Virus record (IMG/VR): IMGVR_UViG_3300045988_147927
Span: 1-64,000 of that record
Direction: 5' to 3' (one strand)
Origin: a virus
DNA: 64,000 nucleotides
The position numbers and the translations under genes are program-made. Below, in pieces: positions 1 through 64,000 of the stretch. Each line of letters starts with the position of its first letter. Within the stretch, counting starts at the first letter, position 1. The notes beneath the pieces were generated by a model. That model was not told the origin of the DNA. It did no database searches and was given only the letters and a program-made list of their open reading frames with translations.

Positions 1-218
1 TAATTCGATTTAAGCTACGGAGTGGTGCAATAGAGAAGGAAATGCAGAAACAGATGATGAGTATTAGTGAGTTATCACGAATGAGTGGATTATCTCGACC
101 TGCGATTTATTCTTTAATTAAAGAAGATGTTGATTTTGTAAGAGTAGCAACTTGTAGAAAAGTATCATTAGCATTAGGTGTTGATGTGACTGATTTATTT
201 GAAGTGGTAGGTGAGTAG
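1..218 (+). CDS. XRE/Cro-type helix-turn-helix DNA-binding protein (5' end may lie at or just beyond the window edge)
   Basis: Frame open from nt 3, ATG at 42, TAG at 216-218. Translation ...KEMQKQMMSISELSRMSGLSRPAIYSLIKEDVDFVRVATCRKVSLALGVDVTDLFEVVGE has the typical short HTH_XRE layout. Confidence 0.7.
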   Translation, partial: IRFKLRSGAIEKEMQKQMMSISELSRMSGLSRPAIYSLIKEDVDFVRVATCRKVSLALGVDVTDLFEVVGE

Positions 219-221
219 GGT

Positions 222-1238
222 ATGGATGAGAATAGGTTTTATAGTTTAGATATTCATACGCAATACCTATTACAGGATAGTGTTAGACGAGATAGTTTTA
301 AGAATATCACTACCATAGAGGGTGTACAGTGGTTACTATTCACTTTTTATCATTGGGGTATTCAATATCTCACTTATGATGAGAAAAAGGGTTTACAGTT
401 ATTTCATAGTAAACCTGTATATGATACTAAGTCTAAGAGTTGGTATGGTGGTGTTATTACTAAATCAGTAGAGAATACTGATGGTAATGGTAATAATGGT
501 AATAGTGGTAATATTGGTGTAGGTGAAGGCAATGGAAATACTATTAATAGTGGGGTTGATAGCAGGAGTGTGTCTAATATCACAAGAGACATCAACTCTG
601 AGGTTAATACTATTAGTGATACTGCTGTTGCTGATGGTAGGGAAGGTGTAAATCATGTTACTAGAGTTTCTAATGTTGATGGTACTGGTAATAGTATGGT
701 TAATAGGGGTATTCTCAATCAAAGGGAGCCTAATCGGACAGATAGTATGGCTATTCCTAATCATATGGATGTACGATATAATGTTCCTGTAGAAGAATAT
801 GTAGATACTATTAATAAATCTAAGAATCTATCTTTTTATATTCATTCCTTGATTTCAAGTGTATTCCCTTTTAATGATGGTACAGGTATTGAATTGGTAA
901 CACAGGCAATTAATGAGGATGCTACTAAACAAAAGTTACATGATGGTAGTATAGTAGAAGTATCTAATAATGGTGTTACATGGTTTAAGAGGTATTTTAA
1001 AGAGATAGTACCTAATATGTCTACTAAATTTTGTGTGTATGGTGGTGGGCGAACAAAAGATACGATTAGGGATATGGCTGATGTAGAGTATTATCAGTAT
1101 ATTAGATATAATGATGTAGATACTAATAGTAATACTTGTGGTAATACTTGTGGTAACTGTCATACTGTAAAATATGAGGCAATTAGGAATACTATTGATG
1201 GTAATGGAGTATTTAGTGATAGGGATAGTTTGAAATAA
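222..1238 (+). CDS. hypothetical protein with Gly/Asn-rich low-complexity core
   Basis: 338-aa ORF. GGTAAT-type tandem codon repeats at ~nt 481-545 (GNGNNGNSGNIGVGEGNGN) and a duplicated AATACTTGTGGTA near nt 1128-1156. Confidence 0.7.
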   Translation: MDENRFYSLDIHTQYLLQDSVRRDSFKNITTIEGVQWLLFTFYHWGIQYLTYDEKKGLQLFHSKPVYDTKSKSWYGGVITKSVENTDGNGNNGNSGNIGVGEGNGNTINSGVDSRSVSNITRDINSEVNTISDTAVADGREGVNHVTRVSNVDGTGNSMVNRGILNQREPNRTDSMAIPNHMDVRYNVPVEEYVDTINKSKNLSFYIHSLISSVFPFNDGTGIELVTQAINEDATKQKLHDGSIVEVSNNGVTWFKRYFKEIVPNMSTKFCVYGGGRTKDTIRDMADVEYYQYIRYNDVDTNSNTCGNTCGNCHTVKYEAIRNTIDGNGVFSDRDSLK

Positions 1239-1247
1239 AAAAAAGAG

Positions 1248-1781
1248 ATGGGAAGTAGTCAATCAGAATACAGTAATAATGTTAATAGGAAGATTACTGT
1301 GGGAGATACAAAAGATAGCAAGATAAATGCAATAGGACAGAGGGTGTTTGAGTTAGGTACTATACCGAAAGTATCTATTAATCTCTCTGAATATTTGCGT
1401 TTACAGGGGATTGAGAGGGAATATAAACATTTACAAAAGAAACAAGATAGGTTAGAGGTAGTTGAGCCTATAGATTGTTATGATTCATTAGAGGATAATC
1501 TGTATAATGAGTTAGAGGTGCTATATACAAAGTATCGTGGTTGTTTTATATGGGATTTATCCAATATTTTATGTGGTATTATAGCATTTTATATTGAGAA
1601 GTATCTTGAAGAGGCATCAATTAGTTTTGAAGATGAAGAGTTTTATAATGATTTAAAGTATATATCTGATACTATGCATCATTATTTTACTAAAGGTGAT
1701 GTTGATAGAGATGATGATGTAGAGAGTGTTAAAATAGCATTGGAGTTGTTACAAAAGCATGTATTTAGTTTGTGGACCTGA
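1248..1781 (+). CDS. hypothetical protein
   Basis: 177-aa ORF in the co-directional array. No motif recognised. Confidence 0.7.
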   Translation: MGSSQSEYSNNVNRKITVGDTKDSKINAIGQRVFELGTIPKVSINLSEYLRLQGIEREYKHLQKKQDRLEVVEPIDCYDSLEDNLYNELEVLYTKYRGCFIWDLSNILCGIIAFYIEKYLEEASISFEDEEFYNDLKYISDTMHHYFTKGDVDRDDDVESVKIALELLQKHVFSLWT

Positions 1782-1789
1782 TAGTGAAT

Positions 1790-1954
1790 ATGTGGCGATA
1801 TATTGTATTAGTTTGTTTGCTGTTCTTATTGGTATTTACCTTTGGGTGTGTAAACAATCAAAATAATAATCAACAGAATCAAATACAAGATACAAAACAA
1901 AAGATAGTTTATGTATGTCATAATTTAAAGGAGAGCAAAAAGGGTGAGAAATAA
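1790..1954 (+). CDS. small putative lipoprotein
   Basis: MWRYIVLVCLLFLLVFTFGCVNN: hydrophobic signal segment plus a lipobox-like FTFGC. Start uncertain (the track ORF starts at 1772). Confidence 0.5.
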   Translation: MWRYIVLVCLLFLLVFTFGCVNNQNNNQQNQIQDTKQKIVYVCHNLKESKKGEK

Positions 1955-2438
1955 TATAAATATCAATATGTGTAGGTGGAAAAGTGAATCTACATTTCAA
2001 TACATTCTAGCTAAACAATTATATCTTAATAATATCTGTATTCCTAATGTTACAATGTATACTCCTAAGAAGAGAGAATATGAGGCAGATTTCTTATATT
2101 TTAACTTAAAGAGTAGACGTTTAACAGAGGTTGAAATTAAAATTAATAAAATTGACTTTCAAAATGATTTTAATAAACCTAGATATCATGATAGTGAGGA
2201 TGTATCTTATTTATATTATGCATTACCTAGTGATGTGTATGAAAAACATAAGGATTTTATTGATTCTAGATTAGGGGATGCTGGGCTTATCTTAATTGAT
2301 AGGAAAGAGGATAAGGATGGTGCTTATTATACATTTGGTAGTTTTAAAAAGAAAGCTAAAAAACGTAAATATGCACTCCCTTTAACAGATGATAAAGTTA
2401 TTCGATATATGCGTATAGGCTGTATGAAATGGGTTTGA
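1944..2438 (+). CDS. putative PD-(D/E)XK-type nuclease (MmcB-like)
   Basis: EYEADFLYF...LTEVEIKINKIDFQNDFNK matches a D...E-x-K nuclease core followed by the K-x-x-DF-x-x-D pattern I associate with MmcB-like proteins. AAGGAGAG RBS ~8 nt upstream of the GTG start. Confidence 0.4.
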   Translation: MRNNININMCRWKSESTFQYILAKQLYLNNICIPNVTMYTPKKREYEADFLYFNLKSRRLTEVEIKINKIDFQNDFNKPRYHDSEDVSYLYYALPSDVYEKHKDFIDSRLGDAGLILIDRKEDKDGAYYTFGSFKKKAKKRKYALPLTDDKVIRYMRIGCMKWV

Positions 2439-2558
2439 AGAGTGATTAGTATGTATTAGACTAATTTAGGTTAATGATATGGAACACACAATCGCTATCA
2501 TACTATATTTGAATAATATATTACATGATGATACAGAAGATGAATAGGAGAGATAACT

Positions 2559-3161
2559 ATGGGAATGTTTAAACTAAAAGATATTCAAGCACGATTAGAT
2601 ATATTGTCTAGTACAAAGAATGTAGAATTATTAAATGGTGATTTACTTTACAAGTATACATTTGATACCGTGAGTTTTAATACATATAATTATGATGGTA
2701 TTGAGATTATTACATTTTTTGTGCATGATAATAAATACATTGAAGTTACCTATAAGTACTTAAATGCTATTATGACTAAGGCAATTAATATAGTTAAATA
2801 TAAAGATACTAATGATGGGGTTTTTTATTTAGACTCTTTTTCAATATTGAATGAGTTATTTACAACATTACCTAACTATGTTGATTATGTGGATATGCAG
2901 ACTTTGTGTAATGGGTTTGATTTTGTAGAGAAACAATATCTTAAAATAGTTGATACAGATGATAGGTTTGTAACGTCAGGTAAATCTTTTGTAGGTGGGA
3001 ATCATTTTTTTGTACGTTTTTATACGATTGATTTTGATGGTAAGGATGCACAAGGTGAAAATAAATATTTTGTAGAGTCTTTGCTTGATAGAGATTTGTT
3101 TAAGGGTGAGGAGTCTAATATTTCTAATTTAAATGAAGTGATTAAATATGCTAGTGAATAG
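2559..3161 (+). CDS. hypothetical protein
   Basis: 200-aa ORF preceded by AGGAGAG. Confidence 0.7.
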   Translation: MGMFKLKDIQARLDILSSTKNVELLNGDLLYKYTFDTVSFNTYNYDGIEIITFFVHDNKYIEVTYKYLNAIMTKAINIVKYKDTNDGVFYLDSFSILNELFTTLPNYVDYVDMQTLCNGFDFVEKQYLKIVDTDDRFVTSGKSFVGGNHFFVRFYTIDFDGKDAQGENKYFVESLLDRDLFKGEESNISNLNEVIKYASE

Positions 3162-3236
3162 TGGGTTATAAAGTGGGCTAGTATCTAGTGGTGTCGTGAG
3201 TTATAGTTGATTTGTTGTTAATTTATAGGGGTTTGT

Positions 3237-3488
3237 GTGGTGTGTATTCATAGGGATGTAGAACATAGGACACGTTCTTATACTGATAATCAAGAAGTGA
3301 TTCAAAGTCATAAGGAAGTGTTAGATAATATAGAGTATATATGGGGTTGTTATCCTGAGTTACGTTTGGGGCAGCTATTATGTTATATCTCTAGTGAGGT
3401 ATTAGGTACATCAGACCCTTTTTATTTACCTGATAGTCGATATGAGTTGTTTAAAGATACAGTAGCAGATAGGTATAAGAATCTATGA
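3237..3488 (+). CDS. hypothetical protein
   Basis: 83-aa ORF with GTG start; its end overlaps the next gene's start (ATGA). Confidence 0.55.
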   Translation: MVCIHRDVEHRTRSYTDNQEVIQSHKEVLDNIEYIWGCYPELRLGQLLCYISSEVLGTSDPFYLPDSRYELFKDTVADRYKNL

Positions 3489-3853
3489 GTGATGTCAAAG
3501 AGTATATATTGAGCTGGATAACATACTTTAAGTTATGTGTATATGTTGAGGTGATGAATCATATACAAAGGAGTTCTACTCAATATTATCAGTATATAAT
3601 TAATAACTCTTTTAAAGAGCTATTTAGAGTCTATGGTGATTTTGTTGATAAGAATTATGATGAGGCATGTTCTAAACTAGAAAAAGAAATAGATATTACT
3701 AATGATGAGGGATATAAACAATATTTAACTGCTTATATGGAAGGACTTAAAAAACAATATACCTTTGGAAGAAATTTAAGGGTTCAAGCTATGAATGATT
3801 GTGATACATTTATGAAGGAATTAAAGTGTTATGAGTTCATTAAAAAAGATTAG
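3485..3853 (+). CDS. hypothetical protein
   Basis: 122-aa ORF, translationally coupled to its neighbours. Confidence 0.65.
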   Translation: MSDVKEYILSWITYFKLCVYVEVMNHIQRSSTQYYQYIINNSFKELFRVYGDFVDKNYDEACSKLEKEIDITNDEGYKQYLTAYMEGLKKQYTFGRNLRVQAMNDCDTFMKELKCYEFIKKD

Positions 3854-4286
3854 TATACTATCTGTAATATTGATTACTACGAGTACTGTAGGATATGGTG
3901 CTACAGTAGTTGTGCCTAGAGTATCTGTTGTAAGAGTGCCTACAAGTAGACCAACTGTCAATACACCTAAACCTAGTGTAACTAAAAGTACATCTAATAC
4001 ATCTAATAAGAGTAGTAATGGTACTACACCTAAATCTAGTGAGAGTAAGAGTTCTACTGTAGAGAAGAGTTTTAGTGAGAGTAGTGGACGTTCATCATTT
4101 TTTGATAGTATGAGTGGTGCAATTACTGGTTCATGGTTATATAATTCATTATTTAATAATCATTATAGTAGTAACGCTAATGATAATAAAGAATCTCCTA
4201 GTGAGGGTAGTGATAATTCATGTGGATTATGGGATTGGATAACTAATAATATTGAATATTTAAAACGAGTATTATTAGGGGAGTAA
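3831..4286 (+). CDS. secreted/membrane-anchored Ser/Thr-rich protein
   Basis: N-terminal hydrophobic segment ISILSVILITTSTVGYG followed by a long S/T/K/P-rich region. Confidence 0.6.
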   Translation: MSSLKKISILSVILITTSTVGYGATVVVPRVSVVRVPTSRPTVNTPKPSVTKSTSNTSNKSSNGTTPKSSESKSSTVEKSFSESSGRSSFFDSMSGAITGSWLYNSLFNNHYSSNANDNKESPSEGSDNSCGLWDWITNNIEYLKRVLLGE

Positions 4287-4292
4287 TATACT

Positions 4293-4574
4293 ATGAGTAC
4301 TAAAGATGTTACTGATATTATACATACATTATTAAATCTTGATAGTGTTGAGTTAGAGGATTATTGGATATTCAAAGTCGATGATTCTTTATTTGATAGA
4401 GTTGATATAATACTAGAAGAGGATGGTACTGATACATATCGCAGGTATATTTATAAGTGTGTAGATGGTAAGTATTATGAATATGCATACTGGGAAGATT
4501 ACTTTGGGGATAGATATGCTTTTAGTTTTAGGGAAGTTAATAGAGTACCTAAAGTTGAGTATGAGTGGAAATAG
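4293..4574 (+). CDS. hypothetical protein
   Basis: 93-aa ORF. Confidence 0.65.
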   Translation: MSTKDVTDIIHTLLNLDSVELEDYWIFKVDDSLFDRVDIILEEDGTDTYRRYIYKCVDGKYYEYAYWEDYFGDRYAFSFREVNRVPKVEYEWK

Positions 4575-4595
4575 TATAATATAAAAAGTTTTTAT

Positions 4596-4639
4596 GAGAT
4601 AGTGCAGATATGTAATAATATTTGTATTATCTCTTTTTT
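4596..4639 (+). terminator. rho-independent terminator candidate
   Basis: Stem GAGATAGTGC / GTATTATCTC followed by TTTTTT (4634-4639). Confidence 0.55.
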
Positions 4640-4698
4640 GTTATATTTAGTATAATAAAAGTGTAATAGTGGTTCTTAGTTTAAAAGGAGATACTAAA

Positions 4699-5052
4699 AT
4701 GATTCCTAGCTATGATTTAATGTATGTAATAACTAAAGAATGTATCTCATACCTACAAAGTGTATGGGGTAATGATGAATGTGAGGATTGTACATTTGAA
4801 GATATATACTGTTGTCTAATGATTGCTGTTAATGATGGTTTATTAGATATACCTCTTTACATTAAAGAATCCAAAGAATATTATAAAACAAAAAGGGAAG
4901 TAAACTTTAATAAGTATATGTTAGATGTGTTGTTAAAGATGTATGAAGAGAATAAAATGAAGTATACGTATAAGGTTGATAACGTAACACATATTTCTGA
5001 TGAGTTCTATGTCTTAGAGAAAGAGTTAGAAAAGTTAGTAAAGGAGAATTAA
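4699..5052 (+). CDS. hypothetical protein
   Basis: ATG at 4699 preceded by AAAGGAGA; the track ORF starts upstream at GTG 4669. Confidence 0.65.
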   Translation: MIPSYDLMYVITKECISYLQSVWGNDECEDCTFEDIYCCLMIAVNDGLLDIPLYIKESKEYYKTKREVNFNKYMLDVLLKMYEENKMKYTYKVDNVTHISDEFYVLEKELEKLVKEN

Positions 5053-5054
5053 AT

Positions 5055-5375
5055 ATGATTAATCTAAAAGTACCTAGTGATGATTTAATTAGAGATATCG
5101 TAGTAATATGGAAAGAATGTTGTGAGTTTAGTAAGAATGCTGGATTAGATATGGATAGTGATTTTATATTATGTGGGATATTTGATGAGTTAAGTTGTGG
5201 TGCTATTGGATGTGCATTATATCAACAGGAGAAGAAAGATTATCTTAGATTATTTGATTGTGGGTTTCATAAAGCTATTTATGATAAGATTATGAGTATC
5301 TACGATGTAAATAAACATAAATACAATAATACTTTTAATTATGTGGAAGTAGTATCTAAAGAATTAGGGTTATAA
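5055..5375 (+). CDS. hypothetical protein
   Basis: 106-aa ORF preceded by AAGGAGAA. Confidence 0.65.
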   Translation: MINLKVPSDDLIRDIVVIWKECCEFSKNAGLDMDSDFILCGIFDELSCGAIGCALYQQEKKDYLRLFDCGFHKAIYDKIMSIYDVNKHKYNNTFNYVEVVSKELGL

Positions 5376-5392
5376 TAGAGGAGATAAGAATC

Positions 5393-6817
5393 ATGGCAAA
5401 AACATTGTTAATTAATGATATGGATATAAGTGTGGTGGATTTAGAGGATTTCTATCATAAACGAGTTCGTGGTATAGGTGTATATGAGGTATTAGATACT
5501 AATCATATTAAGTCAGATGTAACCTATGCGATTGAAACACCTTTTACATTTACTGATATTGCAGTAACTGAGGTGTTTACTAAAGGTATATTTATATTAG
5601 ACTCTATGGCTATTGAAGAAGATGGTGTAGTTAATAGTGGTGACTTAATTGTTACACTTAGACATATGTTGCATAAGAGTCATGGGTTTGAAGAAATTGG
5701 TGATTATACTACTGTTGGTGATACATTACAGGATATTATGTGTAGGGAAAGTTTTGATGAAGAATCTTATAGTAGTAGTGTACAGTATTTAAACTTCGTC
5801 TATCAGGTTTTAACTGAGATAACTGATGTATTTAGTTATGTAGGTGGAGATAGCATTAAGGGTTGGATTCATTTTTTAAAACATTATACTATTCAATATG
5901 ATGGAGAATATCATATCTCATTTGTACCAATAAAAAAGTATAAAGAATTAGCACAAGATGTAGGTAATAAGAGTGTAACTCTTTTGCAGTATGTAATGTC
6001 TTTGGGGTATGATGTAATTCAAAGAAATGTATTTGTGAAGGGTAGTGGTGTGTATTATCGTTCAGTAGGTAAAGACGGGTATCCTTGTAGTTTAGATTTT
6101 ATCTTAGAGAATGATAAGTTACCTAAGATATATAGAGCTTGTTTAGATGAAGTAATGGGTAAGTATATTAAGCGGAATAGACAGTCTATTTTTTATAGTA
6201 GCTTTATCAATATCATCGATGTGATTGAGTGGGTTACTAAAAATTGTGATATTAATGATGTAGATATTGAGTATGTTAAACAGTATATGAAGGAAGTTAC
6301 TAATACTATCAATAGTAATGTAGATACTATCTTAAAGAAACAGGATTTTAAGTACCTATATGATTCTTTATTATTTTTGTATACTAAGGGGTATAAAACA
6401 TTAGATATTCATGAAGATTATTTGTTAGCTGTAAAGCAGAAATATACACAACAAGATGTAGATTCACATAAAGTACCTTTAAAATCTTATATCGATATTT
6501 CATTCTTATTCGATGTATTAGGGATTAGATATAAGATTGAGTATGGTGTGTATAATATTCTTGAAGTATTAAATATTCCTGTTAATGGTTCATTAGTGTA
6601 TCATAATAATCAACCTTATTACTACCATTCTATGTCTATTGAACGTGGTGAGTGTGTTCATAGAGTGTATTATAATCATTACAATAAAGAAGTATGTGAT
6701 ATTATGGGGTATGAGCCTGTAAAGGTTGATACTGTGTCATATGATAGTGGTGTTACAATTTTTAAAGATGTTACTACTGATGATAAGTGGAAAGAATTTT
6801 TAAAAAGTAAGGTTTAG
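5393..6817 (+). CDS. hypothetical protein (474 aa)
   Basis: Long ORF preceded by GAGGAGA. Confidence 0.8.
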   Translation: MAKTLLINDMDISVVDLEDFYHKRVRGIGVYEVLDTNHIKSDVTYAIETPFTFTDIAVTEVFTKGIFILDSMAIEEDGVVNSGDLIVTLRHMLHKSHGFEEIGDYTTVGDTLQDIMCRESFDEESYSSSVQYLNFVYQVLTEITDVFSYVGGDSIKGWIHFLKHYTIQYDGEYHISFVPIKKYKELAQDVGNKSVTLLQYVMSLGYDVIQRNVFVKGSGVYYRSVGKDGYPCSLDFILENDKLPKIYRACLDEVMGKYIKRNRQSIFYSSFINIIDVIEWVTKNCDINDVDIEYVKQYMKEVTNTINSNVDTILKKQDFKYLYDSLLFLYTKGYKTLDIHEDYLLAVKQKYTQQDVDSHKVPLKSYIDISFLFDVLGIRYKIEYGVYNILEVLNIPVNGSLVYHNNQPYYYHSMSIERGECVHRVYYNHYNKEVCDIMGYEPVKVDTVSYDSGVTIFKDVTTDDKWKEFLKSKV

Positions 6818-7227
6818 TTGTAAATCATTTTCAATAAGCACTTTTTCAGTTTTGTTAAAATATAGGTGTTTTATAAAATTTCATAGAGGGAGATACAAAA
6901 AATTTTGTAATATTTTGTATATTTTTGTAGTGTTTTGTAAAGTGTGTAAAAATATTAGTTGTGAATTATTATCATTTATAGGGTATTTTTGCACACTTTA
7001 TGTTGTTTTTGTGAATTATTATCATTTAGAATGATAGTTAGGGTATTTTCTGAATTTTGATAATTTTCAATTTTAGGTCATTTTGATGATTTTGATAACT
7101 TTTCACTATAGGAAGTATAAAAAATATTTGTAATATTGTGTAATGTGGTGTAAAATATAGTAAAGTTAATGAAAAATACATAGTTTTTATGTATTGTAAA
7201 TTATTCTCAATTAGATAGGAGATTTGT
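6818..7227. promoter_or_regulatory. repeat-rich non-coding region (candidate operator/iteron or origin-like region)
   Basis: About 410 bp with no credible ORF. GTGAATTATTATCATTTA occurs at 6961-6978 and 7011-7028, each followed by AGGGTATTTT (6980-6989, 7040-7049). ATTTTGATAAyTTTTCA occurs at 7053-7070 and 7088-7105. TTTGTAATATT(T)TGTA occurs at ~6902-6919 and ~7126-7142. There are many TGTAA motifs. Confidence 0.5.
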
Positions 7228-9366
7228 ATGTATACAGTAGCAAGAGATAGAGGGTTAGGGTGTCAAAAAGTAAATGCTAAGGATTACCTTGATGCTATTA
7301 CATTGTATTATGATGTATTAGTTAATGATGCTCATATGTCTATTACAGATGTTAAGGGTATTAGTTGTCATTTAGTGAATAAGTTTAAGGATTTCTATGT
7401 AGGTGATGTTGGATATTGTATTTCTAAGCTATATGAATTTATTCGTAGTGCTATTTATAGGGATATAGAGGTATATGATTATTTACGTGGAAATAATGAG
7501 TTTATCAATGTTGATTTTACATTGATAGATTGTGTACACGAGTCATCTATTAGTGGGATTGTTAAACTTTTAATTCGTTGTAAGATGTTGATGAGATTAC
7601 TTGGAGAACGTGCCAATAAGGGAGATACAATAACGTATCTTAGAAGAAACAACTTTTTATCTAAGTTTGTAGTGTGTGGTGTATCAAGCATTAATTTAAG
7701 TCCTTTTGAGGATATTCTATATATCGTTACATTTAATGGTAAGAAGTGGATAAGCATTGAAGATGTGATGACTAATATTAAATGTATGATATCCTATATC
7801 TGTAGTGATAATAGAAACGAATTACGTGCATTATATGATGTGATTCGTGAGGATACATCATATTTACAGATAGAAAATACCTTAACAGCTGTAAGTTTTG
7901 ATACAGATTGTAGTGATGATTGCTATGTATATGAGATAGATGATGTTTTTAGATGTGAATTAGAACATATTGAGTGTGTGGGTGATTTACAAGATTTATT
8001 TTATGTTCTACATTTTGCTACTAAGTATTTACATGAAGATGATAGATTAATTACATTAGGGGATATTGCTGGATATATGCTATCTCATGCATATCTATCT
8101 AGGGTTGGTTGTATGTCGATTCTTAATGATAGTAGTGCTTTAGATTCTGTTGAGCAAACTATGGTTACAGAGTGGTGTCTACATGGTGATTTTATTGGAG
8201 ATTCATGTATGCCAATACATCAAAGTTATTGTGTTAGTGTTTTAAATACATTCAATGGTTATCTAACTAATGGGAGTATAGTTAGGTTGCATAGACTGCT
8301 TAATGTGTTAGATACACATAGAAGTGATGTCACTGTTTCTGATGGGAGTATAGTCATTGATGGCTATGTGTTTGGTTTTGGTGCATATATTCAACCTACA
8401 TATTTAGATACGATTGTTGGTGTCTATGAAGAGATTGTTACATTGCATAAGATTCATGAGGTGTTACAAATGTATTCTATGTTGTGGAATACTACTGTCA
8501 TTCCTTTAAATGTTGTGGAAGTTTTTAAATGTTTGTCTTGTATGTCTGATGATACTCTAACTTGTGGTTTTATGTTAGATGTTGATGGGAGTGGTACTGT
8601 GTATGTACGTGATATTGATGAAGATAGTCTAGTGTATACACATAGTCATTCTCTACAGCATATGTTTGATTATAGTGGTGTTAAAACTTATAAAGATGTA
8701 AAAGAGTCTAACAGGGTTATGCATTATGTGAAAGATAATATTAAGAATTACATAGATTCGTTACGATTGTTAGTTAATGGGTTCAAAGAGGTATGTTCGT
8801 ATAAAGGTATAGATAAGGTATTCTTGGATTGTGAATCACAACAAATAGATTGTTTTGGGTATATGATTGCTTTACATAATGGTAAGAATAGAAGAGTTAT
8901 CATCGATTGTCCTAACCTTAGTAGTACAATATATCATATGTGTATGGATTGTTTTCATGAAGGGCTTACAGAAAATTCATTGTATGAGATGTTAGTGGCA
9001 TTGAATCGATTATATGGGTATCTAAATGATGCATTGGCTAATGTAGGTCTACGAGATGAGTATTATGAAGTATTAAAAGATATTAGTCATGATTTGTTTG
9101 TTGTCGAAGAGATGTTTAATAAAGTGATGGGTCATAGTAAATGTGTTAATCATAAAGCAGATAATGTATCTAAACAGTTAGTGCAAGATTTCATTGATAA
9201 TGGATATGTGTTAGCAGTTAAAGATGGTGATGATATTGTGGTGTATACTGAAGATAAGAGCCAGTCTGAGGTAGTGCCAAAGTCATTACACAAATATTTC
9301 TATAATATTGATTCGATTGATATGTTACCTTTAGTGTATTATGTGTATCATTGTGAGGGATACTAA
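7228..9366 (+). CDS. hypothetical protein (712 aa), paralogue family with 9817..12051
   Basis: Long ORF. The C-terminal ...SEVVPKSLHKYFYNID matches the small ORF at 11863..12051. Confidence 0.8.
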   Translation: MYTVARDRGLGCQKVNAKDYLDAITLYYDVLVNDAHMSITDVKGISCHLVNKFKDFYVGDVGYCISKLYEFIRSAIYRDIEVYDYLRGNNEFINVDFTLIDCVHESSISGIVKLLIRCKMLMRLLGERANKGDTITYLRRNNFLSKFVVCGVSSINLSPFEDILYIVTFNGKKWISIEDVMTNIKCMISYICSDNRNELRALYDVIREDTSYLQIENTLTAVSFDTDCSDDCYVYEIDDVFRCELEHIECVGDLQDLFYVLHFATKYLHEDDRLITLGDIAGYMLSHAYLSRVGCMSILNDSSALDSVEQTMVTEWCLHGDFIGDSCMPIHQSYCVSVLNTFNGYLTNGSIVRLHRLLNVLDTHRSDVTVSDGSIVIDGYVFGFGAYIQPTYLDTIVGVYEEIVTLHKIHEVLQMYSMLWNTTVIPLNVVEVFKCLSCMSDDTLTCGFMLDVDGSGTVYVRDIDEDSLVYTHSHSLQHMFDYSGVKTYKDVKESNRVMHYVKDNIKNYIDSLRLLVNGFKEVCSYKGIDKVFLDCESQQIDCFGYMIALHNGKNRRVIIDCPNLSSTIYHMCMDCFHEGLTENSLYEMLVALNRLYGYLNDALANVGLRDEYYEVLKDISHDLFVVEEMFNKVMGHSKCVNHKADNVSKQLVQDFIDNGYVLAVKDGDDIVVYTEDKSQSEVVPKSLHKYFYNIDSIDMLPLVYYVYHCEGY

Positions 9367-9367
9367 T

Positions 9368-9799
9368 ATGAAATATAAATTTACACCTGCTACAACCATT
9401 TTACATTTATATGATGTGCTGTATTTACTAGATAATACTGCTTTTTATAAGTTAGCTGAACATAAGGGGTATATTACGATTGGTGATATGTTAGAGGCAA
9501 CTACTGTATATAGGGATTTTATGGAAAGTAGTCATAGTAATGCATATCATATTATCAATGAAGCTGTGCAACAGATTTCTTTTAAAGAGTTAGAGGAGTT
9601 GTATCATAGTCATGATGATGTTGATATGAGTGTCTACAAATTAGTGTCTATAGAAGAGGTTAGATATGCTAAAAGTTGTGTACGTGCTTTCAGCTCTAAT
9701 ATAGAGTTATGTGATACAAAATATTATCATAGCTCTGATTTAATGGATGAAGTGTTTAAGGTGATGTCAGATATTAAACAAGAGCTTGGTATACAATAA
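9368..9799 (+). CDS. hypothetical protein
   Basis: ATG 9368 lies just after the upstream stop, with GAGGGA ~8 nt upstream. Confidence 0.65.
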   Translation: MKYKFTPATTILHLYDVLYLLDNTAFYKLAEHKGYITIGDMLEATTVYRDFMESSHSNAYHIINEAVQQISFKELEELYHSHDDVDMSVYKLVSIEEVRYAKSCVRAFSSNIELCDTKYYHSSDLMDEVFKVMSDIKQELGIQ

Positions 9800-9816
9800 G
9801 TAAAGGAGATTAAGTT

Positions 9817-11832
9817 ATGAGTACTATGTTTTTTAAACATGAAAAGATTTCTGCTGAAGATTATGTGAGTATTGTTAGACATATGTATGTGTTTAAGACG
9901 ATGATTCATCTATATAACAATACATTTTTCATTAAGGTTACAGATGATGGTTTAACATATTCTAGTGAGAATGGGTTATCATTGAGTGAGATTGACTATA
10001 TGTCAGATGTGGTTATAGATAAAGATTTGTTGTTGCGATATGCTAAGAGTTTAAAATATGAAGATAAGGTTAATGTTCTAGAAGTGTTACAGTCTTTATA
10101 CAATACAATTTCTTTTAGCATTGTTGATTATGAAGAATTGTCTAAAGCATTTCTACATACTAACATAGCACCTAATTTTGTGCATATCAGAGAGTTCAAG
10201 AGTCAGACAACGTATGAAAAGTTAAAACTGATTACAATGTGTCAGGAGTTAATCAACTACTTAGATAGGTATGACGATGAAGAGATGCTAGTACCTTATT
10301 ATGATTATCATAGTGATACTGTATCGTATAGTATTATGTACCTTAATAGAGATGCTATTAGGTTTAATAAAATTCCATTACATGGGAATGATGTGTTTGA
10401 TAGATTGTTGCCAGTAGTGGCTTTTAGTGGTTCATATGGAGTTAGTGTTAAACAGGTAGTAGATAATACAAATGCTGTTATACAATATTTGATTCGTTTA
10501 TATAATGAGGCTGTTAATGGTTCATATGATGTATTGAAGAGAGATGTGCTATGTGATAGCTCATTAGGGTACAATAAGGCTATAGAATATGTGAGTGAGT
10601 ATAACACTAAGAAAGATACAGATACTACTAAGTATTGTAAAGTTTCTAATGGGTTTATTCGAGATTGCTTGATGTATTTTAAAGATTTAAAGAGTGTTAG
10701 ACTATTTGTAGAGGCTATTGATAATCATTTAGATACGTTGAATAGACCGATATCAGATTCATTTTGTACTACTGCTAGTGCCATATATGGTAATATTAAG
10801 TTAAAGTATGAAAATGTTAATAAAGGGTATGATATATCTAAGGTTGATAGTGTAGTGAGTACATTATTGAAGTTAACAGGTGTTAATGGTGGATTACCTC
10901 ATATACATCAAAGTGCGTATATGTATTTGATTGATAGTTCTTATATGGATACTGATTTCATAGATAATTTAGAAGTGATGCTGTATCAAATGGATACATA
11001 TCTTGAATCTGGTACTGTAAGAGTAGAGTTTTATGGTGGTAGTGATAATACTATTAGAGTCTTTGGTGATGGTATAGATGAATTATATGATATGAGTGAT
11101 TATATTGATTGTGATTCAGTTAGGGGTATTATTACATTAAAAGAGGTACTTGATGTATTATGGTTTTCTTTACGAGTTGTAAAAGTATTTTATCATACGT
11201 GGAAGAGTGATGATACTGTATTTGTGGATGCTGTCAATGGGTTAAAAGTAATTTCTAGTTTACAGAAAGAGAAGTTACATTATGTGTCTACGTTTTTTAA
11301 TTATAGTGTTATTGAGTCTTTACGATTTAATACTGAGATGGTTGGATATTTTAATGATGATTTATTGATGTATGGTGATACTATAATTCCTAATAGTTGT
11401 AGATATACAAATGAGGAGTTGAGAGAAGCTGATTTCATGTACAATATTGCTAAAACTAGGGCATTAGGATTATGTACTATTTTAAACTCTATAGCTCATG
11501 AGATGTTCTTTAATAGGGAAGCATATAGTAAGAGTTCTTATATTACGATGACAACAAATAAAGAGTTTAATACCTTATATGTTAAAGCTGATGGGATTGA
11601 GGAGCGTAAAATTACAATTCCTAAAGAGTTCTATCATACTGTATATGCATTGTTTAATCATAGTGATTATAGTTTTGAGAATATAACTTTTAGTGATGTG
11701 ATTCATATTCTATGTACATTAAAAGATACTATAGGTAATTCTAGTAAGTTTACAGGGTTTTATGGTGTTATGGGTTTTAGCTCACTCAAAGATAAATTAG
11801 ACTTATTGACTGATTATATAGGTAAAAAATAG
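9817..11832 (+). CDS. hypothetical protein (671 aa), paralogue of 7228..9366 lacking the C-terminal module
   Basis: Long ORF ending at TAG 11830-11832. The following ORF is in the same frame. Confidence 0.8.
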   Translation: MSTMFFKHEKISAEDYVSIVRHMYVFKTMIHLYNNTFFIKVTDDGLTYSSENGLSLSEIDYMSDVVIDKDLLLRYAKSLKYEDKVNVLEVLQSLYNTISFSIVDYEELSKAFLHTNIAPNFVHIREFKSQTTYEKLKLITMCQELINYLDRYDDEEMLVPYYDYHSDTVSYSIMYLNRDAIRFNKIPLHGNDVFDRLLPVVAFSGSYGVSVKQVVDNTNAVIQYLIRLYNEAVNGSYDVLKRDVLCDSSLGYNKAIEYVSEYNTKKDTDTTKYCKVSNGFIRDCLMYFKDLKSVRLFVEAIDNHLDTLNRPISDSFCTTASAIYGNIKLKYENVNKGYDISKVDSVVSTLLKLTGVNGGLPHIHQSAYMYLIDSSYMDTDFIDNLEVMLYQMDTYLESGTVRVEFYGGSDNTIRVFGDGIDELYDMSDYIDCDSVRGIITLKEVLDVLWFSLRVVKVFYHTWKSDDTVFVDAVNGLKVISSLQKEKLHYVSTFFNYSVIESLRFNTEMVGYFNDDLLMYGDTIIPNSCRYTNEELREADFMYNIAKTRALGLCTILNSIAHEMFFNREAYSKSSYITMTTNKEFNTLYVKADGIEERKITIPKEFYHTVYALFNHSDYSFENITFSDVIHILCTLKDTIGNSSKFTGFYGVMGFSSLKDKLDLLTDYIGKK

Positions 11833-11862
11833 GGTACTATTGAGGGTAATGAAAGTACTACT

Positions 11863-12051
11863 ATGACAAAAGAGTTAGCTAAGGCTTTTATTGAGAGTGG
11901 GTATGAATATATTTCATTGTATAAAGGTGTTATGATTGTATACAGTAAAGATGGGAATACATCAGAAATAGTTCCTAAGTCTTTGTATAAGTTCTTCTAT
12001 GATACTGATAAGTTTAATCGAGTATCATTACAACAATATATAGAGGATTAA
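11863..12051 (+). CDS. small protein homologous to the C-terminus of 7228..9366
   Basis: KELAKAFIESGYEYISLYKG...SEIVPKSLYKFFYDTD aligns with KQLVQDFIDNGYVLAVKDG...SEVVPKSLHKYFYNID. Confidence 0.6.
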   Translation: MTKELAKAFIESGYEYISLYKGVMIVYSKDGNTSEIVPKSLYKFFYDTDKFNRVSLQQYIED

Positions 12052-12058
12052 ATATGAG

Positions 12059-12292
12059 GTGAGTATGGATGGTGTTAATGCTATATTAAATTATGCTTAT
12101 GGTGTATATTCTATCCTAGGTATATCTATCTATGTGTTTATTGTTATGCTGATTAGTGTTGTGTGTGGCATTAGTAAGTCATATAGATTAGATGTATTCT
12201 GTAAAATATATACCAAGGTTTCTATTGTTATATCTATTATATTTGTAGTAGTGGTGTCTATTGTAAATACAGTTATGTTTTTATTTGAATAA
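12059..12292 (+). CDS. small membrane protein
   Basis: Two hydrophobic segments. Start ambiguous (GTG 12059 or ATG 12065, after GAGGTG). Confidence 0.55.
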   Translation: MSMDGVNAILNYAYGVYSILGISIYVFIVMLISVVCGISKSYRLDVFCKIYTKVSIVISIIFVVVVSIVNTVMFLFE

Positions 12293-12298
12293 TAGGGA

Positions 12299-12490
12299 GT
12301 GGTGTTGTTGAGTCAGTTTAATATAAGTGTTTATAAGGTGATGAGATATTTAGGGATTGAATATATTGCTCATAAAGATGGTATATATTATATGGTAACT
12401 GATAGTGGTGAGAGAATTAGTGGTGAGGAGTTCTTTCAGGTGGTGTGTCGAGAGTTGCTTAATGATAAAGAAGAGTTGTATATGAAATAG
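12299..12490 (+). CDS. hypothetical protein
   Basis: 63-aa ORF followed directly by a terminator. Confidence 0.55.
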   Translation: MVLLSQFNISVYKVMRYLGIEYIAHKDGIYYMVTDSGERISGEEFFQVVCRELLNDKEELYMK

Positions 12491-12494
12491 TAAT

Positions 12495-12525
12495 AAGAGA
12501 GTAGATTATCTACTCTCTTATTTTG
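12495..12525 (+). terminator. rho-independent terminator
   Basis: 11-bp stem AAGAGAGTAGA / TCTACTCTCTT with a 3-nt loop, followed by ATTTTGTT. Confidence 0.7.
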
Positions 12526-12529
12526 TTGT

Positions 12530-12616
12530 ATAACTTAACAAAACTTTACAATATAATAGATATGTGGTATACTATAGGTGTGATAGATATCGTATTTAAT
12601 CAAAGGAGAAATAAAA
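12530..12616 (+). promoter_or_regulatory. promoter + conserved leader cassette, copy 1
   Basis: TTTACA (12545-12550), 17-nt spacer, TGg-TATACT (12565-12573), then a conserved leader ending AATCAAAGGAGAAATAAAA-ATG. Nearly identical to 22583..22668. Confidence 0.65.
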
Positions 12617-12790
12617 ATGATGTGGACAGGATTTTCAATGATGTTACTTGTACTATGGGTGTTAAGTGTGATTGTTTTGTTTGTCAATAATTACAAACCT
12701 ACTAAACTGTATTATGCTATTGGTATTATATTAGCGATAGTATCTTTTATTGATGTGTTTATTGTTAATGCAGATAAATACCCTTTATAG
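12617..12790 (+). CDS. small membrane protein (57 aa; below the ORF-track cutoff)
   Basis: ATG 12617 after AAAGGAGAAATAAAA. MMWTGFSMMLLVLWVLSVIVLFVNNYKPTKLYYAIGIILAIVSFIDVFIVNADKYPL has two hydrophobic helices. Confidence 0.6.
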   Translation: MMWTGFSMMLLVLWVLSVIVLFVNNYKPTKLYYAIGIILAIVSFIDVFIVNADKYPL

Positions 12791-12795
12791 GTGAG

Positions 12796-13089
12796 GTGGT
12801 TAGTGTGGGTACATTAAAAGAGTTGCTACGTATCGTTGATGATAATACATTTAATAATGTGTATGGTGTTACATCAGGAGTTGTAGCAAAAAGAGTTAAT
12901 ACTACTAATATATTGTTTATTGATAGTGGTGTTAGAGGTTCATTAGAGATTTCTTTTGATGATGACTATAATGTCATTAAAATAAGTAAAGATAGATTTC
13001 CTGTTAAGATAGCTGAGGATATATTAATTAAGAGTATAGGGAAGGCTATGAATCATGAAGTAAGTGTTGTAACAGTTAGTGAGGTGTAA
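12796..13089 (+). CDS. hypothetical protein
   Basis: 97-aa ORF after GGTGAGGTGG. The start could be GTG 12796 or GTG 12805. Confidence 0.6.
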   Translation: MVSVGTLKELLRIVDDNTFNNVYGVTSGVVAKRVNTTNILFIDSGVRGSLEISFDDDYNVIKISKDRFPVKIAEDILIKSIGKAMNHEVSVVTVSEV

Positions 13090-13114
13090 AAAATGTTGTA
13101 TATTAATGTAGTTA

Positions 13115-13294
13115 ATGGTGGGGAAGTATTTTTTTTATAAGACAAAACAATATGATGTGGAAAGTTTTAAAGCATATTTAACTAATGTGAATGTAGGGAA
13201 TATTAAATACATTTTCTTTCATGATGAGTATAACAATATTGACGTTTGTGTGTCACCAGTAGCTTCAATTATTATGTTTAAGGGGGAGGAATAA
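13115..13294 (+). CDS. hypothetical protein (59 aa), start unresolved
   Basis: ORF MVGKYFFYKTKQYDVESFKAYLTNV... The better RBS (GAGGTG) serves ATG 13093 in another frame, which meets this frame at a T8 run (13129-13136). Confidence 0.4.
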   Translation: MVGKYFFYKTKQYDVESFKAYLTNVNVGNIKYIFFHDEYNNIDVCVSPVASIIMFKGEE

Positions 13295-13296
13295 AA

Positions 13297-13443
13297 ATGA
13301 TTGTATTGTGGATTTTAGCTTTTATTGTGTTTTCTATGTTATTAGGAGATATGGTAAAACGTAAGAAAGAAGTAAAAGATGCTAGAGATTTCTATTTTAA
13401 AATGAAACAAGATAAAGAGTTTATGAAGAAAATAGGTGGTTAA
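13297..13443 (+). CDS. small membrane protein (48 aa)
   Basis: GGGGGAGGAATAAAA-ATG. MIVLWILAFIVFSMLLGDMVKRKKEVK... has one TM helix plus a basic tail. Confidence 0.55.
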   Translation: MIVLWILAFIVFSMLLGDMVKRKKEVKDARDFYFKMKQDKEFMKKIGG

Positions 13444-13447
13444 TACT

Positions 13448-13873
13448 ATGTTTTTAGCAGTGTTTGGAATATGTATATTTTTGTTGTTAGTGAATATTAT
13501 CGTAGCCTTATTATTGTTTAGAAAAAATAGACATAGTGATGATATATCCTATTATGAAGTGATATCTGTTGAAAAGAATAGGGATTATTCGTTATATATC
13601 ATTGATTTTATGGGTAGAATGGTATTACCTTTAAGTATCTTTACTGTTGAGAGTCATATAGTTTGTGCTATTTTAGTATTTATATTTATTTGTTATTGTT
13701 TGTATTATTTACGAGTTAATGCAAATTTTGTATATGCATTACTGTTTAATGTGTATATTGTTAAGACAGATTGTGGTATTACATATACTGTGTATTCTTT
13801 TAATACACTCAACTCTATTAGAAGTGGTAACTATAGGGAGATAGATGATGGAGTCTTATTGCAGTGCGAATAA
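13448..13873 (+). CDS. membrane protein
   Basis: ATG 13448 after AGGTGG. Several hydrophobic segments. Confidence 0.6.
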   Translation: MFLAVFGICIFLLLVNIIVALLLFRKNRHSDDISYYEVISVEKNRDYSLYIIDFMGRMVLPLSIFTVESHIVCAILVFIFICYCLYYLRVNANFVYALLFNVYIVKTDCGITYTVYSFNTLNSIRSGNYREIDDGVLLQCE

Positions 13874-14318
13874 TGTTTGTGATACACAGATAGATACAAA
13901 TCATATTACACAACCATATCTCATTAAAGCCATAGGTAAAGATGGCAATGAGTATATGGGTTTTTATTATGGGTATGTGAGTTCATTAGGGTTATTTAAT
14001 CAACAAGAGAGAAAAGATTATATTCTAGTTGTTAATGAGGCTACGTTACATAAGGAAGCAAGTGTTAGTAGGGTTGAAATAGATGTAAATACGATTAGAC
14101 AGTCTACTGGCATAACTGATGTTGATTACAATTTATTATTTGTAGGTGATACAGTTCAATTCATTAATACTAATAGGTATACATTTATTATCATTAAGTA
14201 TTATAATAGATTTGTATATGTAGATATTGATGATACAAACAAAGCAAAAATGCCTTTAATGGATAATAGATATACTTGTGGACATAATACTGATATACGA
14301 TTAGTTAAGGGTGAGTGA
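13845..14318 (+). CDS. hypothetical protein
   Basis: 157-aa ORF after AGGGAG. Confidence 0.65.
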   Translation: MMESYCSANNVCDTQIDTNHITQPYLIKAIGKDGNEYMGFYYGYVSSLGLFNQQERKDYILVVNEATLHKEASVSRVEIDVNTIRQSTGITDVDYNLLFVGDTVQFINTNRYTFIIIKYYNRFVYVDIDDTNKAKMPLMDNRYTCGHNTDIRLVKGE

Positions 14319-14324
14319 TAGACT

Positions 14325-14477
14325 ATGTTTTTAATTTTGTTTTTGTGTGCGTTACCAGTCATATTGTTTATAGATGATAACTTTTTGAAATTTATCTGTA
14401 TTTCATTGTGGTGTGTGTTAGTTGCTTTTACAACTTGTGTAGCTTTGTATGTAGATAGAGATGGTAAGGATAAATGA
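14325..14477 (+). CDS. small membrane protein (50 aa)
   Basis: MFLILFLCALPVILFIDDNFLKFICISLWCVLVAFTTCVALYVDRDGKDK. Below the track cutoff. Confidence 0.5.
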   Translation: MFLILFLCALPVILFIDDNFLKFICISLWCVLVAFTTCVALYVDRDGKDK

Positions 14478-14478
14478 A

Positions 14479-14712
14479 ATGAGTAATAAAGATAAGTTAA
14501 TAGATGCTATTGATACATTAGAACATCGAATACACGTTGCTAAGAATATTCTAAATAAAATCGATACGTTGAATGATGATGAATTAAATGATATGGTTAA
14601 ATTAGTTAATGATAGTTCTTTAACTATTGATGTATTAAACTTTCAACTAACTAGAAATATTATCATGACTAATAATAAAGAAAAATTAGAAGAGGTATTT
14701 CATAATGGATAG
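14479..14712 (+). CDS. hypothetical coiled-coil-like protein
   Basis: ATG 14479 after AAGGA. The track ORF begins at 14461, inside the previous gene. Confidence 0.55.
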   Translation: MSNKDKLIDAIDTLEHRIHVAKNILNKIDTLNDDELNDMVKLVNDSSLTIDVLNFQLTRNIIMTNNKEKLEEVFHNG

Positions 14713-14896
14713 TTCTACTATTTTATTTGTCTTATTTTTTGTGTTATATGTTGTTGCTATGTCAATGACTGTATACATATTTAATTGTTATAATAAGTTT
14801 AAAGAGGGTACTAGAAAATTGATGTATACTTCTATAAAATCATTGTATGGTATCTCTATTTTGTGTTTTGTTGTTTCATTGTGTTTAAAGGTTTAG
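14705..14896 (+). CDS. small membrane protein
   Basis: Two hydrophobic helices. Confidence 0.55.
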   Translation: MDSSTILFVLFFVLYVVAMSMTVYIFNCYNKFKEGTRKLMYTSIKSLYGISILCFVVSLCLKV

Positions 14897-14908
14897 GGGT
14901 GTGGTTAG

Positions 14909-15103
14909 TTGCTTTTATATTTGAGTTATTTGTTATGTGTACTAACTGCTTTTTTGTTTATTAGTGTTTTTACTAGAGTATTTATATGTTTAGCTAAGGA
15001 TAAGGATATTATCACACAATCTAATATACGAGAGTTTATACAATTTTCATTGATTTTTTGTATATGTATTATTGTTATGTTTTTGTGTGTATTATTTGAT
15101 TAG
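14909..15103 (+). CDS. small membrane protein
   Basis: TTG start after AGGGGTG. Two hydrophobic helices. Confidence 0.5.
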   Translation: MLLYLSYLLCVLTAFLFISVFTRVFICLAKDKDIITQSNIREFIQFSLIFCICIIVMFLCVLFD

Positions 15104-15299
15104 TATGGTAACAGTAATAGTTGTGATATTGCATACATTAGATGATAGGTATAGGAAATATTACCTAGATAGAAATGAGCTAGTGAATGTCAATTATCAT
15201 GAAAGGATAAAAGCCAAGGATATTCGTGTTGGATATGCTTATTTAGATGGAATAGTTGAAGAAATATATACTAAGGAGATATTACAATGCGTAGATTAG
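15072..15299 (+). CDS. small membrane-anchored protein (start uncertain)
   Basis: 75-aa ORF. An internal ATG at 15105 is an alternative start. Confidence 0.45.
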   Translation: MLCFCVYYLISMVTVIVVILHTLDDRYRKYYLDRNELVNVNYHERIKAKDIRVGYAYLDGIVEEIYTKEILQCVD

Positions 15300-15843
15300 G
15301 GATACCTAAAAATCAAACAAGGATTAAAGATAAAGAAAATGATTTTTATAGTACAGACCCGCAAGCAGTATTTGATTTGTTACGATATGAGAAGTTTCAA
15401 CACCATATTACAGAGCCTAGTTGTGGGAATGGGAATATTGCAGAAGTACTAAAACATGAAGGATATCAAGTTGATGCTTTTGATATAGCTGATAGAGGGT
15501 ATGGCTATCAGAGAGATTTCTTTTCGTGTAAAGATGAATTAGAGGGTGATGTAATAATGAATCCACCTTATGCTTTTGCTAGAGAGCATATTGTTCATGC
15601 TTTACAATATATGAAAGATGGTTCTAAATTATGTGCATTACTTAAAATACAGTTTTTAGAATCATTAAAGAGAAGAGATTTGTTTGAGAAATACCCTTTA
15701 ACTCATATGTATGTATTTAGGAGAAGAGCCAATGTGTATTAGAATGATAATCGCGTTCTTTGGGAATTAGTAATGTGTGTTACTGTTGGTTTGTATGGGT
15801 TAAAGGATATAAAGGTGAGCCTACTATACGTTGGATTGATTAG
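15287..15843 (+). pseudogene. N6-adenine DNA methyltransferase, 3' end disrupted (stop plus frameshifts)
   Basis: The EPSCGNGNI motif (AdoMet-binding, FxGxG-like) and the NPPY catalytic motif lie in the main frame, which stops at TAG 15740-15742. The expected C-terminal ...CYCWFVWVKGYKGEPTIRWID is encoded at 15751-15840 in a different frame. Confidence 0.6.
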
Positions 15844-15866
15844 GTTATATTTGTTATACAGTCATG

Positions 15867-15908
15867 AAGTGTTTGTGTTATAATTAATAAGAATACAAAC
15901 ACTTTTTA
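15867..15908 (+). terminator. rho-independent terminator
   Basis: Stem AAGTGTTTGT / ACAAACACTT followed by TTTTT. Confidence 0.6.
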
Positions 15909-15925
15909 TTTAAAAGGAGATTGTT

Positions 15926-16618
15926 ATGGGAAGAGTTATTTATGATAAAAACTTCCATACTAAAAACTTTATTTTGCATTATAAGCAACTTGTCAATAAA
16001 GATGAGTTTATGAGAGATAAAGTTAAGTACGGTAAGATGTTAGATACATTATCAAAAACAATTAATGTAGATGAAAATAGGTCTATACTATTTATTGGCA
16101 GTAAAGATATTCATAAAGAGGTATTCTTATCTTTGTTTAGTAGATATGATACACTACAGTCTTATTACTATTGCTCTATGATGATGTTGCATGATATTTT
16201 TTGGGGGAATAGGGGTAGTGAGAATACTAATATCTTAGATGATGATAAAATGTTTTCATTACAGGATATTACACAAGACGTATTATGTTTGTTTATCAAT
16301 CGAGAAATGATTCCTACTAAAAATGCTAGCGTAGTTGGTAGTGTGATTACATCTAGATGTATGTTAAGTCATAGCAAGAGAAATTGGATATTCTTTAATG
16401 GGTTTGTATCTGATATGTTAGATAGAGAGGGATACAAATCTATTTATGATTTGTTTAATTCTAATGATGAGTTTGTTGTTGTGGATTTAAATAAAGAGTA
16501 TAGTAATTTACTGTCTAATGCTATAGATAGTAAAAGCAATACTAACAGAAATAGAAATATAAAGATATCTACTAAACGTAGAGAAGTAAGTAATAGTAAT
16601 TTGTCTGATATGTATTAA
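15926..16618 (+). CDS. hypothetical protein (immediately upstream of the helicase)
   Basis: 230-aa ORF after AAGGAGA. No Walker motif seen. Confidence 0.7.
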   Translation: MGRVIYDKNFHTKNFILHYKQLVNKDEFMRDKVKYGKMLDTLSKTINVDENRSILFIGSKDIHKEVFLSLFSRYDTLQSYYYCSMMMLHDIFWGNRGSENTNILDDDKMFSLQDITQDVLCLFINREMIPTKNASVVGSVITSRCMLSHSKRNWIFFNGFVSDMLDREGYKSIYDLFNSNDEFVVVDLNKEYSNLLSNAIDSKSNTNRNRNIKISTKRREVSNSNLSDMY

Positions 16619-16635
16619 GGGGTGTAGTTAGTAAA

Positions 16636-18957
16636 ATGAGAAATATTATTTATTCTAGTTTTAGTAAGGATGACCCTTATTATATTGATTATCTTAAATT
16701 ATTTGAGGAAGAGGCAGATAATTATAAGAAGAATTATAAAATAGATTCTGTTTTATCTGATGTTGAACGTAAGTTTTTAGATTATATTATTAGTTCTTTT
16801 GAGTCTAGTGGTGAGACACCTAGTAAAGATTTGTTTATTAAGGTGTTTAATGATGAGTTTTCATTAGAACATGAGTTTGATAATGCTGTAGAGATTGGTA
16901 TTAATGATTTTCGTGTATATATTTTTAATTTAATTGATAGAAGGGTTAATAAATATATTTCGGAGAGACTTGATGTACTTAATCAAAAAGTAAAAGATAC
17001 AGGTATTACCGATGAGATTGCACAAGAGTTTACAAAACTAACTTCTTTATCAAATAGAAATAAAGCCAAAGATATAGATATAGAGATTAATTCTAGGGAA
17101 GAATATAATTTAAAGAAAGAGCGTCCTGTAGGGTTAATTACTGGTATACCTGAGATTGATGATAAGATTGGTGGCATGAGTCCAGGAACTGTTTCTACGA
17201 TTGCAGGGTTTACATCTCAATACAAGTGCGTATCAGAAAATGAACGTGTGTATACTAATAGAGGTCTTTTAACGATGAAAGAGATTTATACTATTGGTGT
17301 ACATAGTGATTTGATGGTACAGTCTGAGTTTGGTTTTAGTAAACTTGTTGCTGTACATGATGAAGGTGTTAAGAAGTCTTATATCATTTATATTGGTGGT
17401 ATACCTGTTGAGACATCACCTGTTCATAGATTTAGGGTTTTAACTGGTAGTGGTTTAGAGTGGGTTGAAGCACAAAATCTTAAATGTGGTGATAGAGTAG
17501 TTCAGTCATTGAAACAGTCTACACATGAAGGGTTGGTTGGTGATAAGTTATTCTGTGAATATAAAGCAAAGGTAGTTGCTATGACAAGAGAAAGTTTTGA
17601 TGATGACTTATTTACTAAAAGTGTTGAGTGTTGGAAGTTTTTCATTAGTGAATTGTTTAGACATATAGGGTATGTGATTAAGGGTGGAAATACATTTATG
17701 TATTTTCTTAATGTTGATAAAGCATATTCCGTAAGTCATTTGTTATCTGCATTAGGGATTTCTACAGTCTTTATCAATAATAAGTTATTTATAAAAGGTT
17801 CTATATCTTTACAACGATTTATTAATGTGGTAGGTGTGGATACATATAATCATGTTAGTGATAGTTTCTATTTATCGAATATGCATGAAGAAGATTTAGG
17901 GATAGATGAATTTGTTACCATATACAATGATGACATACATGAATTTTTTAGAGCTGAGTTGGTTTGGAATACTGTAACTGATATAGAAGAATCTGAATGT
18001 TATATGTATGATTTGACAGTAGATGGTTCTCCTACATATTGTTTAAATGGGTATGTAACTCATAATACAACGATGGCTTTAAATGTGGCACATCTTAATG
18101 CTTATGAGCTTGGTTATAATGTATGTTATTTATCATTAGAAACACCTAAAGAGGATATTAATTGGAATTTATTATCTTGTCATAGTTATGATAGTAAGTT
18201 CAGTAAATATAATTTTGTCGGACATGATAAGATGCGTAGAGGTACTATGACATCTGAAGAGGAAGATTTTATCTTTAATGAGGTAGAACCTGATTTAAAA
18301 AATGATTATGTAGATGATGAGGGGTATTCTAGAAAACGAGGTAAGGTAGTTATTCTAGATGAGTCTGATTTTAAAACATTCTCTTTTGGGGAAATATCCG
18401 CCGCTATTGAGAAGGTAGATGATAAGTTAGGTGGTAAGTTAGATTGCGTTATTGTTGACTATATACAATTATGTAAGTTTAGTGGTCAGGGTGTTACGTA
18501 TGATGCTAACTCTCAGATTAATAGCTATGTAACATTCTTTAGAAGGTTAGCACAAAACTTTAAGAAAGAGATTAAAGAGGATGGTACTGAAGATGTAAGG
18601 CAACTCACGATGATTTTATTAGCACAGATTAATCGTAGTTCTTGGCAAAAGGCTAGTAGAAATGATGGTAGATATGATATCACTTGTTTAGCTGATGCGA
18701 ATGAGTTGGAGCGTGGTAGTGCTAGGGTATTTACAACGTATACATCTGAGGATTTAAAAGCTAGAAAATCTGCACAAGTGCAGATTTTAAAAAATCGTGC
18801 TGGTCAGACGATGTATGACCCTGTTACTGTGTATGCTGATGGTGAGTCATATGTATTTATGTCAGAGGATAATATGAATGGTAGCTTTAGTGCTGATGGG
18901 TTAGCTAGTGTAGAGAGTGCTTTTGCTAATATGGATGATGATTTTGATTTTATGTAG
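16636..18957 (+). CDS. dnaB: DnaB-family replicative DNA helicase containing an intein
   Basis: Extein motifs: a P-loop split as GFTSQYK / TTMALN, CVIVDYIQL (Walker B), ILLAQINRS and KNRAGQT. See the intein feature. Confidence 0.85.
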   Translation: MRNIIYSSFSKDDPYYIDYLKLFEEEADNYKKNYKIDSVLSDVERKFLDYIISSFESSGETPSKDLFIKVFNDEFSLEHEFDNAVEIGINDFRVYIFNLIDRRVNKYISERLDVLNQKVKDTGITDEIAQEFTKLTSLSNRNKAKDIDIEINSREEYNLKKERPVGLITGIPEIDDKIGGMSPGTVSTIAGFTSQYKCVSENERVYTNRGLLTMKEIYTIGVHSDLMVQSEFGFSKLVAVHDEGVKKSYIIYIGGIPVETSPVHRFRVLTGSGLEWVEAQNLKCGDRVVQSLKQSTHEGLVGDKLFCEYKAKVVAMTRESFDDDLFTKSVECWKFFISELFRHIGYVIKGGNTFMYFLNVDKAYSVSHLLSALGISTVFINNKLFIKGSISLQRFINVVGVDTYNHVSDSFYLSNMHEEDLGIDEFVTIYNDDIHEFFRAELVWNTVTDIEESECYMYDLTVDGSPTYCLNGYVTHNTTMALNVAHLNAYELGYNVCYLSLETPKEDINWNLLSCHSYDSKFSKYNFVGHDKMRRGTMTSEEEDFIFNEVEPDLKNDYVDDEGYSRKRGKVVILDESDFKTFSFGEISAAIEKVDDKLGGKLDCVIVDYIQLCKFSGQGVTYDANSQINSYVTFFRRLAQNFKKEIKEDGTEDVRQLTMILLAQINRSSWQKASRNDGRYDITCLADANELERGSARVFTTYTSEDLKARKSAQVQILKNRAGQTMYDPVTVYADGESYVFMSEDNMNGSFSADGLASVESAFANMDDDFDFM
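17227..18066 (+). other. intein (280 aa) inserted in the helicase P-loop
   Basis: Starts with Cys (CVSENERVY...) and ends ...GYVTHN, followed by Thr as the +1 residue. Removal rejoins GFTSQYK-TTMALNVA into a GxxxxxKT Walker A. The middle part (ISELFRHIGYVIKGG..., SHLLSALGISTVF, RFINVVG) resembles a LAGLIDADG-type endonuclease domain, possibly degenerate. Confidence 0.8.
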
Positions 18958-18972
18958 AAATGAGGTATTTGT

Positions 18973-19131
18973 ATGAAAACTTTTGTTTTTGATGGTAAAG
19001 AGTATAATTTTGCTGAAGACATTACACCTAAAGAAGAGGGTGATTTTGTGGCTGTAGCTACTAGCTCTGAGAATGAGATTTGTCAGTTATATTTCATAGA
19101 TGGCAAATTAATGTCTGTTGATGTGTTATAA
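18973..19131 (+). CDS. hypothetical protein (52 aa)
   Basis: ATG after TGAGGT. MKTFVFDGKEYNFAEDITPKEEGDFVAVATSSENEICQLYFIDGKLMSVDVL. Confidence 0.5.
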   Translation: MKTFVFDGKEYNFAEDITPKEEGDFVAVATSSENEICQLYFIDGKLMSVDVL

Positions 19132-19202
19132 GATTTAATACTAACTTCATAAATGTAGTAAAATAAGGGGTATTTCATTATAATTATGTAGTATATATAA
19201 AA

Positions 19203-19236
19203 TTGAGTGTCTTAATTGTTAGATACTCAATTTTTT
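19203..19236 (+). terminator. rho-independent terminator
   Basis: Stem TTGAGTGTCT / AGATACTCAA followed by TTTTTT. Confidence 0.7.
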
Positions 19237-19268
19237 ACTATATAAGAAAGTGAATATATGATATAGAT

Positions 19269-20069
19269 ATGAAGCAGTTAGATTTATTGACTAAAAGTTT
19301 TGAAGATAATATTATAAAGTGTAGAGTGAGTGGAGATAGAGGTGCTTTAGCAGTTTTATCCGATGTGCATCAAGGTCTTAATGATAGAAAGTATTTACAA
19401 GATACTGTTAAATTCTTGTTATCATTAGGTGATAGGTGTAAAGTCATTCTAGGTGGTGATTCTACAAACACTACAACTAAAAACTCTAAAGGTAATGTGT
19501 TGGAGGAGTGGTGTAGTGGGAGTGAGCAGATTTATACACTGGTTGATGATATGAGACCTTTATATGAGAGTGGACAACTTATAGGTATTATTGAGGGTAA
19601 TCACCCTAAACGTGCTTATAATGAGGCATATATTACTATAGAAGAAATGATTGCTAGTTTGTTAGGTGATAAATCTTTATATAAAGGTTCGATGGGTGTT
19701 GTGTATTTTAATGTAAATGATAACTTATATGTACATCAAATTTTGCATAAGCATAGGTCTGTAGAGGGTGCATATGATTATTTTAGTGCTGATGTAAATT
19801 GGTATGAGCATAAACATAAGCCTATGACTAGACCTAGAGTTAGGATTGAGCATAATAAGTTTGTTAAAAAACCTGTAGCTAAACAGGTCTGGGACATTTA
19901 TCAATCTAGTTTTCAAGTGTTTCCTGATTATGCTAAGAGTGGTGGATATAAACCTAGTGTGAGTGGATACTATATTTGTGAGATGACTGGTGATAAGCAT
20001 AATAGAATGGCAACACCTTATTTTGATAGTGATTATAGAAATTTAATCAAGAGTGGGTATATATTTTAG
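19269..20069 (+). CDS. calcineurin-like metallophosphoesterase
   Basis: The ordered motifs LSDVHQG (DxH), GGDSTN (GD) and EGNHP (GNH). Confidence 0.7.
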   Translation: MKQLDLLTKSFEDNIIKCRVSGDRGALAVLSDVHQGLNDRKYLQDTVKFLLSLGDRCKVILGGDSTNTTTKNSKGNVLEEWCSGSEQIYTLVDDMRPLYESGQLIGIIEGNHPKRAYNEAYITIEEMIASLLGDKSLYKGSMGVVYFNVNDNLYVHQILHKHRSVEGAYDYFSADVNWYEHKHKPMTRPRVRIEHNKFVKKPVAKQVWDIYQSSFQVFPDYAKSGGYKPSVSGYYICEMTGDKHNRMATPYFDSDYRNLIKSGYIF

Positions 20070-20077
20070 GAGATATT

Positions 20078-20539
20078 ATGGGAGATAGACTTTTAGAGAT
20101 GTATCAGAATAATAAGGGTTTTAGATATGGTAATATCATAGCTTGTCTATTTATCGGAAGAGAGGGTGAGTATGGTGAATATCCGTCAGAACCTTTCTTA
20201 GAGTATATGGAATTAGATATTGGTGGATTTGATGAGTTATTGTATGACTCATACATCTATAAAAATCTATCTTTAAGAGATATTGCATATATGGTAATGT
20301 ATTCCTATTTAGAAGATGAGTATGAGTACACAGTAGATTGTGGTTCTTTCAATATGATTGTGAGGTCTGAAGGTTCATACAAAGGTTTTAAGATTTATAT
20401 TAATATACCTTTAAGTGCTTTTATTGATAAGTGTATGTTACGATATTGCTATAAGGATATCAGTCAGGTTGTTAATAAGATTTTTAATTTATACAAAGAT
20501 ACTGAGGTTAGCGAATGTTTGAAAAGAAAAATAAATTAG
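20078..20539 (+). CDS. hypothetical protein
   Basis: 153-aa ORF. Confidence 0.65.
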   Translation: MGDRLLEMYQNNKGFRYGNIIACLFIGREGEYGEYPSEPFLEYMELDIGGFDELLYDSYIYKNLSLRDIAYMVMYSYLEDEYEYTVDCGSFNMIVRSEGSYKGFKIYINIPLSAFIDKCMLRYCYKDISQVVNKIFNLYKDTEVSECLKRKIN

Positions 20540-20907
20540 ATAGTTGGTTGGAAGAGATACATAGTTTCATTGAGTTAGAAGATGGATGTGCAGTTTCTAG
20601 TAGTGTAATTGAAAATGCTTGTAATTTTTTAAGTAGGGTGTATGACATTGATAAGAGCAATCCTTGGTATCGTAGATGTGGTGTTTATATAAAATCTTCT
20701 ACGATTGGTAGTGTTCTAATATCTATACAGGCTGTTAATGGTACATTTGTTGATATTGAGTTTATGGTAGATGGTACTATTAGTGTATATCATTATGATA
20801 CTTTAGAAGATGAAGTTAATATTGTTGATTTAATGTATTTATTGGTGTATAGTGTTGATGAGGCTGTAGAAGAATTTTCTAAGTTGGTTGAGTTTAGCTA
20901 TATTTAA
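20515..20907 (+). CDS. hypothetical protein
   Basis: 130-aa ORF overlapping the upstream gene's end. Confidence 0.6.
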   Translation: MFEKKNKLDSWLEEIHSFIELEDGCAVSSSVIENACNFLSRVYDIDKSNPWYRRCGVYIKSSTIGSVLISIQAVNGTFVDIEFMVDGTISVYHYDTLEDEVNIVDLMYLLVYSVDEAVEEFSKLVEFSYI

Positions 20908-20927
20908 ATACAAAGGGGATAGTAGTT

Positions 20928-21257
20928 ATGATTATTCATTCAGTTGATGAGGCTCATGATATTATTAAGTTCTTTAAAAAAGAGTATGGACAGTTAGATT
21001 TGTCTAATCAACTTAAAAATCTAAGAGATTTTATTGATGGTGTTGATATAGAGAAGCCGATATATAATGTAGATGTTGACATTTCTATTGATAGTGATGG
21101 GATTATTACTTTATCATATAGTGTTAATTCATGGGATGTAGGTATTATATTCTTTCAAGATAATCAAGTACATATTCAAGAGTGTGTTAATCATATTACT
21201 AAATTTGAGAATGTAAAACGTGCTATCTTATATGCTAAACGATTTTTATGTTTATAG
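20928..21257 (+). CDS. hypothetical protein
   Basis: 109-aa ORF after AAGGGGA. Confidence 0.65.
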   Translation: MIIHSVDEAHDIIKFFKKEYGQLDLSNQLKNLRDFIDGVDIEKPIYNVDVDISIDSDGIITLSYSVNSWDVGIIFFQDNQVHIQECVNHITKFENVKRAILYAKRFLCL

Positions 21258-21265
21258 AGGTTTTT

Positions 21266-21433
21266 ATGGAGATATTTTCATTTTTTATTATACTTAGTGT
21301 GTTTACAATTATAATGACTGTTGTACAAGATTATTTGATATACAAGAGTCCCTATTGGTATGCATTGTTTGCGTTTGTTTGGTTTGTGTTGATGATGTTG
21401 TGTTTGTGTCTAATACCAGGGTTATTTCAGTAG
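21266..21433 (+). CDS. small membrane protein
   Basis: ATG 21266 after AGAGG. Two hydrophobic helices. Confidence 0.55.
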   Translation: MEIFSFFIILSVFTIIMTVVQDYLIYKSPYWYALFAFVWFVLMMLCLCLIPGLFQ

Positions 21434-21460
21434 AAGTGTTGTAATACTTCTACTATTTTA
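21430..21460 (+). terminator. terminator candidate
   Basis: Stem GTAGAAGT / ACTTCTAC followed by TATTTTA (weak T tract). Confidence 0.45.
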
Positions 21461-21477
21461 ATATATGGGGGATTATT

Positions 21478-21957
21478 ATGAATGGTACATTTTCAAATGC
21501 AGTTATGGTAGGTACTATAAATAGTTTTAGAAATACATTGTATATAGCTATCAAATTTATGCTAGATAAAGAGTTATATGATATTTATAGTAAAGATTTG
21601 TATTGTAATTGTGGAGATTTTGTATATAGTAAGTTTATTGGTTTCAGCAAGATGACAATTACATTAAAAGATTTTTCTATGTATGATAATACTTTATATT
21701 ATAGTGATGGTAAAATAACTGTTGATAGTGATGAAGGTAGTAAGTTAGATATTAAATTTAATTCTAGTGGATGGTGTGATGCTTATACCTATGGTTATGA
21801 TGGTGTGTCATATGTTATAAATGCTTATGAAAAAGTAATTGAATTTGTAAAACAGTATATTGATTGGTATAAGTTTGATAGAGGTTTTTTAATTGATAGA
21901 CTGAGAGAGTTTGTTACTCAATATGGTTTGATATTACAATGTAGTAATATGAGGTAA
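21478..21957 (+). CDS. hypothetical protein
   Basis: 159-aa ORF after GGGGGA. Confidence 0.65.
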   Translation: MNGTFSNAVMVGTINSFRNTLYIAIKFMLDKELYDIYSKDLYCNCGDFVYSKFIGFSKMTITLKDFSMYDNTLYYSDGKITVDSDEGSKLDIKFNSSGWCDAYTYGYDGVSYVINAYEKVIEFVKQYIDWYKFDRGFLIDRLREFVTQYGLILQCSNMR

Positions 21958-22165
21958 TAGTTTTATATATAATTGTTGTACATTCCGTCATGATGGTTGT
22001 ATAATAAAAGTATATTATTCTTATGAAGTAAGGATGATAGCGACTGTACAAGTAGAAGTAGTGAAGCGTATGTTTATTATCTTAGTTATAGGGAGCAAGT
22101 TTTAGCCGATTATAATGATGATGGGTAACAAAAGCATAACGAAACGAAAGGAGGCCGTTTAATCT

Positions 22166-22495
22166 ATGTCTAATAAGATTAAGGCTTTGTTGTCAATTTT
22201 TGCATTTAGTGTCTTTTTTGTTTTTGGGTGTCACAGTGTTGATGCAAGACAGGTTATGACTACTGCATACTCACCACATGAACAGGCTGGCTATATGGCT
22301 AATGGGCTGTGGATTCAAGAGGGATATGTTGCATTAGATTTTCTACCTTTAGGTACACAGGTTTGGCTCGATGGTGTGCCTTATATTGTGGGAGATAGGA
22401 TTGGCGATGGCGATTATAATCATGTTGATATTGTAATGAATAGTTATGAAGATGCGATTCAGCATGGTAGACGTTATATGGATTTACAGTACTGA
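22166..22495 (+). CDS. secreted 3D-domain (MltA/RlpA-like barrel) cell-wall-binding/hydrolase-like protein
   Basis: Signal peptide LLSIFAFSVFFVFGC, then TAYSP...GT..WLDG.PYIVGDRIG.GDYNHVDIVM, typical of 3D (Asp-Asp-Asp) domains. Strong AAGGAGG RBS. Confidence 0.65.
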   Translation: MSNKIKALLSIFAFSVFFVFGCHSVDARQVMTTAYSPHEQAGYMANGLWIQEGYVALDFLPLGTQVWLDGVPYIVGDRIGDGDYNHVDIVMNSYEDAIQHGRRYMDLQY

Positions 22496-22538
22496 TTCAA
22501 TATAAGAAGATAAAAATTTACTAGTATACAAATATTTT

Positions 22539-22572
22539 AAGGTATGTTGCGTTGACAGCATACCTTATTTTT
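22539..22572 (+). terminator. rho-independent terminator
   Basis: Stem AAGGTATG / CATACCTT followed by ATTTTTA. Confidence 0.6.
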
Positions 22573-22582
22573 ATAATTTCAT

Positions 22583-22668
22583 ATAACTTAACAAAACTTT
22601 ACAATATAATAGATATGTGGTATACTATGAGTGTGATAAGAGTGGTATTAAATCAAAGGAGAAATAAA
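22583..22668 (+). promoter_or_regulatory. promoter + conserved leader cassette, copy 2
   Basis: TTTACA (22598-22603), 17-nt spacer, TGg-TATACT (to 22626), and a leader ending AATCAAAGGAGAAATAAA-ATG. Near-identical to 12530..12616. Confidence 0.65.
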
Positions 22669-22896
22669 ATGAAAAACTTTAAAATCTATATTGTGAGTGG
22701 TGAAGATAGTTCTAAGTATGAGATTTCTTTGGGTGAGTTAGTTACTAAAGGTAATTATACTGAAGATGAAGTTTGTAAGTTGTTAGATTATATTGAGTCC
22801 ACTAAGTACAAAACTTTCAGATGGAAGTTAGTACACAAGGATTCTATTCATGCTATGGATGGCGATGGGATTCAACACTACTTAGTTGTGTTATAA
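22669..22896 (+). CDS. hypothetical protein (75 aa)
   Basis: ATG 22669 follows the conserved RBS. The track ORF start at 22552 lies inside the terminator/promoter and is rejected. Confidence 0.6.
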   Translation: MKNFKIYIVSGEDSSKYEISLGELVTKGNYTEDEVCKLLDYIESTKYKTFRWKLVHKDSIHAMDGDGIQHYLVVL

Positions 22897-22912
22897 TATA
22901 AGGAGAGATAAA

Positions 22913-23317
22913 ATGAAAAAATTCGTAAGTGTTTATTATAATTTTGTTGGTTTGAATATAGAAGAAGTAAGTTCCTATATTGATATTCATGAAAATGGGT
23001 ATTGGGGAGCAGAGTCAGTTAAGGTACAGGCTGATGTGTATGGTCTTGTTAAAGGTAGACATACTATGCCAGTAGAGGAGTATGTTTTTGATGAGATTGG
23101 TGATATGTTTAACTTTTTTAACTTAGAGGTTAAAGCATTGTCATCTATTAAAAAGACATCTGATTTATTAGTGTTGTATGTGACAGGTTTAACTGCCGCT
23201 ACAGTAGCTGTTTTAAATACTGCTAATAGATTAGGGTATAAAGATGTTGTGTTAAAGCATTATAATAAAGATAATGGGCTTTATGAGTGTCAATGGTATA
23301 TTAGAGGTGGGAATTAA
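22913..23317 (+). CDS. hypothetical protein
   Basis: ATG 22913 after AAGGAGAG. Confidence 0.65.
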   Translation: MKKFVSVYYNFVGLNIEEVSSYIDIHENGYWGAESVKVQADVYGLVKGRHTMPVEEYVFDEIGDMFNFFNLEVKALSSIKKTSDLLVLYVTGLTAATVAVLNTANRLGYKDVVLKHYNKDNGLYECQWYIRGGN

Positions 23318-23319
23318 AA

Positions 23320-23610
23320 ATGGATGCAATTAATACAGTATATGGAATTTATCAAGATGGTCAATCAGTAGGATTTCTTTCACATGATAGTTTTGCAGAA
23401 TTTTTTAAAGATGTGTGTATTGATTTAGTATGTCCTGTTGAAGAGAGGGAGTACATTACAGATAAAGTTAATTTGAATGTCTTATACTTTGAGTTTGGGA
23501 AGTTCTTTTCAGATGAAGATGGGACTACATTATATAGAGTTGTAGGTAAATTCCCTAAAAAAGATATGGAAGTTTTTGGTAAAGAGTTTTATAGTAAGAT
23601 TAAAAAATGA
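23320..23610 (+). CDS. hypothetical protein
   Basis: 96-aa ORF. Confidence 0.65.
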   Translation: MDAINTVYGIYQDGQSVGFLSHDSFAEFFKDVCIDLVCPVEEREYITDKVNLNVLYFEFGKFFSDEDGTTLYRVVGKFPKKDMEVFGKEFYSKIKK

Positions 23611-23618
23611 TAATCTCT

Positions 23619-23648
23619 AGAGATACTAATATAGTATCTCTTTTTTTT
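23619..23648 (+). terminator. rho-independent terminator
   Basis: 10-bp stem AGAGATACTA / TAGTATCTCT followed by T8. Confidence 0.75.
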
Positions 23649-23718
23649 GTGTTTATTGTAACTTATATATTATATTAGATGTATTCTTTATTTTTTAGTG
23701 TGTGGTGGTATTTAATAT

Positions 23719-24300
23719 ATGGTAATTTTAACAAAGAAAACAAAATATGACAGTATTTTGGAGGGTGTACATACATTGGTTAATGAGTCTGTGTATGGAG
23801 ATTTAAAGAAGATTGGTAACAGCAAGAAGTTTACTGAGTTAAAATCTTTTAAGGATAAAAAATATCCTCATTTAGATTTAGGATATAGGATTCATAAGAT
23901 TAAGAAAGATACTTTTACATTGGACTTAGATTTCTTAGCAGGAAATAAAGATTTAGATACTCATGCTGAATTTATTGTTAGATGTTCTTGTGAGTATGTG
24001 GATAATGATGGTGTTGGCAATGTAACAATTAATGCAGATACTGTTATTGTTGAGTCTTTAGATGCTCCTATTGTTTCTGCATTAGATAATTTTAAATCTT
24101 TTAAAGTTAAGAGTGGTGTTAATCTCATTAATAAGGAAGATTTTGATGTTAATAGTAGTTTATCTGAAGTAGTTACTGATGCTTGTGTTGTTGCATTACA
24201 AAAGGTGTTACTAAATAATTCTCAATTAGATAAAAAGATAGAGAAGATTACAAATAGTGCAAAAGGATTTAGTTCTGTTAGTGGTTTTTTAACTGTATAG
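23719..24300 (+). CDS. hypothetical protein
   Basis: 193-aa ORF. Confidence 0.65.
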   Translation: MVILTKKTKYDSILEGVHTLVNESVYGDLKKIGNSKKFTELKSFKDKKYPHLDLGYRIHKIKKDTFTLDLDFLAGNKDLDTHAEFIVRCSCEYVDNDGVGNVTINADTVIVESLDAPIVSALDNFKSFKVKSGVNLINKEDFDVNSSLSEVVTDACVVALQKVLLNNSQLDKKIEKITNSAKGFSSVSGFLTV

Positions 24301-24315
24301 ATAGGTGGATACTTA

Positions 24316-25185
24316 ATGGCTGAAGAGTATGGGAAAGAGTGGAGATATTCTTTAGAAAGACAACATAGTGTACATAATCCTGTTATAATCAATGAAGATA
24401 TAGAATTACAAAGACGAATGTTTTGGGAGTCAGCGTTACATACTGGCATTACTGTTGATTTTTATAATTGTAGATTTGAGCAGCAAGATTTCAATCAAGA
24501 TTTAAATCTTATGTGGGATGACGCTATACGATTACCTGTTATTTTCGATGATGCACCTAAAGTTAAAGTATTGAAGAATTTAGGATGGTATACAGAGGAT
24601 GATGAAAGACCTGAGTTGGTATATCTTCCTATGTATAAAGATTGGATGACAAAAGAGTTATTAGATGTCAAAGAAAATTCTATTATCAGATTATATTATT
24701 TTGGTGGTATTAATACTGCTGACTTTAGGGTTACTGATAAGAAGATGGACAGTGTGTATGGTGTATACTGGGTTTGTAAATTAGCACCTGAAAGAATGAA
24801 TGATTTTACTATGATAGAGTTAAATGGTGAGCATTTCTTAAAACGTAGTGAGGTTAGAAGTAGACATACTGAGTACATGGATAAGCAGATTAGTGATGGA
24901 TATAGTCCTGATTATGACAAATCATCTGATTTTAGGAATTATGAACATTCATCGTATGTTAATCAGATAGTTGACAATGATGAGGATGATGGATTAGCAG
25001 ATAACTTGAATTATTCTAGTACTGAAAACAATAATGTTGGTTATATTGATAAAGAAGATAACGAGAGTACAACTTTTACATCTATTGATGGTAAGAAATA
25101 TATAGATAATTTTGATATTATAGAAAATTATGAAAAACCAAAGAAAAAAGATAAAAATTCTGATAGTAGATTTGTAGTGAGGTAA
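24316..25185 (+). CDS. hypothetical protein (possibly virion-associated)
   Basis: 289-aa ORF with an acidic/Asn-rich C-terminus. Confidence 0.65.
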   Translation: MAEEYGKEWRYSLERQHSVHNPVIINEDIELQRRMFWESALHTGITVDFYNCRFEQQDFNQDLNLMWDDAIRLPVIFDDAPKVKVLKNLGWYTEDDERPELVYLPMYKDWMTKELLDVKENSIIRLYYFGGINTADFRVTDKKMDSVYGVYWVCKLAPERMNDFTMIELNGEHFLKRSEVRSRHTEYMDKQISDGYSPDYDKSSDFRNYEHSSYVNQIVDNDEDDGLADNLNYSSTENNNVGYIDKEDNESTTFTSIDGKKYIDNFDIIENYEKPKKKDKNSDSRFVVR

Positions 25186-25190
25186 GTATT

Positions 25191-26102
25191 TTGAAGTATA
25201 GTAGTGATTATATCGTAGAATCATTAAGGGGTAATTCTATTAATGAAGCTAAAGTTGTAACATTTGATGGTAAGAGTAATCCAGATTTTGGTCAGGCTGT
25301 TATTATGGCTGGTGGAGCAGGTTCAGGCAAAGGAACAGCTTTGAAGAGTGTTATCATGATGCAGGGTAAAATCTTTGATGTTGATGAGTTAAAACAATTA
25401 TATGTAAAAGGTTCTAAAGCAGGTATTTTTGATGATATTCGTGGTGGTAATTATGATTTCAAGAATCCTGATGATGTAGCTTTATTACATCAAAAAGTAA
25501 AAGAGTTAGGTTTAAAAGATAGAAGGGAACAGGCTTTCTTTTCATCATTATCTACTAATCGTTTACCTAATATTGTATTTGATATTACAGGTGATGAAGA
25601 ATCTAAGTTGACTAAGTTGTCAATGATGTGTAAGGATATTGGATATAAAGTAACTTTAGTATGGGTAGTTGCTAATAGGGAAGAAGCATTTATTCGTAAT
25701 TTACAACGTGATAGGACTGTTCCTGATGAAGTATTCCATGCTACACATAATAATGTAAAAACAAGTGTATTTAGTTTTCTTGAAGGTAGTGGTAGTAAAT
25801 TCTGTGATAGTGCTTGGATAGTATTCTCTAGTGGTGCTAGTGCTGAGGAAATGACACCTGATGAAAAGAGAGCTTTAGAAAATAATAGGGTTATTAGATT
25901 AGAAAAAAAAGGTTCTAAATTTGTTGTACCTGATAAAGTATATCGTAAAATAATGAAGGTTACAGGTAGGAATGAGATAGACCCTAAGAATCCTCAAAAT
26001 TATATTAGTCAGAAAGATTTTGCTAAAGATGGTTTAAAAGATGCTATTAAATCTGTTAGAGGTGGTAAAACTACAGTTAGGAAAACTATTTTTAATAAGT
26101 AG
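25191..26102 (+). CDS. P-loop NTPase / kinase-like protein (zeta-toxin/AAA_33-like)
   Basis: Walker A MAGGAGSGKGT near the N-terminus. TTG start after GTGAGGT. Confidence 0.55.
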   Translation: MKYSSDYIVESLRGNSINEAKVVTFDGKSNPDFGQAVIMAGGAGSGKGTALKSVIMMQGKIFDVDELKQLYVKGSKAGIFDDIRGGNYDFKNPDDVALLHQKVKELGLKDRREQAFFSSLSTNRLPNIVFDITGDEESKLTKLSMMCKDIGYKVTLVWVVANREEAFIRNLQRDRTVPDEVFHATHNNVKTSVFSFLEGSGSKFCDSAWIVFSSGASAEEMTPDEKRALENNRVIRLEKKGSKFVVPDKVYRKIMKVTGRNEIDPKNPQNYISQKDFAKDGLKDAIKSVRGGKTTVRKTIFNK

Positions 26103-26116
26103 TAGAGGTATTTTAA

Positions 26117-26167
26117 ATGAAAATACTACGTAGTGTTGTTGAGATGGAACATATAGATGGGATTTAT
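26117..26167 (+). CDS. tail-completion / virion-morphogenesis protein, exon 1 (17 codons)
   Basis: ATG after TAGAGGT; MKILRSVVEMEHIDGIY. It is followed by an in-frame TAA, which is the first triplet of the inserted element. Confidence 0.6.
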
Positions 26168-26616
26168 TAAGATGTCAAAATAACAATCATGAATTTATTC
26201 ATAAATATTTTTGACAGAATAGTAAGTCTGTAGGGAAACTTGCAGATAGTAGCAACTAGATGTTGTTCAACAAAGAAACTGAATTGCTGGGAACTCCTAA
26301 AGCTAGCTAAACTACAACGTGATATCTATTAATATGATATGGATGTGAATGTGGCGAAAGCAGAGAAAATTAGTTAGATGGTATAAGGTTAAACCCTAAG
26401 TACTGCGATAATGGATAATCAGCAGCCAAGCCCGTGAGGGAAGGTTCAACGACTATTCCTCGTGAGGGAAGTACATTCAAGCGAATGGAAGTGGTTTCGC
26501 CTAAGTCGTAAAAGTGATATGGATAAGATATAGTCTGTGCTTTATTGAAAGATAAAGATGCACGTAGTGGTGCTGGCTAAGTGGTAGCGTACTTAGTTGA
26601 ACGAGCGTTCTCTCAA
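26168..26616 (+). ncRNA. group I intron catalytic core (copy A)
   Basis: This stretch is more GC-rich than its surroundings. It contains AAGATATAGTC (26525-26535), which I recognise as the classical P7 3' strand and which pairs with GACTAT in GGTTCAACGACTAT. It has GNRA-capped hairpins (CCC-GTGA-GGG; TCTGTAGG-GAAA-CTTGCAGA). The hairpin CTTTAT-TGAAAG-ATAAAG (26540-26557) covaries with copy B. Confidence 0.7.
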
Positions 26617-26718
26617 AAATTTCATAGTTATAGTTATATATTTGATAATAGTTCCTATTAGTATTATAATAAAGATATTAGGATTCTTTATTCAGTATGA
26701 GAGGAGGTGTTATCATCT

Positions 26719-27810
26719 ATGAATAAAAGTTTTAAAGTTAGGATATATCCGACACAAGAACAAAAAATATTGTTAGAAAAGACCTTTGGTGCAAACAGGT
26801 TTGTTTATAATTACTTTCTCAACTTAAAAAGTAAGTTGTATGAGTTTTATAAAATAAGAATTAGTTATAATAATTCTTCTAAGATTCTAACTGAGTTGAA
26901 GAAACAAAAAACTTGGTTTAAAGAAGTTGATAGTGTTTCTTTACAACAAACACTTAGAGATTTAGATAGTGCGTATCAAAACTTTTTTAGTAGGAGATGT
27001 AAATATCCTAAATTTAAGAGAAAAGATGATAAAAACTCATATCGTACTAACTCTAATATTAAAATAGATAATTGGTATATAACAGTTCCTAAGGTGGGAA
27101 TGTTACATTTTAGAGATAAAAACAGATTTAGTGGTGTTACTAAAATTTATAATGTAACAATATCTAAGACATCTAGTGGAAAATATTTTGCTAGCATTTC
27201 AGCTGAGGTTGATATCGCAACTTTTGAGAAAAGCAATCAAAATGTAGGTATAGACTTGGGATTGAAAGATTTTGCTATTCTTAATACTGGAGAAAAGATA
27301 CATAATCCTAGAATATTAAAACATCTTGAAGATAAATACAGAAAGTTAGCTAAATCTGTTTCAAGAAAAGTTAAAGGTTCAGTTAATTATCAAAAAGCTA
27401 GGATTAAGTTAGCTAGGTTTCATGAATACATAGTTAATATACGAAAAGATTTTCTACACAAACTATCTACTAATATAGTTAAGACTTATGATATTATGTG
27501 TATAGAAAATCTCAATATTAGTGGTTTAATGAAAAATCGTAGATTAGAAAAATCATTTCAGAATGTTTCATTGTATGAGTTCATATGGATGTTAGAGTAT
27601 AAAGCTAAGTGGTATGGTAAGACTATTTCTAAAGTAGATAGATTTTATCCATCATCACAGTTATGTTCTAATTGTGGTTATAAGAATAAAGAAGTTAAAA
27701 ATCTTAGCGTTCGTGAGTGGGATTGTCCTGAATGTGGAACTATTCATGATAGAGATATAAACTCAGCAATTAATATTTTGCATGAGGGATTACGACTTTT
27801 AGAGATATAA
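26719..27810 (+). CDS. tnpB: TnpB (IS200/IS605 OrfB-type RNA-guided nuclease), apparently intact
   Basis: GAGGAGGTG RBS. N-terminal [13 protein letters not shown]. RuvC residues in [18 protein letters not shown] and [11 protein letters not shown]. Zinc ribbon CSNCGYKN...WDCPECG. Confidence 0.85.
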
Positions 27811-27817
27811 ATATATG

Positions 27818-27948
27818 AATATATAAGTATAACTGTGGGACACATGGGGATAGCCTATTGTCTGGTTGTAAGACTCTTTTAACATAGTATTAAAAGAGCG
27901 AACCATTGGGTAGGAACCTCACTGACTTTGAGTCATAGAGGATGTCAG
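27818..27948 (+). ncRNA. conserved 3'-terminal RNA module of element A (putative omega-RNA scaffold overlapping the intron 3' end)
   Basis: About 130 nt, nearly identical to 32876..33009 and clearly related to 42229..42359. Ends GAGGATGTCAG. The terminal hairpin TGACT-TTG-AGTCA covaries between copies. Confidence 0.65.
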
Positions 27949-28512
27949 ATTACTGTATCTCAACATATGTTAAAGCTAGGTTCTAAAAGGATACAAAAGG
28001 AGTTAGGGAGTCTTTATTATCAAGACTTCCTAATATTTATGGCTGTTACTTTAGCTAAAGAGTTTGAACGTGCTATAGATACACAAAGATATAAAGGTAC
28101 TAAGTGGGCGCCCTTGTCGATTTCTTATTTAACATATAAACAGAGAAAGAATTTATCTCTTAATATATGGGAGGCGACCGGTTATTTAAAGAATAGTATT
28201 ACTGTATTCAAGAAGTTTACTAATTTTATTGCAGTAGGTTTTCAACAAAAACAATATTATCCTAATAGTGGAGCACAGGTAAATATGGTTGCTCGGTATG
28301 TTGAGTATGGTACTAATAGGAATACAGTAAATGGTAAGAAAACAATGCCAGCTAGACCTTTATTTAGACCTATAGCTAGTTATGTTTCTAAACATATATC
28401 AAGGTATTATAAGACTTATCTAAAAGAGATAGATAAACTCAGAAATAAAAAGATACCATACTTATATCTTAGGAATAAGAGTGTTAAAAGGTCATCTAAA
28501 AATAGGAAGTAG
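27949..28512 (+). CDS. tail-completion / virion-morphogenesis protein (Mu gpG / HK97 gp10-like), exon 2
   Basis: KWAPLSISYLTYKQRKN...IWEATGYLKNSI...VGF...YVEYGT...MPARPLFRP matches the W-x-PL...sG-x-L-x-S...PaRpF pattern of tail-completion proteins. There is no start or RBS at the exon boundary. Confidence 0.65.
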   Translation: MTVSQHMLKLGSKRIQKELGSLYYQDFLIFMAVTLAKEFERAIDTQRYKGTKWAPLSISYLTYKQRKNLSLNIWEATGYLKNSITVFKKFTNFIAVGFQQKQYYPNSGAQVNMVARYVEYGTNRNTVNGKKTMPARPLFRPIASYVSKHISRYYKTYLKEIDKLRNKKIPYLYLRNKSVKRSSKNRK

Positions 28513-28531
28513 TTATATTAATTTACACAAC

Positions 28532-28560
28532 TTTACATAATATATGTTTTATGTTATATT
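28532..28560 (+). promoter_or_regulatory. sigma-A-type promoter candidate
   Basis: TTTACA, 17-nt spacer, TATATT. Confidence 0.5.
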
Positions 28561-28603
28561 AGATATGTAGAGTGGTTAGATTAATTTATAAGGTGTGGTA
28601 TAT

Positions 28604-29206
28604 ATGGATAAACAAAAATTAATTTTAGAAGAACTTAGAGGTGTAGAGAATATTAATGAATCTAGCTTAGGTAGATTATATCAACATATAGGTAAAGATT
28701 ATATTGTATTCATTACATCTGATAGACAGGCATTAGATGTTACTGAAAATAATAAACGTAGGAAAGAGTTAGAGAAGTATATTCGTTTAGCTGGTTTTGG
28801 GTATAATAAAGTAGTTGGAAATTATGTAGAGGAAGAGACTGGTGAACCTAAGAAAGAGAAGTCTTTTGTAGTTTATGGTAAAGATGAGGAAGAGATGCTT
28901 AAAATGTTTAAGCGTTTGGGTGAAAAGTATGAGCAAGACTCTATCTTATTTGTAGATTTAGATGGTAATGCTTATCTTTTATATACATATGGTAGCAAAA
29001 AGGGTACCAGTGATAAACTTGGTAATTTTCATGTAGGTATTGTAGGTGATTTTTATTCTACAATAGGTAAAAAAGCCTTTAGATTTGAGGTTAGTGAGTC
29101 TTACTATAAGGAAAGTTTTACTACATTTAGTGGTATGCTACACGAAAATTTCATGAAATTTGTTAATAAGTACGATGATTTTGATATTAGATGGGAAAAT
29201 AGATAA
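28604..29206 (+). CDS. hypothetical protein
   Basis: ATG 28604 after AAGGTG. The track ORF starts at GTG 28595. Confidence 0.65.
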   Translation: MDKQKLILEELRGVENINESSLGRLYQHIGKDYIVFITSDRQALDVTENNKRRKELEKYIRLAGFGYNKVVGNYVEEETGEPKKEKSFVVYGKDEEEMLKMFKRLGEKYEQDSILFVDLDGNAYLLYTYGSKKGTSDKLGNFHVGIVGDFYSTIGKKAFRFEVSESYYKESFTTFSGMLHENFMKFVNKYDDFDIRWENR

Positions 29207-29988
29207 TGCATAGTCCTTTATATCAATACGATTTAGCTTTATTTGATAGAATACATAGTTTGTATGATGAAGTATTTTTTGCTGATGTTGATGAACAGTT
29301 TATTACTAATGCTAGGGAACATCAAGGTAAGGTAGTTATGCCATTTATTGGTATTAGTAGATTGCCAGATTTTTCTATTAATTATGAATTTTATAATGAC
29401 AGTCAAGTTCGGCGTGGTTGGACTAATCTAGGAGCAAAAGACCAAGATGGTGTAGAGTTTGCAGGTAAGAAAGTTATGATACATTCATTACCTGTTATGC
29501 TACAGTATCAAGTAGATGTGTATGCAACTAAACGTGACGTGTGTGATGGTTTGATTTCAGAGTTGATTATGGAATTTCATGAGAGACCTTATCTAAGGGT
29601 TCAGTTCATGGACTTAGGTGATGTTATACAAGAATTTCAAATAGCTGTTGAAGATGGTGTTACAGATAATACTGATGTTAGTGGTTTTAGTGAAACAAAC
29701 AGGTTTTATAGAAAATCTATAACAATCAATATAGACCATGCATATATCTATAGGGTTGATAAAGCACTAGAGATTGAAAAGATAACAATAGATGTCAATG
29801 ATTTACCTTTAGATAAAAAAGAAATTGAAAAAGTTAGACCTAAAGGTGAAGATAGTGGTAATGGTGGTAAAGTAGTACCTGATAATAGATTAAGTACAGA
29901 TGGGATTTCACCAGGAGTTAGGTCAAAAGATGATTTAAATAAAGCTAATGAAGAGATAAATAGTTCTGATATAGAAATAAAAAGATAA
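29206..29988 (+). CDS. putative neck / tail-terminator-like structural protein
   Basis: Position immediately upstream of the sheath gene; ATGA coupling with the upstream gene. Function inferred from synteny only. Confidence 0.35.
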   Translation: MHSPLYQYDLALFDRIHSLYDEVFFADVDEQFITNAREHQGKVVMPFIGISRLPDFSINYEFYNDSQVRRGWTNLGAKDQDGVEFAGKKVMIHSLPVMLQYQVDVYATKRDVCDGLISELIMEFHERPYLRVQFMDLGDVIQEFQIAVEDGVTDNTDVSGFSETNRFYRKSITINIDHAYIYRVDKALEIEKITIDVNDLPLDKKEIEKVRPKGEDSGNGGKVVPDNRLSTDGISPGVRSKDDLNKANEEINSSDIEIKR

Positions 29989-29999
29989 TAATTGTAAAG

Positions 30000-30032
30000 A
30001 AAGCACATTTCATAAAAAGAAATGTGCTTTTT
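30000..30032 (+). terminator. rho-independent terminator
   Basis: 12-bp stem AAAGCACATTTC / GAAATGTGCTTT followed by TTTTT. Confidence 0.75.
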
Positions 30033-30160
30033 ATATATAAAATTTGAAAACATTAAAACAATAAATATCTATATTTACAAAAGATAATAGTATACAAAAG
30101 ATGGGTAAGTGAATAAATTATAATATATTATAAATTATCCGTTAAGGGGGATACTATTTA

Positions 30161-31948
30161 ATGGCTACATTAACAATGTTAAGTCCTGGTGTATACATGA
30201 ATGAGGTTGATAAATCTCAGTATATTACAGATTCCTCTACTTGTATTATAGGTATGGTTGGTGGTGCAAGGTTTGGGCCAGTTGGTGTACCTACACTTAT
30301 TACTTCTCAACAAGAGTTAGTCAAGACTTTTGGTGAGCCTGTTGAGGGTGAGCATGGGTTGTATAGTGCCATGATGGCTCTAGTTCATGCTAGTCAAGTA
30401 ATTTATACTCGTGTTGTAAGAGGTGGAACAAAAGCTACTGCTGGTGTTTTGGGAACTGATAAAATTCTTTATAAATCAGCTGTTATAGGTGATGCTAGTA
30501 ATGGGTTAAAGATTTCTCAAACTGCTTTAACAGGTGGCAAATTCTCCATTACTGTAAAAGATGCACAGGATGTTGAGAAAGAAAAGTTTGAGGATTTAAC
30601 ATTAACGTCCTCAGAAGAAAACTATGTTGAGGCTATTGTAAATTCTAAATCAAAACTAATCAGGGTTGAACTTCAATCAACTGGCGAAATTACTGCCAAG
30701 GATTTCACGTTAGGTGATACTGTTAAAGGTGGTAACACTGGTGCAAATGCACATGCTGGTAAAAAAGGAACTGATAAGATTGTGTTAGAATCAAAATATT
30801 TTGATTCTGAGTTAAATGGATGTTCCGCAGTATTTAGTGCTATGGATGATTTTACTCAAACATTTAATTTACATATCTTAGATGAGAATGGTAATGTTGT
30901 TGAGCAATTCAGTACTTTATCTTTAGACCCTAAATCACCTCGTTTTGTAGAGACTATTATTAATAATGGTTCTATTCGTGTTAATGCTAAGATGGATACT
31001 AATACATCTATTCAATATCATGAGGATACTTTAATCTTTAGTGGTGGTGATGATGGTATTTTAGGTATCACAGCACAAGATGTAATTGGTGATATTAGTG
31101 GTGGTGGTTTACAAAGTTTCTCTAACCCTGAGACAGTTACTATTGATGTATTGACTGCAAGTGGTTGGAGTGATTCCTCTGTAATTAAAGCTGGTTTACA
31201 TATCGTAGAAAATCGTGCAGATTCTATTTTTATTGTAGACCCACCTTTTGGCATGTCTGTTCAAGAGATGATTAATTGGTCTAATGGTAAGGGTTCATAC
31301 ACTAATCAAGGTGGTTTAGATACATCTTATGGTGCATTGTATTGGCCATGGTTACAAATTAGTGATAACTATACTAATAAAAATATATGGTTGCCGCCTA
31401 GTGGGTTTGTAGCTGGTCAGTATGCATATAATGATAAAGTTGGTTTCCCTTGGTTAGCACCTGCTGGTCTTAATAGGGGTAAAATCACAAAAGCTATTAA
31501 TACAGAATATTCACCTACACAGGGTGAACGTGATGCTTTGTATGGACATAGGAATGTTGTAAACTGTATTACTAATTTCATAGGACAAGGTATTGTAATA
31601 TGGGGTAACAAAACTTTACAACGCCAACCTACTGCATTAGATAGGGTAAATGTTCGACGTTTGATGTGTTTCTTAGAACGTAGTATTGCCGCTAAAACAA
31701 GGTATTTTGTTTTTGAGCAAAATTACGATGCAACATGGGAACGTTGGAAAACTCTTGTTGAACCTGTATTGATTAATGCTAAAAATAATGGTGGTTTGTA
31801 TGATTATAAAATTGTGTTAGATGCTACTGCTGAAGATTATGAAAATAATAGGATGCCTATTAGTATCTATGTTAAACCAGTTAAATCTGCTGAGTTTATT
31901 AGTTTGACATACAATATCATGAGTTATAGTGCTAGTTTTGATAAATAA
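30161..31948 (+). CDS. contractile tail sheath protein
   Basis: N-terminal LSPGVYMNEVD, size 595 aa, C-terminal ...WGNKTLQ...DRVNVRRL... pattern, and it is followed by the tube gene. Strong AAGGGGGA RBS. Confidence 0.9.
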   Translation: MATLTMLSPGVYMNEVDKSQYITDSSTCIIGMVGGARFGPVGVPTLITSQQELVKTFGEPVEGEHGLYSAMMALVHASQVIYTRVVRGGTKATAGVLGTDKILYKSAVIGDASNGLKISQTALTGGKFSITVKDAQDVEKEKFEDLTLTSSEENYVEAIVNSKSKLIRVELQSTGEITAKDFTLGDTVKGGNTGANAHAGKKGTDKIVLESKYFDSELNGCSAVFSAMDDFTQTFNLHILDENGNVVEQFSTLSLDPKSPRFVETIINNGSIRVNAKMDTNTSIQYHEDTLIFSGGDDGILGITAQDVIGDISGGGLQSFSNPETVTIDVLTASGWSDSSVIKAGLHIVENRADSIFIVDPPFGMSVQEMINWSNGKGSYTNQGGLDTSYGALYWPWLQISDNYTNKNIWLPPSGFVAGQYAYNDKVGFPWLAPAGLNRGKITKAINTEYSPTQGERDALYGHRNVVNCITNFIGQGIVIWGNKTLQRQPTALDRVNVRRLMCFLERSIAAKTRYFVFEQNYDATWERWKTLVEPVLINAKNNGGLYDYKIVLDATAEDYENNRMPISIYVKPVKSAEFISLTYNIMSYSASFDK

Positions 31949-31963
31949 GGAGGAGTATAATAG

Positions 31964-32524
31964 ATGAGTCAGTTAAACGCAGCTTTTATGTCTATGGATT
32001 CCACTTATGAAGTTCAACGTACCAATAACTTTAGGTTTATCGTTGATTTAAGTGAGTTTTCTAATAATACTTCTTCCTCTAGTGGTGATATTATCGAGTT
32101 GGCTTGTGATAGTACAGGTTTACCTACCGTATCTAATGACCCTATTGAGTTAGATTATGGTAACTCTCAAATCAAAGTAGCTGGTAAAGCTACAACTGAT
32201 GATATTACTGTTGCAGTTAAAGACTTCATTGAGCCTGATGTTGAAAACATCTTATGGCAGTGGAGGATGAAGGTTTATAACCCTAAAACAGGTAAAGTTG
32301 GTTGGGCAAATAACTATAAACGTACTTGTATGATTGTTCAATATGGGCCAAATGGTGAAGTATTGAGGAAATGGCAATGTGATGGTTGTTGGCCAACAAG
32401 TCTTGATTTAGGTGAGCTTGACTATTCAAGTGGTGATAAAAAACAAATTAGTATGAGTTTGTCTGTAGATACTGCATATCTTGTAAGGGATGGACAAAAT
32501 ACTCATATTTATGGTACTGATTAA
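31964..32524 (+). CDS. tail tube protein
   Basis: 186 aa directly after the sheath gene. NNFRFIVDL...ELDYGNSQIKVAGK pattern of T4 gp19-like tube proteins. Confidence 0.8.
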   Translation: MSQLNAAFMSMDSTYEVQRTNNFRFIVDLSEFSNNTSSSSGDIIELACDSTGLPTVSNDPIELDYGNSQIKVAGKATTDDITVAVKDFIEPDVENILWQWRMKVYNPKTGKVGWANNYKRTCMIVQYGPNGEVLRKWQCDGCWPTSLDLGELDYSSGDKKQISMSLSVDTAYLVRDGQNTHIYGTD

Positions 32525-32537
32525 TAGTATCGTTTTT

Positions 32538-32568
32538 AGAGATGTAACATATGTTACATCTCTTTTTT
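32538..32568 (+). terminator. rho-independent terminator
   Basis: Perfect palindrome AGAGATGTAACAT/ATGTTACATCTCT followed by TTTTTT. Confidence 0.8.
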
Positions 32569-32631
32569 GTGTTATAATACTAATATAATATTAATATTAA
32601 TATTATATTTATGTTTAATAAGAGGTGTATT

Positions 32632-32871
32632 ATGGAAGAAAAACAATTAGAGGATTATCAAGTTAGGTTTATCGACGAGTATCGCACGTTATGTGAAAGG
32701 TGTTCTAAACTACATAGTATATTAGTTAAGTATGACGCTGGTACATTAGACTTTTCTCCTAAATGTAGTTCTGAGTTGCTAAGTAGTCAGTTAGAGTATA
32801 TGGAAGGTTATAAGTATATTCTAGAGGTTAGGGCTGAATTAGAAGGTATTGACTTGTCTAAGTATATGTAG
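32632..32871 (+). CDS. conserved phage protein of unknown function (crAss001_48-like pattern)
   Basis: ATG 32632 after AGAGGTG. The RCSKLHSILVKYDAGTLDFSPKCSSELLSSQLEYMEGYKYILEVRAELEGI pattern is one I recall from a widespread phage family. Confidence 0.5.
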   Translation: MEEKQLEDYQVRFIDEYRTLCERCSKLHSILVKYDAGTLDFSPKCSSELLSSQLEYMEGYKYILEVRAELEGIDLSKYM

Positions 32872-33009
32872 TATATTATAAGTATAACCGTGGGACACAT
32901 GGGGATAGCCTATTGTCTGGTTGTAAGACTCTTTTAACATAGTATTAAAAGAGCGAACCGTTGGGTAGGAACCTCACTGACTTAATTAAAAGTCAAGAGA
33001 GGATGTCAG
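32864..33009 (+). mobile_element. solo copy of the IStron 3'-terminal RNA module (orphan omega-RNA-like / right-end remnant)
   Basis: AAGTATAACCGTGGGACACATGGGGATAGCCTATTGTCTGGTTGTAAGACTCTTTTAACATAGTATTAAAAGAGCGAACCGTTGGGTAGGAACCTCACTGACTT...GAGGATGTCAG differs from 27818..27948 by only a few substitutions plus a changed terminal hairpin. No ribozyme core or tnpB is adjacent. Confidence 0.75.
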
Positions 33010-33067
33010 AAAGTGTATATCTTCTCTGATTATCTGCCTTTTACTATTAATAGATATAACACTTAGT

Positions 33068-33106
33068 AAAACACACTTCTATGGTTTAAATAGAAGTGTG
33101 TTTTTA
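33068..33106 (+). terminator. rho-independent terminator
   Basis: Stem AAACACACTTCT / AGAAGTGTGTTT followed by TTTTT. Confidence 0.75.
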
Positions 33107-33125
33107 TATATGTTAATGTAAGGGG

Positions 33126-33154
33126 TTTACATTTTTTGTGATATGTGTTATATT
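33126..33154 (+). promoter_or_regulatory. sigma-A-type promoter candidate
   Basis: TTTACA, 17-nt spacer including TGt, then TATATT. Same architecture as the promoters at 12545, 22598 and 28532. Confidence 0.5.
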
Positions 33155-33160
33155 TTTGGT

Positions 33161-33305
33161 GGGATATTTTTTAGTAAGTGTTCCTTTCTTTTGGGTAGAT
33201 ACATTTAAGCGTATTTGAGCATATTTTAATCCTGTTGAGTAGTTTGATATATTTTTTGCTCCTTTCTTGCAGTTGACACATTGGTTCTGTGTCAACTGCT
33301 TTTTA
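33161..33305 (+). ncRNA. candidate ~145-nt small RNA
   Basis: It lies between the promoter at 33126-33154 and a strong terminator (GCAGTTGACACA / TGTGTCAACTGC plus TTTTT, 33269-33305). There is no ATG in the interval. It has two CU-rich anti-Shine-Dalgarno-like motifs (TTCCTTTCTTTT, GCTCCTTTCTTG). Confidence 0.35.
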
Positions 33306-33544
33306 TTTTGTCATTTTATAGATTGTTTATATTAAATGTCTTATTATAGTTAGTATAAATAGTTATATTTGATATATGTTCTCATTTTTATTTCAGATAG
33401 TTATTATATATAGTTAATCTTGTTATTAATAATATATAATAAATGTGTAAGTACTCAAAGATTCCAGTTCTACATTATACCGTATTGCTAATTAATATAC
33501 AAAGGATATGTAAGGTAGTGTCATATTTAAGTAGAATGGGGGAA

Positions 33545-34024
33545 ATGTCTTTGAATATTATTGAGATGCTTTCTGTTCTAGGTATGAATATCAGTATAAG
33601 TGATGTTTCTATGGCTACGATTTTACTACTAACTATCATTCAGATATCACCAATAGATTTTAATCCACTATCTGTGATTTTATCTATTATAGGTAGAGAA
33701 TTAAATAAAGAGGTTATAGATAGGGTTGAAAAAATTGAAAAGTTAGGTGAGTCTAATAGTAAGGAGTTAGTTAAGTTGTCTTATGACATATCTGAGACTA
33801 GGGCAATAAATTCACGCTCTAGGATTTTGGAGTTTGATGATGACTTATTACATAATGTAGCAAAGTCAAGAGAGAGTTTCGACCACATTATGCTTGATAT
33901 AACTTATTATGAGCATTTTTGTAGGAGGTATCCAGATTTTCACAACCATATAGCTGATATAGCTACATCACATATAGTAGAGACATATAAGAGTAGATTG
34001 TCTAGGAATGATTTCTTAAAGTAG
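33545..34024 (+). CDS. membrane-anchored hypothetical protein (start uncertain)
   Basis: N-terminal hydrophobic segments (LSVLGMNISISDVSMATILLLTIIQ...), then a soluble domain. The track ORF start at 33443 looks too far upstream. Confidence 0.55.
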   Translation: MSLNIIEMLSVLGMNISISDVSMATILLLTIIQISPIDFNPLSVILSIIGRELNKEVIDRVEKIEKLGESNSKELVKLSYDISETRAINSRSRILEFDDDLLHNVAKSRESFDHIMLDITYYEHFCRRYPDFHNHIADIATSHIVETYKSRLSRNDFLK

Positions 34025-34040
34025 ATGAGGTTATATGGAG

Positions 34041-34077
34041 AGTAGAGTTAGGGTAAATACTAACTCTACTTTTGTTG
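34041..34077 (+). terminator. rho-independent terminator candidate
   Basis: Stem AGTAGAGTTA / TAACTCTACT followed by TTTGTTG. Confidence 0.55.
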
Positions 34078-34162
34078 TTATATGGGGTTATATTATTGTA
34101 TATAAATAATTTTAGTAGGAATACTTTAGATATTTTATTTAATACGTACAGAAGAGGTTTAT

Positions 34163-35113
34163 ATGGTTCAAGAGAATACATTTAGTTTAGGTTCTGATGT
34201 TTTTGGTGATAATAATAGTGGTGTTGAAAGAGTAGATGTTATTAACAAAGATGTTAGAGTAGATGATTTAGGTGTTAGGGAAGATAAAAAAGACATGGTA
34301 GAAAACAATACAAAAGTTGATACTATTGCAAGAGATTTAGATAGGGAAGATATGTCAGCTGGTTCTAAGAAAAGTAAATTAGATTATGAAACAACAGTTT
34401 TGTTACCATCTAAAGGGATTTTATATAGAGAGGACGGTATACCTGCTAATATTACTTTACGTGGTATGACAACTCGTGATGAGAAGATTATGTATGCTAG
34501 TCAGGGTGCTGATGTATTTAAAAAGATTCTAAGGAATTGTATTGTTTCACCTGAGAATATTGATATTAATCGTCTTATTAGTGCTGATGAAATGTTCTTA
34601 ATTTTGCAGTTAAGGATGGTAACTTTTGGTGATAAATATAAAGTACGTTCTACTTGTCCTCATTGTGGTGCTGTAGATGAGCATGAAATTAGTTTGTCTG
34701 ATTTTGAGACTTTATATTTAGATGATGATTTCACAGAGCCTATTAAAGTTGAGTTACCTCGAAGTGGGGATGTTATTTCTTTACGTTTGTTGCGTAACTC
34801 AGATACTGAGTATGTTGAAAAATATGCTAAAAGGTTTGCTAAACAATTTAATCAGAATTATAAAGAAGTGTTGTATATCTGTAGGATGGCTAAGTATATT
34901 GTTGCTATTAATGATAAACCAGTAGATTTCATTGATGCTAGGTCTTATGTAGAAAATATGTTATCTATGGATAGTGCTAAAATGCAGTCTGTTATTGGTA
35001 GTATTATTGTAGGTGTTGATACAACTGTAGAACATGAATGTACTACTTGTGGTGAGTATTACGATTTTCAAATGCCTATTACGAGTGAGTTTTTTCGTCC
35101 CACAATTAAGTAG
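34163..35113 (+). CDS. tail assembly chaperone-like protein with zinc ribbon
   Basis: Located between the tube and tape-measure genes. CPHCG...CTTCG cysteine pairs. Confidence 0.5.
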   Translation: MVQENTFSLGSDVFGDNNSGVERVDVINKDVRVDDLGVREDKKDMVENNTKVDTIARDLDREDMSAGSKKSKLDYETTVLLPSKGILYREDGIPANITLRGMTTRDEKIMYASQGADVFKKILRNCIVSPENIDINRLISADEMFLILQLRMVTFGDKYKVRSTCPHCGAVDEHEISLSDFETLYLDDDFTEPIKVELPRSGDVISLRLLRNSDTEYVEKYAKRFAKQFNQNYKEVLYICRMAKYIVAINDKPVDFIDARSYVENMLSMDSAKMQSVIGSIIVGVDTTVEHECTTCGEYYDFQMPITSEFFRPTIK

Positions 35114-35369
35114 TTATAATACTGAAGAAGAGAATAAAGTTGCTAGGGAGATTCGTTTTTCCGCATTTAGGGTTCTCATGAAAGAGGCTTTTCAGTTAGC
35201 ATATTTTGGGAGAGTTTCTTATGAGTCTGTTGATAATATGAGTTCTTTAGAGAGAAGAACTATGTATCAATTATTAGTTGAGCAGAAGAAGGAAGAAAAG
35301 AAAGCACAAGATGAGGCTATTCAGAAGGCTAAAGAGAATAAAGGTTCTCGTAGGCATAGAAGGAGGTAG
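35094..35369 (+). CDS. frameshift extension of the tail assembly chaperone (+1 frame)
   Basis: The +1 frame is open across the end of 34163..35113 and continues for 85 codons beyond its stop. It has no start codon or RBS of its own. TTT-TTT-CGT at 35090-35098 is a plausible +1 slip site. The product tail is basic (KKEEKKAQDE...SRRHRRR). Confidence 0.45.
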   Translation, partial: FVPQLSSYNTEEENKVAREIRFSAFRVLMKEAFQLAYFGRVSYESVDNMSSLERRTMYQLLVEQKKEEKKAQDEAIQKAKENKGSRRHRRR

Positions 35370-35398
35370 CCTCTTTCTTTTATATTGGTGGTTTGTAT

Positions 35399-38300
35399 AT
35401 GGATGAAGCAAAGAATAAAGAAAATCTAAATAAACGTATACAAAAGATAGAGCAAAAAGAGGCTAAAAGGGTTGAAAAGCAGATTGCTAAACGTGAGCAA
35501 CGTTTTTCTAAAATGCTAGACAATCAGATGAATATGCTAGAGAAGTTCTATGAGACTTCTAATAAGAAAACAAAGGATAGACTTAGTAGTGGGTTACAGA
35601 ATCAGCAGACAATCTTAGAGGATAATTTGTCTGATATGAAGAGAGAGTTCAACTTATATGCTAAGTATATGGACAACAGTACTCGTAAGTATTATAAGGG
35701 TATGATTTCTGTTGCTGATGAAAATTTACAAACAATGAAAGACACAGTATCTAAGCGTTTTGGTGAAATGACTGATGATATTGAAGATGAGATTGTGGGT
35801 ATGACTGATTCTATCTCTGATAGGGTGAAGAGGTTTACAAAGGATATTAGAGATGCCGCTATAGCTTTGGAATTAACAGATGTTGCTGACAATGTTAAAA
35901 GTCAATTAACAGACATTACAGACTCTTTTATTGACAATTTTAGGGAACGTAGTGCTATGTATAATGGCAACATTACAAAAGGCAGTTATCAAAAAATGAT
36001 AGGTAGTGTTGTGGATTCATCATATGCTATGAGTAGGTCAGAGGCATCTGAGCTTGTAAATTCTGTTATGGATGAGATGTCTATGAAAACGGGTGAGCAG
36101 TTAGAGCCGTATTTGAAAGAGATATCAGCGTTACATGCTTCTATAGATGCTAATATTAATGATATGACTGGTATTATGAGAGCAGATATAAATTCAGGGG
36201 CTAGGGGTGCTATATTTAAGAGTATTTCTAATATAGCGACTGGACTTGGTTCTGATACGAATTTAACTGTTGATAGTAATGCTATGTTATCTTCTATGAA
36301 TGAGCATATTGAGGACTTATTTAATTTGTCAAAAGGTGATTCTAAAAAATTCACAGGTATGACTAAATCATTGGCTACGATGGAAGGTATTCAGCAACAA
36401 GAATATAATAAAGGTGTTGAGGAAGCAGGGGGCAAGATTGTAGAGTGGTCTAAAATGTCTGTTCCTGAACTTCTTAAAGATGATGATTTTGTCCATTTTA
36501 CTGCTTTGAGTGGCATGACTGCACAAGATTTCAGAGATAATATTGATAGTGGTAATGCTGATAAAGTCATGATGGCTATGCAAGATACGTTGAAAGATGT
36601 AAAAAATGACCAGTTCGCTTTGAATCAACGTAGAGAGATGTTAGGGTTTAGTTCGGATGCTGTTGCGATGGCTTTAGCAGATGAGGATAGTTTAGCTGAT
36701 AACTTGAAGAAAGTTACTGATAATATTAATGCTAATGCAGATAAGACTGGTTCAAATGCTGAAAGTATGGCTGGTAAGTCTACAGGATTCGTAGAAAAAA
36801 TTGGTAATTGGTTGTCTGATTCATTCCCAGTTAGGTTGGTATCTGATTTCTTTAGTCAGTTAGATGTTAAAGCCGCCAACTTAGCAAATTACGCTATTAT
36901 AGCTTATACCGCCGCTAATGCGTGGGGTAATGTAAAAGGATATTTCAATAGTTTTAAAGGAATATCTAAAGGTTTTAAAGGGATGGGAACATTCTTTGAA
37001 AAGGGAGGATTAAAGAGGGTATTCAGTTCTAAAGGTGCTTTAAGTGGTGCTATAGAGAGTGGATTATCTTCTGTGTTTGGTAAGACAGGAGGTTTTTTCA
37101 GTAAGGTATTTGATGGCTTTAAAGGTGTGTTTTCGTGGGTAGGTAGAGTATTCTATGCAAATGCACCTGAGGGGATAATAAGGGCTTTATCTAAAGTTGG
37201 TTCTAAATTATGGAAGCCTTTTTCTGATTTCTTTGGTACTATTTTCTCTAAAATAGGTAGTAGTGGTATTGGTAAAATATTCAGTAAGTGGTTTGGTGGG
37301 GGAATATTTAAAGTCTTAGGTAAATTTATACCAATCATTGGTGGATTTTTTGATGTTATATTAGACTTCTTTGATGGTTTGAATAATGTTGATAAATGGT
37401 TTGGTGAGAATCATAGTCTATTTGATACTATTATGAGTGGATTAATAGGTTCTATTTTTGGTACTGGTAGTGGTGTTCAAGGTAAGGATTTCGTGAATGA
37501 TTTTCTCACTGTTTTGGCTGGTGCTTTTAAAGGTGGTGCAGCTGGTTTCGCAGTAGGTGGGCCTATGGGTGCCTTGGTAGGTGCTATTATAGGTGCTATT
37601 GCTAATGCTATTGGTGGTGACAGGATTGCTAATGCATTTAATGACTTCAAAGATAGGATTATAGGTATTTTTGATGGTATATTTGATGCTTTACATGATT
37701 TAGTAGCTGATTCATGGGTTGGTAAGTTGTTTGGTATGGAAAAGACTAATCCAGATGCTACAACTTCTGATAATTTAGGGACTATATTTAAGGGTGGTTT
37801 AGAGTTAAATCCATTTTTAGCACCAGCGATGGCTGTATATAATAAGATGACTACACCTATTGATGATAGTGATATAGGTTCTCATGCCGATGGTTTATCA
37901 AATGTACCTTATGATAATTATTTAGCATATTTACATAAAGGTGAGGCTGTTTTAACTGCTAATCAAGCTGGTGCCGTTAGGTCTGATGGTGGTATTGATG
38001 TTGGTAATAGTGGTTCTTTGATTAATGCTTTAGGGCTAAATGGTGAAATAGGTCAAGGACGTTCTGTATTTGAGAAAGTGTTAAGAGGTGTTTTTGGTAT
38101 CACTGGTGAGGATACGTATGGTGTAGGTGGTCTTTTTGGTACTATACTTAAAAACTTATTTAATATTGGTAGTGATGGTATAGGTGGTCTTTTTGGTGAT
38201 GGTTCTTTATTAGACAAATTAAAGTCATTGATTGGTGGTAGTGATTCTTCTTCATCAGGTGGTGGAAAGGGTGCCCCTATGTCTACTGGTAAAGGTGATT

Positions 38301-39070
38301 CTAAGAAGGTGTGGGATTTCTTAGCTGGTAAGGGGTTTTCTGCTAATGCTATTGCTGGCATTATGGGGAATTTACAGGAAGAGAGTGGATTCCGTAGTGG
38401 TGCTATTGAAGGTGATATGGGGAAAACAAATGAGGATTTACTTAAACAGATTACTGCTAGTAAAGATGCATTTTTGGCTCATCAAGGTGGTTTTGGTTTA
38501 GCACAATGGACAAGTGATAACAGAAAATCTGATTTATGGGATTATGCACAGTCTAAGGGTAAGAGTGTTGCTGATTATGATACTCAGTTAGAGTTCTTAT
38601 TTAAGGAATTAAAAGAAAATTATTCTGATACTTATGATGCTTTAATGAATGGTAGCATATCTTTAGAGGAAGCTTGTACAGTATTCGGTGATAAGTATGA
38701 GGGTTTTGGCGCAAATTCAGCCGCTAATAGGTTAGCTAATGCTAAACAAGTATATCAAGATAGTACAGCTACAGCAGGTAGTGGAAAACCTCAATACGCT
38801 CAGGGTACACCTTGGGTACCTGATACACAGGTTGCTTTAATTCACGAGGGAGAGATGGTAGTACCAGCTGATGTAAACCCACTTAATACAACTACAAGTA
38901 CAACAACTGTTTCAGATGAAGATGGTAGTGAAAATGTAGTAGACGCTATAAAGTGGCAAGTTAGTAGGTTGGAGGCTAAGTTTGATATATTAATTAATAT
39001 ATTATCAGGTGGCTCTAGTACTAGAGGTGTTAGTGGTAGTACTTCAGTCGATAATTTGTTGAGAGTGTAA
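35399..39070 (+). CDS. tail tape measure protein with C-terminal lysozyme-like domain
   Basis: 1224 aa. Coiled-coil N-terminal half and Gly-rich hydrophobic middle (GxxxG runs). AIAGIMGNLQEESGFRSGAIEGD...GFGLAQWT is the tail-associated lysozyme pattern. Confidence 0.85.
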   Translation: MDEAKNKENLNKRIQKIEQKEAKRVEKQIAKREQRFSKMLDNQMNMLEKFYETSNKKTKDRLSSGLQNQQTILEDNLSDMKREFNLYAKYMDNSTRKYYKGMISVADENLQTMKDTVSKRFGEMTDDIEDEIVGMTDSISDRVKRFTKDIRDAAIALELTDVADNVKSQLTDITDSFIDNFRERSAMYNGNITKGSYQKMIGSVVDSSYAMSRSEASELVNSVMDEMSMKTGEQLEPYLKEISALHASIDANINDMTGIMRADINSGARGAIFKSISNIATGLGSDTNLTVDSNAMLSSMNEHIEDLFNLSKGDSKKFTGMTKSLATMEGIQQQEYNKGVEEAGGKIVEWSKMSVPELLKDDDFVHFTALSGMTAQDFRDNIDSGNADKVMMAMQDTLKDVKNDQFALNQRREMLGFSSDAVAMALADEDSLADNLKKVTDNINANADKTGSNAESMAGKSTGFVEKIGNWLSDSFPVRLVSDFFSQLDVKAANLANYAIIAYTAANAWGNVKGYFNSFKGISKGFKGMGTFFEKGGLKRVFSSKGALSGAIESGLSSVFGKTGGFFSKVFDGFKGVFSWVGRVFYANAPEGIIRALSKVGSKLWKPFSDFFGTIFSKIGSSGIGKIFSKWFGGGIFKVLGKFIPIIGGFFDVILDFFDGLNNVDKWFGENHSLFDTIMSGLIGSIFGTGSGVQGKDFVNDFLTVLAGAFKGGAAGFAVGGPMGALVGAIIGAIANAIGGDRIANAFNDFKDRIIGIFDGIFDALHDLVADSWVGKLFGMEKTNPDATTSDNLGTIFKGGLELNPFLAPAMAVYNKMTTPIDDSDIGSHADGLSNVPYDNYLAYLHKGEAVLTANQAGAVRSDGGIDVGNSGSLINALGLNGEIGQGRSVFEKVLRGVFGITGEDTYGVGGLFGTILKNLFNIGSDGIGGLFGDGSLLDKLKSLIGGSDSSSSGGGKGAPMSTGKGDSKKVWDFLAGKGFSANAIAGIMGNLQEESGFRSGAIEGDMGKTNEDLLKQITASKDAFLAHQGGFGLAQWTSDNRKSDLWDYAQSKGKSVADYDTQLEFLFKELKENYSDTYDALMNGSISLEEACTVFGDKYEGFGANSAANRLANAKQVYQDSTATAGSGKPQYAQGTPWVPDTQVALIHEGEMVVPADVNPLNTTTSTTTVSDEDGSENVVDAIKWQVSRLEAKFDILINILSGGSSTRGVSGSTSVDNLLRV

Positions 39071-39090
39071 TGTTTGGGGGTGTTTGAGTT

Positions 39091-39687
39091 TTGGCAAATG
39101 ACTTTAGTTCTGACAAGTATTCTATGTCAGTTGGTAAGAGTGGGGTTACTACGATGCAGTGGAATCCCACTCAAATCGTACCTTGTTACATTGTAAATCT
39201 TGTTACAGGTATGAAGATTAATTTTGCGACTCTACCTACAGATGTTTCTGAGGATTACTCTGCTAGTTTCGGTTCTCAGCAACCTATGGGTAGGTCATCT
39301 CCATATTTTAACTATGAAAATAGTGAGGCTAGGACAGTTTCTTATAGCGTTACATTGCATAAAGATATTGTACCTGATATGGAGAATGTTGTATTAGAGT
39401 GTAAGAAGTTAGTCTATCCTAAGTATACTGGTAGTTTAGTTACACCGCCTTATTGTTATGTGAGGTTTGGTGCTATGATAAATATGACTGCTATAGTCAA
39501 TTCAGTTAGTGTTGAGTGGGGTGGTGCAGCTGGAACTATATTAGGAGATACTTTGGATAGTGAGTCTTTAGGGGGAAATAGTTCACCTACATATTCTGAT
39601 GTACAATTAAGTTTTAGTTTTACTGAATTAAGATTACGTTCCTTAATGCAAGCTGATAATGTATTTGACGAAGGGCCAGTAAGGTAG
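39091..39687 (+). CDS. baseplate tube-initiator-like protein
   Basis: Position after the tape measure. ATLPTDVSEDYSASF...GRSSPYFNYENSEARTVSYSVTLH...LVYPKY...PPYCYVRFG resembles tube-fold baseplate proteins. TTG start after GGGGGTG. Confidence 0.45.
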   Translation: MANDFSSDKYSMSVGKSGVTTMQWNPTQIVPCYIVNLVTGMKINFATLPTDVSEDYSASFGSQQPMGRSSPYFNYENSEARTVSYSVTLHKDIVPDMENVVLECKKLVYPKYTGSLVTPPYCYVRFGAMINMTAIVNSVSVEWGGAAGTILGDTLDSESLGGNSSPTYSDVQLSFSFTELRLRSLMQADNVFDEGPVR

Positions 39688-39696
39688 GTGATTTTT

Positions 39697-40053
39697 ATGC
39701 ATAAACCGTCATTAATAAAAACAGAAATAACACAGTCTTTTACAAGTAGACAGGATAAAATATCTCGATATTCTAAATTAAAGAGGTTAGTTAATCTCAA
39801 TGGTGATACATATATAGAAACACCTAACAAGTTTACAATAGAGGAGAGTAATAGGGATATTTACTACTCTGTTGAGAAAGGTTTTGAGGATAGATTAGAT
39901 TTAATATCTAATAAATTTTATGGTACACCGTTAATGTACTGGGCAATAGCTGTTATGAATCATATAGATAACCCTTTAGATGTTCCTGTAGGTGTTGTGT
40001 TGAGGATACCAGCCATTGAGTCCATTTACGATACAGGGGTGATTCAAATTTGA
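39697..40053 (+). CDS. LysM-like tail protein (P2 gpX / XkdP-like)
   Basis: FEDRLDLISNKFYGTPLMYWAIAVMNHIDNPLDVPVGVVLRIP is a LysM-type pattern, in the conserved position upstream of the hub gene. Confidence 0.6.
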   Translation: MHKPSLIKTEITQSFTSRQDKISRYSKLKRLVNLNGDTYIETPNKFTIEESNRDIYYSVEKGFEDRLDLISNKFYGTPLMYWAIAVMNHIDNPLDVPVGVVLRIPAIESIYDTGVIQI

Positions 40054-40541
40054 GTGATTACAAAGATAGTCTTATTACTAGAAATTTAAGTCCTCATCAG
40101 CCTCTATATGCTTTTATAGATTTAAGTATTGATGGGCATAATATATCATATTTCGGTAATAAAGAATTTAATGATTCAGTAATTAGTCTTAATGTGGAAA
40201 GAAAAGGTACTTCTAATCAAGATTTAGCTGGTTCTACTTTTGATATAGAGTTGTATGATGATACTGCTTTAAGAATAGAAGAGCTGTTAGCGAATACTAT
40301 ACCAGCAGGTTCAAATTTTAAGACCGCTAAAGAGTTGAAAGATACTGGTAATAAGGTTACTGATGGTAATATCGAGTGGAAACAACAAGAGGAAGCTAAG
40401 AAAAAAGAGCAGGCAGAGAAGGATAATACATATACAGAGGAAGATGAAAAGAAAGACCCTAATCATAAAGCAGGCACTAAAAAACAGTCTGGTGGTGCAA
40501 CTCAGTCTGGAAATGTTAGGTGTAAATATGGATGGTGTGAT
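40050..40541 (+). CDS. baseplate hub / late-control-D-like multidomain protein, exon 1 (164 codons)
   Basis: TTG start after AGGGGTG. Ends ...NVRCKYGWCD, then an in-frame TAA that is the first triplet of element B. Confidence 0.65.
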
Positions 40542-41028
40542 TAAATGTGCTACATATATTCATAGTTATAGTTATGAATAGGTATGTATATAGCACGTAT
40601 AGTCCATACATCTAGTGATAGGTGTGTGTCGAGTGGTAACACTCGGAGATTCATTGAATTGCTGGAAAGTCCTAAAGCTCAATTAACTACAACGTGATAT
40701 CTAATAATATGATATGAGCGTGAATGGTAGCGAAAGCAGAAAAAATAATTGAGATGGTATAAGGTGAAATAAAAGCTATATCACATATGATATAGTCCTA
40801 AGTACTGAGATAATGGACAATCAGCAGCCAAGCACGTAAGTGAAGGTTCAACGACTATCCTGTGAAGGAGTACGGCTCTAGTGAGTGGGTGAGAATCCCT
40901 TAAATGGAAGTGGTGAAGGTCTTTCAGATAGAAAGATTAAGATATAGTCTGTGCCTACATGAAAGTGTAGGATGCACGTAGTGGTGCTGGCTAGAAGTAG
41001 CGATTCTAGTTGAACGAGCATCCTCTCA
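40542..41028 (+). ncRNA. group I intron catalytic core (copy B)
   Basis: AAGATATAGTC at 40939-40949. GGTTCAACGACTAT. Hairpins CGAGTG-GTAA-CACTCG and CAC-GTAA-GTG. CCTACA-TGAAAG-TGTAGG (40954-40971) covaries with copy A. Confidence 0.7.
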
Positions 41029-41131
41029 TAGAGAGTTTTATGGTTTTATATATATTGAAATTAATCTCCTTTTGTAGTACATTAATAATATAATGTTTAT
41101 TGTTAATGATACGAAAGGGGGTGTAAATCTC

Positions 41132-42224
41132 GTGAATAAGAGTTTTAAAGTTAGGATTTATCCAAATCAAGAACAGAAAGTCTTGATTGATAAGACATTT
41201 GGATGTGCAAGATTCATATACAATTTTATGTTGAATCTGAAACAAAAATTGTATGAGTATCATAATATTTCTTTAGGTTTTTATGACCTATCTAAGATTC
41301 TTACAGAAATTAAAAGACATAAATTGTGGCTTAAAGAAGTTGATAAGTGGGCATTACAAAATGCTTTAAAAGATTTAGATAGTGCTTATAAAAGATTTTA
41401 TAATGGTGGTGGATTTCCTAAGTTTAAATCTAAAAAGCGAGATAAAAACTCCTATCGTACAAATCATAGAATACAGTTAATTGTAGATAATAAGAAAGTT
41501 AAAATTTCCTAAAGTTGGTAGTATTAAGTTCAGAGATAAAAGTAGATTTGATGGAATTACTAAAATTTATAATATCACTATTTCTAGGACATCTAGTGGA
41601 AAATATTATGCTAGTATATCTGCTGAGGTTAATATTGAACATTTTGAGAAAACCAATCAGAGTGTGGGTATTGACTTGGGATTAAAAGATTTCTGTATCT
41701 TAAATGATGGAACTAAGTTTGAAAATCCTAAATTTTTAGTTAGAAATGAAAAGCGACTTAGATTACTTCAAAAATCGTTAAGTCGCAAGATTTGTGGTTC
41801 TAAAAACTATGAAAAAGCTAAGATAAAGTTAGCTAAATTTCATGAGTATATTGTTAATTTTCGTAAAGATTATTTACATAAAATATCGTTATATTTGGTT
41901 AGAAATTATGATATTTTATGTGCAGAAACATTGAGAGTTAAGAATATGGTAAAGAATCATAAGTTAGCTAAATCAATTAGTGATGTTAGTTGGTATGAAT
42001 TTTGTAGGCAGTTAGAGTATAAGTGTCTGTGGTATGGAAAGAGATTTGTACAGATTAGTACATATTTTGCATCATCACAAATATGTTCTAATTGTGGGTA
42101 TAAGAATTCTGATGTTAAAAATCTCAATGTAAGAGAATGGACTTGCTCTAAATGTGGCAGTCATAATGAAAGAGATATCAATGCATCGATTAATATTTTG
42201 CATGAAGGATTAAGAATTATATAA
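41132..42224 (+). pseudogene. tnpB: tnpB with a single frameshift near nt 41490-41510
   Basis: GTG start after GAAAGGGGGTG. The N-terminal frame stops at 41510-41512 (...DNKKVKIS*). The continuation [45 protein letters not shown]...GIDLGLKDF is in the +1 frame. The downstream RuvC and zinc-ribbon motifs are intact. Confidence 0.75.
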
Positions 42225-42228
42225 TTTC

Positions 42229-42359
42229 AGTATATAGAACCATAGGACATATGGGGATAGCCTACTGTCATAGTGTAAGACGTATAGTGAATCTGTTTCA
42301 TTATGTGTAATTATTGGGTAGGAACTTCGTCACTTTAATGAGTGGTGAGAGGATGTCAG
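42229..42359 (+). ncRNA. 3'-terminal RNA module of element B
   Basis: GGACATATGGGGATAGCCTACTGTC...TTGGGTAGGAACTTCGTCACTTTAATGAGTGGTGAGAGGATGTCAG is homologous to 27818..27948. Confidence 0.6.
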
Positions 42360-45300
42360 AGAAAAGGTCAAGTAATAGAAGATATTTCTCTTATAGGGAA
42401 GGCTTTAAAATATACCTTAGCTTTTGAGGGGCCTGCTTTAACCCTAACATTAAATTGTGTGGCTGAGGCTGATGTTAAGACTACGCAAAAGTTGAATATG
42501 GAGTTTAGCGCTGAAAAGTTTGGGGGTAAGCCATCAGATATTGTTAGAGCATTATGTGAGAAAGCTCATATCAAGATTGGTCGGATTGTAGAAACAAAAC
42601 CAATCTTAGGTGATGATGGTAAACCTAAAGAGTTTAAGATGGGTTCTCGTACTATGAGGGAGTTTATTGCAGATGAGTTGTTAGAAAAAGCTACACCTAC
42701 TGATTCTGATAAACCTGGTTATAAATTCTTTTTGCAAGTTGTTGATGGGGAAGAGAAAGCATTTTTTGTTCCTAATGATATGTATGGTGATATGACTGTT
42801 ATCACATATAAGAAGATGGAAGAGACTACAACAACTACTACAACCACAACAACTTCTAATGATAAGCCTAGTGGGTTAAGTCCGTATCAAAAAGTTATGG
42901 GTGTATCTACGCCAATTCTAGGGCATACAAGAGATACTAATGTTAGTGTAGTAGGTGATGGTAAGGTTGTCTTTGTAGGTGATTTTAGAGTTAGAGATTT
43001 ACAAAATTCAGTACCTGATAATAAAGATTTAATGTATATCTATGATGATAAAGCTAATTATAGGTGGTTAAAGGATAACTTTGAATTAATAGAGTCTAAG
43101 TTACATATGGGGTATCGTGTATATTTTATGTTAGGGCATAATGATATAGACAATATTCTTAATTATGTTGAGTTTTATAATAAAGTAGCTAAAGAATTAG
43201 ATACAAAGGGTGTTCAAGTCTTTGTTGTATCTGTTTTACCTGTTTTCATGGGTAAAACAGATTTACATAATAGTAATATACAACGATTTAATAATGCTAT
43301 AAATCAGAATAGAGTTAGGGAATTGCATTATGTAAATATTTATGGTGATATTTTAAAGACTTTAAGAAGTAATAATACTAAACAAGATGGTATTTCTTAT
43401 AATAATAGATTAATGCAAGATGTATATAATAGAATAGTCTATTATCGTGAGGATTTAACTACATCTAAGAATATAGGTCTTAGTAGAAGTAATATTATAA
43501 ATGGGTTAGAATTTGTTACACATACATTACCGGATATGTTAAATACAAATTCATATCAAGGTAATGTTTCAGATGATGAGTATTATGGTAGTTTTATTGG
43601 TGTAGAGGAAGATACATCAAACCTAGTAGCATTAGCTTTAGCTGATGCCTCAAATGAGGATATAGCAAATTTACTATCTGAGATGACATTGTGGAAGATG
43701 TACTTAGAGGATGAGAATAATAAGGTATCTAAGGTAGGTATACTTGGTAGTGATAAGACTGAGAGTATCGATAAGTCTAAGTTACAGTTTGATAAAAATA
43801 AATTAGTTAATGCTTTCATAGATGTACTAGATAAGAAGGGATATACTAAGGAAGTTAAAGAGTATGTATCACTTGTAAATACATTTACTGATACTATTAA
43901 AGATAAGAAATTAGATACAACTGATAAATATGTAAATGCTTTGACTATGTTATCTAGCAAACTTGGTAAAGATAGTTCTATTTCAAAAACTATTACTAAT
44001 GTTGTTAAGGTTATTACTGAGAATAAAGATAAGGTTCTTAATGTTAAGGACAAAAAGATTTCTTATGATGATTTAGCTACAGATATAGTTTCTAAATTAC
44101 TACCTAATCAGAGTGCTAATATAAGTAAAATCACTGATAAGGTTTCATCTATTATGAAGTTAGATAGAGATAAGATAAAAAAAGGTGATTATTCTGAATT
44201 ACAAGGAATGTTAGCTAAAGAGCTAGGGATTAATGATAAAGATATTAATAAATATGTAGAGATAGGTAAGACTATATCTGAGATATATAAGAATAGGGAA
44301 TACTTTGACATAAAAGATTTAAGTCTAGTTTCTACTGATTTATTAAAGAGTGTTGTAGGGGAAGAAAAAGTAAAAAAAGTTGAGAAGTATATAGATACTG
44401 CTCAGAATTTATACAAGGCTTTTAGTGGTGCTAAAGATATAAAGGATATCAATAGTGCTGTAACTTCTTTGTCTGATGTGTTAGGTAAGAATACAAAAAT
44501 TAATAGGTATATAGATACTGCTAGGTCTTTTATGGATATCATTAATAAAGGTAGTGTTGGTACAGGCATCATTAATACTAATAATGGAATTAGTAAAATC
44601 ATAAATGATAGGTTGCCTAATATAGCACAGGCAGGTACTTTAGGTGGAGTTGTGGCATCTACTGTAGGTATATCACCAACTTCTACTAAAGAGGTGTTAA
44701 AGGCTTATGTTCCTAAAGGTGTTGATAGTGGTGTTACTAAGGTAAATGGTAGTCCTACTGATGGTACTAAGACAGGTCAATCATCTAATGTTACAAAAGA
44801 TGGGATATCAGATGAGGAAATGAAGAAAGGTGTTAGGTCTGTTACTTTTGGTGGTAAAAAGACTAAAATGGAGATTTGTGGTGAGTATGAGATTTACACA
44901 GGAAGACCTGATGGTAGGGTAATTAGTTTCTCACCAGAGTTTGAGAGTGATAATATAGCTACAAATAAAGTACCTACAAGTGCATTGACAATAGATGGTG
45001 TTAGGAATGAGATGCTAGAGTGTACTATTGAGGGTGTTGGTGGTGCTTTAGCTAGTGATGCTTATATGGAGAGGTCTAATCAAGAGGGGAGTAGTAATGT
45101 TGGTGTTGTGTTAGGTATGAGTGGTTCTTCTTTCAAGAATTTAGAATCATCAGCCGCAAGTATGTGGAGTCGATATTTTAGTTCTGTATATGGTGCTAGT
45201 TTAGAGATATTAGGCGATACTAGAGTTAAGTTTCAAGGACATATCAAGATAGCAGTTTATACTAAGTACGGTTTTTTACACCATACCAGTGGTATTTACA

Positions 45301-45854
45301 ATATACAAGGTATAACAGATTCTATTAATGGTGGTATGTTTACTACTACACTTGATTTACAGAAAAATAGTGATGAAGTTAAGAAAAAGAAAAAAGGAAA
45401 GGAAAAGAATAAAGTGGATGAAACAAAAGGACATGATGTAGGTGATGGTAAATACTGGGTTAAACAAAGTGGCAAGGTATCTTTAGAGGGTGCTATAAGT
45501 GGGATACCTAGTGCTTTAGATATGTTAGGTAAGTGGTTCTATGATAGGTCAGGGCATAAGTTGGTTGTTACCTCTGTTACTGATGGAGACCATGCATATG
45601 GTGAACACTGTCATGCTAATGGTTGGAAGATGGATGTCAATGATTGGTATGGGCCAGAGGGGTTACAAGGTGGATTAATTATTAATAGTGATGATACACC
45701 TGGCTCGATTTGTCTTGACTTTATTGAATATGGTAGGTCTATAGGTCTAGGTATGAATTTTGAGGGAGACCATATAGATATTCAAATGGATGGCACTGAG
45801 TGGAATGAAAATAATCCTGGTGGTGCTAAAGATAATGGTGGTTTTAGAGGATAG
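42360..45854 (+). CDS. baseplate hub multidomain protein, exon 2 (1164 codons) with SGNH-like and LAS/M15-like peptidase domains
   Basis: Begins RKGQVIEDISLIGKALKYTLAFEGPALTLTLNC (hub-type beta region). It has a poly-Thr linker (T9), then VVFVGDFRVRDL...YFMLGHNDI...VVSVLPV (SGNH-like), a long Lys-rich repeat region, and C-terminal SGHKLVVTSVTDGDHAYGEHCHANGWKMDV (zinc D,D-/L,D-peptidase-like). Confidence 0.65.
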   Translation, partial: RKGQVIEDISLIGKALKYTLAFEGPALTLTLNCVAEADVKTTQKLNMEFSAEKFGGKPSDIVRALCEKAHIKIGRIVETKPILGDDGKPKEFKMGSRTMREFIADELLEKATPTDSDKPGYKFFLQVVDGEEKAFFVPNDMYGDMTVITYKKMEETTTTTTTTTTSNDKPSGLSPYQKVMGVSTPILGHTRDTNVSVVGDGKVVFVGDFRVRDLQNSVPDNKDLMYIYDDKANYRWLKDNFELIESKLHMGYRVYFMLGHNDIDNILNYVEFYNKVAKELDTKGVQVFVVSVLPVFMGKTDLHNSNIQRFNNAINQNRVRELHYVNIYGDILKTLRSNNTKQDGISYNNRLMQDVYNRIVYYREDLTTSKNIGLSRSNIINGLEFVTHTLPDMLNTNSYQGNVSDDEYYGSFIGVEEDTSNLVALALADASNEDIANLLSEMTLWKMYLEDENNKVSKVGILGSDKTESIDKSKLQFDKNKLVNAFIDVLDKKGYTKEVKEYVSLVNTFTDTIKDKKLDTTDKYVNALTMLSSKLGKDSSISKTITNVVKVITENKDKVLNVKDKKISYDDLATDIVSKLLPNQSANISKITDKVSSIMKLDRDKIKKGDYSELQGMLAKELGINDKDINKYVEIGKTISEIYKNREYFDIKDLSLVSTDLLKSVVGEEKVKKVEKYIDTAQNLYKAFSGAKDIKDINSAVTSLSDVLGKNTKINRYIDTARSFMDIINKGSVGTGIINTNNGISKIINDRLPNIAQAGTLGGVVASTVGISPTSTKEVLKAYVPKGVDSGVTKVNGSPTDGTKTGQSSNVTKDGISDEEMKKGVRSVTFGGKKTKMEICGEYEIYTGRPDGRVISFSPEFESDNIATNKVPTSALTIDGVRNEMLECTIEGVGGALASDAYMERSNQEGSSNVGVVLGMSGSSFKNLESSAASMWSRYFSSVYGASLEILGDTRVKFQGHIKIAVYTKYGFLHHTSGIYNIQGITDSINGGMFTTTLDLQKNSDEVKKKKKGKEKNKVDETKGHDVGDGKYWVKQSGKVSLEGAISGIPSALDMLGKWFYDRSGHKLVVTSVTDGDHAYGEHCHANGWKMDVNDWYGPEGLQGGLIINSDDTPGSICLDFIEYGRSIGLGMNFEGDHIDIQMDGTEWNENNPGGAKDNGGFRG

Positions 45855-45861
45855 AAGTTAA

Positions 45862-46680
45862 ATGTCTATACGCAATGATGATTTTAGTGGTAGTCTAAGG
45901 ACACCTACTGAACTTAGTGGTATATATCGTGCTAGGGTTGAGAATAATGTAGACCCTTTACATATAGGTAGGGTTCAAATACGTGTGCCAATGGTTCATA
46001 AAACAGTTTCTAGTGGTGGTACCTCTAATGATATGTTGCCTTGGGCCAGCTACTGTTCGTCTATAGGTGCTGGGTACAATTATGGTTCTTTTATTGTTCC
46101 TGAGATAGGTGAGTATGTGTGGGTTATGTTTGAAGATAATGACCCAGAGAAGCCTGTATACCTAGGTTCTGTTTTTGGTACTGACTCTACTCTTGAAAAG
46201 AGGTATGGTAGTGATGATACTACTGGTGTTTGGAGTGGTGTAGTTGGTGCTAATGAGGTTCCCATTGAATCACAAAGAGAGAGTCCATCTCATAAGATGA
46301 TTTATAAATCCAGACACGGTACTATGATGTACTTCGATACCGATGATAAGACAAATTCCTTTGGTGTTGAGGATGCCAATAATCAGAAGTTCAAGATATC
46401 ATCTGTAGAGGGGAAAACATTCACATTAATGGAAGGTGAGAATAATGTGGTTGTTAAGATACATGATGGTAGGGTTGACATCGGTTATGAGGGTGGTAGA
46501 GGTATTCAAGTTATACCAAGTGATGGAAATATAGTATTAAAGGCTAGTGGTGCTACTATAACATTATCAGATTCCATTACTATGAAAGCAGATAGTGTTA
46601 GTGTTAAATCAAGTTCATTTAGTGTTAAGTCTGATGATATTAAGATGACAGCTGGGAATGTTAAGATTATAGAGACATAG
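45862..46680 (+). CDS. baseplate central spike (gpV / gp5 OB-fold, VgrG-like)
   Basis: GIYRARVENNVDPLHIGRVQIRVPMVH...LPWASY...GEYVWVMFEDNDPEKPVYLGS. Confidence 0.8.
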   Translation: MSIRNDDFSGSLRTPTELSGIYRARVENNVDPLHIGRVQIRVPMVHKTVSSGGTSNDMLPWASYCSSIGAGYNYGSFIVPEIGEYVWVMFEDNDPEKPVYLGSVFGTDSTLEKRYGSDDTTGVWSGVVGANEVPIESQRESPSHKMIYKSRHGTMMYFDTDDKTNSFGVEDANNQKFKISSVEGKTFTLMEGENNVVVKIHDGRVDIGYEGGRGIQVIPSDGNIVLKASGATITLSDSITMKADSVSVKSSSFSVKSDDIKMTAGNVKIIET

Positions 46681-46687
46681 AGTTAAA

Positions 46688-46714
46688 TAGAGGTACGATT
46701 CGTACCTCTATTTT
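46688..46714 (+). terminator. rho-independent terminator
   Basis: Stem TAGAGGTACG / CGTACCTCTA followed by TTTT. Confidence 0.65.
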
Positions 46715-46853
46715 AGTGTAAAAAATTCATGTTAATTTTAGTATGGTATTCGATTATAAATATATGTGAGTGTTTAGAGTTGATTACTTTGTGTTTGGTT
46801 GATAAGTGTATTCTGTAGAAGTAGTTTTTATGATGTTTAGTGTATCTTCTTAC

Positions 46854-48235
46854 TGAAAGGTTGTTTTTATAGTATGTATATATCATAATCATCTTGTAAA
46901 AATAGAAAGTGGGGTGATAATAATGTACTTAACAATGAAGCAACAAGTAAAGCATTTAACTAAAGAAGAATATAATATTTTAAGAGAGTTGTGCAGAATA
47001 TCAAAGAATTTAACTAATCAAGCAATTTATAATATTAGACAATATTATTTTCAAGAAAAACAATATTTAAGGTATGAGTCTAACTATCATGAGTTAAAAA
47101 ATTCTGAGAATTATAAGTTGTTAAATTCTAATATGGCTCAACAGACCATTAAAGGTGTTGACTCAATGTTTAAGTCATTTTTTGCTTTAATTAGATTAGC
47201 AAAACAAGGTAAATATAGTTTTAAGCATATAAGATTGCCTAATTATTTACCTAAAGATGGGTATTCATGTTTAATTATTGCTCAGTTTAGTATTAAAGAT
47301 GGTAATGTTTTAATGATTCCATATTCTAATGCTTTTAATAAAAAATACAAAACAAGAGTTAGTGTTAGAGTTCCTAAAGTATTAGAAGATAAAAAGATAA
47401 AAGAAATTAGAATTATACCTAAATTTAATGCTAGGTTCTTCGAGATTCAATATACTTATGAAATTCAAGGAGAAAATATACAATTAAATACTAACAATGC
47501 ACTGGCTATTGATTTAGGGGTTAATAATTTGTGTACTTGCGTAACAAACATAGGCAAATCTTTTATTATTGATGGAAGAAAGTTAAAGTCTATCAATCAA
47601 TTCTTTAATAAGAGAAATGCGAGATTACAGTCCATTAAAGATAAGCAAAATATCAAGAAACAAACAAAGCAACAATATTTAATCTCTCAAAAGAGAAAGA
47701 ATAGAGTTGAGGATTATATCAATAAAGCATGTAGGTATATTATTAATTATTGTTTGTCTAATGATATTGGTATTTTAGTTATTGGTTATAATCAGTCATT
47801 TCAAAGTAAAGCTAATTTAGGGAATATAAACAATCAAACTTTTACTCAATTACCTTTTGGTAGGGTTAGAGATAAGTTAGATTGTTTATGCAAACGATAT
47901 AATATGAATTATATTCTACAAGAAGAATCTTATACGTCTAAAGCTAGTTTCTTTGATAATGATATTCTACCTATTTATAATGCGGATAATCCACAAACCT
48001 ATGAGTTTAGTGGTAAACGTATCAAAAGAGGTTTATACCAAACTAAAAATAATTATCGTTTTAATGCAGATTGTAATGGAGCATTAAATATTCTTCGTAA
48101 AAGTAAAGCTGTAGACTTAACAGTCTTATGCAGTAGGGGCGAACTGGACACGCCTAAAAGAATAAGGGTTTATTAGGATATCAAACTTCTTAATAAAATG
48201 ACTTTATGTTGTTTTTAGAATCATAGGATGTTCAG
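46854..48235 (+). mobile_element. TnpB-only IS200/IS605-type element C (second lineage)
   Basis: Sequence shared with 52250..53652 starts at TGAAAGGTTGTTTTTATAGTA, directly after TTAC (46850-46853), and ends ...GAATCATAGGATGTTCAG (48235). The flanks are unrelated between copies. Confidence 0.65.
46923..48176 (+). CDS. tnpB: TnpB-family protein, zinc-finger-less lineage
   Basis: AIDLGVNNL (RuvC-I Asp) ... LVIGYNQSFQSKANLG ... QEESYTSKASF ... FNADCNGALNILRK (RuvC-III Asp). 418 aa. Confidence 0.8.
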   Translation: MYLTMKQQVKHLTKEEYNILRELCRISKNLTNQAIYNIRQYYFQEKQYLRYESNYHELKNSENYKLLNSNMAQQTIKGVDSMFKSFFALIRLAKQGKYSFKHIRLPNYLPKDGYSCLIIAQFSIKDGNVLMIPYSNAFNKKYKTRVSVRVPKVLEDKKIKEIRIIPKFNARFFEIQYTYEIQGENIQLNTNNALAIDLGVNNLCTCVTNIGKSFIIDGRKLKSINQFFNKRNARLQSIKDKQNIKKQTKQQYLISQKRKNRVEDYINKACRYIINYCLSNDIGILVIGYNQSFQSKANLGNINNQTFTQLPFGRVRDKLDCLCKRYNMNYILQEESYTSKASFFDNDILPIYNADNPQTYEFSGKRIKRGLYQTKNNYRFNADCNGALNILRKSKAVDLTVLCSRGELDTPKRIRVY

Positions 48236-48263
48236 AAATATATGTTAGAAGGGGTGATGATTT

Positions 48264-48743
48264 TTGGCTTTTTATTACAATAATGAATTTAAGGATACAA
48301 TAGCTGGTAGAGGATTATCACTTAATAATACTTTTACAGTAAATTATAGAGATGGTAAAGGGGTAACAAATGTAATTAGTGGTGAGGAGAAGATAAACGA
48401 GAGTATATTCTCAATTCTATCGACTAGGGTAGGTGAAAGGTTTTTCGTGCCAGAGTTTGGTAGTCGATTACATTTAGTACTTTTTGAGCAAAATAAATAT
48501 ATTGCTCAGGATTTGATATCTATTTATATACGAGAAGCATTGTCTAACTGGGAAAAGAGGATTGTTGTTGAGGATGTGGCTTTAGGAGATGGGTGGGAGG
48601 ATTCTAATGTTGTTCCAATTCATATTACCTATAGTCTTGCTAACAGTAATGTCATGGGTTCATATGTATACCCTTTTAATAGGAGTATAGATGGTGTTGA
48701 TATGTATGATTTAGGGAGTTCTAACAATATAACAGCTTATTAG
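48264..48743 (+). CDS. baseplate wedge protein gp25 / GPW-like
   Basis: INESIFSILSTRVGERFFVPEFGSRLHLVLFEQN is the gp25-like signature. TTG start after GAAGGGGTG. Confidence 0.8.
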   Translation: MAFYYNNEFKDTIAGRGLSLNNTFTVNYRDGKGVTNVISGEEKINESIFSILSTRVGERFFVPEFGSRLHLVLFEQNKYIAQDLISIYIREALSNWEKRIVVEDVALGDGWEDSNVVPIHITYSLANSNVMGSYVYPFNRSIDGVDMYDLGSSNNITAY

Positions 48744-48760
48744 AAAGGGGGTTTTACTTT

Positions 48761-50206
48761 TTGGCTAGTAGCAATAATTCAATGTCTTATACTGGAAGAG
48801 ATATTGTCAGTATAAGGAAAGAATTGATAAATACAATACCTACGTTGACAGATAAGTGGACTGATTTTAATGAGTCTGATTTAGGTATGGTGTTGGTTGA
48901 GTTAATGGCTGGTGTACAAGATATGCAAAACTTCTATCTTGATACACAGGCTTTTGAAACATATAGTGATACTGCGGTTCAAGATAAGAATGTTAGAGCA
49001 TTACTACGTTCTATGAATTATAGGATACCGTTGGCTAAATCAGCTGAGTGTATAGTAAGGATTACATTTGTTAATAATGACATACGAGATATAACCATTC
49101 CTAAATATACGTCGTTTACGAGTAGTGTTAATACAAGTGTTATTAATTATGTTGCTAAAGATACAGTAACAAAGAGTGGTAATTTTGATTATATTGATAT
49201 ACCAGTTATGGAGGGTATTGCTAGGTCTATAACATGGAGTAAGGATGATTTTATATCTAATGTCAATGTAGATGGTGATATATCTAGAAGAATTTATTTA
49301 GGGTATAAGAATGTTTCTGATGGTTCTGTTGAAATTGTTCAGAGTGGTAATGTTTGGGAAGAGTGTGATGATGCTCTATTAAAATATGAAGGTGGTCGGT
49401 GGTTTTCTGTTCATGCAGATGCTGAAGGTCAGGTATATGTTTTAATGTCTGTCAATTTTTTACAACTGATTGAAGATGGCGAGACTATTACATTTAATTT
49501 TGTAACAACAAGTGGTATGCAGGGTGTTGTTGATATGGATGTAATAAATACCATAAATATGAGTATTCAAGGTGTTCAGAGGATATATAATACAACTAAG
49601 TCATATGATTCAGCTGATGTTCCTAGTAGTTCTGATTTACAAGATATGAAAGTACTTGCTAGAAGAAATGCTGTTACAATGGGTAGACTTATTACTTTAG
49701 AAGATTTTGAGACAGCTTTATATAAGAATCCTTATATTTATAGTGCAGTTGTTAAGGATTGGAAATATAGTGATTATGTAGATGAGCCTTATATTGTTAA
49801 AATATGGGCTGTAAATAATCTTGGTGAGTCTTTAGGCGAGTTGACTAGAGAAAAGTTAAAAAAGGATTTAATGTCTAAGGCTATTGCTGATGTGACTGTT
49901 CAAGTGTTGGAAGTAGAGAATGTTAATTTTGATATAGATGTTGATGTTGTGTTATCTCTTGACAATGCAACAGCTAGAGAGAGATTAAGGACAGAGATTA
50001 AAAACTATTTATCCACTAAATATCGAACTGAGGTAATGGGGTTTGGTGAGACAATATCATATTCATTACTAACTTCTAGGGTTCAAGCATATTCACCTTA
50101 TGTAAAAGATGTCAGGGTTAAGACACCTAATAAAGATATAAAAGTTGGTAATATACAATTCCCTAAACTTGGAAATGTTGTTGTTAATTTAGTAGATGAA
50201 TTATAG
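48761..50206 (+). CDS. baseplate J-like protein (gp6 / gpJ family)
   Basis: TDFNESDLGMVLVELMAGVQDMQNFYLDTQAFETY and its position after the gp25-like gene. Confidence 0.75.
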   Translation: MASSNNSMSYTGRDIVSIRKELINTIPTLTDKWTDFNESDLGMVLVELMAGVQDMQNFYLDTQAFETYSDTAVQDKNVRALLRSMNYRIPLAKSAECIVRITFVNNDIRDITIPKYTSFTSSVNTSVINYVAKDTVTKSGNFDYIDIPVMEGIARSITWSKDDFISNVNVDGDISRRIYLGYKNVSDGSVEIVQSGNVWEECDDALLKYEGGRWFSVHADAEGQVYVLMSVNFLQLIEDGETITFNFVTTSGMQGVVDMDVINTINMSIQGVQRIYNTTKSYDSADVPSSSDLQDMKVLARRNAVTMGRLITLEDFETALYKNPYIYSAVVKDWKYSDYVDEPYIVKIWAVNNLGESLGELTREKLKKDLMSKAIADVTVQVLEVENVNFDIDVDVVLSLDNATARERLRTEIKNYLSTKYRTEVMGFGETISYSLLTSRVQAYSPYVKDVRVKTPNKDIKVGNIQFPKLGNVVVNLVDEL

Positions 50207-50214
50207 GTGTTGTA

Positions 50215-51522
50215 ATGAAATTAGTTGATAAATTAAGAAATAATAAGTATATGACACTTATTCCGGATAAATACAAAGAGAATGAAAATTTTCTAGTATT
50301 TTTCCATCTACTAATAACTCAATTCAATATTAATGAAGAGAACATAAGGAATTTTACTAATTTAATTAATAATGATAAAGTACCTATGAAGTTTTTACAG
50401 AATCTAGGTGCATTTGTCAATTACTCCTATCAGCATTTAGCTAAGAATGATTTTAATCGTGAGTTGTCAATGCGTATGCATAATATATGGGAACAGAGGG
50501 GTAGTAAGAAGTCTATAGTTGATGCCGCCACGTATGGTGATAACATAGGGTGGGTAGGTGGGGATTTATGGATACCTGGTTATTATAAGCCATCAGCAAT
50601 AGCTGGGTTTGAGTTGCCAAGAGATAGGATTTTTAGACATAGTGTTTCTAAATTTTCTAGTACTCATGTCTTTGAAGATGGTAAGACATATATGCCTGGT
50701 GTTATATTACTCTCTGTACCTAATTTGACTAGGTTAGTAAAAAAACGTATATACGAGGTTACTCCTGCTGGTAGAAAGTATATATTTCAGATTGAATCTT
50801 CGTTCTTCCCTAATGATGGGATAGATAAATTAGATATAGGTTCTTATAATGAGTTGTCTTTTTATAAGAGAATGAGGGTATATCCTAAAGACATTAATGA
50901 AGAGAATCCACCATATGACAGGGATACAGATATAGATTTCACATATGAGATTGATATGATGGCTAATATGGATGAGTTTTTTAACATACTTATTCATAGT
51001 GAAAATAGAGGTAAGAAGTATCATAGTGGACATTTAACAAATATAACTAACTATGGGTATGAGATGAATATGTCAGCATCTATGTTACCAGTAAGTTTTT
51101 TATCTCATAAATTCCCTGTAAATGGTAATGATTCTCTACCTGACAATGCATATAAAAAATCTAAGACTGGTGAATATTTAGATACTTATAACAATAAAGG
51201 GATAGATTCTATTATGAGGGATATATCTCTTATCAATGATAATAATGTAGATTTAGATGTTCATAGAGAAGTTAGGTTGACTGCTATACGGAGTGAGAGT
51301 TCTTCTAGTAGGTCAGGGAATGGTAAGATGAGTGGTATAACATCTAGTATTGTTGATGCTTTTGTAGAATCTGAGCCTATATTACCTAGCGATTGTTTGT
51401 ATTCTGTTGATGATGTTGCTGATTTGAATGAAAATTGTTTTAGAGATGAATTTTATTCAAGTGGTGTACAGATAAATGGTGATAGAGAGTATCCGTGGAG
51501 ATTGTCTTTAACTCATATATAG
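50215..51522 (+). CDS. baseplate wedge / tail protein I-like
   Basis: Synteny after the J-like gene. N-terminal LIPDKYKENENFLVFFHLL...LQNLGAFVN pattern. Confidence 0.5.
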   Translation: MKLVDKLRNNKYMTLIPDKYKENENFLVFFHLLITQFNINEENIRNFTNLINNDKVPMKFLQNLGAFVNYSYQHLAKNDFNRELSMRMHNIWEQRGSKKSIVDAATYGDNIGWVGGDLWIPGYYKPSAIAGFELPRDRIFRHSVSKFSSTHVFEDGKTYMPGVILLSVPNLTRLVKKRIYEVTPAGRKYIFQIESSFFPNDGIDKLDIGSYNELSFYKRMRVYPKDINEENPPYDRDTDIDFTYEIDMMANMDEFFNILIHSENRGKKYHSGHLTNITNYGYEMNMSASMLPVSFLSHKFPVNGNDSLPDNAYKKSKTGEYLDTYNNKGIDSIMRDISLINDNNVDLDVHREVRLTAIRSESSSSRSGNGKMSGITSSIVDAFVESEPILPSDCLYSVDDVADLNENCFRDEFYSSGVQINGDREYPWRLSLTHI

Positions 51523-51581
51523 TTAGTAATATATAATATTGTAATATTTAATAGAGTGATAGTTGTGGAGGTATAAATACT

Positions 51582-52124
51582 TTGGCTATTTGTACATTAA
51601 AAGCTCATGTATCAAGAGCTTTAGATTTTTATAAAAAAGATGATATTTATTTTGCTATAGGTAAAGGTTCTCAATGGACTGCATCTGATTTAGAAAACTT
51701 TGATACCACTAGGGATTATGATATGAATCCACCAGTACCTAAAAATACTGATGATATGAAAGAGTTGATTGGTTTTAAAAAGTCTGAGTTTAAGGCTTTG
51801 GTAATTCAAGATGACAATGGTTCATTGGAGTATCGTGGCGTTAATTGGAGAATTGTTAGTCCTGATGATGCTATTACGCAAGGTGCTAGGTGGGTATATG
51901 TTTCTACTGAATTGTCTTATGATGAGTTGCCTACAGATAAACCATATCGTCAGGTTGGTATTTATACTGGACTAAGGAAGTCAGAGTCAGTACAGGGTAA
52001 TGTGTATAATTTATTACCTAATCAGGTTGTAGATAAAGGTTTGTTAGAAGTAATAGATTATCGTAAACCTGTATATAGGGATACTGATGTTAGGGAAAAA
52101 TTAAAAATTATTTTAGAATTTTAG
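51582..52124 (+). CDS. hypothetical structural protein
   Basis: 180-aa ORF; TTG start after GGAGGT. Confidence 0.6.
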   Translation: MAICTLKAHVSRALDFYKKDDIYFAIGKGSQWTASDLENFDTTRDYDMNPPVPKNTDDMKELIGFKKSEFKALVIQDDNGSLEYRGVNWRIVSPDDAITQGARWVYVSTELSYDELPTDKPYRQVGIYTGLRKSESVQGNVYNLLPNQVVDKGLLEVIDYRKPVYRDTDVREKLKIILEF

Positions 52125-52249
52125 CCGTGAGATGTGGATAGTAAAGGTTCTAGGAAACTATCACATAGTGGTAGTTCTTATACTATCCAACTAAGACATC
52201 TAATTGATTTTAGAAATATGGTTCTAAAAATGTCCTATAAGATTTTTAC

Positions 52250-53652
52250 TGAAAAGTTGTTTTTATAGTAAAAACATATTATAATCATCTTGTAATATAA
52301 TAGAAAGCGAGGTGATATTAATGTACTTAACGATAAAGCAACAGGTAAAACATTTAACTAAAGAAGAATATAATATTTTAAGAGAATTGTGTAGAATATC
52401 AAAGAATTTAACTAATCAAGCAATTTATAATGTAAGACAGCATTATTTTCAAGAAAAACAATATTTGAGATATGAAGCGAATTATCATGAATTAAAGAAT
52501 TGTGAAAACTATAAATTGTTGAATTCTAATATGGCTCAACAGACTCTTAAAAATGTTGATTCAATGTTTAAATCATTCTTCGCTTTGATTAGATTAGCAA
52601 AACAGAGTAAATACAGTTTTAAATATATAAAGTTACCTAAATATTTACCTAAAAATGGTTATGCAAATTTAATCATTCAAATGATTAATATTAAAGATAG
52701 CATAATAACACTTCCTGTTTCTAATGCTTTTAAGAAAAAACTTGATAGGAGACTTAAAGTTCAAATTAAAATTCCTAAGGTGTTAGAAGATAAAAAGATA
52801 AAGCAGATTCAAATTATTCCTAAATTTAATGCTAGGTTCTTCGAGATTCAGTATACATATGAGATTCAAGAAGAAGAAATTAAATTAGATATCAACAATG
52901 CACTAGCTATTGATTTAGGAGTTAATAATTTGTGTACTTGTGTTACTAACATAGGTAAATCTTTTATTGTAGATGGGAGAAAGTTAAAATCTATCAATCA
53001 ACTTTTTAATAAACAAAATGCAAGATTGCAGTCTATTAGAGATAAGCAAAATATTCTTAGACAGACAAAACAACAATTCTTAATCTCTCAAAAGAGAAAG
53101 AATAGAGTTGATGATTATATTAATAAAACGTGTCGATATATTATTAATTATTGTTTGTCTAATGATATTGGTACTTTAGTTATTGGTTATAATCCGTCAT
53201 TTCAAAATAAGGCTAATCTAGGGAAGAAAACTAATCAAACTTTTACTCAATTACCTTTTGGTAGGGTTAGAGATAAGTTAGAATATTTATGTAAACGATA
53301 TAATATTAATTATATTTTACAAGAAGAATCTTATACTTCTAAAGCTAGTTTCTTTGATAATGATGAGTTACCTGTTTATAATGCGGATAATCCACAAACA
53401 TATGAATTTAGTGGTAAACGTGTTAGAAGAGGTTTATACCAAACTAGAAACAATTATCTTTTTAATGCAGATTGTAATGGTGCATTAAATATTCTTCGTA
53501 AAAGTAGAGCTGTAGACCTAAGGGTCTTATGCAGTAGGGGCGAACTGGACACGCCTAAGAGAATAAGGGTTTCTTAGTAAACCAAACTTCTTAATAAAGA
53601 GACTTTTTAAGTTTCTTTTAGAATCATATGACTAAAATCATGTGATGTTCAG
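52250..53652 (+). mobile_element. TnpB-only IS200/IS605-type element D (second lineage)
   Basis: Starts TGAAAAGTTGTTTTTATAGTA directly after TTAC (52246-52249) and ends ...TGTGATGTTCAG (53652). Homologous to element C throughout. Confidence 0.65.
52321..53577 (+). CDS. tnpB: TnpB-family protein, zinc-finger-less lineage (paralogue of 46923..48176)
   Basis: Collinear with copy C, with most residues identical and the same motifs. 419 aa. Confidence 0.8.
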   Translation: MYLTIKQQVKHLTKEEYNILRELCRISKNLTNQAIYNVRQHYFQEKQYLRYEANYHELKNCENYKLLNSNMAQQTLKNVDSMFKSFFALIRLAKQSKYSFKYIKLPKYLPKNGYANLIIQMINIKDSIITLPVSNAFKKKLDRRLKVQIKIPKVLEDKKIKQIQIIPKFNARFFEIQYTYEIQEEEIKLDINNALAIDLGVNNLCTCVTNIGKSFIVDGRKLKSINQLFNKQNARLQSIRDKQNILRQTKQQFLISQKRKNRVDDYINKTCRYIINYCLSNDIGTLVIGYNPSFQNKANLGKKTNQTFTQLPFGRVRDKLEYLCKRYNINYILQEESYTSKASFFDNDELPVYNADNPQTYEFSGKRVRRGLYQTRNNYLFNADCNGALNILRKSRAVDLRVLCSRGELDTPKRIRVS

Positions 53653-53687
53653 TTTAGAGTTTTAGTTAGTTTGAGGGAATATATAGA

Positions 53688-56600
53688 ATGAGTATAGTAT
53701 CACAAAGTCCTTACTATGATAGGTATGATAGTGTAGATTCTGAACATAGGAAAGAAGGTTATACGAGGGTTTTGGCTATTCCTGGAAGGGCAGAGCAGGC
53801 ATCTGAGTTTAATGAAATTCAATCTATACAAGAGGACTATTTGTCTAGGATAGGGGATTCCCTATATAAAGATGGTTTTGTTATTAGTGGGTGTGAGATC
53901 AATATCTCAAATAACTTTATCACAATTTCTAAGGGTAGAATTTATTTAGGTGGTTTGATTAGGAATACAGATGAAGTTAAGTTAGCTATAACAGGTGTCG
54001 GAAAAGAAAGAGTTGTTGCAACATTGGTAACAAGTGTTGTAACATCTTTACAGGATTCGTCATTGAGAGACCCTGCACAAAACGCTGAAAATTACAATCA
54101 GGTTGGTGCTAATAGGTTAAAACAGGTTGTATCATTTTCAGTTGTTAGTGATGGTTCAGCTGTTGGAGATAGTTCTGCTGTTGTATATAATTTGAATGAT
54201 GGTGTAGTTGTTAAAGAGGCAAAAACAGATAACTATTCTATCTTAAATGATGTATTGGCTAGACGTACATATGATGAGAATGGTAACTATAAGGTTGAGG
54301 GTTTGGATTTACAATCTGTTACTGAAGATGAAGGTGATAAGATTAGGTTATATGTTAGTGCTGGTAAAGCCTATATTCGTGGGTATGATGTAACAAAACC
54401 AGCAATGAGTAGTATTCTACTTAATAAATCTAAATCAACTCGTATTATAACAAGTGAATCTCATTATTATAAATCATCAGTAAGGAAATATAAATTATCA
54501 AATTCACCTGTGGCATCTATTCAGAATTTTACTGCAAGTGTTCTTGTTACAGGTGAGCGTAAATTTAGAGGGAATGTAAAAGGTGGTCAGGAGGCTTTAA
54601 ATAATACACCAGTCCAAAGTATTGTTAGTGTATACACTAAGAACTCACAAAATAATAAAGAGACTGTGTATGTTGCTGGTAGGGATTATTCATTGTATTC
54701 AGACCAGATTGACTGGTCTTTTACTGGTGAAGGTGCTACTGAGCCTACACAAGGTACTACTTATTACGTAGATTATATCTATAACTATTCTATGCGTGAG
54801 GGTGTAGATTTTAAAATAGAGAATACAGTAGATGGTTCATATGTTGTATTGTTAGATAATGGCAATAAACCAACTGAAAATTCTCTTATGTATTTTACAT
54901 ATAATTTCACTTTGGCTCGTAGGGATTTGATTTTATTAGATAGTGATGGGTATCTAAGTGTGGTTGAAGGTACTCCTGATAGGTTTGAAGATTTAATCAC
55001 TCCTTATAGTGGTTCAACAGCTTACTTAGAGTTAGGGTATGTAGACATCTATCCTACAAATGCTTTGGGTGTTACTAATGCTTCTAGGTTATCTAGGGTA
55101 ACAAATTATGATGGTGTTAGGGTTTCACAGGATAATTTGTTATTGATGTTAAGAAGGATTAATAAGTTAGAAGATAGTATCGCATCTCTTGATATGGAGA
55201 GAAGCGTTGAGAGTGGTGAGGATTTATCTAGTTTAAGTGGCTATTTTACTGATAGTTTTGAGAATATTAATAAGTCTGATTTAACATATACTGATACAGC
55301 TAAGAGGTTATCTTATACTGCTTGTATTGACTATAATAGAAGTGAGTTGACAACATCTGCTACTTTAGGTAGTGTTGATTTGTCTGTTGATGATAGGTCA
55401 AGTGATGGGTATGCTACTTTTGGTAACATAATCTCAGCACCGTATAATTCTATTTTGTCTTTATCTCAACAATATGTAACAGGTACAATGAAAGTAAACC
55501 CTTATGCTAGTTATGGGCCTCTATGTAAGGTTGAGTTATCACCAGCAGTTGATGACTGGGTAGATACAAATACTGTTAATGTATTCAATACTGCTGAGGA
55601 TGTAAAGTATGTTACAGAGACAAAAGTATATTCAAAAGGTTTTTGGGGACGTCATGCTAATGAAGAAAAAACATCAACTTTTTTAGATGGTGTTGAAACA
55701 ACAAAGAATGTTTCAGAGTCTGTAGCCAAATCTATTTCAGAATATATGAGGGTTAAAGATATTAATGTAGTTGGTTCTGCTTTTGGTAATAATACTAGAA
55801 ATATCAGAGCTGTGTTCAATGGTAGTCCTGTAAACATTACACCTACTGATGGTAGTTCTAGTGGTACAGCTTATTCTGAAGGTGGAAAGACATATGCAAC
55901 GATTAATGCTGATGCTAATGGTATGTTCAAGGGTAAGATTACTGTTCCTGAGAGGACACCATGTGGTACTGTAGCAGTACAATTTCAAGCTACAAATAAT
56001 TTAGGTGAGACTCATACTGGTACTGCAAACTATGTAGCTAATGGTACTATTTTAACAAAAACCTTGACTAATACTACAACAGTTACTCAAAGGTATAAGG
56101 TCTTAAAAGAGATTACAAATTACTATAATACTGACCCTTTGGCTCAGTCATTTATTGTAGATGAGGTATATGATAGGAATATTCATAAGATTGATTTATA
56201 CTTCTCTAAAAAATCATCGACTAGACCAGTTGTTGTACAGGTTAGGAATATGGTTAATGGGTATCCTGGTGAGACTGTGTATGCTGAGGTGTTACTAAAA
56301 CCTAGTGAGGTAAATATACCTACTGACCCTAATGTTCCTGTTGTAACAAGTGTTACACTAAATCAACCTGTTTATTGTGTAGCTAAAAGGTATTATTGTT
56401 TTGTTATTATTTCTGACAGTAATGATTATGAAATGTATGTTGCTAAGATGGGTGATAAATTCTTAGGTAGTAATGACCAACTTGTTGTCAACCCTTATGG
56501 TGTTGGTGTATTGTTTAGTTCTTCTAATGCTAGTACATGGACTGCACATCAAGATACAGATTTGATGTTCAAGCTATATAGGACTCAATATACTGGTAAT

Positions 56601-57326
56601 GGTGAGATTATATTTAATAATGTAGCTGTTAGGGATATTACTGGTGTTATGTTAGATGCTGCATATGAAGTTGATAGTGATAGTGATAGTAAGAATATAT
56701 CTTCAAGCAAGACTGGTATTAAATGGTTCTATAGATATACTAAGAGTGGTGCAGGTGAATCTCCTACAGACTGGTTAAGTATAGATACTTTAGTCTTTAG
56801 GGATTTACAATCTTATGCTAGGAATATTGATTTAAAGGCTGAGATTACAACTGATTTTAGTACTTCACCTTTTATTGCAAAAGATAGGGTAGCTTTGAGG
56901 ACATTCTTAGATAGTAAACAATCTACCTATATTTCTAAGTCTATTGATGAGACAAATTTTGCTAATCCTTATCAAGCATTGAAGATAAGTTATCAAGCAG
57001 CTCTACCTCAAAATACTTCTATGGATGTATTTTATATGGATAAAGAGGATGGAGATTGGGTAAAATTAGCTACTGATAATACAACTGTTAATGTTGGTGG
57101 TAATGCAGTTAAATTGGTGTCTTTAGATTCAATTACAAATGTTGATGAAGAGTTTAAGCAGTATACTTGGAATATCAATAAGATTAATTGTATGGTTAGT
57201 GATACTCAATCTAGAGGTTCAAAATTCTTTAAATTGAGAATTGATTTGAACACTACGCAGGCTTTTAATCGTCCTAGGGTTAAGAAATTAGCTTGTATCT
57301 TTAAAGAAAAAGAATATAGGACTTAA
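53688..57326 (+). CDS. large virion structural protein (baseplate/fibre-associated; DUF4815-like N-terminus)
   Basis: 1212 aa. The N-terminal SPYYDRYDS...GYTRVLAIPGRAEQASEFNEIQSIQEDY resembles a conserved phage structural family. Confidence 0.55.
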   Translation: MSIVSQSPYYDRYDSVDSEHRKEGYTRVLAIPGRAEQASEFNEIQSIQEDYLSRIGDSLYKDGFVISGCEINISNNFITISKGRIYLGGLIRNTDEVKLAITGVGKERVVATLVTSVVTSLQDSSLRDPAQNAENYNQVGANRLKQVVSFSVVSDGSAVGDSSAVVYNLNDGVVVKEAKTDNYSILNDVLARRTYDENGNYKVEGLDLQSVTEDEGDKIRLYVSAGKAYIRGYDVTKPAMSSILLNKSKSTRIITSESHYYKSSVRKYKLSNSPVASIQNFTASVLVTGERKFRGNVKGGQEALNNTPVQSIVSVYTKNSQNNKETVYVAGRDYSLYSDQIDWSFTGEGATEPTQGTTYYVDYIYNYSMREGVDFKIENTVDGSYVVLLDNGNKPTENSLMYFTYNFTLARRDLILLDSDGYLSVVEGTPDRFEDLITPYSGSTAYLELGYVDIYPTNALGVTNASRLSRVTNYDGVRVSQDNLLLMLRRINKLEDSIASLDMERSVESGEDLSSLSGYFTDSFENINKSDLTYTDTAKRLSYTACIDYNRSELTTSATLGSVDLSVDDRSSDGYATFGNIISAPYNSILSLSQQYVTGTMKVNPYASYGPLCKVELSPAVDDWVDTNTVNVFNTAEDVKYVTETKVYSKGFWGRHANEEKTSTFLDGVETTKNVSESVAKSISEYMRVKDINVVGSAFGNNTRNIRAVFNGSPVNITPTDGSSSGTAYSEGGKTYATINADANGMFKGKITVPERTPCGTVAVQFQATNNLGETHTGTANYVANGTILTKTLTNTTTVTQRYKVLKEITNYYNTDPLAQSFIVDEVYDRNIHKIDLYFSKKSSTRPVVVQVRNMVNGYPGETVYAEVLLKPSEVNIPTDPNVPVVTSVTLNQPVYCVAKRYYCFVIISDSNDYEMYVAKMGDKFLGSNDQLVVNPYGVGVLFSSSNASTWTAHQDTDLMFKLYRTQYTGNGEIIFNNVAVRDITGVMLDAAYEVDSDSDSKNISSSKTGIKWFYRYTKSGAGESPTDWLSIDTLVFRDLQSYARNIDLKAEITTDFSTSPFIAKDRVALRTFLDSKQSTYISKSIDETNFANPYQALKISYQAALPQNTSMDVFYMDKEDGDWVKLATDNTTVNVGGNAVKLVSLDSITNVDEEFKQYTWNINKINCMVSDTQSRGSKFFKLRIDLNTTQAFNRPRVKKLACIFKEKEYRT

Positions 57327-57373
57327 TTATAAAATTAAGTCATAGTATATAACTATATATAGTTATAGTTGGT

Positions 57374-57410
57374 ATAGAGGTGTAGCATAAGATTACACCT
57401 CTATTCTTTT
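57374..57410 (+). terminator. rho-independent terminator
   Basis: Stem ATAGAGGTGTA / TACACCTCTAT followed by TCTTTT. Confidence 0.65.
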
Positions 57411-57433
57411 AGAATATAAAGAGAGGTGTGTTT

Positions 57434-57652
57434 ATGCCTGAAAGAGTACAAAAGATGTTCTGTACAATGTTTAAAAAAACAGAGGAAGAGCAGAGGAATT
57501 ATGATGCTAGGAAAGAATTATCTAGGACTAAGGAAGAGTTAAAAAATACTTCTGAGACTTTAGATAAGGCTATGACATTAATTCAAGAATTAAGTAGTGA
57601 ATTATCTTCTATTAAGGAAGAGTTAAATAATACAAAAGAGAGTAGTAAATGA
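57434..57652 (+). CDS. small coiled-coil protein
   Basis: The heptad-like KEELKNTSETLDKAMTLIQELSSELSSIKEELNN. ATG 57434 after AGAGAGGTG. Confidence 0.55.
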   Translation: MPERVQKMFCTMFKKTEEEQRNYDARKELSRTKEELKNTSETLDKAMTLIQELSSELSSIKEELNNTKESSK

Positions 57653-58586
57653 ATATTTTAAAGAGATACAATTCAGATAATATAGACTGGAATATAGGTT
57701 CTTTGTTTGCACATGATGATTATATTATAAAGTTGTTATATTTGATGAGAGAGTTGGATATGGCTAATCCCATAAAGTATGTGTTTGGTTCTATACCAAC
57801 TGTACTATGTGGTGGGAGAGTACCTCCAAGAGATGCTACAGTTGAAAATACTTTTAAGATTATTGATAGGTATAATCAGTTAGGTGTTGGTTGTAGGTTG
57901 ACATTTTCTTCACACAATGTTTCTAAAGATGAATTAAGTGATGATATATCTAATAAACTCATGCAACATTTAGAGGATAATAATCAAAAATATGGTGTTA
58001 GAATGAATGGTGTTATTCTAGTATCTGAATTATTAAGTGAGTATATTTATAATACATATAATTCTTTAGAGTTAATATCTTCACAAGTCAAACCATCTAT
58101 AGAAGTTGGACTTGTGAAGATACAGTAGAATATTATAATAGATTATTTGATTTATTTGATATTGTTGTTGTGAATCCTAGTAAGTGGTGTGATGCTAATA
58201 TAATTCATGGGTTAAAACATATAGATAGGGTAGAGTTTATAGTTAATCATAGATGTTTTTTAGATTGTCCTATGGCTGGTGAGCATTATAAAGCACAGGT
58301 TGATTTAAATAAAAAGATGCTTAAAGTTGAAGATTACTCTATAGAAGAGGGTAAATTAAAATCAATAAATGATTGGTGCTATAAGACGAGAGGAGAATAT
58401 CCATTAAATGGTTCTTCTTTTGGTGATTCTGAGATTAATATGTTGATAGATAATGGTGTTAAACATTTTAAGTTAGAAGGAAGAGATAATAGTTCTACTT
58501 CTTTTTTGCGTGATGTAGGAGATTACATTTTTAATCATCAATATTTTTCGAGGATTGCACATAGTATAAGAGGGGAGGCAGTGTAG
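57649..58586 (+). pseudogene. hypothetical protein gene split by a -1 frame change near nt 58100-58115
   Basis: Frame 1 ends ...SQVKPSIEVGLVKIQ* at 58128. The -1 frame is open from 58062 and reads ...SWTCEDTVEYYNRLFDLFDIVVVNPSKWCDAN..., continuing into the 58170..58586 ORF. No slippery heptamer is evident. Confidence 0.5.
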
Positions 58587-58587
58587 T

Positions 58588-59382
58588 ATGTCAACTAGAA
58601 TAGAGTCAGAGTCTGGTGAGGAGTTGTGGGGGCCTGATACGTTCGGTAAATACTCTATTGATAAGATACGTGTTATTGCAGAGATTATGAAAGGTGTGTT
58701 TAAGGATACACCTATAACTTTTGTTAATAAAGGTAAAGATAGTGATGATGTTTACACAAAGATAGAAAGTAATAATCTATTTGTGTTTAAGTCAGATTTT
58801 AATACATTAGCAGGTGATTTAGTTAAGACTTTGACAGCAAGTTATTTGAGGCAATTATCTGAGACTGAAGGTGTTGCAAGTGCAAATGATATAAAGGTTT
58901 TAACAAAGGTTGCAAACTTTTTGACAAGGGTGTGTTTTAATCAAACATATACAGAGATAAAAGATTTATCAACAATGAATATTGTTGCAATACCTGATAG
59001 GTTACAACAGGTTGAGACACAACAAGTATCTGTGGACACTAGAATTAATCATATGATGGGTGTTATCTATGAGATTAATAGGGATGGTTCTTTCTCCTCA
59101 ACTTCTAAAGTAGCTACAAAAGAAGAGGTAAGCAGTATTGTTAATAGGCTAGGGAGTGGTTCTGTTACTGTAAGAGGTGCTAGTGATGTAGTTGATGCTG
59201 TAAATCGTTTAGATAGAAGTGTTGTAGCTCTAGAGTCTATTTCAAACCTAGTTAGTAGTCTGTCAACAACTGTAAATGCACTTGCCAATACTGTTAATAG
59301 ATTAGATACACTTTTAGGAAGTGAGCCATTAAGGACAAATGCTAAGACTATTACTGGTGCTATAAATGAATTAAAGAGATAA
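58588..59382 (+). CDS. tail fibre-associated protein
   Basis: C-terminal ...TNAKTITGAINELKR motif, common in fibre/receptor-binding proteins. Located in the fibre region. Confidence 0.4.
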   Translation: MSTRIESESGEELWGPDTFGKYSIDKIRVIAEIMKGVFKDTPITFVNKGKDSDDVYTKIESNNLFVFKSDFNTLAGDLVKTLTASYLRQLSETEGVASANDIKVLTKVANFLTRVCFNQTYTEIKDLSTMNIVAIPDRLQQVETQQVSVDTRINHMMGVIYEINRDGSFSSTSKVATKEEVSSIVNRLGSGSVTVRGASDVVDAVNRLDRSVVALESISNLVSSLSTTVNALANTVNRLDTLLGSEPLRTNAKTITGAINELKR

Positions 59383-59403
59383 GATATAAAGGGGTAGAAA
59401 GTT

Positions 59404-61095
59404 TTGGAAATAAAGCCTTTTAAAAAGATAAATGGAGGGGGATATTCATTTAAAGAGGTATGGGATATCTATGATGAGCAATTTAATCTTATTAGAGATA
59501 TCATATTATCTTTAGGTGATAAGTACCATGTTGATAATGTTAGTGGTAGTGATGAGAAAATAATCACTTTAAATACGCCGTATAATAGTAACCAAGTATT
59601 TGTGTATTGTAATGGTGTACTTCAATGGAAGGATAGGGATTATAGGGAAAATTCTTCTAATGAGATTGAGTTGTTATTTGATAGAAAAGCGTCTGATGAT
59701 ATACGAATTGTTACTATAAAAACTAATGTAATTAAGTCAGATTTACAACAATATTTACAAGATATTAATAGTATATGTAAAAATGCTAAGGAGAATTATG
59801 ATTCAGCTAGAGGTTTAGAATCTAGGTTAGTTGAGTTATATTCATCACTACAACAAACTCATTCTTTATACACAAATAATCGTGTAGATAGTCTTGTTGA
59901 GGATTTAAAAAATATAAAGAAAGAGTATGATAAAAACAATACAAATTTTAATACTATTTTAGATAAATCTGATAAGTTATTTACTAAGTTGAGTAATACA
60001 GATGTTTATATTAATAATAAACTAGAGACCCTTGATACTGATGTTGATGTGATTGTTAAAAGGGATTTAAAAGCAATTAGTGATGATTTTAATAGTAGGC
60101 TTAGCGAACATATTTCAGATGTAAGCAGTAGTCTAGAAAATCATATGAATGATGTTAGTAACAAGATAGATTCTTTAAAGACAGATGTAAGCAATAAAAT
60201 TAAAGAAAACAATAAGAAGATAGATGATTACATTTCTAAAAATGATAGGTCTGTTAAAGATTTAGGTAAAGATATTGAATTATTGAAACAGAAGTCATTA
60301 AATACAATACATGAATCGTTGAGTGGTCAAGTTGATTTAAACTCTATTACAAGTATAGGTATATATGATTTAAATACTGAAGATTTTGTTAATGGTATTG
60401 GAAGTTTTATGATGCTTAATGGTACCAGTACTAACTTTGAGCATGGGACTCTTATTGTAACAGAAGTTAATGGTAGTATAGTTCAAGAGGTCATAACTAA
60501 TCATGGGTTTAGATTTACAAGGAAAAAGCCTAGTGGTGGTGTATTCACACAGTGGGATTACCTTGTAGGTGGGAGTGTACTAAGTGATGTCAAGGGGACT
60601 ATGAGTTCTGAGATTGGCACTAAATTGAATAATATTAAAAGAGGTAATTTAAATTATACTGCATTAGTTGACTGGGATAAGACAGCTAAGATGATGAATC
60701 CGTCTTATAATGGAGATACTATCAGGTGGGTTCAGGATGCAAACTCTGGGTATTATAAACTTAGTAATTGGAATTATAGATATAGACCTAATGGTGAATT
60801 TGCAGTTATATTTCTTAAAGAGAGTTGGTTTACATATGATGAGTTAGTGTTTAAATTACATAGAAATGATTATGATGTGAATATACCAATAAAAGTCGAA
60901 TTTTTAAAGTGGAGTTTACAGGGTAATAATACAAATACGCTGTTTGGTAATACTTATTGTTATTTTCAGTTAATTGCAACGCAGATAGATAAGACAAAGA
61001 ATAATGTAAACTACATTTTAACTGATGCTACTACTATGAGCTTTATAGGGTTTGCAGGTGATTTAGTAGAGATTTATGGTGTTAAGTATAATTAG
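59404..61095 (+). CDS. tail fibre protein (coiled-coil shaft + C-terminal globular domain)
   Basis: 563 aa with a long heptad-rich middle region. TTG start after AAGGGG. Confidence 0.45.
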   Translation: MEIKPFKKINGGGYSFKEVWDIYDEQFNLIRDIILSLGDKYHVDNVSGSDEKIITLNTPYNSNQVFVYCNGVLQWKDRDYRENSSNEIELLFDRKASDDIRIVTIKTNVIKSDLQQYLQDINSICKNAKENYDSARGLESRLVELYSSLQQTHSLYTNNRVDSLVEDLKNIKKEYDKNNTNFNTILDKSDKLFTKLSNTDVYINNKLETLDTDVDVIVKRDLKAISDDFNSRLSEHISDVSSSLENHMNDVSNKIDSLKTDVSNKIKENNKKIDDYISKNDRSVKDLGKDIELLKQKSLNTIHESLSGQVDLNSITSIGIYDLNTEDFVNGIGSFMMLNGTSTNFEHGTLIVTEVNGSIVQEVITNHGFRFTRKKPSGGVFTQWDYLVGGSVLSDVKGTMSSEIGTKLNNIKRGNLNYTALVDWDKTAKMMNPSYNGDTIRWVQDANSGYYKLSNWNYRYRPNGEFAVIFLKESWFTYDELVFKLHRNDYDVNIPIKVEFLKWSLQGNNTNTLFGNTYCYFQLIATQIDKTKNNVNYILTDATTMSFIGFAGDLVEIYGVKYN

Positions 61096-61103
61096 GAGTT
61101 AGT

Positions 61104-63560
61104 ATGTATAAAATTCCCTATAGGATGGTGGAGATACTAACAGATAGTGGGGAAAGACTAACCTTAGAGGATATTTTAAAGTCTTTATCCGAAGTACCTA
61201 TAAATTTGTTTGTAGGTAATAATGACTATACTAAAGAAAAGATAAATGATGTGATATCATATCTAAAGACTCATGGTGGTGGTAGGTTTGTCATACCTGA
61301 GAATGGGAATATACATAAACTCGTTGTAGATGTTTGTAGAAATAAGTTTCAAGATTACGTAGTACATTTTTATTATTTTGATTACAGGTACCCTATTGGA
61401 AATGAAAAGAGACCTTATACTGGTGAGCCATGGCAAGCTGGTGATATCATTTATAATTTAGATATTCTAAACTCAGATGATAAATGTACAATGTGGTTTT
61501 GTAAGCAGAGTGGTACAGATACAAATAGTGGAGTGTGGGCACAACAGTCTATATGGCAATTAGCCTCATCTGAGATAGATGCTTTAGTTGTTTCTCATGT
61601 AGGTTCTTCTATAGGGCCACTTGTTCAAAAAGAGGTTGGTTTACAGGGGCCTGCTATGATGTCTAGTGAGGTAACTCGTCAACTTGATGCAAGGGTACCA
61701 GATAAAGTTACTGAAGAGGTTACAAATCAGCTAACAAATACGTTACCTAATATGTTAGGTACAATGGTTAGTGATAAACTGCCTAAAGAAGTGTCTAAAA
61801 GGGTTGATAGTGTAGTTACACCTATTATTAATAATAGACTTAATACAGCTTTATCTGATACCGCTATTGCTCAGATGATAGATGCTAAGGTAGACCCTAA
61901 GGTCTTAGATATTACTAATAATGCTAAGAATACTGTTGATACAAAGATACATGAAGCTACATCAACATTAGATAATACTGTTAATAATTATATTGATGAA
62001 GCTAAGAGGAAGTTAAGTACTATTACAACTGTTACCGCTAAAGATGTTGATGATAAGATTGAGGCATCTAAGAGGGAAGTAAACACTAAGATAGATGATA
62101 TATTAAATACTAGGTTAGCTAATCTAAGGACTGGACATAGTGATATTGTTTCTACTGAGGAATTTAAGCTCGTTGCTGATGGTGTTACAGATGATACAGT
62201 TAAGTTTGAGCAGTGTGTGGCAAGTGCTAATGGTAAAATATTAATTATTAGTCCTGGTGTCTATAAGTTGACTAAGAATATTTTTATTGATAAATGTAAA
62301 GAAGTCATTAATTTAGGTTCTTTTTCATCTAAAGTACCATTTATAAAAAATAATGATGTATTCATATCAAGTCCGTCTAATATAGAGTTTGTCACTGATT
62401 TGACATTAGATACAAATAAAGTTAATCAATGTCAGGGTTTTGCTTATAATCAAAATAACAATGAATTTGTAGTAGCTACTATAAACTCAGATAATACAAA
62501 TCAGATTCTTTATATTCTTGATGGTGATGATTTAACATCTGTTAAGCGCAAGGTAGAATTTAGTGATGTAGTATCGTTGGGGCATTGTAACACAATGACA
62601 TATAATAAGGATTTAAGTACTCTATTTATATGTAATGGTGATACTAATTCTGTAGCTGAGAGGGTTGCTAAGTTAAATGATTCATATACATTGATATCAA
62701 TGTATAGTGAGTCTAATGCTGTTAGGAAATTTAATTTTGCCTATGATAGTGTTACTAAATGTTATTGTTCTATTATGCCTGGTGATAGAAGTACTGGTTT
62801 ACGTCATGTATATATATTGAATAGTGATTTTGAGAAAATTAGAGAGTTTGATGTTGACTTTTTAACCAAGGACTTTAATAATAATGGTGCTTTATTTCAT
62901 AATGGGTTGATTATGTGTGCTAGTTTGACATCGTTGATACAGTTTGATGTGTTTGGCAATGTTAGAAATGTGGTAGACATTGACAGTTCTTATGAAATAG
63001 AGGATTTTGATATAAAGGGTAACTGTGTGTATTTTTCTGTTTTGGAAGGTCATAACGTAAAAATATTCAAGGGTACTTATAATAAATTTAATGATGTTCA
63101 TATTAATAATATGAAGATAAATAGACTTGTATTAGGTAATAATATTCCTTTAAGAGGTCTATCACCAGACAATAAGGAGATAAGTTTAGCTAAAGTTGGT
63201 AAACAAGGTGGTATCGAGATTGGTGATAAGACAGTCAATACGATAATAGTAGGTAAAGATGTAAGGATGTGGGATGGTGGAGATGCCTCATACACATTGT
63301 TATCGACTAAGCATTATGGTAATGCAATATATTCAAAGAAACAAGTAGATGATAATTTTGTTTCTAAGGCACAACTCGTTAAATTATCAATCGATGTAAA
63401 ACCTGATTTTATAGGTCAATTAGCTGTAGTAGGTGATAAGACATACATAGCAATTAGTACAACTGGTACAGATGGTTGGAAAGCTATGGGTGGTGGCAGT
63501 AATGTTGCTACATTAGATAAGATTAGGTTTACAAATGGTGCAGAGTTGTGGATTGAATAA
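61104..63560 (+). CDS. tailspike / receptor-binding protein with pectate-lyase-like domain
   Basis: FKLVADGVTDDTVKFEQCVASANGKILIISPGVYKL matches the GDGxTDDTxAxQ motif that opens beta-helix depolymerase domains. 818 aa. Confidence 0.5.
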   Translation: MYKIPYRMVEILTDSGERLTLEDILKSLSEVPINLFVGNNDYTKEKINDVISYLKTHGGGRFVIPENGNIHKLVVDVCRNKFQDYVVHFYYFDYRYPIGNEKRPYTGEPWQAGDIIYNLDILNSDDKCTMWFCKQSGTDTNSGVWAQQSIWQLASSEIDALVVSHVGSSIGPLVQKEVGLQGPAMMSSEVTRQLDARVPDKVTEEVTNQLTNTLPNMLGTMVSDKLPKEVSKRVDSVVTPIINNRLNTALSDTAIAQMIDAKVDPKVLDITNNAKNTVDTKIHEATSTLDNTVNNYIDEAKRKLSTITTVTAKDVDDKIEASKREVNTKIDDILNTRLANLRTGHSDIVSTEEFKLVADGVTDDTVKFEQCVASANGKILIISPGVYKLTKNIFIDKCKEVINLGSFSSKVPFIKNNDVFISSPSNIEFVTDLTLDTNKVNQCQGFAYNQNNNEFVVATINSDNTNQILYILDGDDLTSVKRKVEFSDVVSLGHCNTMTYNKDLSTLFICNGDTNSVAERVAKLNDSYTLISMYSESNAVRKFNFAYDSVTKCYCSIMPGDRSTGLRHVYILNSDFEKIREFDVDFLTKDFNNNGALFHNGLIMCASLTSLIQFDVFGNVRNVVDIDSSYEIEDFDIKGNCVYFSVLEGHNVKIFKGTYNKFNDVHINNMKINRLVLGNNIPLRGLSPDNKEISLAKVGKQGGIEIGDKTVNTIIVGKDVRMWDGGDASYTLLSTKHYGNAIYSKKQVDDNFVSKAQLVKLSIDVKPDFIGQLAVVGDKTYIAISTTGTDGWKAMGGGSNVATLDKIRFTNGAELWIE

Positions 63561-63625
63561 TCATTATTGGTATAAGTATAGTTATATATAGGTAGTGTTA
63601 CATATAGAAGTAGGGGGTAGTGTCA

Positions 63626-63955
63626 ATGAAAAGAAATACATTCATTAGAGGTACTACCCCTACTCTTGAAGTTAGTATGAGTAGGGGTATTAATGTTGAG
63701 AATATAGATAGTATGATAGTCTACTTCTCGCAGGGTATCACCGTACTAAAGAAAAAACTTGAAGATGTTAAAATTAATAAGACTACTAATAAGGTATATG
63801 TACCTTTAACAGAGTTAGAGACATATGTATTTAGTCCTAGTGTTGTTAATTTGCAGATTCGATATAAGTTGGTTAATGATACAAACATTTATAGCACACA
63901 AATTTATCCTTTTAGGGTATTATCACAGATTTGTAATGAGGTGTATGATGAATGA
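63626..63955 (+). CDS. hypothetical protein
   Basis: ATG 63626 after AGGGGG. Confidence 0.55.
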   Translation: MKRNTFIRGTTPTLEVSMSRGINVENIDSMIVYFSQGITVLKKKLEDVKINKTTNKVYVPLTELETYVFSPSVVNLQIRYKLVNDTNIYSTQIYPFRVLSQICNEVYDE

Positions 63956-64000
63956 GGGAATAATAAAGTCAAATGGAACTTTTAACAGAATAAGTATCAA
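63945..64000 (+). CDS. hypothetical protein, 5' fragment (runs off the window)
   Basis: ATGATG overlapping the upstream stop; MMNEGIIKSNGTFNRISI... Confidence 0.3.
   Translation, partial: MMNEGIIKSNGTFNRISI

Follow-up and report, generated by a model that had tools for sequence, protein, structure and literature searches.

A gene coding for a tail-completion/Neck1 protein, present as a single copy in the DNA that we analysed, is interrupted by an element combining a self-splicing type of intron with a transposon. The window was a stretch of 64,000 nt (positions 1 to 64,000 of the IMG/VR virus record IMGVR_UViG_3300045988_147927). We believe, with a probability of about 0.87, that the insertion in this gene, hereafter element A, belongs to the group A IStrons and is a non-autonomous member resembling CdISt1, that is, a tnpB-only transposon of the IS200/IS605 type whose left part is a group I ribozyme of the IA2 type; its splicing and its nuclease activity are predicted from the sequence. 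An IStron architecture had been proposed in the initial annotation of this DNA, and the ribozyme, the tnpB gene, the TTTAT and TCAG ends, the empty sites and the collinear exon junction all agree with that proposal. Only in IStrons do a ribozyme, a DNA transposon and an RNA-guided nuclease occupy one sequence, and the window contains, besides the IS200/IS605-type IStron in a structural gene, a second copy (element B) and an orphan guide-RNA module (Table 1).

Table 1. Features discussed in the text, numbered from the first base of the window
Feature	Position	Strand	Basis
Tail-completion/Neck1 gene, 5' exon of 17 codons, MKILRSVVEMEHIDGIY	26117..26167	+	read from sequence; homologues have MKILRSVVEMEHIDGIY too
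IStron A, whole element, 1781 nt	26168..27948	+	empty sites in L001-L003; same insertion in L004, L036 and L042
Left-end long hairpin (TGTCAAAA...TTTTGACA)	26173..26216	+	read from sequence
Internal guide sequence UAGUAAGU	26220..26227	+	comparison of 10 copies
IA2-type group I ribozyme core, from P2 through P9, with P7.1 and P7.2	26222..26557	+	RF00028, covariation
Peripheral helices P9.1 (26560-26573) and P9.2 (about 26575-26598), then invariant TTGAACGAGC	26560..26606	+	helices 16 and 17, compensatory changes
Sigma-70-like promoter TTGATA-17-TATAAT, intron-internal, upstream of tnpB	26642..26670	+	consensus match; putative function
tnpB, IS200/IS605-family RNA-guided nuclease, 363 aa, intact	26719..27810	+	Pfam, ISDra2 TnpB alignment
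3' module, omega-RNA scaffold and transposon right end	27811..27948	+	92% identity to orphan copy; 35-copy alignment
Tail-completion/Neck1 gene, 3' exon of 187 codons and a stop	27949..28512	+	joined product, homologue alignment, PHROG
Orphan 3' module (right end/omega-RNA scaffold), without intron or tnpB	32877..33009	+	92% identity to last 127 nt of A
Host-gene exons of IStron B	40050-40541 and 42360-45854	+	junction GWCD/RKGQ
IStron B, 1818 nt	40542..42359	+	similarity to A, RF00028, empty site

The short ORF that makes up the 5' exon has AGAGG 9 nt upstream and meets a TAA at 26168. Further downstream, the ORF at 27928-28512 has neither a start nor a ribosome-binding site, and its PHROG matches are to 'tail completion or Neck1' families (phrog_222, E 1.2e-10; phrog_26, E 1.8e-9; phrog_5, 3.2e-4); the Pfam family Phage_tail_S gave a weak match (E 3.8e-4), with 20.8 bits below the cut-off of 24.3. 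When the cuts are placed after T26167 and after G27948, T26167 is joined to A27949 (...GGGATTTAT / ATTACTGTATC...) and an in-frame protein of 204 aa is obtained; homologues that lack the interruption (204-206 aa) can be aligned to it across DGIY/ITVSQHM with no gap. The initial annotation had described a 17-codon ORF with a ribosome-binding site that runs into TAA, a start-less ORF for the tail-completion protein and an exact in-frame junction, and each of these points is borne out. Virion assembly would depend on the splicing of element A.

Related phage contigs (L001-L003) contain the empty site, GATGGGATTTAT/ATCACTG..., and the comparison with them shows that the insertion is precise, that it made no target duplication and that the predicted boundaries of the intron are those of the transposon. 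The last five bases of the 5' exon, TTTAT (26163-26167), lie directly before the element; they are its transposon-adjacent motif and also form the 5' strand of P1. The 3' terminus is TCAG. Group A IStrons are inserted after TTGAT, ATTAT or TTTAT and terminate in TCAG (PMC4227781), and element A fits this rule because its ends match the published termini. The same insertion was found in three independent contigs, of which L004 and L036 extend to the 3' junction and L042 contains the entire element, and the presence or absence of IStrons varies between genomes with flanks 96-97% identical. At the left end, the long hairpin occurs in other copies with a differing sequence and is deleted in L041; it is probably the subterminal palindrome of the left end in DNA, and in RNA it may form an extension of P1.

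A full-length match to the Rfam model RF00028 was obtained at 26222-26557 (68.6 bits, E 8e-17, above the gathering score of 50) when about 2 kb was scanned alone. Scans of the whole window, with the gathering threshold or with E up to 0.001, reported nothing from Rfam, because the speed filters miss the intron in such a long sequence and the region of about 2 kb has to be given by itself. The pairing that the initial annotation had called 'P7-like' is the real P7 (GACTA at 26451-26455 paired with TAGTC at 26531-26535). Strong covariation supports the fold. Among 10 distinct copies, 98.1% of the cells pair and double changes occur in 46 of the 94 pairs, compared to at most 11 double-change pairs in the slid controls; none of 500 shuffles matched the observed result. 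There are four compensatory variants in P3, and compensatory changes were found in each of P7.1, P7.2, P9, P9.1 and P9.2, the last two being outside the range of the Rfam model.

The internal guide sequence follows the exon in the same manner. G26222 makes a U·G wobble with U26167, a splice-site pair present in 10 of 10 copies, and the UA at 26220-26221 pairs with the intron bases +1 and +2. The other positions vary together with their partners: position -3 is U-A in six copies and G-C in four, position -4 is U-A in five and C-G in one, and the guide sequence co-varies with the exon motif in the combinations TTAT/GUAAG, CTAT/GUAGG and GAT/GUCC. At the 3' splice site stands the terminal G of the intron (omega-G), G27948. 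Inspection by hand gave no convincing P10, with only three offset pairs in A and none in B, and each site has another 3' flank; such a result is expected for IStrons because these flanks are arbitrary. In eight further copies, joining at the predicted sites restored long ORFs.

The tnpB gene, which had been taken as intact, lies downstream of P9.2 with GGAGG 11 nt upstream and is indeed complete. Its product matches the Pfam families OrfB_IS605 (2e-27), Cas12f1-like_TNB (2.8e-25) and HTH_OrfB_IS605 (7.6e-17) and aligns with the TnpB of ISDra2 (8BF8, 8EXA, 8H1J) over residues 2-358 (E 2.5e-90). The D-E-D residues of RuvC are kept (GIDLG, CIENL, HDRDIN), as is the CxxC...CxxC zinc finger, and the ORF is of full length in copies that are 55-93% identical. 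The ORFs of at least 40 aa in the intron are tnpB and one of 41 aa overlapping the promoter region, and no protein-only homing endonuclease (GIY-YIG, HNH, LAGLIDADG) was found among them. The promoter-like sequence before tnpB agrees with the consensus at 11 of 12 positions, more than any other site in the region, and its hexamers and spacing are identical in 11 distinct copies. As a putative promoter, recognised by this conserved match to the consensus, it probably gives tnpB and the 3' module a transcript of their own.

The 'conserved ~130 nt 3' module' of the earlier description is the right end of the transposon together with an omega-RNA scaffold, and its stems co-vary in an alignment of 35 distinct copies. 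It terminates in GAGGATGTCAG, with a terminal hairpin at 27917-27941 and TCAG as its final bases. No Rfam family matched the module, and folds of single sequences were modestly better than those of shuffles (z -1.2 to -2.9). The argument for its structure rests on the comparative evidence. Each insertion site of the family has a different 3' flank. By analogy with ISDra2 and the work on CboIStron (PMC10690162), the guide of the omega RNA would be the first ~16 nt of the 3' exon (27949-27964, ATTACTGTATCTCAAC), and RNA-guided cleavage and omega-RNA processing are likewise predicted activities of element A.

Taken with the precedents for IStrons (PMC4227781, PMC10690162, PMC13521648), we propose the following model. 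The phage transcript would read through the entire element, after which the exon AUUUAU and the guide GUAAGU would form P1 with the wobble U26167·G26222. Free guanosine would then attack after U26167, and the docking of G27948 would allow the exons to be ligated and the 204-aa frame to be regained. Unspliced RNA would give just a 17-aa peptide because the intron begins with TAA. Meanwhile, tnpB and the 3' module are probably transcribed from the internal promoter (26642-26670), apart from the host transcript, and this second transcript would supply TnpB and an omega RNA guided by the first ~16 nt of the 3' exon. The complex of the two would then cleave alleles without the intron, in which TTTAT is followed by the target, whether these are in genomes that co-infect or in excised ones, and repair by recombination would copy element A back in, resulting in homing or retention. 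Movement to new sites would require a TnpA acting in trans, and none was found in the window.

It is unlikely that element A is instead an ordinary homing intron, IStron-like by descent only, which employs TnpB as its nuclease and enters new sites by reverse splicing and not by TnpA transposition. In favour of such an intron, the exon motif that defines the insertion also complements the internal guide sequence, and the exact right-end pattern was seen in viral contigs only, the lone match in a species genome being unrelated. No tnpA was detected in the window or the flanks, although this tblastn search, with IS200 and IS608 TnpA queries, is only suggestive. However, reverse splicing into new sites needs a reverse transcriptase. 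The T-rich motif before the element, the TCAG end, the end hairpins and the lack of target duplication are the signature of IS200/IS605 transposons. Moreover, at least one copy without the intron (L015) shares the right end and begins, after ATTAT, with a short left end of its own, from which it appears that the DNA element of this family is able to insert without the ribozyme; other intron-less copies have no left end and look like deletion derivatives. The missing tnpA does not disqualify element A from group A, because most of the published copies also have no ORF A (it was deleted, or ORF B alone is present), and their mobilisation is presumed to occur in trans (PMC4227781).

An insertion that does not splice, leaving the tail-completion gene broken or its protein truncated at the N-terminus and started from an internal codon, seems to us improbable to much the same extent. 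Automatic gene calls in L004 and L005 start at such an internal Met (P0008, 157 aa, MAVTLAK...), and the frameshift in the tnpB of element B indicates that some decay has taken place in this genome. Against this, the ribozyme core is intact and scores above the gathering threshold, and compensatory substitutions have maintained it. Both the U·G wobble and the terminal G are present, and joining the exons gives an exact reading frame. In the spliced protein, residues 1-47 are conserved among the homologues (I16, V20, G28, D43, F44). The host gene has no second copy in the window, and the insertion has been kept in phage variants whose host protein is just 93% identical; on these grounds we rejected the reading as a dead pseudogene. 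A bacterial IStron misjoined into a phage contig, conceivable in an uncultured genome because repeats can mislead assemblers, was rejected as extremely improbable since independent assemblies have the same junctions, both junctions are base-precise against the empty sites and dozens of related insertions occur in other large viral contigs.

Element B is 70% identical to element A, and its ribozyme matches RF00028 at 40602-40971 with 75.1 bits (gathering score 50). It stands after GTGAT and ends in TCAG, in a tail-module gene whose product has 1329 aa. Its empty site, seen in L052 and L053, is precise and without target-site duplication, and the junction GWCD/RKGQ is collinear in 19 related loci; the protein homologue search gave no homologue of the spliced protein at 1e-10. 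The tnpB of element B (41132-42224) has one +1 frameshift near 41505. A search of the window for further introns with the core motifs AAGATATAGTC and GTTCAACGACTA matched elements A and B only. The two elements bring two guide/target subfamilies, TTAT and GAT, together in one genome. The orphan module is intergenic, just past a crAss001_48-like gene, and L035 retains 43 C-terminal codons of tnpB upstream of the same site. An empty site could not be defined for it, as the homology with relatives stops at the upstream gene.

In IMG/VR, about 31 insertion sites of the family of elements A and B were found, mostly in viral contigs that are well above 100 kb and reach 235 kb. As for a bacterial source, the single exact right-end match among 185,579 species genomes (one per species) lay in unrelated DNA and was discarded as chance. 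Tentatively, we suggest that RNA-guided intron homing during co-infection is the main route by which tnpB-only IStrons spread and are kept in the present lineage of large, uncultured myoviruses, that the guide sequence, the target motif of the nuclease and the transposon end co-evolve as the two subfamilies, and that intron-less alleles escape by synonymous mismatches between guide and target; orphan omega-RNA modules, such as that at 32877-33009, may perhaps be extra guides in trans. All the intron-less alleles of site A that we sampled have 3-4 mismatches to the guide within its first 16 positions, which makes current homing at this site doubtful. If the suggestion is true, these IStrons would be a programmable counterpart of the classical phage introns with homing endonucleases, and these phages would be a natural system for TnpB-driven intron homing, which a 2026 review described as 'awaiting experimental validation' (PMC13565253). 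The lineage offers a concrete system for this homing, for the co-evolution of splice guide and target motif and for the resistance of target alleles, and it suits tests of homing because phage co-infection is the natural setting for it.

Group A IStrons, such as CdISt1 of C. difficile, FnISt1 of Fusobacterium and LbISt1 of Leptotrichia (Tourasse et al. 2014, PMC4227781), are organised like element A, with a 5' IA2 ribozyme that has P7.1/P7.2 and an extended P9, ORF B (tnpB) of IS200/IS605 downstream of it, no target duplication and tnpA usually missing. They are 1.76-2.2 kb in size, compared to 1781 and 1818 nt here. In contrast to them, our elements are carried by a large uncultured myovirus and not by a bacterial chromosome, and both guide/target subfamilies are found within one genome. 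Phage-borne IStrons have already been published, and element A is another case of a known type: CbISt3 and CbISt4 are group B IStrons of the Clostridium botulinum phages c-st and D-1873 (PMC4227781). These belong to the IS607 family with a serine TnpA, GG-ending sites and a CGG end, whereas element A is of the IS200/IS605 family with a T-rich motif and TCAG. In CboIStron (Zedaveinyte et al., PMC10690162; Mortman & Sternberg 2026, PMC13521648), as predicted for element A, one region of the transcript is both the intron's 3' terminus and the omega RNA, and the terminal stem-loop adjoins the 3' splice site; its TnpB targets the empty donor joint. CboIStron is an IS607 element, whereas element A is of the IS200/IS605 family, with a conserved putative internal promoter in its own family of copies that may separate the two RNA fates.

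Another IStron is that of Clostridioides phage ES-S-0173-01 (CP067352, 63169-65064, equal to L071 1394-3289), which is group A-like, follows TTGAT, ends in TTCAG and splits in frame another essential phage gene, that of the terminase large subunit, in a different phage. It is unannotated in the record and was recognised by blastn similarity and by the pairing of guide and target; Rfam gave no intron in it at E up to 0.01, and no publication on it was found. In sequence, element A is only a distant relative of the known IStrons: the best-matching phage record in GenBank is 69% identical over 43% of the element, and the TnpB of A is at most 48.5% identical to that of any phage record. The core at 26282-26456 is ~80% identical to the IA2 introns of Twort-like Staphylococcus phages (Twort, Silviavirus Romulus/Remus), which also interrupt phage genes. 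Those introns contain homing-endonuclease ORFs or none, and are not known to contain tnpB or a transposon right end. ISDra2, which unlike element A has tnpA and no intron, has a target motif related to TTGAT and an omega RNA derived from the right end, and its TnpB (8BF8, 8EXA, 8H1J) shares the full length, the RuvC residues and the zinc finger with that of element A. In practice, gene callers split or truncate IStron-bearing genes, and in long scans the intron escapes the default filters of Rfam.

Conceptual joining of T26167 to A27949 gave an ORF of 204 aa. The uninterrupted homologues recovered from 5.8 billion proteins (204-206 aa, 86-92% identical) read ...DGIYITVSQHM... without a gap across the junction, as did relatives at 40-66% identity. 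The exact in-frame joining after T26167 and G27948 proposed in the initial annotation, and the collinearity by which it was to be checked, are thus borne out, although the product had been given as 205 aa. The empty site GATGGGATTTAT/ATCACTG... is present in the DNA of three related contigs (L001-L003, two of ~200 kb), so element A, the IStron in question, is a base-precise insertion after TTTAT without target duplication. An assembly chimera is excluded because independent assemblies share the insertion, either reaching its 3' junction (L004, L036) or containing it completely (L042). The host protein matches PHROG families for tail completion/Neck1, and its gene has one copy within the window. 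One of its neighbours encodes an S-adenosylmethionine-lyase family protein, presumably of an anti-restriction type. Element A and the copies L008, L041, L045 and L049a lie 10-17 codons into their host genes.

The 17-codon ORF running into TAA, the downstream ORF without start or RBS, and the three parts anticipated for the 1781-nt insert (a group I region, an intact tnpB and a 3' module) were all located, the group I region by an Rfam match above gathering and tnpB by domain matches. This match, the precise empty site, the collinear junction and the termini, which follow the published group A rule exactly (T-rich pentanucleotide...TCAG; PMC4227781), uphold the IStron interpretation, and the structural identification of element A as a group A IStron is nearly certain. 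The full mechanism, in which the element would splice, produce omega RNA, cleave and home, was given a probability of roughly 0.87.

Features of elements A and B, their surroundings and ribozyme-less relatives
Feature	Position	Strand	Details
Zeta-toxin/AAA_33-like P-loop protein gene	25191-26102		flanks interrupted gene
5' exon ORF	ATG at 26117, TAA at 26168	+	AGAGG upstream; 17 codons; read from sequence
Group I intron match	26222-26557	+	Rfam model, full-length; 68.6 bits, gathering score 50, E 8e-17
tnpB, intact	26719-27810	+	OrfB_IS605, Cas12f1-like TNB and HTH_OrfB_IS605 domains
Non-coding tail, 138 nt	3' end of element A	+	final bases GAGGATGTCAG
3' ORF	27928-28512	+	own start and RBS both absent
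S-adenosylmethionine-lyase family protein gene	28601-29206		flanks interrupted gene; PF23780, 5e-20
Orphan right-end/omega-RNA module	32877-33009		92% identical to module of A; without intron, tnpB
Element B (IStron)	40542-42359		host-gene exons 40050-40541 and 42360-45854; 70% identical to A
tnpB + right end, no ribozyme or left end	L017, L018		contigs 3300008754_000004, 3300008518_000007
tnpB + right end, no ribozyme or left end	L040, L044		contigs 3300008742_000004, 3300008279_000012

Whole-window Rfam cmscan, with default or 64-kb filters, reported no group I intron. Both window introns scored 69-75 bits once scanned in 2-kb pieces, that of element B (75.1 bits) also above gathering. The miss was caused by the speed filters, which are probably defeated by the large P5 and P8 insertions; it is a methodological trap rather than counter-evidence to the intron, and is relevant to automated annotation.

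IStrons were first described in C. difficile, and a 2014 survey of them already lists two in C. botulinum phages (PMC4227781); those are of the IS607 type, whereas element A belongs to group A. We found another, unannotated in GenBank, in Clostridioides phage ES-S-0173-01 (CP067352 61776-66486). It is CdISt1-like (group A-like), follows TTGAT, has the guide GUCAG, ends in TTCAG, and divides the gene for the terminase large subunit, in frame, into TerL_ATPase and Terminase_6C halves. The Rfam scan of this locus gave no group I match and a weak RAGATH-18 match in the 3' module (30.3 bits, below gathering). Since IStrons, including phage-borne ones, are already known, element A is of a known and unsurprising type, and the initial interpretation stands after this comparison. 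Its setting is unusual and rich: an uncultured myovirus of 31% GC whose nearest cultured relative by sheath protein, Streptococcus phage vB_SagM-GXN1, is only 41% identical.

For covariation, ten distinct copies were aligned, canonical helices were predicted by RNAalifold, and pairs were counted on an explicit structure including P1 and the P7 pseudoknot. Standard pairs filled 98.1% of cells, compared to 35-40% with partners slid by 1-3 columns; both sides had changed in 46 of 94 pairs (at most 11 in slid controls), and 0/500 shuffles equalled the observed pairing values. A script check found four compensatory variants in P3, and the splice-site U·G wobble was kept in 10/10 copies. P7.1 and P7.2 together with P9, P9.1 and P9.2 identify subclass IA2. 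The guide tracks the exon motif (TTAT with GUAAG, CTAT with GUAGG, GAT with GUCC), so the ribozyme guide and the transposon target motif co-vary; the TTAT and GAT subfamilies both occur in the window's single genome, as elements A and B. An invariant GUUCAAC in J6/7-P7 (26444-26450) is complementary to an invariant GUUGAAC past P9.2 (26597-26603), and RNAalifold pairs them (alignment columns 341-345 and 525-529). Covariation is no judge here because neither side varies; they could form an alternative or tertiary pairing, or be a DNA-level signal.

ISDra2 TnpB gives a full-length alignment (E 2.5e-90) with the TnpB of element A, in which the RuvC D/E/D motifs and zinc finger are intact. That divergent copies (55-93% identical) retain full-length tnpB ORFs is an argument for purifying selection. 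In the 3' module the stems covary, and seven bases separate a terminal hairpin from the 3' splice site. The same arrangement has been studied by experiment in CboIStron, in which omega RNA competes with splicing (PMC10690162, PMC13521648). Between ribozyme and tnpB, inside the intron, lies a near-consensus sigma-70 promoter (TTGATA-17-TATAAT, 26642-26670), kept in 11 distinct copies (element A, L007, L010, L016, L017, L022, L031 and L039-L042). This putative promoter could allow tnpB and omega RNA to be made without the ribozyme, and may separate their expression from host-gene transcription. No tnpA was detected by tblastn of IS200/IS608 TnpA queries against the window and compared loci, so element A is apparently non-autonomous, as are most published IStron copies.

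The right-end pattern occurred at 45 loci in IMG/VR, many with intron, tnpB and right end together, and the distinct 3' flanks indicate ~31 insertion sites. Exon joining restored long ORFs at eight further copies. Among 185,579 species (one genome each) the exact pattern was absent save one chance match in unrelated DNA. The four ribozyme-less loci in the table break immediately past P9.2 (…ACATT/CTCTTAAAATA…), and in L040 the right ends are nested or duplicated. L015, whose short left end follows ATTAT, resembles a genuine IS devoid of the intron. In the 2014 survey, no stand-alone copies of the IS component were reported (PMC4227781). Contig 3300008755_000091 (L049/L009) has two intron starts ~1.5 kb apart (upstream-window coordinates 140 and 1691), the second belonging to a 910-nt mini-IStron with ribozyme, ~90 C-terminal tnpB codons and right end.

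Element B, of the GAT/GUCC subfamily, is inserted in a tail-module gene of 1329 aa. A single +1 frameshift in an AAAATTT run near 41505 affects the tnpB of element B; either a sequencing error or recent decay into a pseudogene could account for it. The site of element B is absent among the IMG/VR right-end matches. The empty site in L052 and L053 has a perfect TGAT motif and a 20/20 guide match, with flanks 96-97% identical to the window. This presence and absence between contigs with such similar flanks points to recent mobility, despite the one-base frameshift in the tnpB of element B. At site A, every intron-less allele sampled (L001-L003, L011, L021) has 3-4 mismatches to the 16-nt would-be guide of element A (27949-27964), one of them at position 3. 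Either ordinary divergence or selection for alleles that resist cleavage could be the cause. The phage lineage offers a promising natural setting in which to test TnpB-driven intron homing.

The orphan module directly follows a crAss001_48-like gene (32611-32871). At the same site L035 retains 43 C-terminal tnpB codons, so the module is a deletion relic; it might supply the guide AAAGTGTATATCTTCT in trans to a TnpA-independent TnpB. In L001 (~199 kb), a 417-aa TnpB gene (11186-12439) lies just downstream of the tail-tube gene, approximately where the orphan module sits in the window.

Follow-up and report, generated by a model that had tools for sequence, protein, structure and literature searches.

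Five IStron copies or remnants in phage tail and baseplate genes

The stretch of DNA analysed here (the window; 64,000 nt, positions 1 to 64,000 of IMG/VR record IMGVR_UViG_3300045988_147927) belongs to a phage with a genome of about 203 kb, whose tail and baseplate genes contain five IStron copies or remnants. An IStron is a self-splicing intron fused to tnpB, the gene for an RNA-guided nuclease. The five modules comprise two full IStrons (A and B), a solo right end and two ribozyme-less TnpB elements (T3 and T4), and all of them lie at or near the places where a preliminary description of this sequence had put two intron-tnpB chimeras, an orphan 3' module and two TnpB-only elements. It had also described the early half of the window as free of such elements, and BLAST with the ribozyme core and both right-end types indeed detected no additional copy there. 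That description left the family unnamed; IStrons are a described class. The TnpBs fall into two families, of 367 aa and 420 aa. The introns encode TnpB alone, and no GIY-YIG, HNH or LAGLIDADG protein-only HEG was found among their ORFs. The closest homologue of the phage sheath is from a Streptococcus phage (41%), and a search for a host or bacterial source gave none.

IStron A splits a tail-completion gene and is organized as follows.

26117..26167, + strand: exon 1 of the tail-completion/Neck1 gene; 17 codons (MKILRSVVEMEHIDGIY), ending in the TAM-like TTTAT
26168..27948, + strand: IStron A; ribozyme, tnpB and guide-RNA right end; boundaries exact, from empty sites
26222..26557, + strand: group I intron catalytic core of IStron A (Rfam Intron_gpI RF00028, 68.6 bits, E 2e-17)
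26707..27810, + strand: tnpB1; 367 aa, intact; Pfam HTH_OrfB_IS605, OrfB_IS605 and Cas12f1-like TNB
27820..27948, + strand: right end / omega-RNA scaffold of IStron A, ending GAGGATGTCAG
27949..28512, + strand: second exon of the tail-completion gene, continuing the frame of exon 1; the presumed guide comprises its first ~20 nt (ATTACTGTATCTCAAC...)

IStron A is also found in the relative L041 and is missing from L037, L038, L039 and L042, in which exon 1 and the sequence from 27949 onward form one uninterrupted ORF. The spliced product matches the PHROG 'tail completion or Neck1'. The gathering score for Intron_gpI is 50, and in an alignment of six IStrons 28 of the 119 predicted ribozyme pairs show compensatory changes. 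Scans of the whole window with Rfam, at gathering or E-value thresholds, reported neither this ribozyme nor that of IStron B; we regard this as a filter artefact, because scans of 571 nt exceed the threshold. TnpB1 matches the ISDra2 TnpB structures 8H1J/8BF8 over its full length (E 1e-90), and its motifs GIDLG, CIENL and HDRD, together with two CxxC pairs, align with those of ISDra2-type TnpB (D, E, D). Its best bacterial relatives are 40–56% identical and those in GenBank phages at most 48.5%. The right-end type is present in three copies in the window and in further ones in relatives, and 10 of its 23 RNA pairs are compensatory in an 11-sequence alignment. The 3' splice site of IStron A is predicted to coincide with the start position of the guide. 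Empty alleles at this site read TTTAT/ATCACTGTATCTCAAC or TTTAT/ATAACTG..., with one synonymous mismatch at guide position 3, and it is at this position that the nearest empty alleles mismatch.

IStron B interrupts a 1,328-aa gene of the baseplate region.

40050..40541, + strand: exon 1 of the large baseplate-region gene, ending ...TGGTGTGAT
40542..42359, + strand: IStron B, a non-autonomous group A IStron; ribozyme, tnpB2 and right end
40602..40971, + strand: ribozyme of IStron B (Rfam Intron_gpI, 75.1 bits)
41093..42224, + strand: tnpB2, with a single frameshift near 41508
42231..42359, + strand: right end of IStron B (guide-RNA scaffold)
42360..45854, + strand: exon 2 of the baseplate-region gene, in frame, contiguous in L001/L002; spliced product 1,328 aa

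In L001 and L002, ...TGGTGTGAT/AGAAAAGGTC reads through as a single ORF, and this empty site offers a perfect TAM and 22-nt target. Since its tnpB is frameshifted, IStron B cannot home by itself. Removing either IStron from the sequence leaves an intact host ORF, the junctions in L001/L002 and L037-L039/L042 being exon 1 joined to exon 2, and both IStrons retain the 5' (LE) hairpin.

Between the two lies the solo right end.

32877..33009, + strand: orphan right end (C), guide-RNA scaffold only, matching the right end of A at 92% identity across 133 nt

It begins 6 nt past the stop of a crAss001_48-like ORF (32611-32871), has no tnpB, and is also present in L041 and, as far as the contig end, in L042. 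Its flank, AAAGTGTATATCTTCT, had no other occurrence among the fetched loci.

The elements directly follow the target motifs TTTAT (A), GTGAT (B) and ATTAT (T3 and T4); those in relatives have TTTAT, CTTAT or TTGAT directly 5', and NTTAT in the T3 family. At their 3' ends A, B and C terminate in ...GGATGTCAG and T3 and T4 in ...GTTCAG, such that a TCAG terminus stands at the element/exon boundary of all window elements. Group A IStrons have been described as inserting after TTGAT, ATTAT or TTTAT and ending in TCAG (PMC4227781), a signature that the window junctions match. The junctions TTTAT/TAAGATG...GTCAG/exon 2 and GTGAT/TAAATG...GTCAG/exon 2 coincide exactly with empty alleles. Because both ribozymes pass the Rfam threshold, ribozyme and right end covary, TnpB1 aligns with known TnpBs and the junctions are exact, we consider it nearly certain that all five modules derive from group A (IS605-type) IStrons, as copies or as decay products, A and B being complete except for TnpA.

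T3 and T4 encode a divergent TnpB and have lost the ribozyme

46758..48235, + strand: T3; 10-nt target copy, non-conserved filler, promoter, tnpB3 and a right end finishing GGATGTTCAG
46758..46767, + strand: target copy of T3, 10 nt
46914..48176, + strand: tnpB3, within T3
52112..53652, + strand: T4; 13-nt target copy, IStron 5' remnants, tnpB4 and a right end finishing GTGATGTTCAG
52125..52311, + strand: remnants of the IStron 5' region in T4, catalytic core deleted
52312..53577, + strand: tnpB4, within T4

T3 sits 3' of ATTAT (46753-46757) between gp5-like and gp25-like genes and is missing from L001, L002 and L003; T4 is missing from L001 and L003. The ATTAT motif of T4 lies 13 nt within the upstream ORF 51582-52124, whose final codons and stop are rebuilt by the 13-nt target duplication. 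The earlier proposal that every site is either silenced by splicing or placed precisely between genes thus needs T4 as an exception. T3 shares its promoter region alone with other copies, and homology of T4 to the full IStrons is limited to the 5' region (nt ~134-203 of the extracted stretch) and ~125 nt before tnpB. In both, the ribozyme core is deleted or absent and there is no conserved LE upstream of the promoter. T3 and T4 belong to a second IStron family and have lost the ribozyme, and because they have no conserved LE they cannot be mobilized as IS elements.

Left-end duplications of 10–24 nt (in T3, T4, L075 and L008) were first read as target-site duplications from TnpB cutting. This was rejected for T4, where the 'extra' CCGTGAGATGT belongs to the 5' hairpin of the IStron itself, as its right arm; target and hairpin loop share the microhomology ATTTTA, in which the T4 junction falls, and this therefore points to imprecise recombination or deletion. 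The idea that T3 splits a T4-type late promoter (TATAAATA) was also dropped, as the motif is not enriched (21 observed, 26 expected).

The TnpBs of T3 and T4 (420 and 421 aa, 84% identical to each other) match Pfam OrfB_IS605 with an E value of 2e-29 and the TNB domain weakly. Reading the sequences by eye, we found AIDLG and NADCNGALNI, IGYN at the canonical Glu position with a Glu later on (QEESYTSK), and none of the zinc-finger cysteines; a search of the PDB with the 420-aa TnpB returned no sequence match. Activity of this TnpB is assumed, since the canonical Glu position, the zinc-finger cysteines and a solved relative are all absent. Among copies with a recognizable right end and flank, tnpB of the 420-aa family is intact in 33 of 33, with a median dN/dS of 0.15, and this strong purifying selection argues for function. 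The predicted guides of T3 and T4 match the empty alleles of close relatives.

Such constraint could mean that the phage keeps TnpB/guide units, notably T3, T4 and the orphan scaffold, as weapons that cut insert-free competitors, in the manner of marker-excluding free-standing homing endonucleases. Competition between phages via intron endonucleases is known (PMC11620839), the matching guides fit this view, and tnpB of T3 and T4 has stayed intact and constrained though the elements are immobile as IS. Purely selfish homing predicts identical data, however, and decay products are common: the frameshifted tnpB2, the solo right end, a mini-IStron, ribozyme-less copies and footprint alleles. These point to a selfish life cycle, and we consider domestication improbable.

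Insertions are polymorphic among close relatives

The preliminary description had suggested a survey of related phages for presence/absence polymorphism. In IMG/VR relatives that are 96–100% identical, four of the five window positions have a precise empty site. The flank sequence in empty alleles directly adjoins the TAM. Most elements for which both flanks were sampled have 23–39 relatives with an empty site, and the phage family as a whole has dozens of other insertions that are polymorphic. Some apparently 'empty' alleles of the T4 site (L028, L013 and others) carry TCGTGAAATGT and are better read as footprints of deletion between AATGT repeats.

Some of these insertions or empty sites would be unreal if repeats had produced chimeric metagenome contigs, and contigs do break within elements (L003, L046, L071 and L024 among others). 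We judge this very improbable: the same junctions appear in more than one independent sample and assembly (IStron A in L041, T4 in L011/L092, an identical tnpB3 on three contigs), the first protein of the window (ORF 222-1238) is identically encoded on a 202,909-bp ENA contig, and the empty sites give back intact ORFs to the nucleotide.

The sequences around the elements bear marks of recombination. IStron A carries a foreign left flank of 58 nt; exon 1 of the window is the same as in L041 (100% identity) and 40% divergent from the empty alleles, the wider flanks being 92–98% identical. Around IStron B, comparison with L001 gives eight differences in the left-hand 200 nt and none in the next 600 nt. 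The window and L011 copies of T4 share 90.6% identity, against 76.6% and 81.5% for the flanks, and the imprecise left junction is common to these diverged backbones. In general, copies at the same site are 90.7–100% identical and copies at different sites 81–91.5%. The co-converted flanks, the low divergence of T4, its shared junction and the constraint on tnpB would fit RNA-guided homing between co-infecting phages, and from these sequence comparisons we think a homing step in IStron spread probable. The co-conversion-like tracts could come from ordinary phage mosaic recombination.

TnpA is absent from the window and present on other viral contigs

As the preliminary description had it, the window is without TnpA. 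Neither a Y1_Tnp nor a Resolvase domain came out of a Pfam scan that took in plus-strand frames of 70–520 aa, seven of the nine plus-strand ORFs above that size and every ORF of at least 100 aa on the minus strand; the TnpB ORFs and exon 2 of the gene at 27928-28512 were covered in a separate Pfam search, and the sheath gene (30161-31948) was identified by tblastn instead. A tblastn search with a phage Y1 TnpA as probe had no match in the window. The same probe detects TnpA beside TnpB in bacterial control loci, and TnpA adjoins TnpB1-like genes in Clostridium and Megamonas genomes. No TnpA was found in the 10 kb upstream of the window, nor any close TnpA on nine near-complete contigs of its clade (199–213 kb). 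Having no TnpA in the window, its IStrons are therefore non-autonomous members.

Twelve viral contigs (L175-L186) carry, at no fewer than four sites, a ribozyme, Y1 TnpA, TnpB and a right end with the same terminus, with HUH intact in ten, and at least four of the twelve also have the 420-aa IStron family of the window. Searching these TnpA-bearing loci with the window proteins (tblastn) gave no informative backbone match. The element families of the window occupy far more than 35 sites, each directly 3' of TTAT or TGAT and ending in TCAG, which is the Y1-TnpA insertion signature of group A IStrons (PMC4227781). Given this signature and the TnpA-bearing IStrons, new sites are best explained by TnpA transposition in trans, whereas homing accounts for spread and retention at an existing site. 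The earlier suggestion of homing and recombination rather than transposition is thus supported in its first half, by the signatures described above, and not in its 'rather than'.

Transposition might even suffice by itself. A Y1 TnpA acting in trans would move the elements, polymorphism would reflect independent insertion, descent, loss and ordinary recombination, and TnpB would at most restore elements after excision, its established role (PMC10055086). The TnpA-type target motif at each insertion and the LE hairpin kept in the full IStrons agree with this, as do the TnpA-bearing viral copies, some of them alongside the 420-aa family, and the bacterial TnpA genes next to TnpB1-like ones. We nevertheless find this account unlikely. 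It sits poorly with the absence of TnpA from the window, its upstream 10 kb and the nine clade contigs; different-site copies are never near-identical (maximum 91.5%); T4, without an LE hairpin, has the same imprecise junction in diverged backbones and is less diverged than its flanks; and strong purifying selection on tnpB extends to TnpA-less and ribozyme-less copies.

The best overall explanation, to which we give a probability of about 60%, joins seeding by TnpA in trans, splicing, TnpB homing and decay. Y1 TnpA would seed new sites, TnpA-bearing IStrons occurring on viral contigs that have the 420-aa family, and splicing would preserve the function of the interrupted genes. During co-infection, TnpB with a flank-derived guide RNA would cut the element-free allele beside the TAM, and repair by recombination off the occupied genome would copy the element and some flanking DNA, that is, homing. 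Decay would follow through frameshift, ribozyme loss, shrinkage to a solo right end and footprint-leaving deletion.

More tentatively, we propose that IStrons and the ribozyme-less forms descended from them may persist in this clade of ~200-kb phages without a resident transposase as RNA-guided homing elements jumping between co-infecting genomes, with the whole cycle of invasion, decay and footprint visible in nature. The 420-aa TnpB would then be a new nuclease clade, so far solely on phage-sized contigs, with a relocated catalytic Glu and no zinc finger, and in T3 and T4 a free-standing RNA-guided counterpart of T4 seg/mob.

Relation to known elements

Group A IStrons are represented by CdISt1 of Clostridioides difficile and its relatives (Tourasse et al., 2014, PMC4227781; Zedaveinyte et al., 2023, PMC10690162). 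As in these, a 5' IA2/Twort-like group I ribozyme is followed on the same strand by an IS605-type tnpB, insertion is after TTGAT, ATTAT or TTTAT with T as the final exon base, TCAG serves as 3' splice site and also closes the omega-RNA scaffold, and the majority of copies have no TnpA, which is also true of all eight CdiIStrons. Unlike CdISt1-type elements, the window elements are carried by a family of ~200-kb T4-like-tailed metagenomic phages and not by a bacterial chromosome, and they have two TnpB families, of 367 aa and a very divergent 420 aa. CbISt3 and CbISt4 of the Clostridium botulinum phages c-st and D-1873 are likewise phage-borne but belong to group B (IS607-type), whereas the window elements are group A (Y1/IS605-type). 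Relatives of the window carry group B-type IStrons with junctions TGGG/TAACAAAACTG...CGTAAC/GG, and groups A and B coexist in this phage family, which the 2014 survey saw in no single species (PMC4227781).

The window elements also resemble the introns and HEGs of T4-like and Twort/SPO1-like phages (td/I-TevI, seg, mob): they lie in essential genes, are predicted to be silent through splicing, are polymorphic, appear to co-convert their flanks and decay. The ribozyme core resembles one that interrupts a Silviavirus capsid gene. The nuclease here, however, is an RNA-guided TnpB predicted to take its specificity from the flank rather than an HNH, GIY-YIG or LAGLIDADG protein, and a transposase can carry IStrons to unrelated sites. 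Autonomous IS200/IS605 elements differ in having TnpA and conserved subterminal LE and RE hairpins, of which T3 and T4 have no conserved LE.

As in the concept of 'non-restorative homing' by TnpB (PMC13565253), TnpA-less copies appear to spread at orthologous sites between co-resident DNAs. That paper cites a plasmid population in which the spread of IS605 depended on TnpB and not on TnpA; our evidence, unlike that from plasmids, is comparative rather than experimental. For phages, spread through cleavage of a co-infecting genome has to date been described solely as a theoretical possibility (PMC13565253). IStrons as a class, IStrons in C. botulinum phages and TnpB homing in bacteria and plasmids are established, and the relatives compared here seem to give unusually clear presence/absence evidence for passage between phages by recombination.

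The phage family is a natural data set of dozens of polymorphic insertions with precise empty alleles and co-converted flanks, spanning autonomous, TnpA-less, ribozyme-less and solo-RNA copies and footprint alleles. Such material could allow the roles of transposition and RNA-guided homing in viruses to be measured. The 420-aa TnpB family, compact, divergent and seemingly abundant on viral contigs, is a candidate nuclease. A default Rfam scan misses the introns, and unless these are recognized, annotation would show the genes holding A and B as truncated or split.

TnpB-related modules of the window

The preliminary description had placed five TnpB-related modules in a window that lacks TnpA, and Pfam, Rfam, BLAST and tblastn searches bore this out. 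Pfam found four TnpB genes. TnpB3 and TnpB4 are 84% identical to each other and barely alignable to TnpB1 or TnpB2. TnpB1 aligns over its full length with its homologue ISDra2 TnpB, catalytic and zinc-finger motifs included. Group I ribozymes sit 5' of tnpB1 and of tnpB2, and downstream of each of these genes lies a module of ~130 nt with the terminus GAGGATGTCAG. The features are as follows, with a slash marking each junction.

26168-27948: IStron A, inside the tail-completion/Neck1 gene; junctions ...GGGATTTAT/TAAGATG...GGATGTCAG/ATTACTGTATC
26222-26557: IStron A ribozyme; Rfam Intron_gpI, 68.6 bits (gathering score 50)
26707-27810, plus strand: tnpB1, 367 aa (Pfam)
30161-31948, plus strand: sheath gene (tblastn; best GenBank relative from a Streptococcus phage, 41% identity)
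32877-33009: orphan right end, a third copy of the ~130-nt module without any tnpB
40542-42359: IStron B; junctions ...TGGTGTGAT/TAAATGTG...GGATGTCAG/AGAAAAGGTC
40602-40971: IStron B ribozyme; Rfam Intron_gpI, 75.1 bits (gathering score 50)
41093-41512 plus 41664-42224, plus strand: tnpB2, a single gene with one frameshift near 41508
46914-48176, plus strand: tnpB3, 420 aa (Pfam), in element T3
52312-53577, plus strand: tnpB4, 421 aa (Pfam), in element T4

The RNA structure of the right end is conserved, with compensatory changes in 10 of 23 pairs. The orphan copy starts 6 nt past the stop codon of a crAss001_48-like ORF and is found in the sub-lineage contigs that reach this position (related viral loci L041 and, up to its end, L042). 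For the 5' regions, six sequences were aligned, and compensatory changes occur at 28 of the 119 pairs predicted from them. Both ribozymes escaped Rfam scans of 28-64 kb, at gathering and E-value thresholds, because speed filters hide them; scans of 571 nt score them.

Pfam found no Y1_Tnp or Resolvase domain in plus-strand frames of 70-520 aa, in seven of the nine plus-strand ORFs above this size or in any minus-strand ORF of at least 100 aa, a set that takes in exon 2 of gene 27928-28512 and the TnpB ORFs; the sheath gene was identified by tblastn instead. In tblastn, an IS200-type TnpA from a phage gave zero matches in the window; as a positive control, this probe detects TnpA in Clostridium and Megamonas loci, adjoining TnpB1-like genes. 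BLAST searches of the early half of the window, with both right-end types and the ribozyme core as queries, found no additional copies.

Exact boundaries and IStron identity

The related viral contigs in IMG/VR form one family, the longest of ~213 kb. Contigs with 96-100% identity in neighbouring proteins lack the elements and thus provide nucleotide-exact empty sites. At the IStron A site the empty allele reads ...GGTATTTAT/ATCACTGTATC, with the ORF uninterrupted (L037-L039, L042). IStron B interrupts a gene for 1,328 aa between the LysM-like and gp5-like genes, and its empty allele (L001, L002) reads ...TGGTGTGAT/AGAAAAGGTC. T3 and T4 are inserted after ATTAT, have the termini GTTCAG and are absent from L001-L003. 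Group A IStrons are defined by insertion after TTGAT, ATTAT or TTTAT, a last exon base T, a 3' end TCAG and an IA2, Twort-like ribozyme, with TnpA often missing (PMC4227781; PMC10690162; PMC13565253). The features described above match this definition.

The region's only DNA match among GenBank phages is a 175-nt stretch in Staphylococcus Silviavirus phages. In Romulus this stretch directly follows a truncated 'capsid protein' CDS, and we read it as a putative unannotated intron of the capsid gene.

T3, T4 and the 420-aa TnpB family

The 420-aa TnpB family is abundant among viral contigs, with 39 loci in IMG/VR. Over 120 clusters of the metagenome protein collection match it at ≥83% identity; none of their contigs is longer than 277 kb, and those clusters that are named carry the name Caudoviricetes. 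Most copies are complete IStrons with the ribozyme ~450 nt 5' of tnpB and the 5' end TTAT/TAAGATGC...CGTGATTTTAATCGTGAG. T3 and T4 have the promoter region alone in common with these, T4 additionally fragments of the 5' region, so that both are ribozyme-less derivatives. The T4 left junction lies within an ATTTTA microhomology to the loop of the IStron 5' hairpin, and a 13-nt target copy there restores the final codons and stop of the BW3TFN gene. In the left part of T3 (46758-46875), ~85 nt are filler unmatched in full IStrons and other loci.

A motif of this filler, TTTAGAGTTG, recurs in the left filler of another family locus, L075, and resembles the T4 target. At both left junctions (46753-46775; 52107-52135), just 5' of the tnpB promoter, the 10-13 nt after a TAM match the guide of the element itself. 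The match is probably too short for cleavage; we speculate that TnpB might bind there.

On inspection by eye, the 420-aa TnpB lacks the zinc-finger cysteines, has IGYN at the usual position of the RuvC-II glutamate and carries a later glutamate in QEESYTSK, which can be likened to the 'rearranged catalytic site' of some TnpB/Fanzor proteins. It had no match among PDB sequences.

Transposition and the source of TnpA

The preliminary description favoured spread by homing and recombination 'rather than by transposition', and this exclusion is not supported. The fetched loci show the 420-aa family at ~27 different sites and the 367-aa families at 9 or more, every insertion adjoining its TAM; transposition is needed for such a spread of sites. 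The transposase has a source in phages: 12 viral contigs (L175-L186; for example L178:3440-5528) bear autonomous group A IStrons, at four or more sites, that consist of a ribozyme, a 133-aa Y1 TnpA, TnpB and a right end ...GGTGAGAGGATGTCAG. They are inserted after (T/C/G)GAT; their TnpB is ~55% identical to TnpB1/2 and their right-end terminus is the same as the window's. The HUH motif is intact in 10 of the 12 TnpA copies, among them L178 with HIH, and reads HIR in the other two (L175, L176), whose TnpA may therefore be inactive. At least four of the 12 contigs also hold the window's 420-aa IStron family. The clade of the window has nine near-complete contigs of 199-213 kb, and none of the 12 is among them. 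The other element copies, ~75 examined, are too small to hold tnpA.

Probable homing-type transfer

Several features of the occupied sites bear on how the elements move between phages. The 58-nt left flank of IStron A is foreign and travels with the element: the window and L041 have an identical exon 1, which diverges by 40% from the empty alleles; the wider flanks of those alleles are 92-98% identical. Relative to the empty locus L001, the 200 nt to the left of IStron B carry 8 substitutions and the 600 nt beyond them carry none. Between the window and L011, T4 is 90.6% identical and its flanks 76.6% and 81.5%; the imprecise left junction is common to both, so one insertion crossed between lineages. 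The right junction of T4 in the window has an additional TTAG, as expected for a short-homology join. Two copies that share a site are 90.7-100% identical, two at different sites at most 91.5%. The 420-aa-family tnpB is intact in 33 of 33 copies with a recognisable right end and flank, ribozyme-less and TnpA-less ones included, at a median dN/dS of 0.15. The IStron B empty allele of close relatives presents a perfect TAM and 22-nt target; that of IStron A has a single synonymous mismatch, at guide position 3.

All of these observations point to transfer by recombination, of the homing type, at a site that stays the same. We propose that TnpA would seed new sites, rarely and probably in trans, and that TnpB-guided breaks, or at the least recombination, would drive the spread of the elements among co-infecting phages and their retention there. 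We infer the cleavage and splicing steps, like the rest of the mechanism, from comparison of the loci.

Decay products and probable footprints

The 'empty' alleles L028, L013, L034, L009 and L021 at the T4 site (window 52112) still carry TCGTGAAATGT, an 11-nt match to the arm of the IStron 5' hairpin, and their guide match fails from position 15 onward. They are probably footprints of deletion between AATGT repeats. L044 is a 367-aa-family copy without a ribozyme, and L149:363-1000 is a mini-IStron with ribozyme and right end retained and tnpB cut to its last 64 codons. Together with the orphan right end, these indicate that decay intermediates are common.

Relation to known IStrons

IStrons, C. 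botulinum phage copies included, were described in 2014 (PMC4227781), and their triple function of splicing, transposition and homing has been dissected by experiment (PMC10690162). A review (PMC13565253) proposed homing for TnpA-less IStrons, as well as 'non-restorative homing' with co-infecting phages as the target. TnpB genes are a common feature of GenBank phages; TnpB1-like ones occur in 435 records. In the CboIStron, ribozyme and omega-RNA compete with each other. IStrons are thus a known class, to which the elements of this phage family belong.

Relatives of the window (L004, L059, L061:7562-9577, L062, L066, L077; L008, L069) also carry group B (IS607-type) IStrons of ~2.0 kb, with junctions TGGG/TAACAAAACTG...ATCGTAAC/GG, and intron-less 1.45-kb versions; both groups therefore coexist in one phage family. 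Our analysis adds a phage family that bears two group A families and, in relatives, group B IStrons; a clear natural series in which alleles are occupied, empty, decayed or reduced to a footprint; and a divergent TnpB clade without a solved relative that is apparently restricted to phage-sized contigs.

Genomic setting

All genes of the window are on the plus strand. An ENA metagenome contig of 202,909 bp (ERZ27262861:k119_93537) encodes a protein identical to the window's first one (ORF 222-1238), and the analysis covered 74 kb of the ~203-kb genome. The second half is a T4-like contractile-tail module, with gp19-like tube, T4_baseplate-family, gp25-like, gp5-OB-like, BW3TFN-family and DUF4815 proteins and a tape-measure protein with a lysozyme domain. 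In the early half, the DnaB-like helicase ORF 16636-18957 has an intein splicing domain inserted before DnaB_C (Pfam Intein_splicing, E 3e-7; 30.7 bits, below the curated cutoff of 35.8), so this half hosts a selfish element too, though not of the TnpB type. Inside the tail module, ORF 28595-29206, which has the tail-completion gene on one side and the structural gene that follows it on the other, belongs to the S-adenosylmethionine lyase family (PF23780, 69 bits).

What the first reader, a model, noticed from the sequence alone, without database searches (positions are those of the whole stretch)
26536..26564. Compensatory base changes between the two intron copies support a conserved RNA fold
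Directly 3' of the AAGATATAGTC motif, copy A has C-TTTAT [TGAAAG] ATAAA-G (26540-26557). Copy B has C-CTACA [TGAAAG] TGTAG-G (40954-40971).

Four of the six stem positions differ, and every change is matched by the complementary change on the other strand. The loop is identical.

The same holds elsewhere:
- CCC-GTGA-GGG in A versus CAC-GTAA-GTG in B.
- The 5' hairpins TCTGTAGG-GAAA-CTTGCAGA in A versus CGAGTG-GTAA-CACTCG in B.
- The terminal hairpin just before GAGGATGTCAG: TGACT/AGTCA in A, TGACTT/AAGTCA in the solo copy, CACT/AGTG in B.

This is direct in-sequence evidence that these regions function as RNA, not protein or DNA sites.
Basis: seen in the sequence. Interest (0 to 1): 0.7.

Follow-up and report, generated by a model that had tools for sequence, protein, structure and literature searches.

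The report
P9 hairpin of phage IStron introns

Summary
At 26540-26557 (copy A) and 40954-40971 (copy B) there is a 7-bp stem with a GAAA tetraloop. Four stem pairs differ between the copies and all remain Watson-Crick.

It is helix P9 of a subgroup IA2 group I intron. Rfam Intron_gpI matches both copies above its gathering score when 0.5-kb slices are searched (68.6 and 75.1 bits against 50). The model's last helix lies on this hairpin.

Evidence for the fold:
- In 17 distinct homologues, 97% of cells pair across 100 helix pairs, against 35-40% when partners are slid. 66 pairs show double changes.
- Of 132 distinct related phage introns, 111 carry a 7-bp, 4-nt-loop hairpin at this position. 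Shuffles give about 1.4.

Both copies are IS200/IS605-family ("group A", CdISt1-like) IStrons: ribozyme, then tnpB, then an omega-RNA-like 3' module ending in TCAG. Related phages have empty sites that match the predicted exon junctions exactly.

- The "5' hairpin" comparison pairs non-homologous helices (A's P2 with B's P2.1).
- The terminal hairpin could act as RNA, as single-stranded DNA, or both.

Verdict: a new member of a known kind, of modest interest.

The parts
26540..26557 (+). Copy A, helix P9. The stem is 26540-26546 paired with 26551-26557, capped by the L9 GAAA tetraloop at 26547-26550. This is the finding itself.
   Evidence: Sequence. It aligns to the last helix of Rfam RF00028. 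In 17 distinct homologues it is 100% paired, and 6 of 7 pairs show double changes (helix 19).
40954..40971 (+). Copy B, helix P9. The stem is 40954-40960 paired with 40965-40971, capped by a GAAA loop at 40961-40964.
26168..27948 (+). IStron A, 1781 nt. It inserts after TTTAT, starts with TAA and ends with GTCAG. It splits a 204-aa phage gene into exon 1 (26117-26167) and exon 2 (27949-28512).
   Evidence: The exons join in frame. About 35 related viral contigs carry the uninterrupted gene with the junction ...ATTTAT|AT(C/A)ACTGT.
26222..26597 (+). Ribozyme core of copy A.
- Internal guide sequence: GTAAG 26222-26226.
- P2: 26227-26246. P2.1: 26251-26267.
- P3: 26275-26280 with 26495-26500.
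- P4: 26285-26290 with about 26419-26424.
- P6: 26431-26440.
- P7: 26451-26455 with 26531-26535.
- P7.1 and P7.2, then P8 carrying a CCUAAG..UAUGG receptor motif.
- P9, then P9.1 (26560-26563 with 26570-26573) and P9.2 (26576-26582 with 26591-26597).
   Evidence: Rfam RF00028 covers 26222-26557 at 68.6 bits against a gathering score of 50. Helices come from RNAalifold and pair counts. P1 pairing is shown.
26605..26613 (+). 5' strand (GCGTTCTCT) of a long-range helix. It pairs with 27937-27945 (AGAGGATGT) and closes the tnpB/omega-RNA insert. It follows the TGAACGA motif at 26598-26604.
   Evidence: 9 bp in A with three G.U pairs, 12 bp in B (41018-41029 with 42345-42356), and a compensatory CTCTTA/TAAGAG variant in L051 and L120.
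26719..27810 (+). tnpB of copy A, intact. The ATG is at 26719; the mechanical ORF starts at a GTG at 26707.
   Evidence: Pfam finds HTH_OrfB_IS605, OrfB_IS605 and Cas12f1-like_TNB. It gives a full-length match to ISDra2 TnpB structures 8H1J/8EXA at E about 1e-90.
27811..27948 (+). 3' module of copy A, an omega-RNA-like scaffold that is also the transposon right end.
- CTGTG/CATGG hairpin.
- CCTAT/GTAGG long-range stem.
- Internal 9-bp hairpin.
- CCTC (27917-27920) with GAGG (27938-27941).
- Terminal hairpin TGACT 27923-27927 with AGTCA 27931-27935.
- The terminal G at 27948 is the 3' splice site.
   Evidence: Alignment of 17 modules and RNAalifold. No Rfam family matches.
40542..42359 (+). IStron B, 1818 nt, inserted after GTGAT. 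It splits a 1329-aa gene into 40050-40541 and 42360-45854.
   Evidence: L198 and L199 encode the junction region at 100% amino-acid identity without interruption...GGTGTGAT|AGAAAAGGTC. Rfam RF00028 covers 40602-40971 at 75.1 bits.
41132..42224 (+). tnpB of copy B. It has one frameshift near 41500-41512 and is probably a pseudogene. It is about 60% identical in amino acids to TnpB A.
32872..33009 (+). Solo 3' module, with no ribozyme and no tnpB.
   Evidence: The same truncation junction occurs in L249, L253 and L254. L252 keeps a tnpB 3' end at the same site, so this is a deletion remnant.

Best explanation
**What it is.** The flagged hairpin is helix P9 of a subgroup IA2 group I self-splicing intron. 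It is a 7-bp stem of fixed length capped by a GNRA (GAAA) tetraloop, 4 nt after the 3' strand of P7.

**Why the stem covaries and the loop does not.** The stem acts only as a rigid spacer, so its sequence drifts through compensatory substitutions. The loop is conserved because, in group I introns, L9 docks into a helix or receptor of the P4-P6 domain and clamps the two halves of the ribozyme together. This docking is established knowledge for the family and is inferred here, not shown.

**The larger element.** Each intron is the 5' part of an IS200/IS605-family ('group A', CdISt1-like) IStron, laid out as follows:
- The ribozyme, P1 to P9.2.
- A TGAACGA motif.
- An internal promoter-like site.
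- tnpB.
- An omega-RNA-like right end finishing in GTCAG.

**How splicing is set up.**
- The internal guide sequence pairs with the target pentanucleotide (TTTAT or GTGAT) that always precedes the element. The transcript can therefore splice from any insertion site.
- A long-range helix (GCGTTCTCT with AGAGGATGT in copy A) loops out the 1.3-kb tnpB/omega-RNA insert. This brings the terminal G to the catalytic core.
- That helix shares its GAGG with the base of the omega-RNA terminal stem. Intron folding and guide-RNA folding are therefore mutually exclusive.

**Shown versus inferred.**
- Shown: the sequences, the covariation, the Rfam match, TnpB homology, exact empty sites and in-frame exon joins.
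- Inferred: actual self-splicing, the L9 docking partner, omega-RNA production and TnpB activity.
For: - Rfam RF00028 matches above its gathering score in both copies, and P9 is the model's last helix.
- RNAalifold finds 99 pairs, 62 with compensatory changes.
- The curated structure including the P3/P7 pseudoknot is 97.1% paired against 35-40% for slid partners. 66 of 100 pairs have double changes and 0 of 500 shuffles reach this.
- 111 of 132 distinct related introns carry the same 7-bp hairpin, with 105 of 111 loops GNRA and 77 distinct stems. Shuffles give 1.36.
- P1 has a U.G pair at the splice site in every homologue. The internal guide sequence tracks the target motif: TTTAT with GUAAG, TTGAT with GUC, CCTAT with GUAGG.
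- The exons join in frame. Empty sites in related phages match the predicted junctions base for base.
- TnpB is identified by Pfam and by PDB matches.
- The architecture matches the published definition of group A IStrons: insertion after TTGAT/TTTAT/ATTAT, a TCAG 3' end, the IS component after P9.2 following GAACGA, a 6-10 bp inverted-repeat stem, and class IA2 with P7.1/P7.2 and P9.0-9.2 (PMC4227781).
- The long-range helix contains G.U pairs and one compensatory variant.
Against: - There is no direct evidence of splicing or of omega-RNA in this organism.
- Whole-window Rfam scans returned nothing. This is explained by speed filters, since 0.5-kb slices score well.
- Copy B's target is GTGAT, not one of the three pentanucleotides listed for group A.
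- No tnpA is present in either element, so current mobility is unproven.
- The structure used was derived from the same alignment, which is partly circular. This is mitigated by the slid-partner control, the independent Rfam structure and the independent survey of 132 sequences.
- The 18 homologues fall into few clades, so the counts are not independent events.
Confidence: 0.93

Rival explanations
1. The paired changes preserve DNA hairpins rather than RNA. These would be single-stranded-DNA stem-loops recognised by an IS200/IS605 TnpA(Y1) transposase, or another DNA-binding site.
For: IS200/IS605 elements do use subterminal ssDNA hairpins. In IS605-family IStrons the right-end hairpin coincides with an omega-RNA stem-loop (10.1101/2023.11.20.567912). 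The hairpin near the left end (alignment A2 columns 54-69) and the terminal right-end hairpin (27923-27935) both covary. They lie where such sites are expected.
Against: - P9 lies about 370 nt inside the element, not at an end.
- It matches the Rfam group I structure.
- It carries an RNA-specific GNRA tetraloop.
- It occurs at the same place in more than 100 related viral-contig introns, collected by an intron-core pattern search that did not require an IS or TnpB.
- Many pairs across the fold are G.U.
- This rival is plausible only as an additional role for the two end hairpins.
Confidence: 0.03
2. The fold is inherited from a once-active intron, but the elements no longer splice. The interrupted genes would then be inactivated or expressed as fragments.
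For: Copy B's tnpB is frameshifted, a solo remnant exists and no tnpA is present. Some decay is therefore ongoing.
Against: - Both elements sit in frame within genes that are uninterrupted and conserved in dozens of related phages.
- The core P, Q, R and S elements and the U.G splice-site pair are intact.
- Copy B's ribozyme scores higher against Rfam than copy A's (75.1 bits) even though its tnpB has decayed. This is what selection for splicing would produce.
Confidence: 0.05
3. The apparent compensation is chance or an alignment artefact between two AT-rich sequences.
Against: P9 is flanked by identical sequence on both sides, so the alignment there is unambiguous. The shuffle, slid-partner and large-survey controls all exclude chance.
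Confidence: 0.01

Closest known systems
CdISt1 / CdiIStron and other 'group A' IS200/IS605-family IStrons (Braun 2000; Hasselmayer 2004; Tourasse 2014, PMC4227781; Zedaveinyte 2023 preprint)
   Same: - IA2 ribozyme at the 5' end.
- Insertion 3' of a T-rich pentanucleotide (TTTAT is one of the listed targets).
- 3' end TCAG.
- IS part after P9.2 and a GAACGA motif.
- A short inverted-repeat stem enclosing the ORF region.
- TnpB-only ('ORF B only') configuration.
- No target duplication.
- Omega-RNA at the right end, with the guide starting at the 3' splice site.
   Different: - The host replicon is an uncultivated phage lineage with contigs of about 200 kb. The 2014 survey lists only IS607-type IStrons in phages (C. 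botulinum phages c-st and D-1873).
- Copy B uses GTGAT.
- TnpB relatives found in the bacterial/archaeal genome collection reach about 40-56% identity over full-length matches.
- No tnpA fragment is present.
Group IA2 introns of Staphylococcus Twortvirinae phages (Twort orf142 ribozyme, PDB 1Y0Q; Silviavirus Romulus/Remus)
   Same: The core at 26282-26456 is about 80% identical in nucleotides to introns in 42 Staphylococcus myophage records. The helix set is the same, with P7.1/P7.2 and a P9 hairpin capped by GNRA.
   Different: In the one Staphylococcus phage region inspected (Romulus) no TnpB or transposase gene is annotated next to the intron match. Here 1.3 kb of tnpB plus omega-RNA lies between P9.2 and the 3' splice site.
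CboIStron / CseIStron (IS607-family, 'group B' IStrons; Zedaveinyte 2023; Mortman & Sternberg 2026, PMC13521648)
   Same: The three-function logic is the same: ribozyme, TnpB with omega-RNA, and transposon ends. A competing fold exists between the intron and the omega-RNA 3' stem.
   Different: Group B elements insert after GG, end in CGG, have a G at the 5' splice site, have long AU-rich inverted repeats and use a serine TnpA. None of these applies here.
ISDra2 TnpB-omega-RNA (IS200/IS605)
   Same: TnpB A aligns over its full length with 8H1J/8EXA (E about 1e-90). Copy A's TTTAT differs from the ISDra2 TTGAT motif (recalled from the literature, not checked here) at its third base and copy B's GTGAT at its first. 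The guide RNA scaffold lies at the right end.
   Different: No intron and no splicing.

Membership tests
Group I intron (Rfam RF00028), subgroup IA2 | Covariance-model score at or above the curated gathering score | tested here: met
   Copy A scores 68.6 bits and copy B 75.1 bits against a gathering score of 50, each over the full model 1-253. Whole-window scans missed both.
Group I intron (Rfam RF00028), subgroup IA2 | Conserved core helices P3-P8 with the P3/P7 pseudoknot, supported by covariation | tested here: met
   P3 has 4 of 6 pairs with double changes. P4 and P7 are invariant. P5, P6 and P8 covary. Overall 97.1% of cells are paired.
Group I intron (Rfam RF00028), subgroup IA2 | IA2 peripheral elements: P7.1 and P7.2 between P7 and P3', and an extended P9 domain | tested here: met
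   Helices 15 and 16 (P7.1, P7.2) and helices 19-21 (P9, P9.1, P9.2) all covary. The criterion comes from PMC4227781.
Group I intron (Rfam RF00028), subgroup IA2 | U.G pair at the 5' splice site within P1, and a terminal G at the 3' splice site | tested here: met
   The U.G pair is present in all 17 homologues examined. The elements end ...GTCAG, and the boundaries are fixed by empty sites.
Group I intron (Rfam RF00028), subgroup IA2 | Self-splicing activity | not testable with these tools
   Only indirect evidence is available: in-frame exon joins identical to uninterrupted alleles.
Group A (IS200/IS605-family) IStron | Insertion immediately 3' of TTGAT/TTTAT/ATTAT, with no target duplication | tested here: met
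   Copy A inserts after TTTAT. Copy B inserts after GTGAT, one base away from TTGAT. Empty sites show no duplication.
Group A (IS200/IS605-family) IStron | 3' terminus TCAG | tested here: met
   GAGGATGTCAG ends copy A, copy B and the solo module.
Group A (IS200/IS605-family) IStron | IS component inserted after P9.2, following a GAACGA-type motif, and enclosed by a 6-10 bp inverted-repeat stem | tested here: met
   TGAACGA lies at 26598-26604 and 41011-41017. The stem is 9 bp in A and 12 bp in B.
Group A (IS200/IS605-family) IStron | ORF B = IS200/IS605-type TnpB | tested here: met
   Pfam OrfB_IS605, HTH_OrfB_IS605 and TNB domains. ISDra2 TnpB structures match at E about 1e-90.
Group A (IS200/IS605-family) IStron | ORF A = Y1 (HUH) TnpA, or a remnant of it | tested here: not met
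   Only about 110 nt separate the GAACGA motif from the tnpB start in both copies, so there is no room for ORF A. 'ORF B only' copies are a listed CdISt1 configuration, so ORF A is not strictly defining.
TnpB omega-RNA | Conserved structured scaffold from the tnpB 3' end to the right end, with the guide continuing into flanking DNA | tested here: inconclusive
   Conserved stems exist with a few compensatory changes, but indels make the alignment poor: only 15 pairs are called. No Rfam family matches and there are no RNA data.

The most novel reading that the evidence does not exclude
These IStrons lack tnpA and are phage-borne. They may spread among co-infecting phages by TnpB/omega-RNA-guided cleavage of empty alleles followed by recombinational copying. 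That would be 'intron homing' driven by an RNA-guided nuclease in a natural phage population.

Supporting observations:
- Insertion A is present in only a few of about 44 related contigs.
- Insertion B is absent from a contig that carries insertion A.

The conserved solo omega-RNA remnant might still supply a guide in trans.
Probability: 0.25. Interest if true: 0.5.

Novelty: new member of a known kind. Interest (0 to 1): 0.25.

Why it matters
For annotation:
- Two apparent gene fragments on each side of each element are single tail-module genes, restored by splicing.
- The 'conserved repeats' are IStrons.

For method:
- Default Rfam scanning of a 64-kb AT-rich window missed two introns that score well above threshold on short slices.

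Biologically, the window adds IS605-type IStrons in a phage lineage to the known range. It also offers natural filled and empty allele pairs, which could be used to test TnpB-driven homing and the competition between intron folding and guide-RNA folding. The RNA fold itself is textbook.

Tried and rejected
- **Whole-window Rfam scans.** The scan at gathering threshold and a 4-kb scan at E<=10 found no intron. I first read this as a real negative. It was overturned by 0.5-kb slices.
- **Megablast against GenBank phages.** This gave only about 80% matches of the 175-nt intron core to Staphylococcus myophages. tblastn with the 1225-aa tail protein gave only distant hits. The phage has no cultivated close relative.
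- **P3 for copy B.** I first paired GATTC with GAATC. I rejected this in favour of TTCATT with GGTGAA, which is in register with the conserved flanks and agrees with the Rfam alignment.
- **GUUCA/UGAAC helix.** RNAalifold proposed pairing alignment columns 360-364 with 556-560. I dropped it because every column is invariant and GUUCA belongs to J6/7-P7.
- **TTGAT at 26641-26645.** I considered this an internal transposon target. I rejected it because it is the -35 part of a TTGATA-17-TATAAT promoter-like site shared with intron-less TnpB elements.
- **L9 receptor.** I tested whether L9 = GAAA correlates with a CCUAAG receptor upstream. The result was 21 of 82 for GAAA against about 1 of 24 for other GNRA loops. 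This is suggestive only, because other GAAA loops exist in the same introns.
- **P10.** Pairing of the 3' exon with the guide sequence was not evident by eye.
- **Guide matches.** The three guide sequences have no second match in the window.
- **Covariance model.** I did not build a custom model. The anchored survey served the same purpose for P9.

Full report
**1. The observation**

- Copy A has C-TTTAT-TGAAAG-ATAAA-G at 26540-26557.
- Copy B has C-CTACA-TGAAAG-TGTAG-G at 40954-40971.
- Each lies four bases after AAGATATAGTC.
- Four of the six stem positions differ and all pairs remain Watson-Crick.
- The 15 nt before and about 18 nt after are identical between the copies, so the alignment there is unambiguous.
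- No ORF of 60 aa or more overlaps the region on either strand.

**2. What the hairpin is**

The whole-window Rfam scan and a 4-kb scan found nothing. Searching 0.5-kb slices gave full-length matches to Intron_gpI (RF00028):
- Copy A, 26222-26557: 68.6 bits, E 1.9e-17.
- Copy B, 40602-40971: 75.1 bits, E 2.6e-19.
- The gathering score is 50, so the earlier negatives were losses to speed filters.

In both alignments the model's final helix (consensus gucagGAAAcugac, P9) falls on the flagged hairpin. The textbook P, Q, R and S elements are visible: AATTGCTGG, AATCAGCAGCC, GGTTCAACGACTAT and AAGATATAGTC. AAGATATAGTC is J8/7 plus the 3' strand of P7.

**3. Covariation with homologues**

A pattern scan of viral contigs for the R and S elements, and a TnpB-based scan, yielded 153 loci. 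Sixteen full-length relatives of the 5' module were aligned with A and B to give alignment A2.
- RNAalifold predicts 99 pairs, 62 with compensatory changes.
- I added the P3/P7 pseudoknot and removed one invariant helix. On this curated structure 97.1% of cells pair, against 35-40% when 3' partners are slid by 1-3 columns.
- 66 of 100 pairs show double changes, and none of 500 shuffles reaches any observed measure.
- P9 (helix 19) is paired in every sequence. Six of its seven pairs change on both sides.
The true loop is a GAAA tetraloop.
- Between A and B alone, 21 pairs are doubly compensated and 10 singly. The nine apparent breaks lie almost entirely where MAFFT misplaced copy B's P7.2-P3'-P8 segment.
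- With Rfam's independent alignment, P3 itself covaries: GAAACU/GGUUUC in A against UUCAUU/GGUGAA in B.

*Independent survey.* This test does not depend on any fitted structure.
- Of 132 distinct sequences that follow GTTCAACGACTA...AAGATATAGTC in viral contigs, 111 have a perfect 7-bp stem with a 4-nt loop.
- In all 111 it starts 4 or 5 nt after P7 (4 nt in 103).
- There are 77 different stem sequences.
- Loops are GAAA 81, GAGA 9, GUGA 9 and GUAA 6.
- Shuffled controls average 1.36, with a maximum of 4.

The hairpin is therefore the canonical P9/L9 element of this intron class.

**4.
- *P6.* CCC-GTGA-GGG against CAC-GTAA-GTG is confirmed and covaries (helix 13).
- *The '5' hairpins'.* The comparison is mis-homologous. 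MAFFT and Rfam both align A's TCTGTAGG-GAAA-CTTGCAGA with B's CATACATCTA-GTGA-TAGGTGTGTG (P2). B's CGAGTG-GTAA-CACTCG aligns with A's AGCAAC-TAGAT-GTTGTT (P2.1). Both helices nevertheless covary across homologues.
- *The terminal hairpin before GAGGATGTCAG.* It is real and shows compensated variants: TGACT/AGTCA, TGACTT/AAGTCA, CACT/AGTG and TGAAT/ATTCA. In IS605-family elements this stem-loop is used as RNA by TnpB and as single-stranded DNA by TnpA(Y1) (10.1101/2023.11.20.567912). 'RNA, not DNA' cannot be concluded for it.

**5. The larger element**

Downstream of each ribozyme lies a TnpB gene.
- Copy A's is intact. Pfam finds OrfB_IS605, HTH_OrfB_IS605 and TNB domains. It matches ISDra2 TnpB structures 8H1J/8EXA over its full length at E about 1e-90.
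- Copy B's carries one frameshift and is only about 60% identical to A. The two are separate lineages, not recent duplicates.

After tnpB comes a module of about 138 nt with conserved stems, ending GAGGATGTCAG.

*Boundaries and exon joins.*
- Joining 26117-26167 to 27949-28512 gives an open reading frame, as does joining 40050-40541 to 42360-45854.
- Related viral contigs carry the same genes uninterrupted, with junctions ...ATTTAT|ATCACTGT... and ...GGTGTGAT|AGAAAAGGTC....
- These match the predicted exon ligation points base for base. Intron boundaries therefore equal transposon boundaries, with no target duplication.
- One contig (IMGVR_UViG_3300008138_000009) has insertion A at 98.5% identity but an empty B site.

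*Match to the published definition.* These features fit group A (IS200/IS605-family, CdISt1-like) IStrons: insertion after TTGAT/TTTAT/ATTAT, a TCAG 3' end, the IS part after P9.2 and a GAACGA motif, a short inverted-repeat stem around the ORF region, and an IA2 ribozyme with P7.1/P7.2 and an extended P9 (PMC4227781).

**6. How it most likely works**
- *P1.* It pairs the last bases of the 5' exon, which are the transposon's target motif, with the guide sequence after AUAG. A U.G pair sits at the splice site in every homologue. The guide tracks the motif: TTTAT/GUAAG, TTGAT/GUC and CCTAT/GUAGG. This lets the element splice from any insertion site.
- *P9.* It presents a GAAA loop at a fixed 7-bp distance from P7. 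In group I introns L9 docks on the P4-P6 domain. I infer that role here from established knowledge of the family. A conserved CCUAAG/UA(A/U)GG receptor-like hairpin at 26384-26400 is a candidate partner, but the test was only suggestive.
- *L2 and P8.* A-type introns pair L2 = GAAA with a canonical 11-nt receptor in P8. B-type introns have L2 = GUGA or GUAA and a plain P8.
- *Long-range helix.* It runs 26605-26613 with 27937-27945 in A (9 bp, three G.U pairs) and is 12 bp in B. L051 and L120 carry a compensated variant. It loops out tnpB and most of the 3' module, and places the terminal G next to the core.
- *Competing folds.* The 3' strand of that helix overlaps the GAGG that pairs with CYTC in the omega-RNA-like fold. 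The two folds are mutually exclusive. This is the same kind of trade-off described experimentally for IS607 IStrons (PMC13521648).
- *Status.* Splicing, omega-RNA production and TnpB activity are inferred, not shown.

**7. Context**
- The window has 31% G+C and no close cultivated relative.
- Its relatives are viral contigs of about 130-213 kb (IMG/VR UViG records), several of which carry multiple TnpB elements, with and without the intron.
- The interrupted genes lie in a tail/morphogenesis module: a weak Phage_tail_S match, and a neighbouring 1225-aa protein with tape-measure/lysin-like similarity.
- The 2014 survey lists only IS607-type IStrons in phages. IS605-type IStrons in a phage lineage are therefore a modest extension of the known range.

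**8. Verdict**

The hairpin is the standard P9 of a known intron class inside a known kind of composite element. This is a new member of a known kind, of low to moderate interest.

Noticed in passing
window 1-64000; 26222-26557 and 40602-40971: Rfam scanning of the whole window at gathering threshold, and of a 4-kb slice at E<=10, reported no group I intron. Both introns score 68.6 and 75.1 bits (gathering score 50) on 0.5-kb slices. This is a filter false negative in AT-rich sequence.
   Followed up: yes
window 32872-33009: A solo omega-RNA-like right-end module with no ribozyme or tnpB. The same truncation junction is conserved in three related contigs (L249, L253, L254). L252 retains a tnpB 3' end at the same site. 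It is therefore a deletion remnant that persists in several phages. Whether it still yields a guide RNA is unknown.
   Followed up: partly
window 26605-26613 with 27937-27945; 41018-41029 with 42345-42356: A long-range helix encloses tnpB and most of the 3' module. Its 3' strand overlaps the GAGG that pairs with CCTC/CTTC (27917-27920) in the omega-RNA-like fold. This implies mutually exclusive intron and guide-RNA conformations.
   Followed up: partly
window 26642-26670: A near-consensus sigma-70-type promoter (TTGATA, 17 nt, TATAAT) lies inside the intron just upstream of tnpB. It is shared with intron-less TnpB elements in related contigs (L131, L135, L136).
   Followed up: partly
window 41132-42224: tnpB of copy B has a single frameshift near 41500-41512, while its ribozyme is intact. 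This is consistent with selection for splicing outlasting selection for the nuclease.
   Followed up: partly
L154-L197, L198-L231 (related viral contigs): The insertions are polymorphic. About 35 of 44 relatives carry gene A uninterrupted, and nearly all relatives carry gene B uninterrupted. Empty A sites differ from copy A's 3' exon at the third base (Ile codon ATT against ATC or ATA), which is position 3 of the presumed guide match.
   Followed up: partly
window 26227-26246 and about 26501-26525; 40605-40628 and about 40916-40938: A possible tertiary-contact co-variation. A-type introns have L2 = GAAA together with a canonical 11-nt receptor (CCUAAG..UAUGG) in P8 (14 of 14). B-type introns have L2 = GUGA or GUAA and a plain P8 helix (4 of 4). 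Only two clades are involved, so this is weak evidence.
   Followed up: no
L123-L127, L130-L137, L153 (related viral contigs): The same TnpB/omega-RNA family also occurs without the ribozyme. In L124, L125, L127 and L153 only a P9.2-like fragment plus a TTGGACGAG motif lies upstream. These may be snapshots of intron gain or loss.
   Followed up: no
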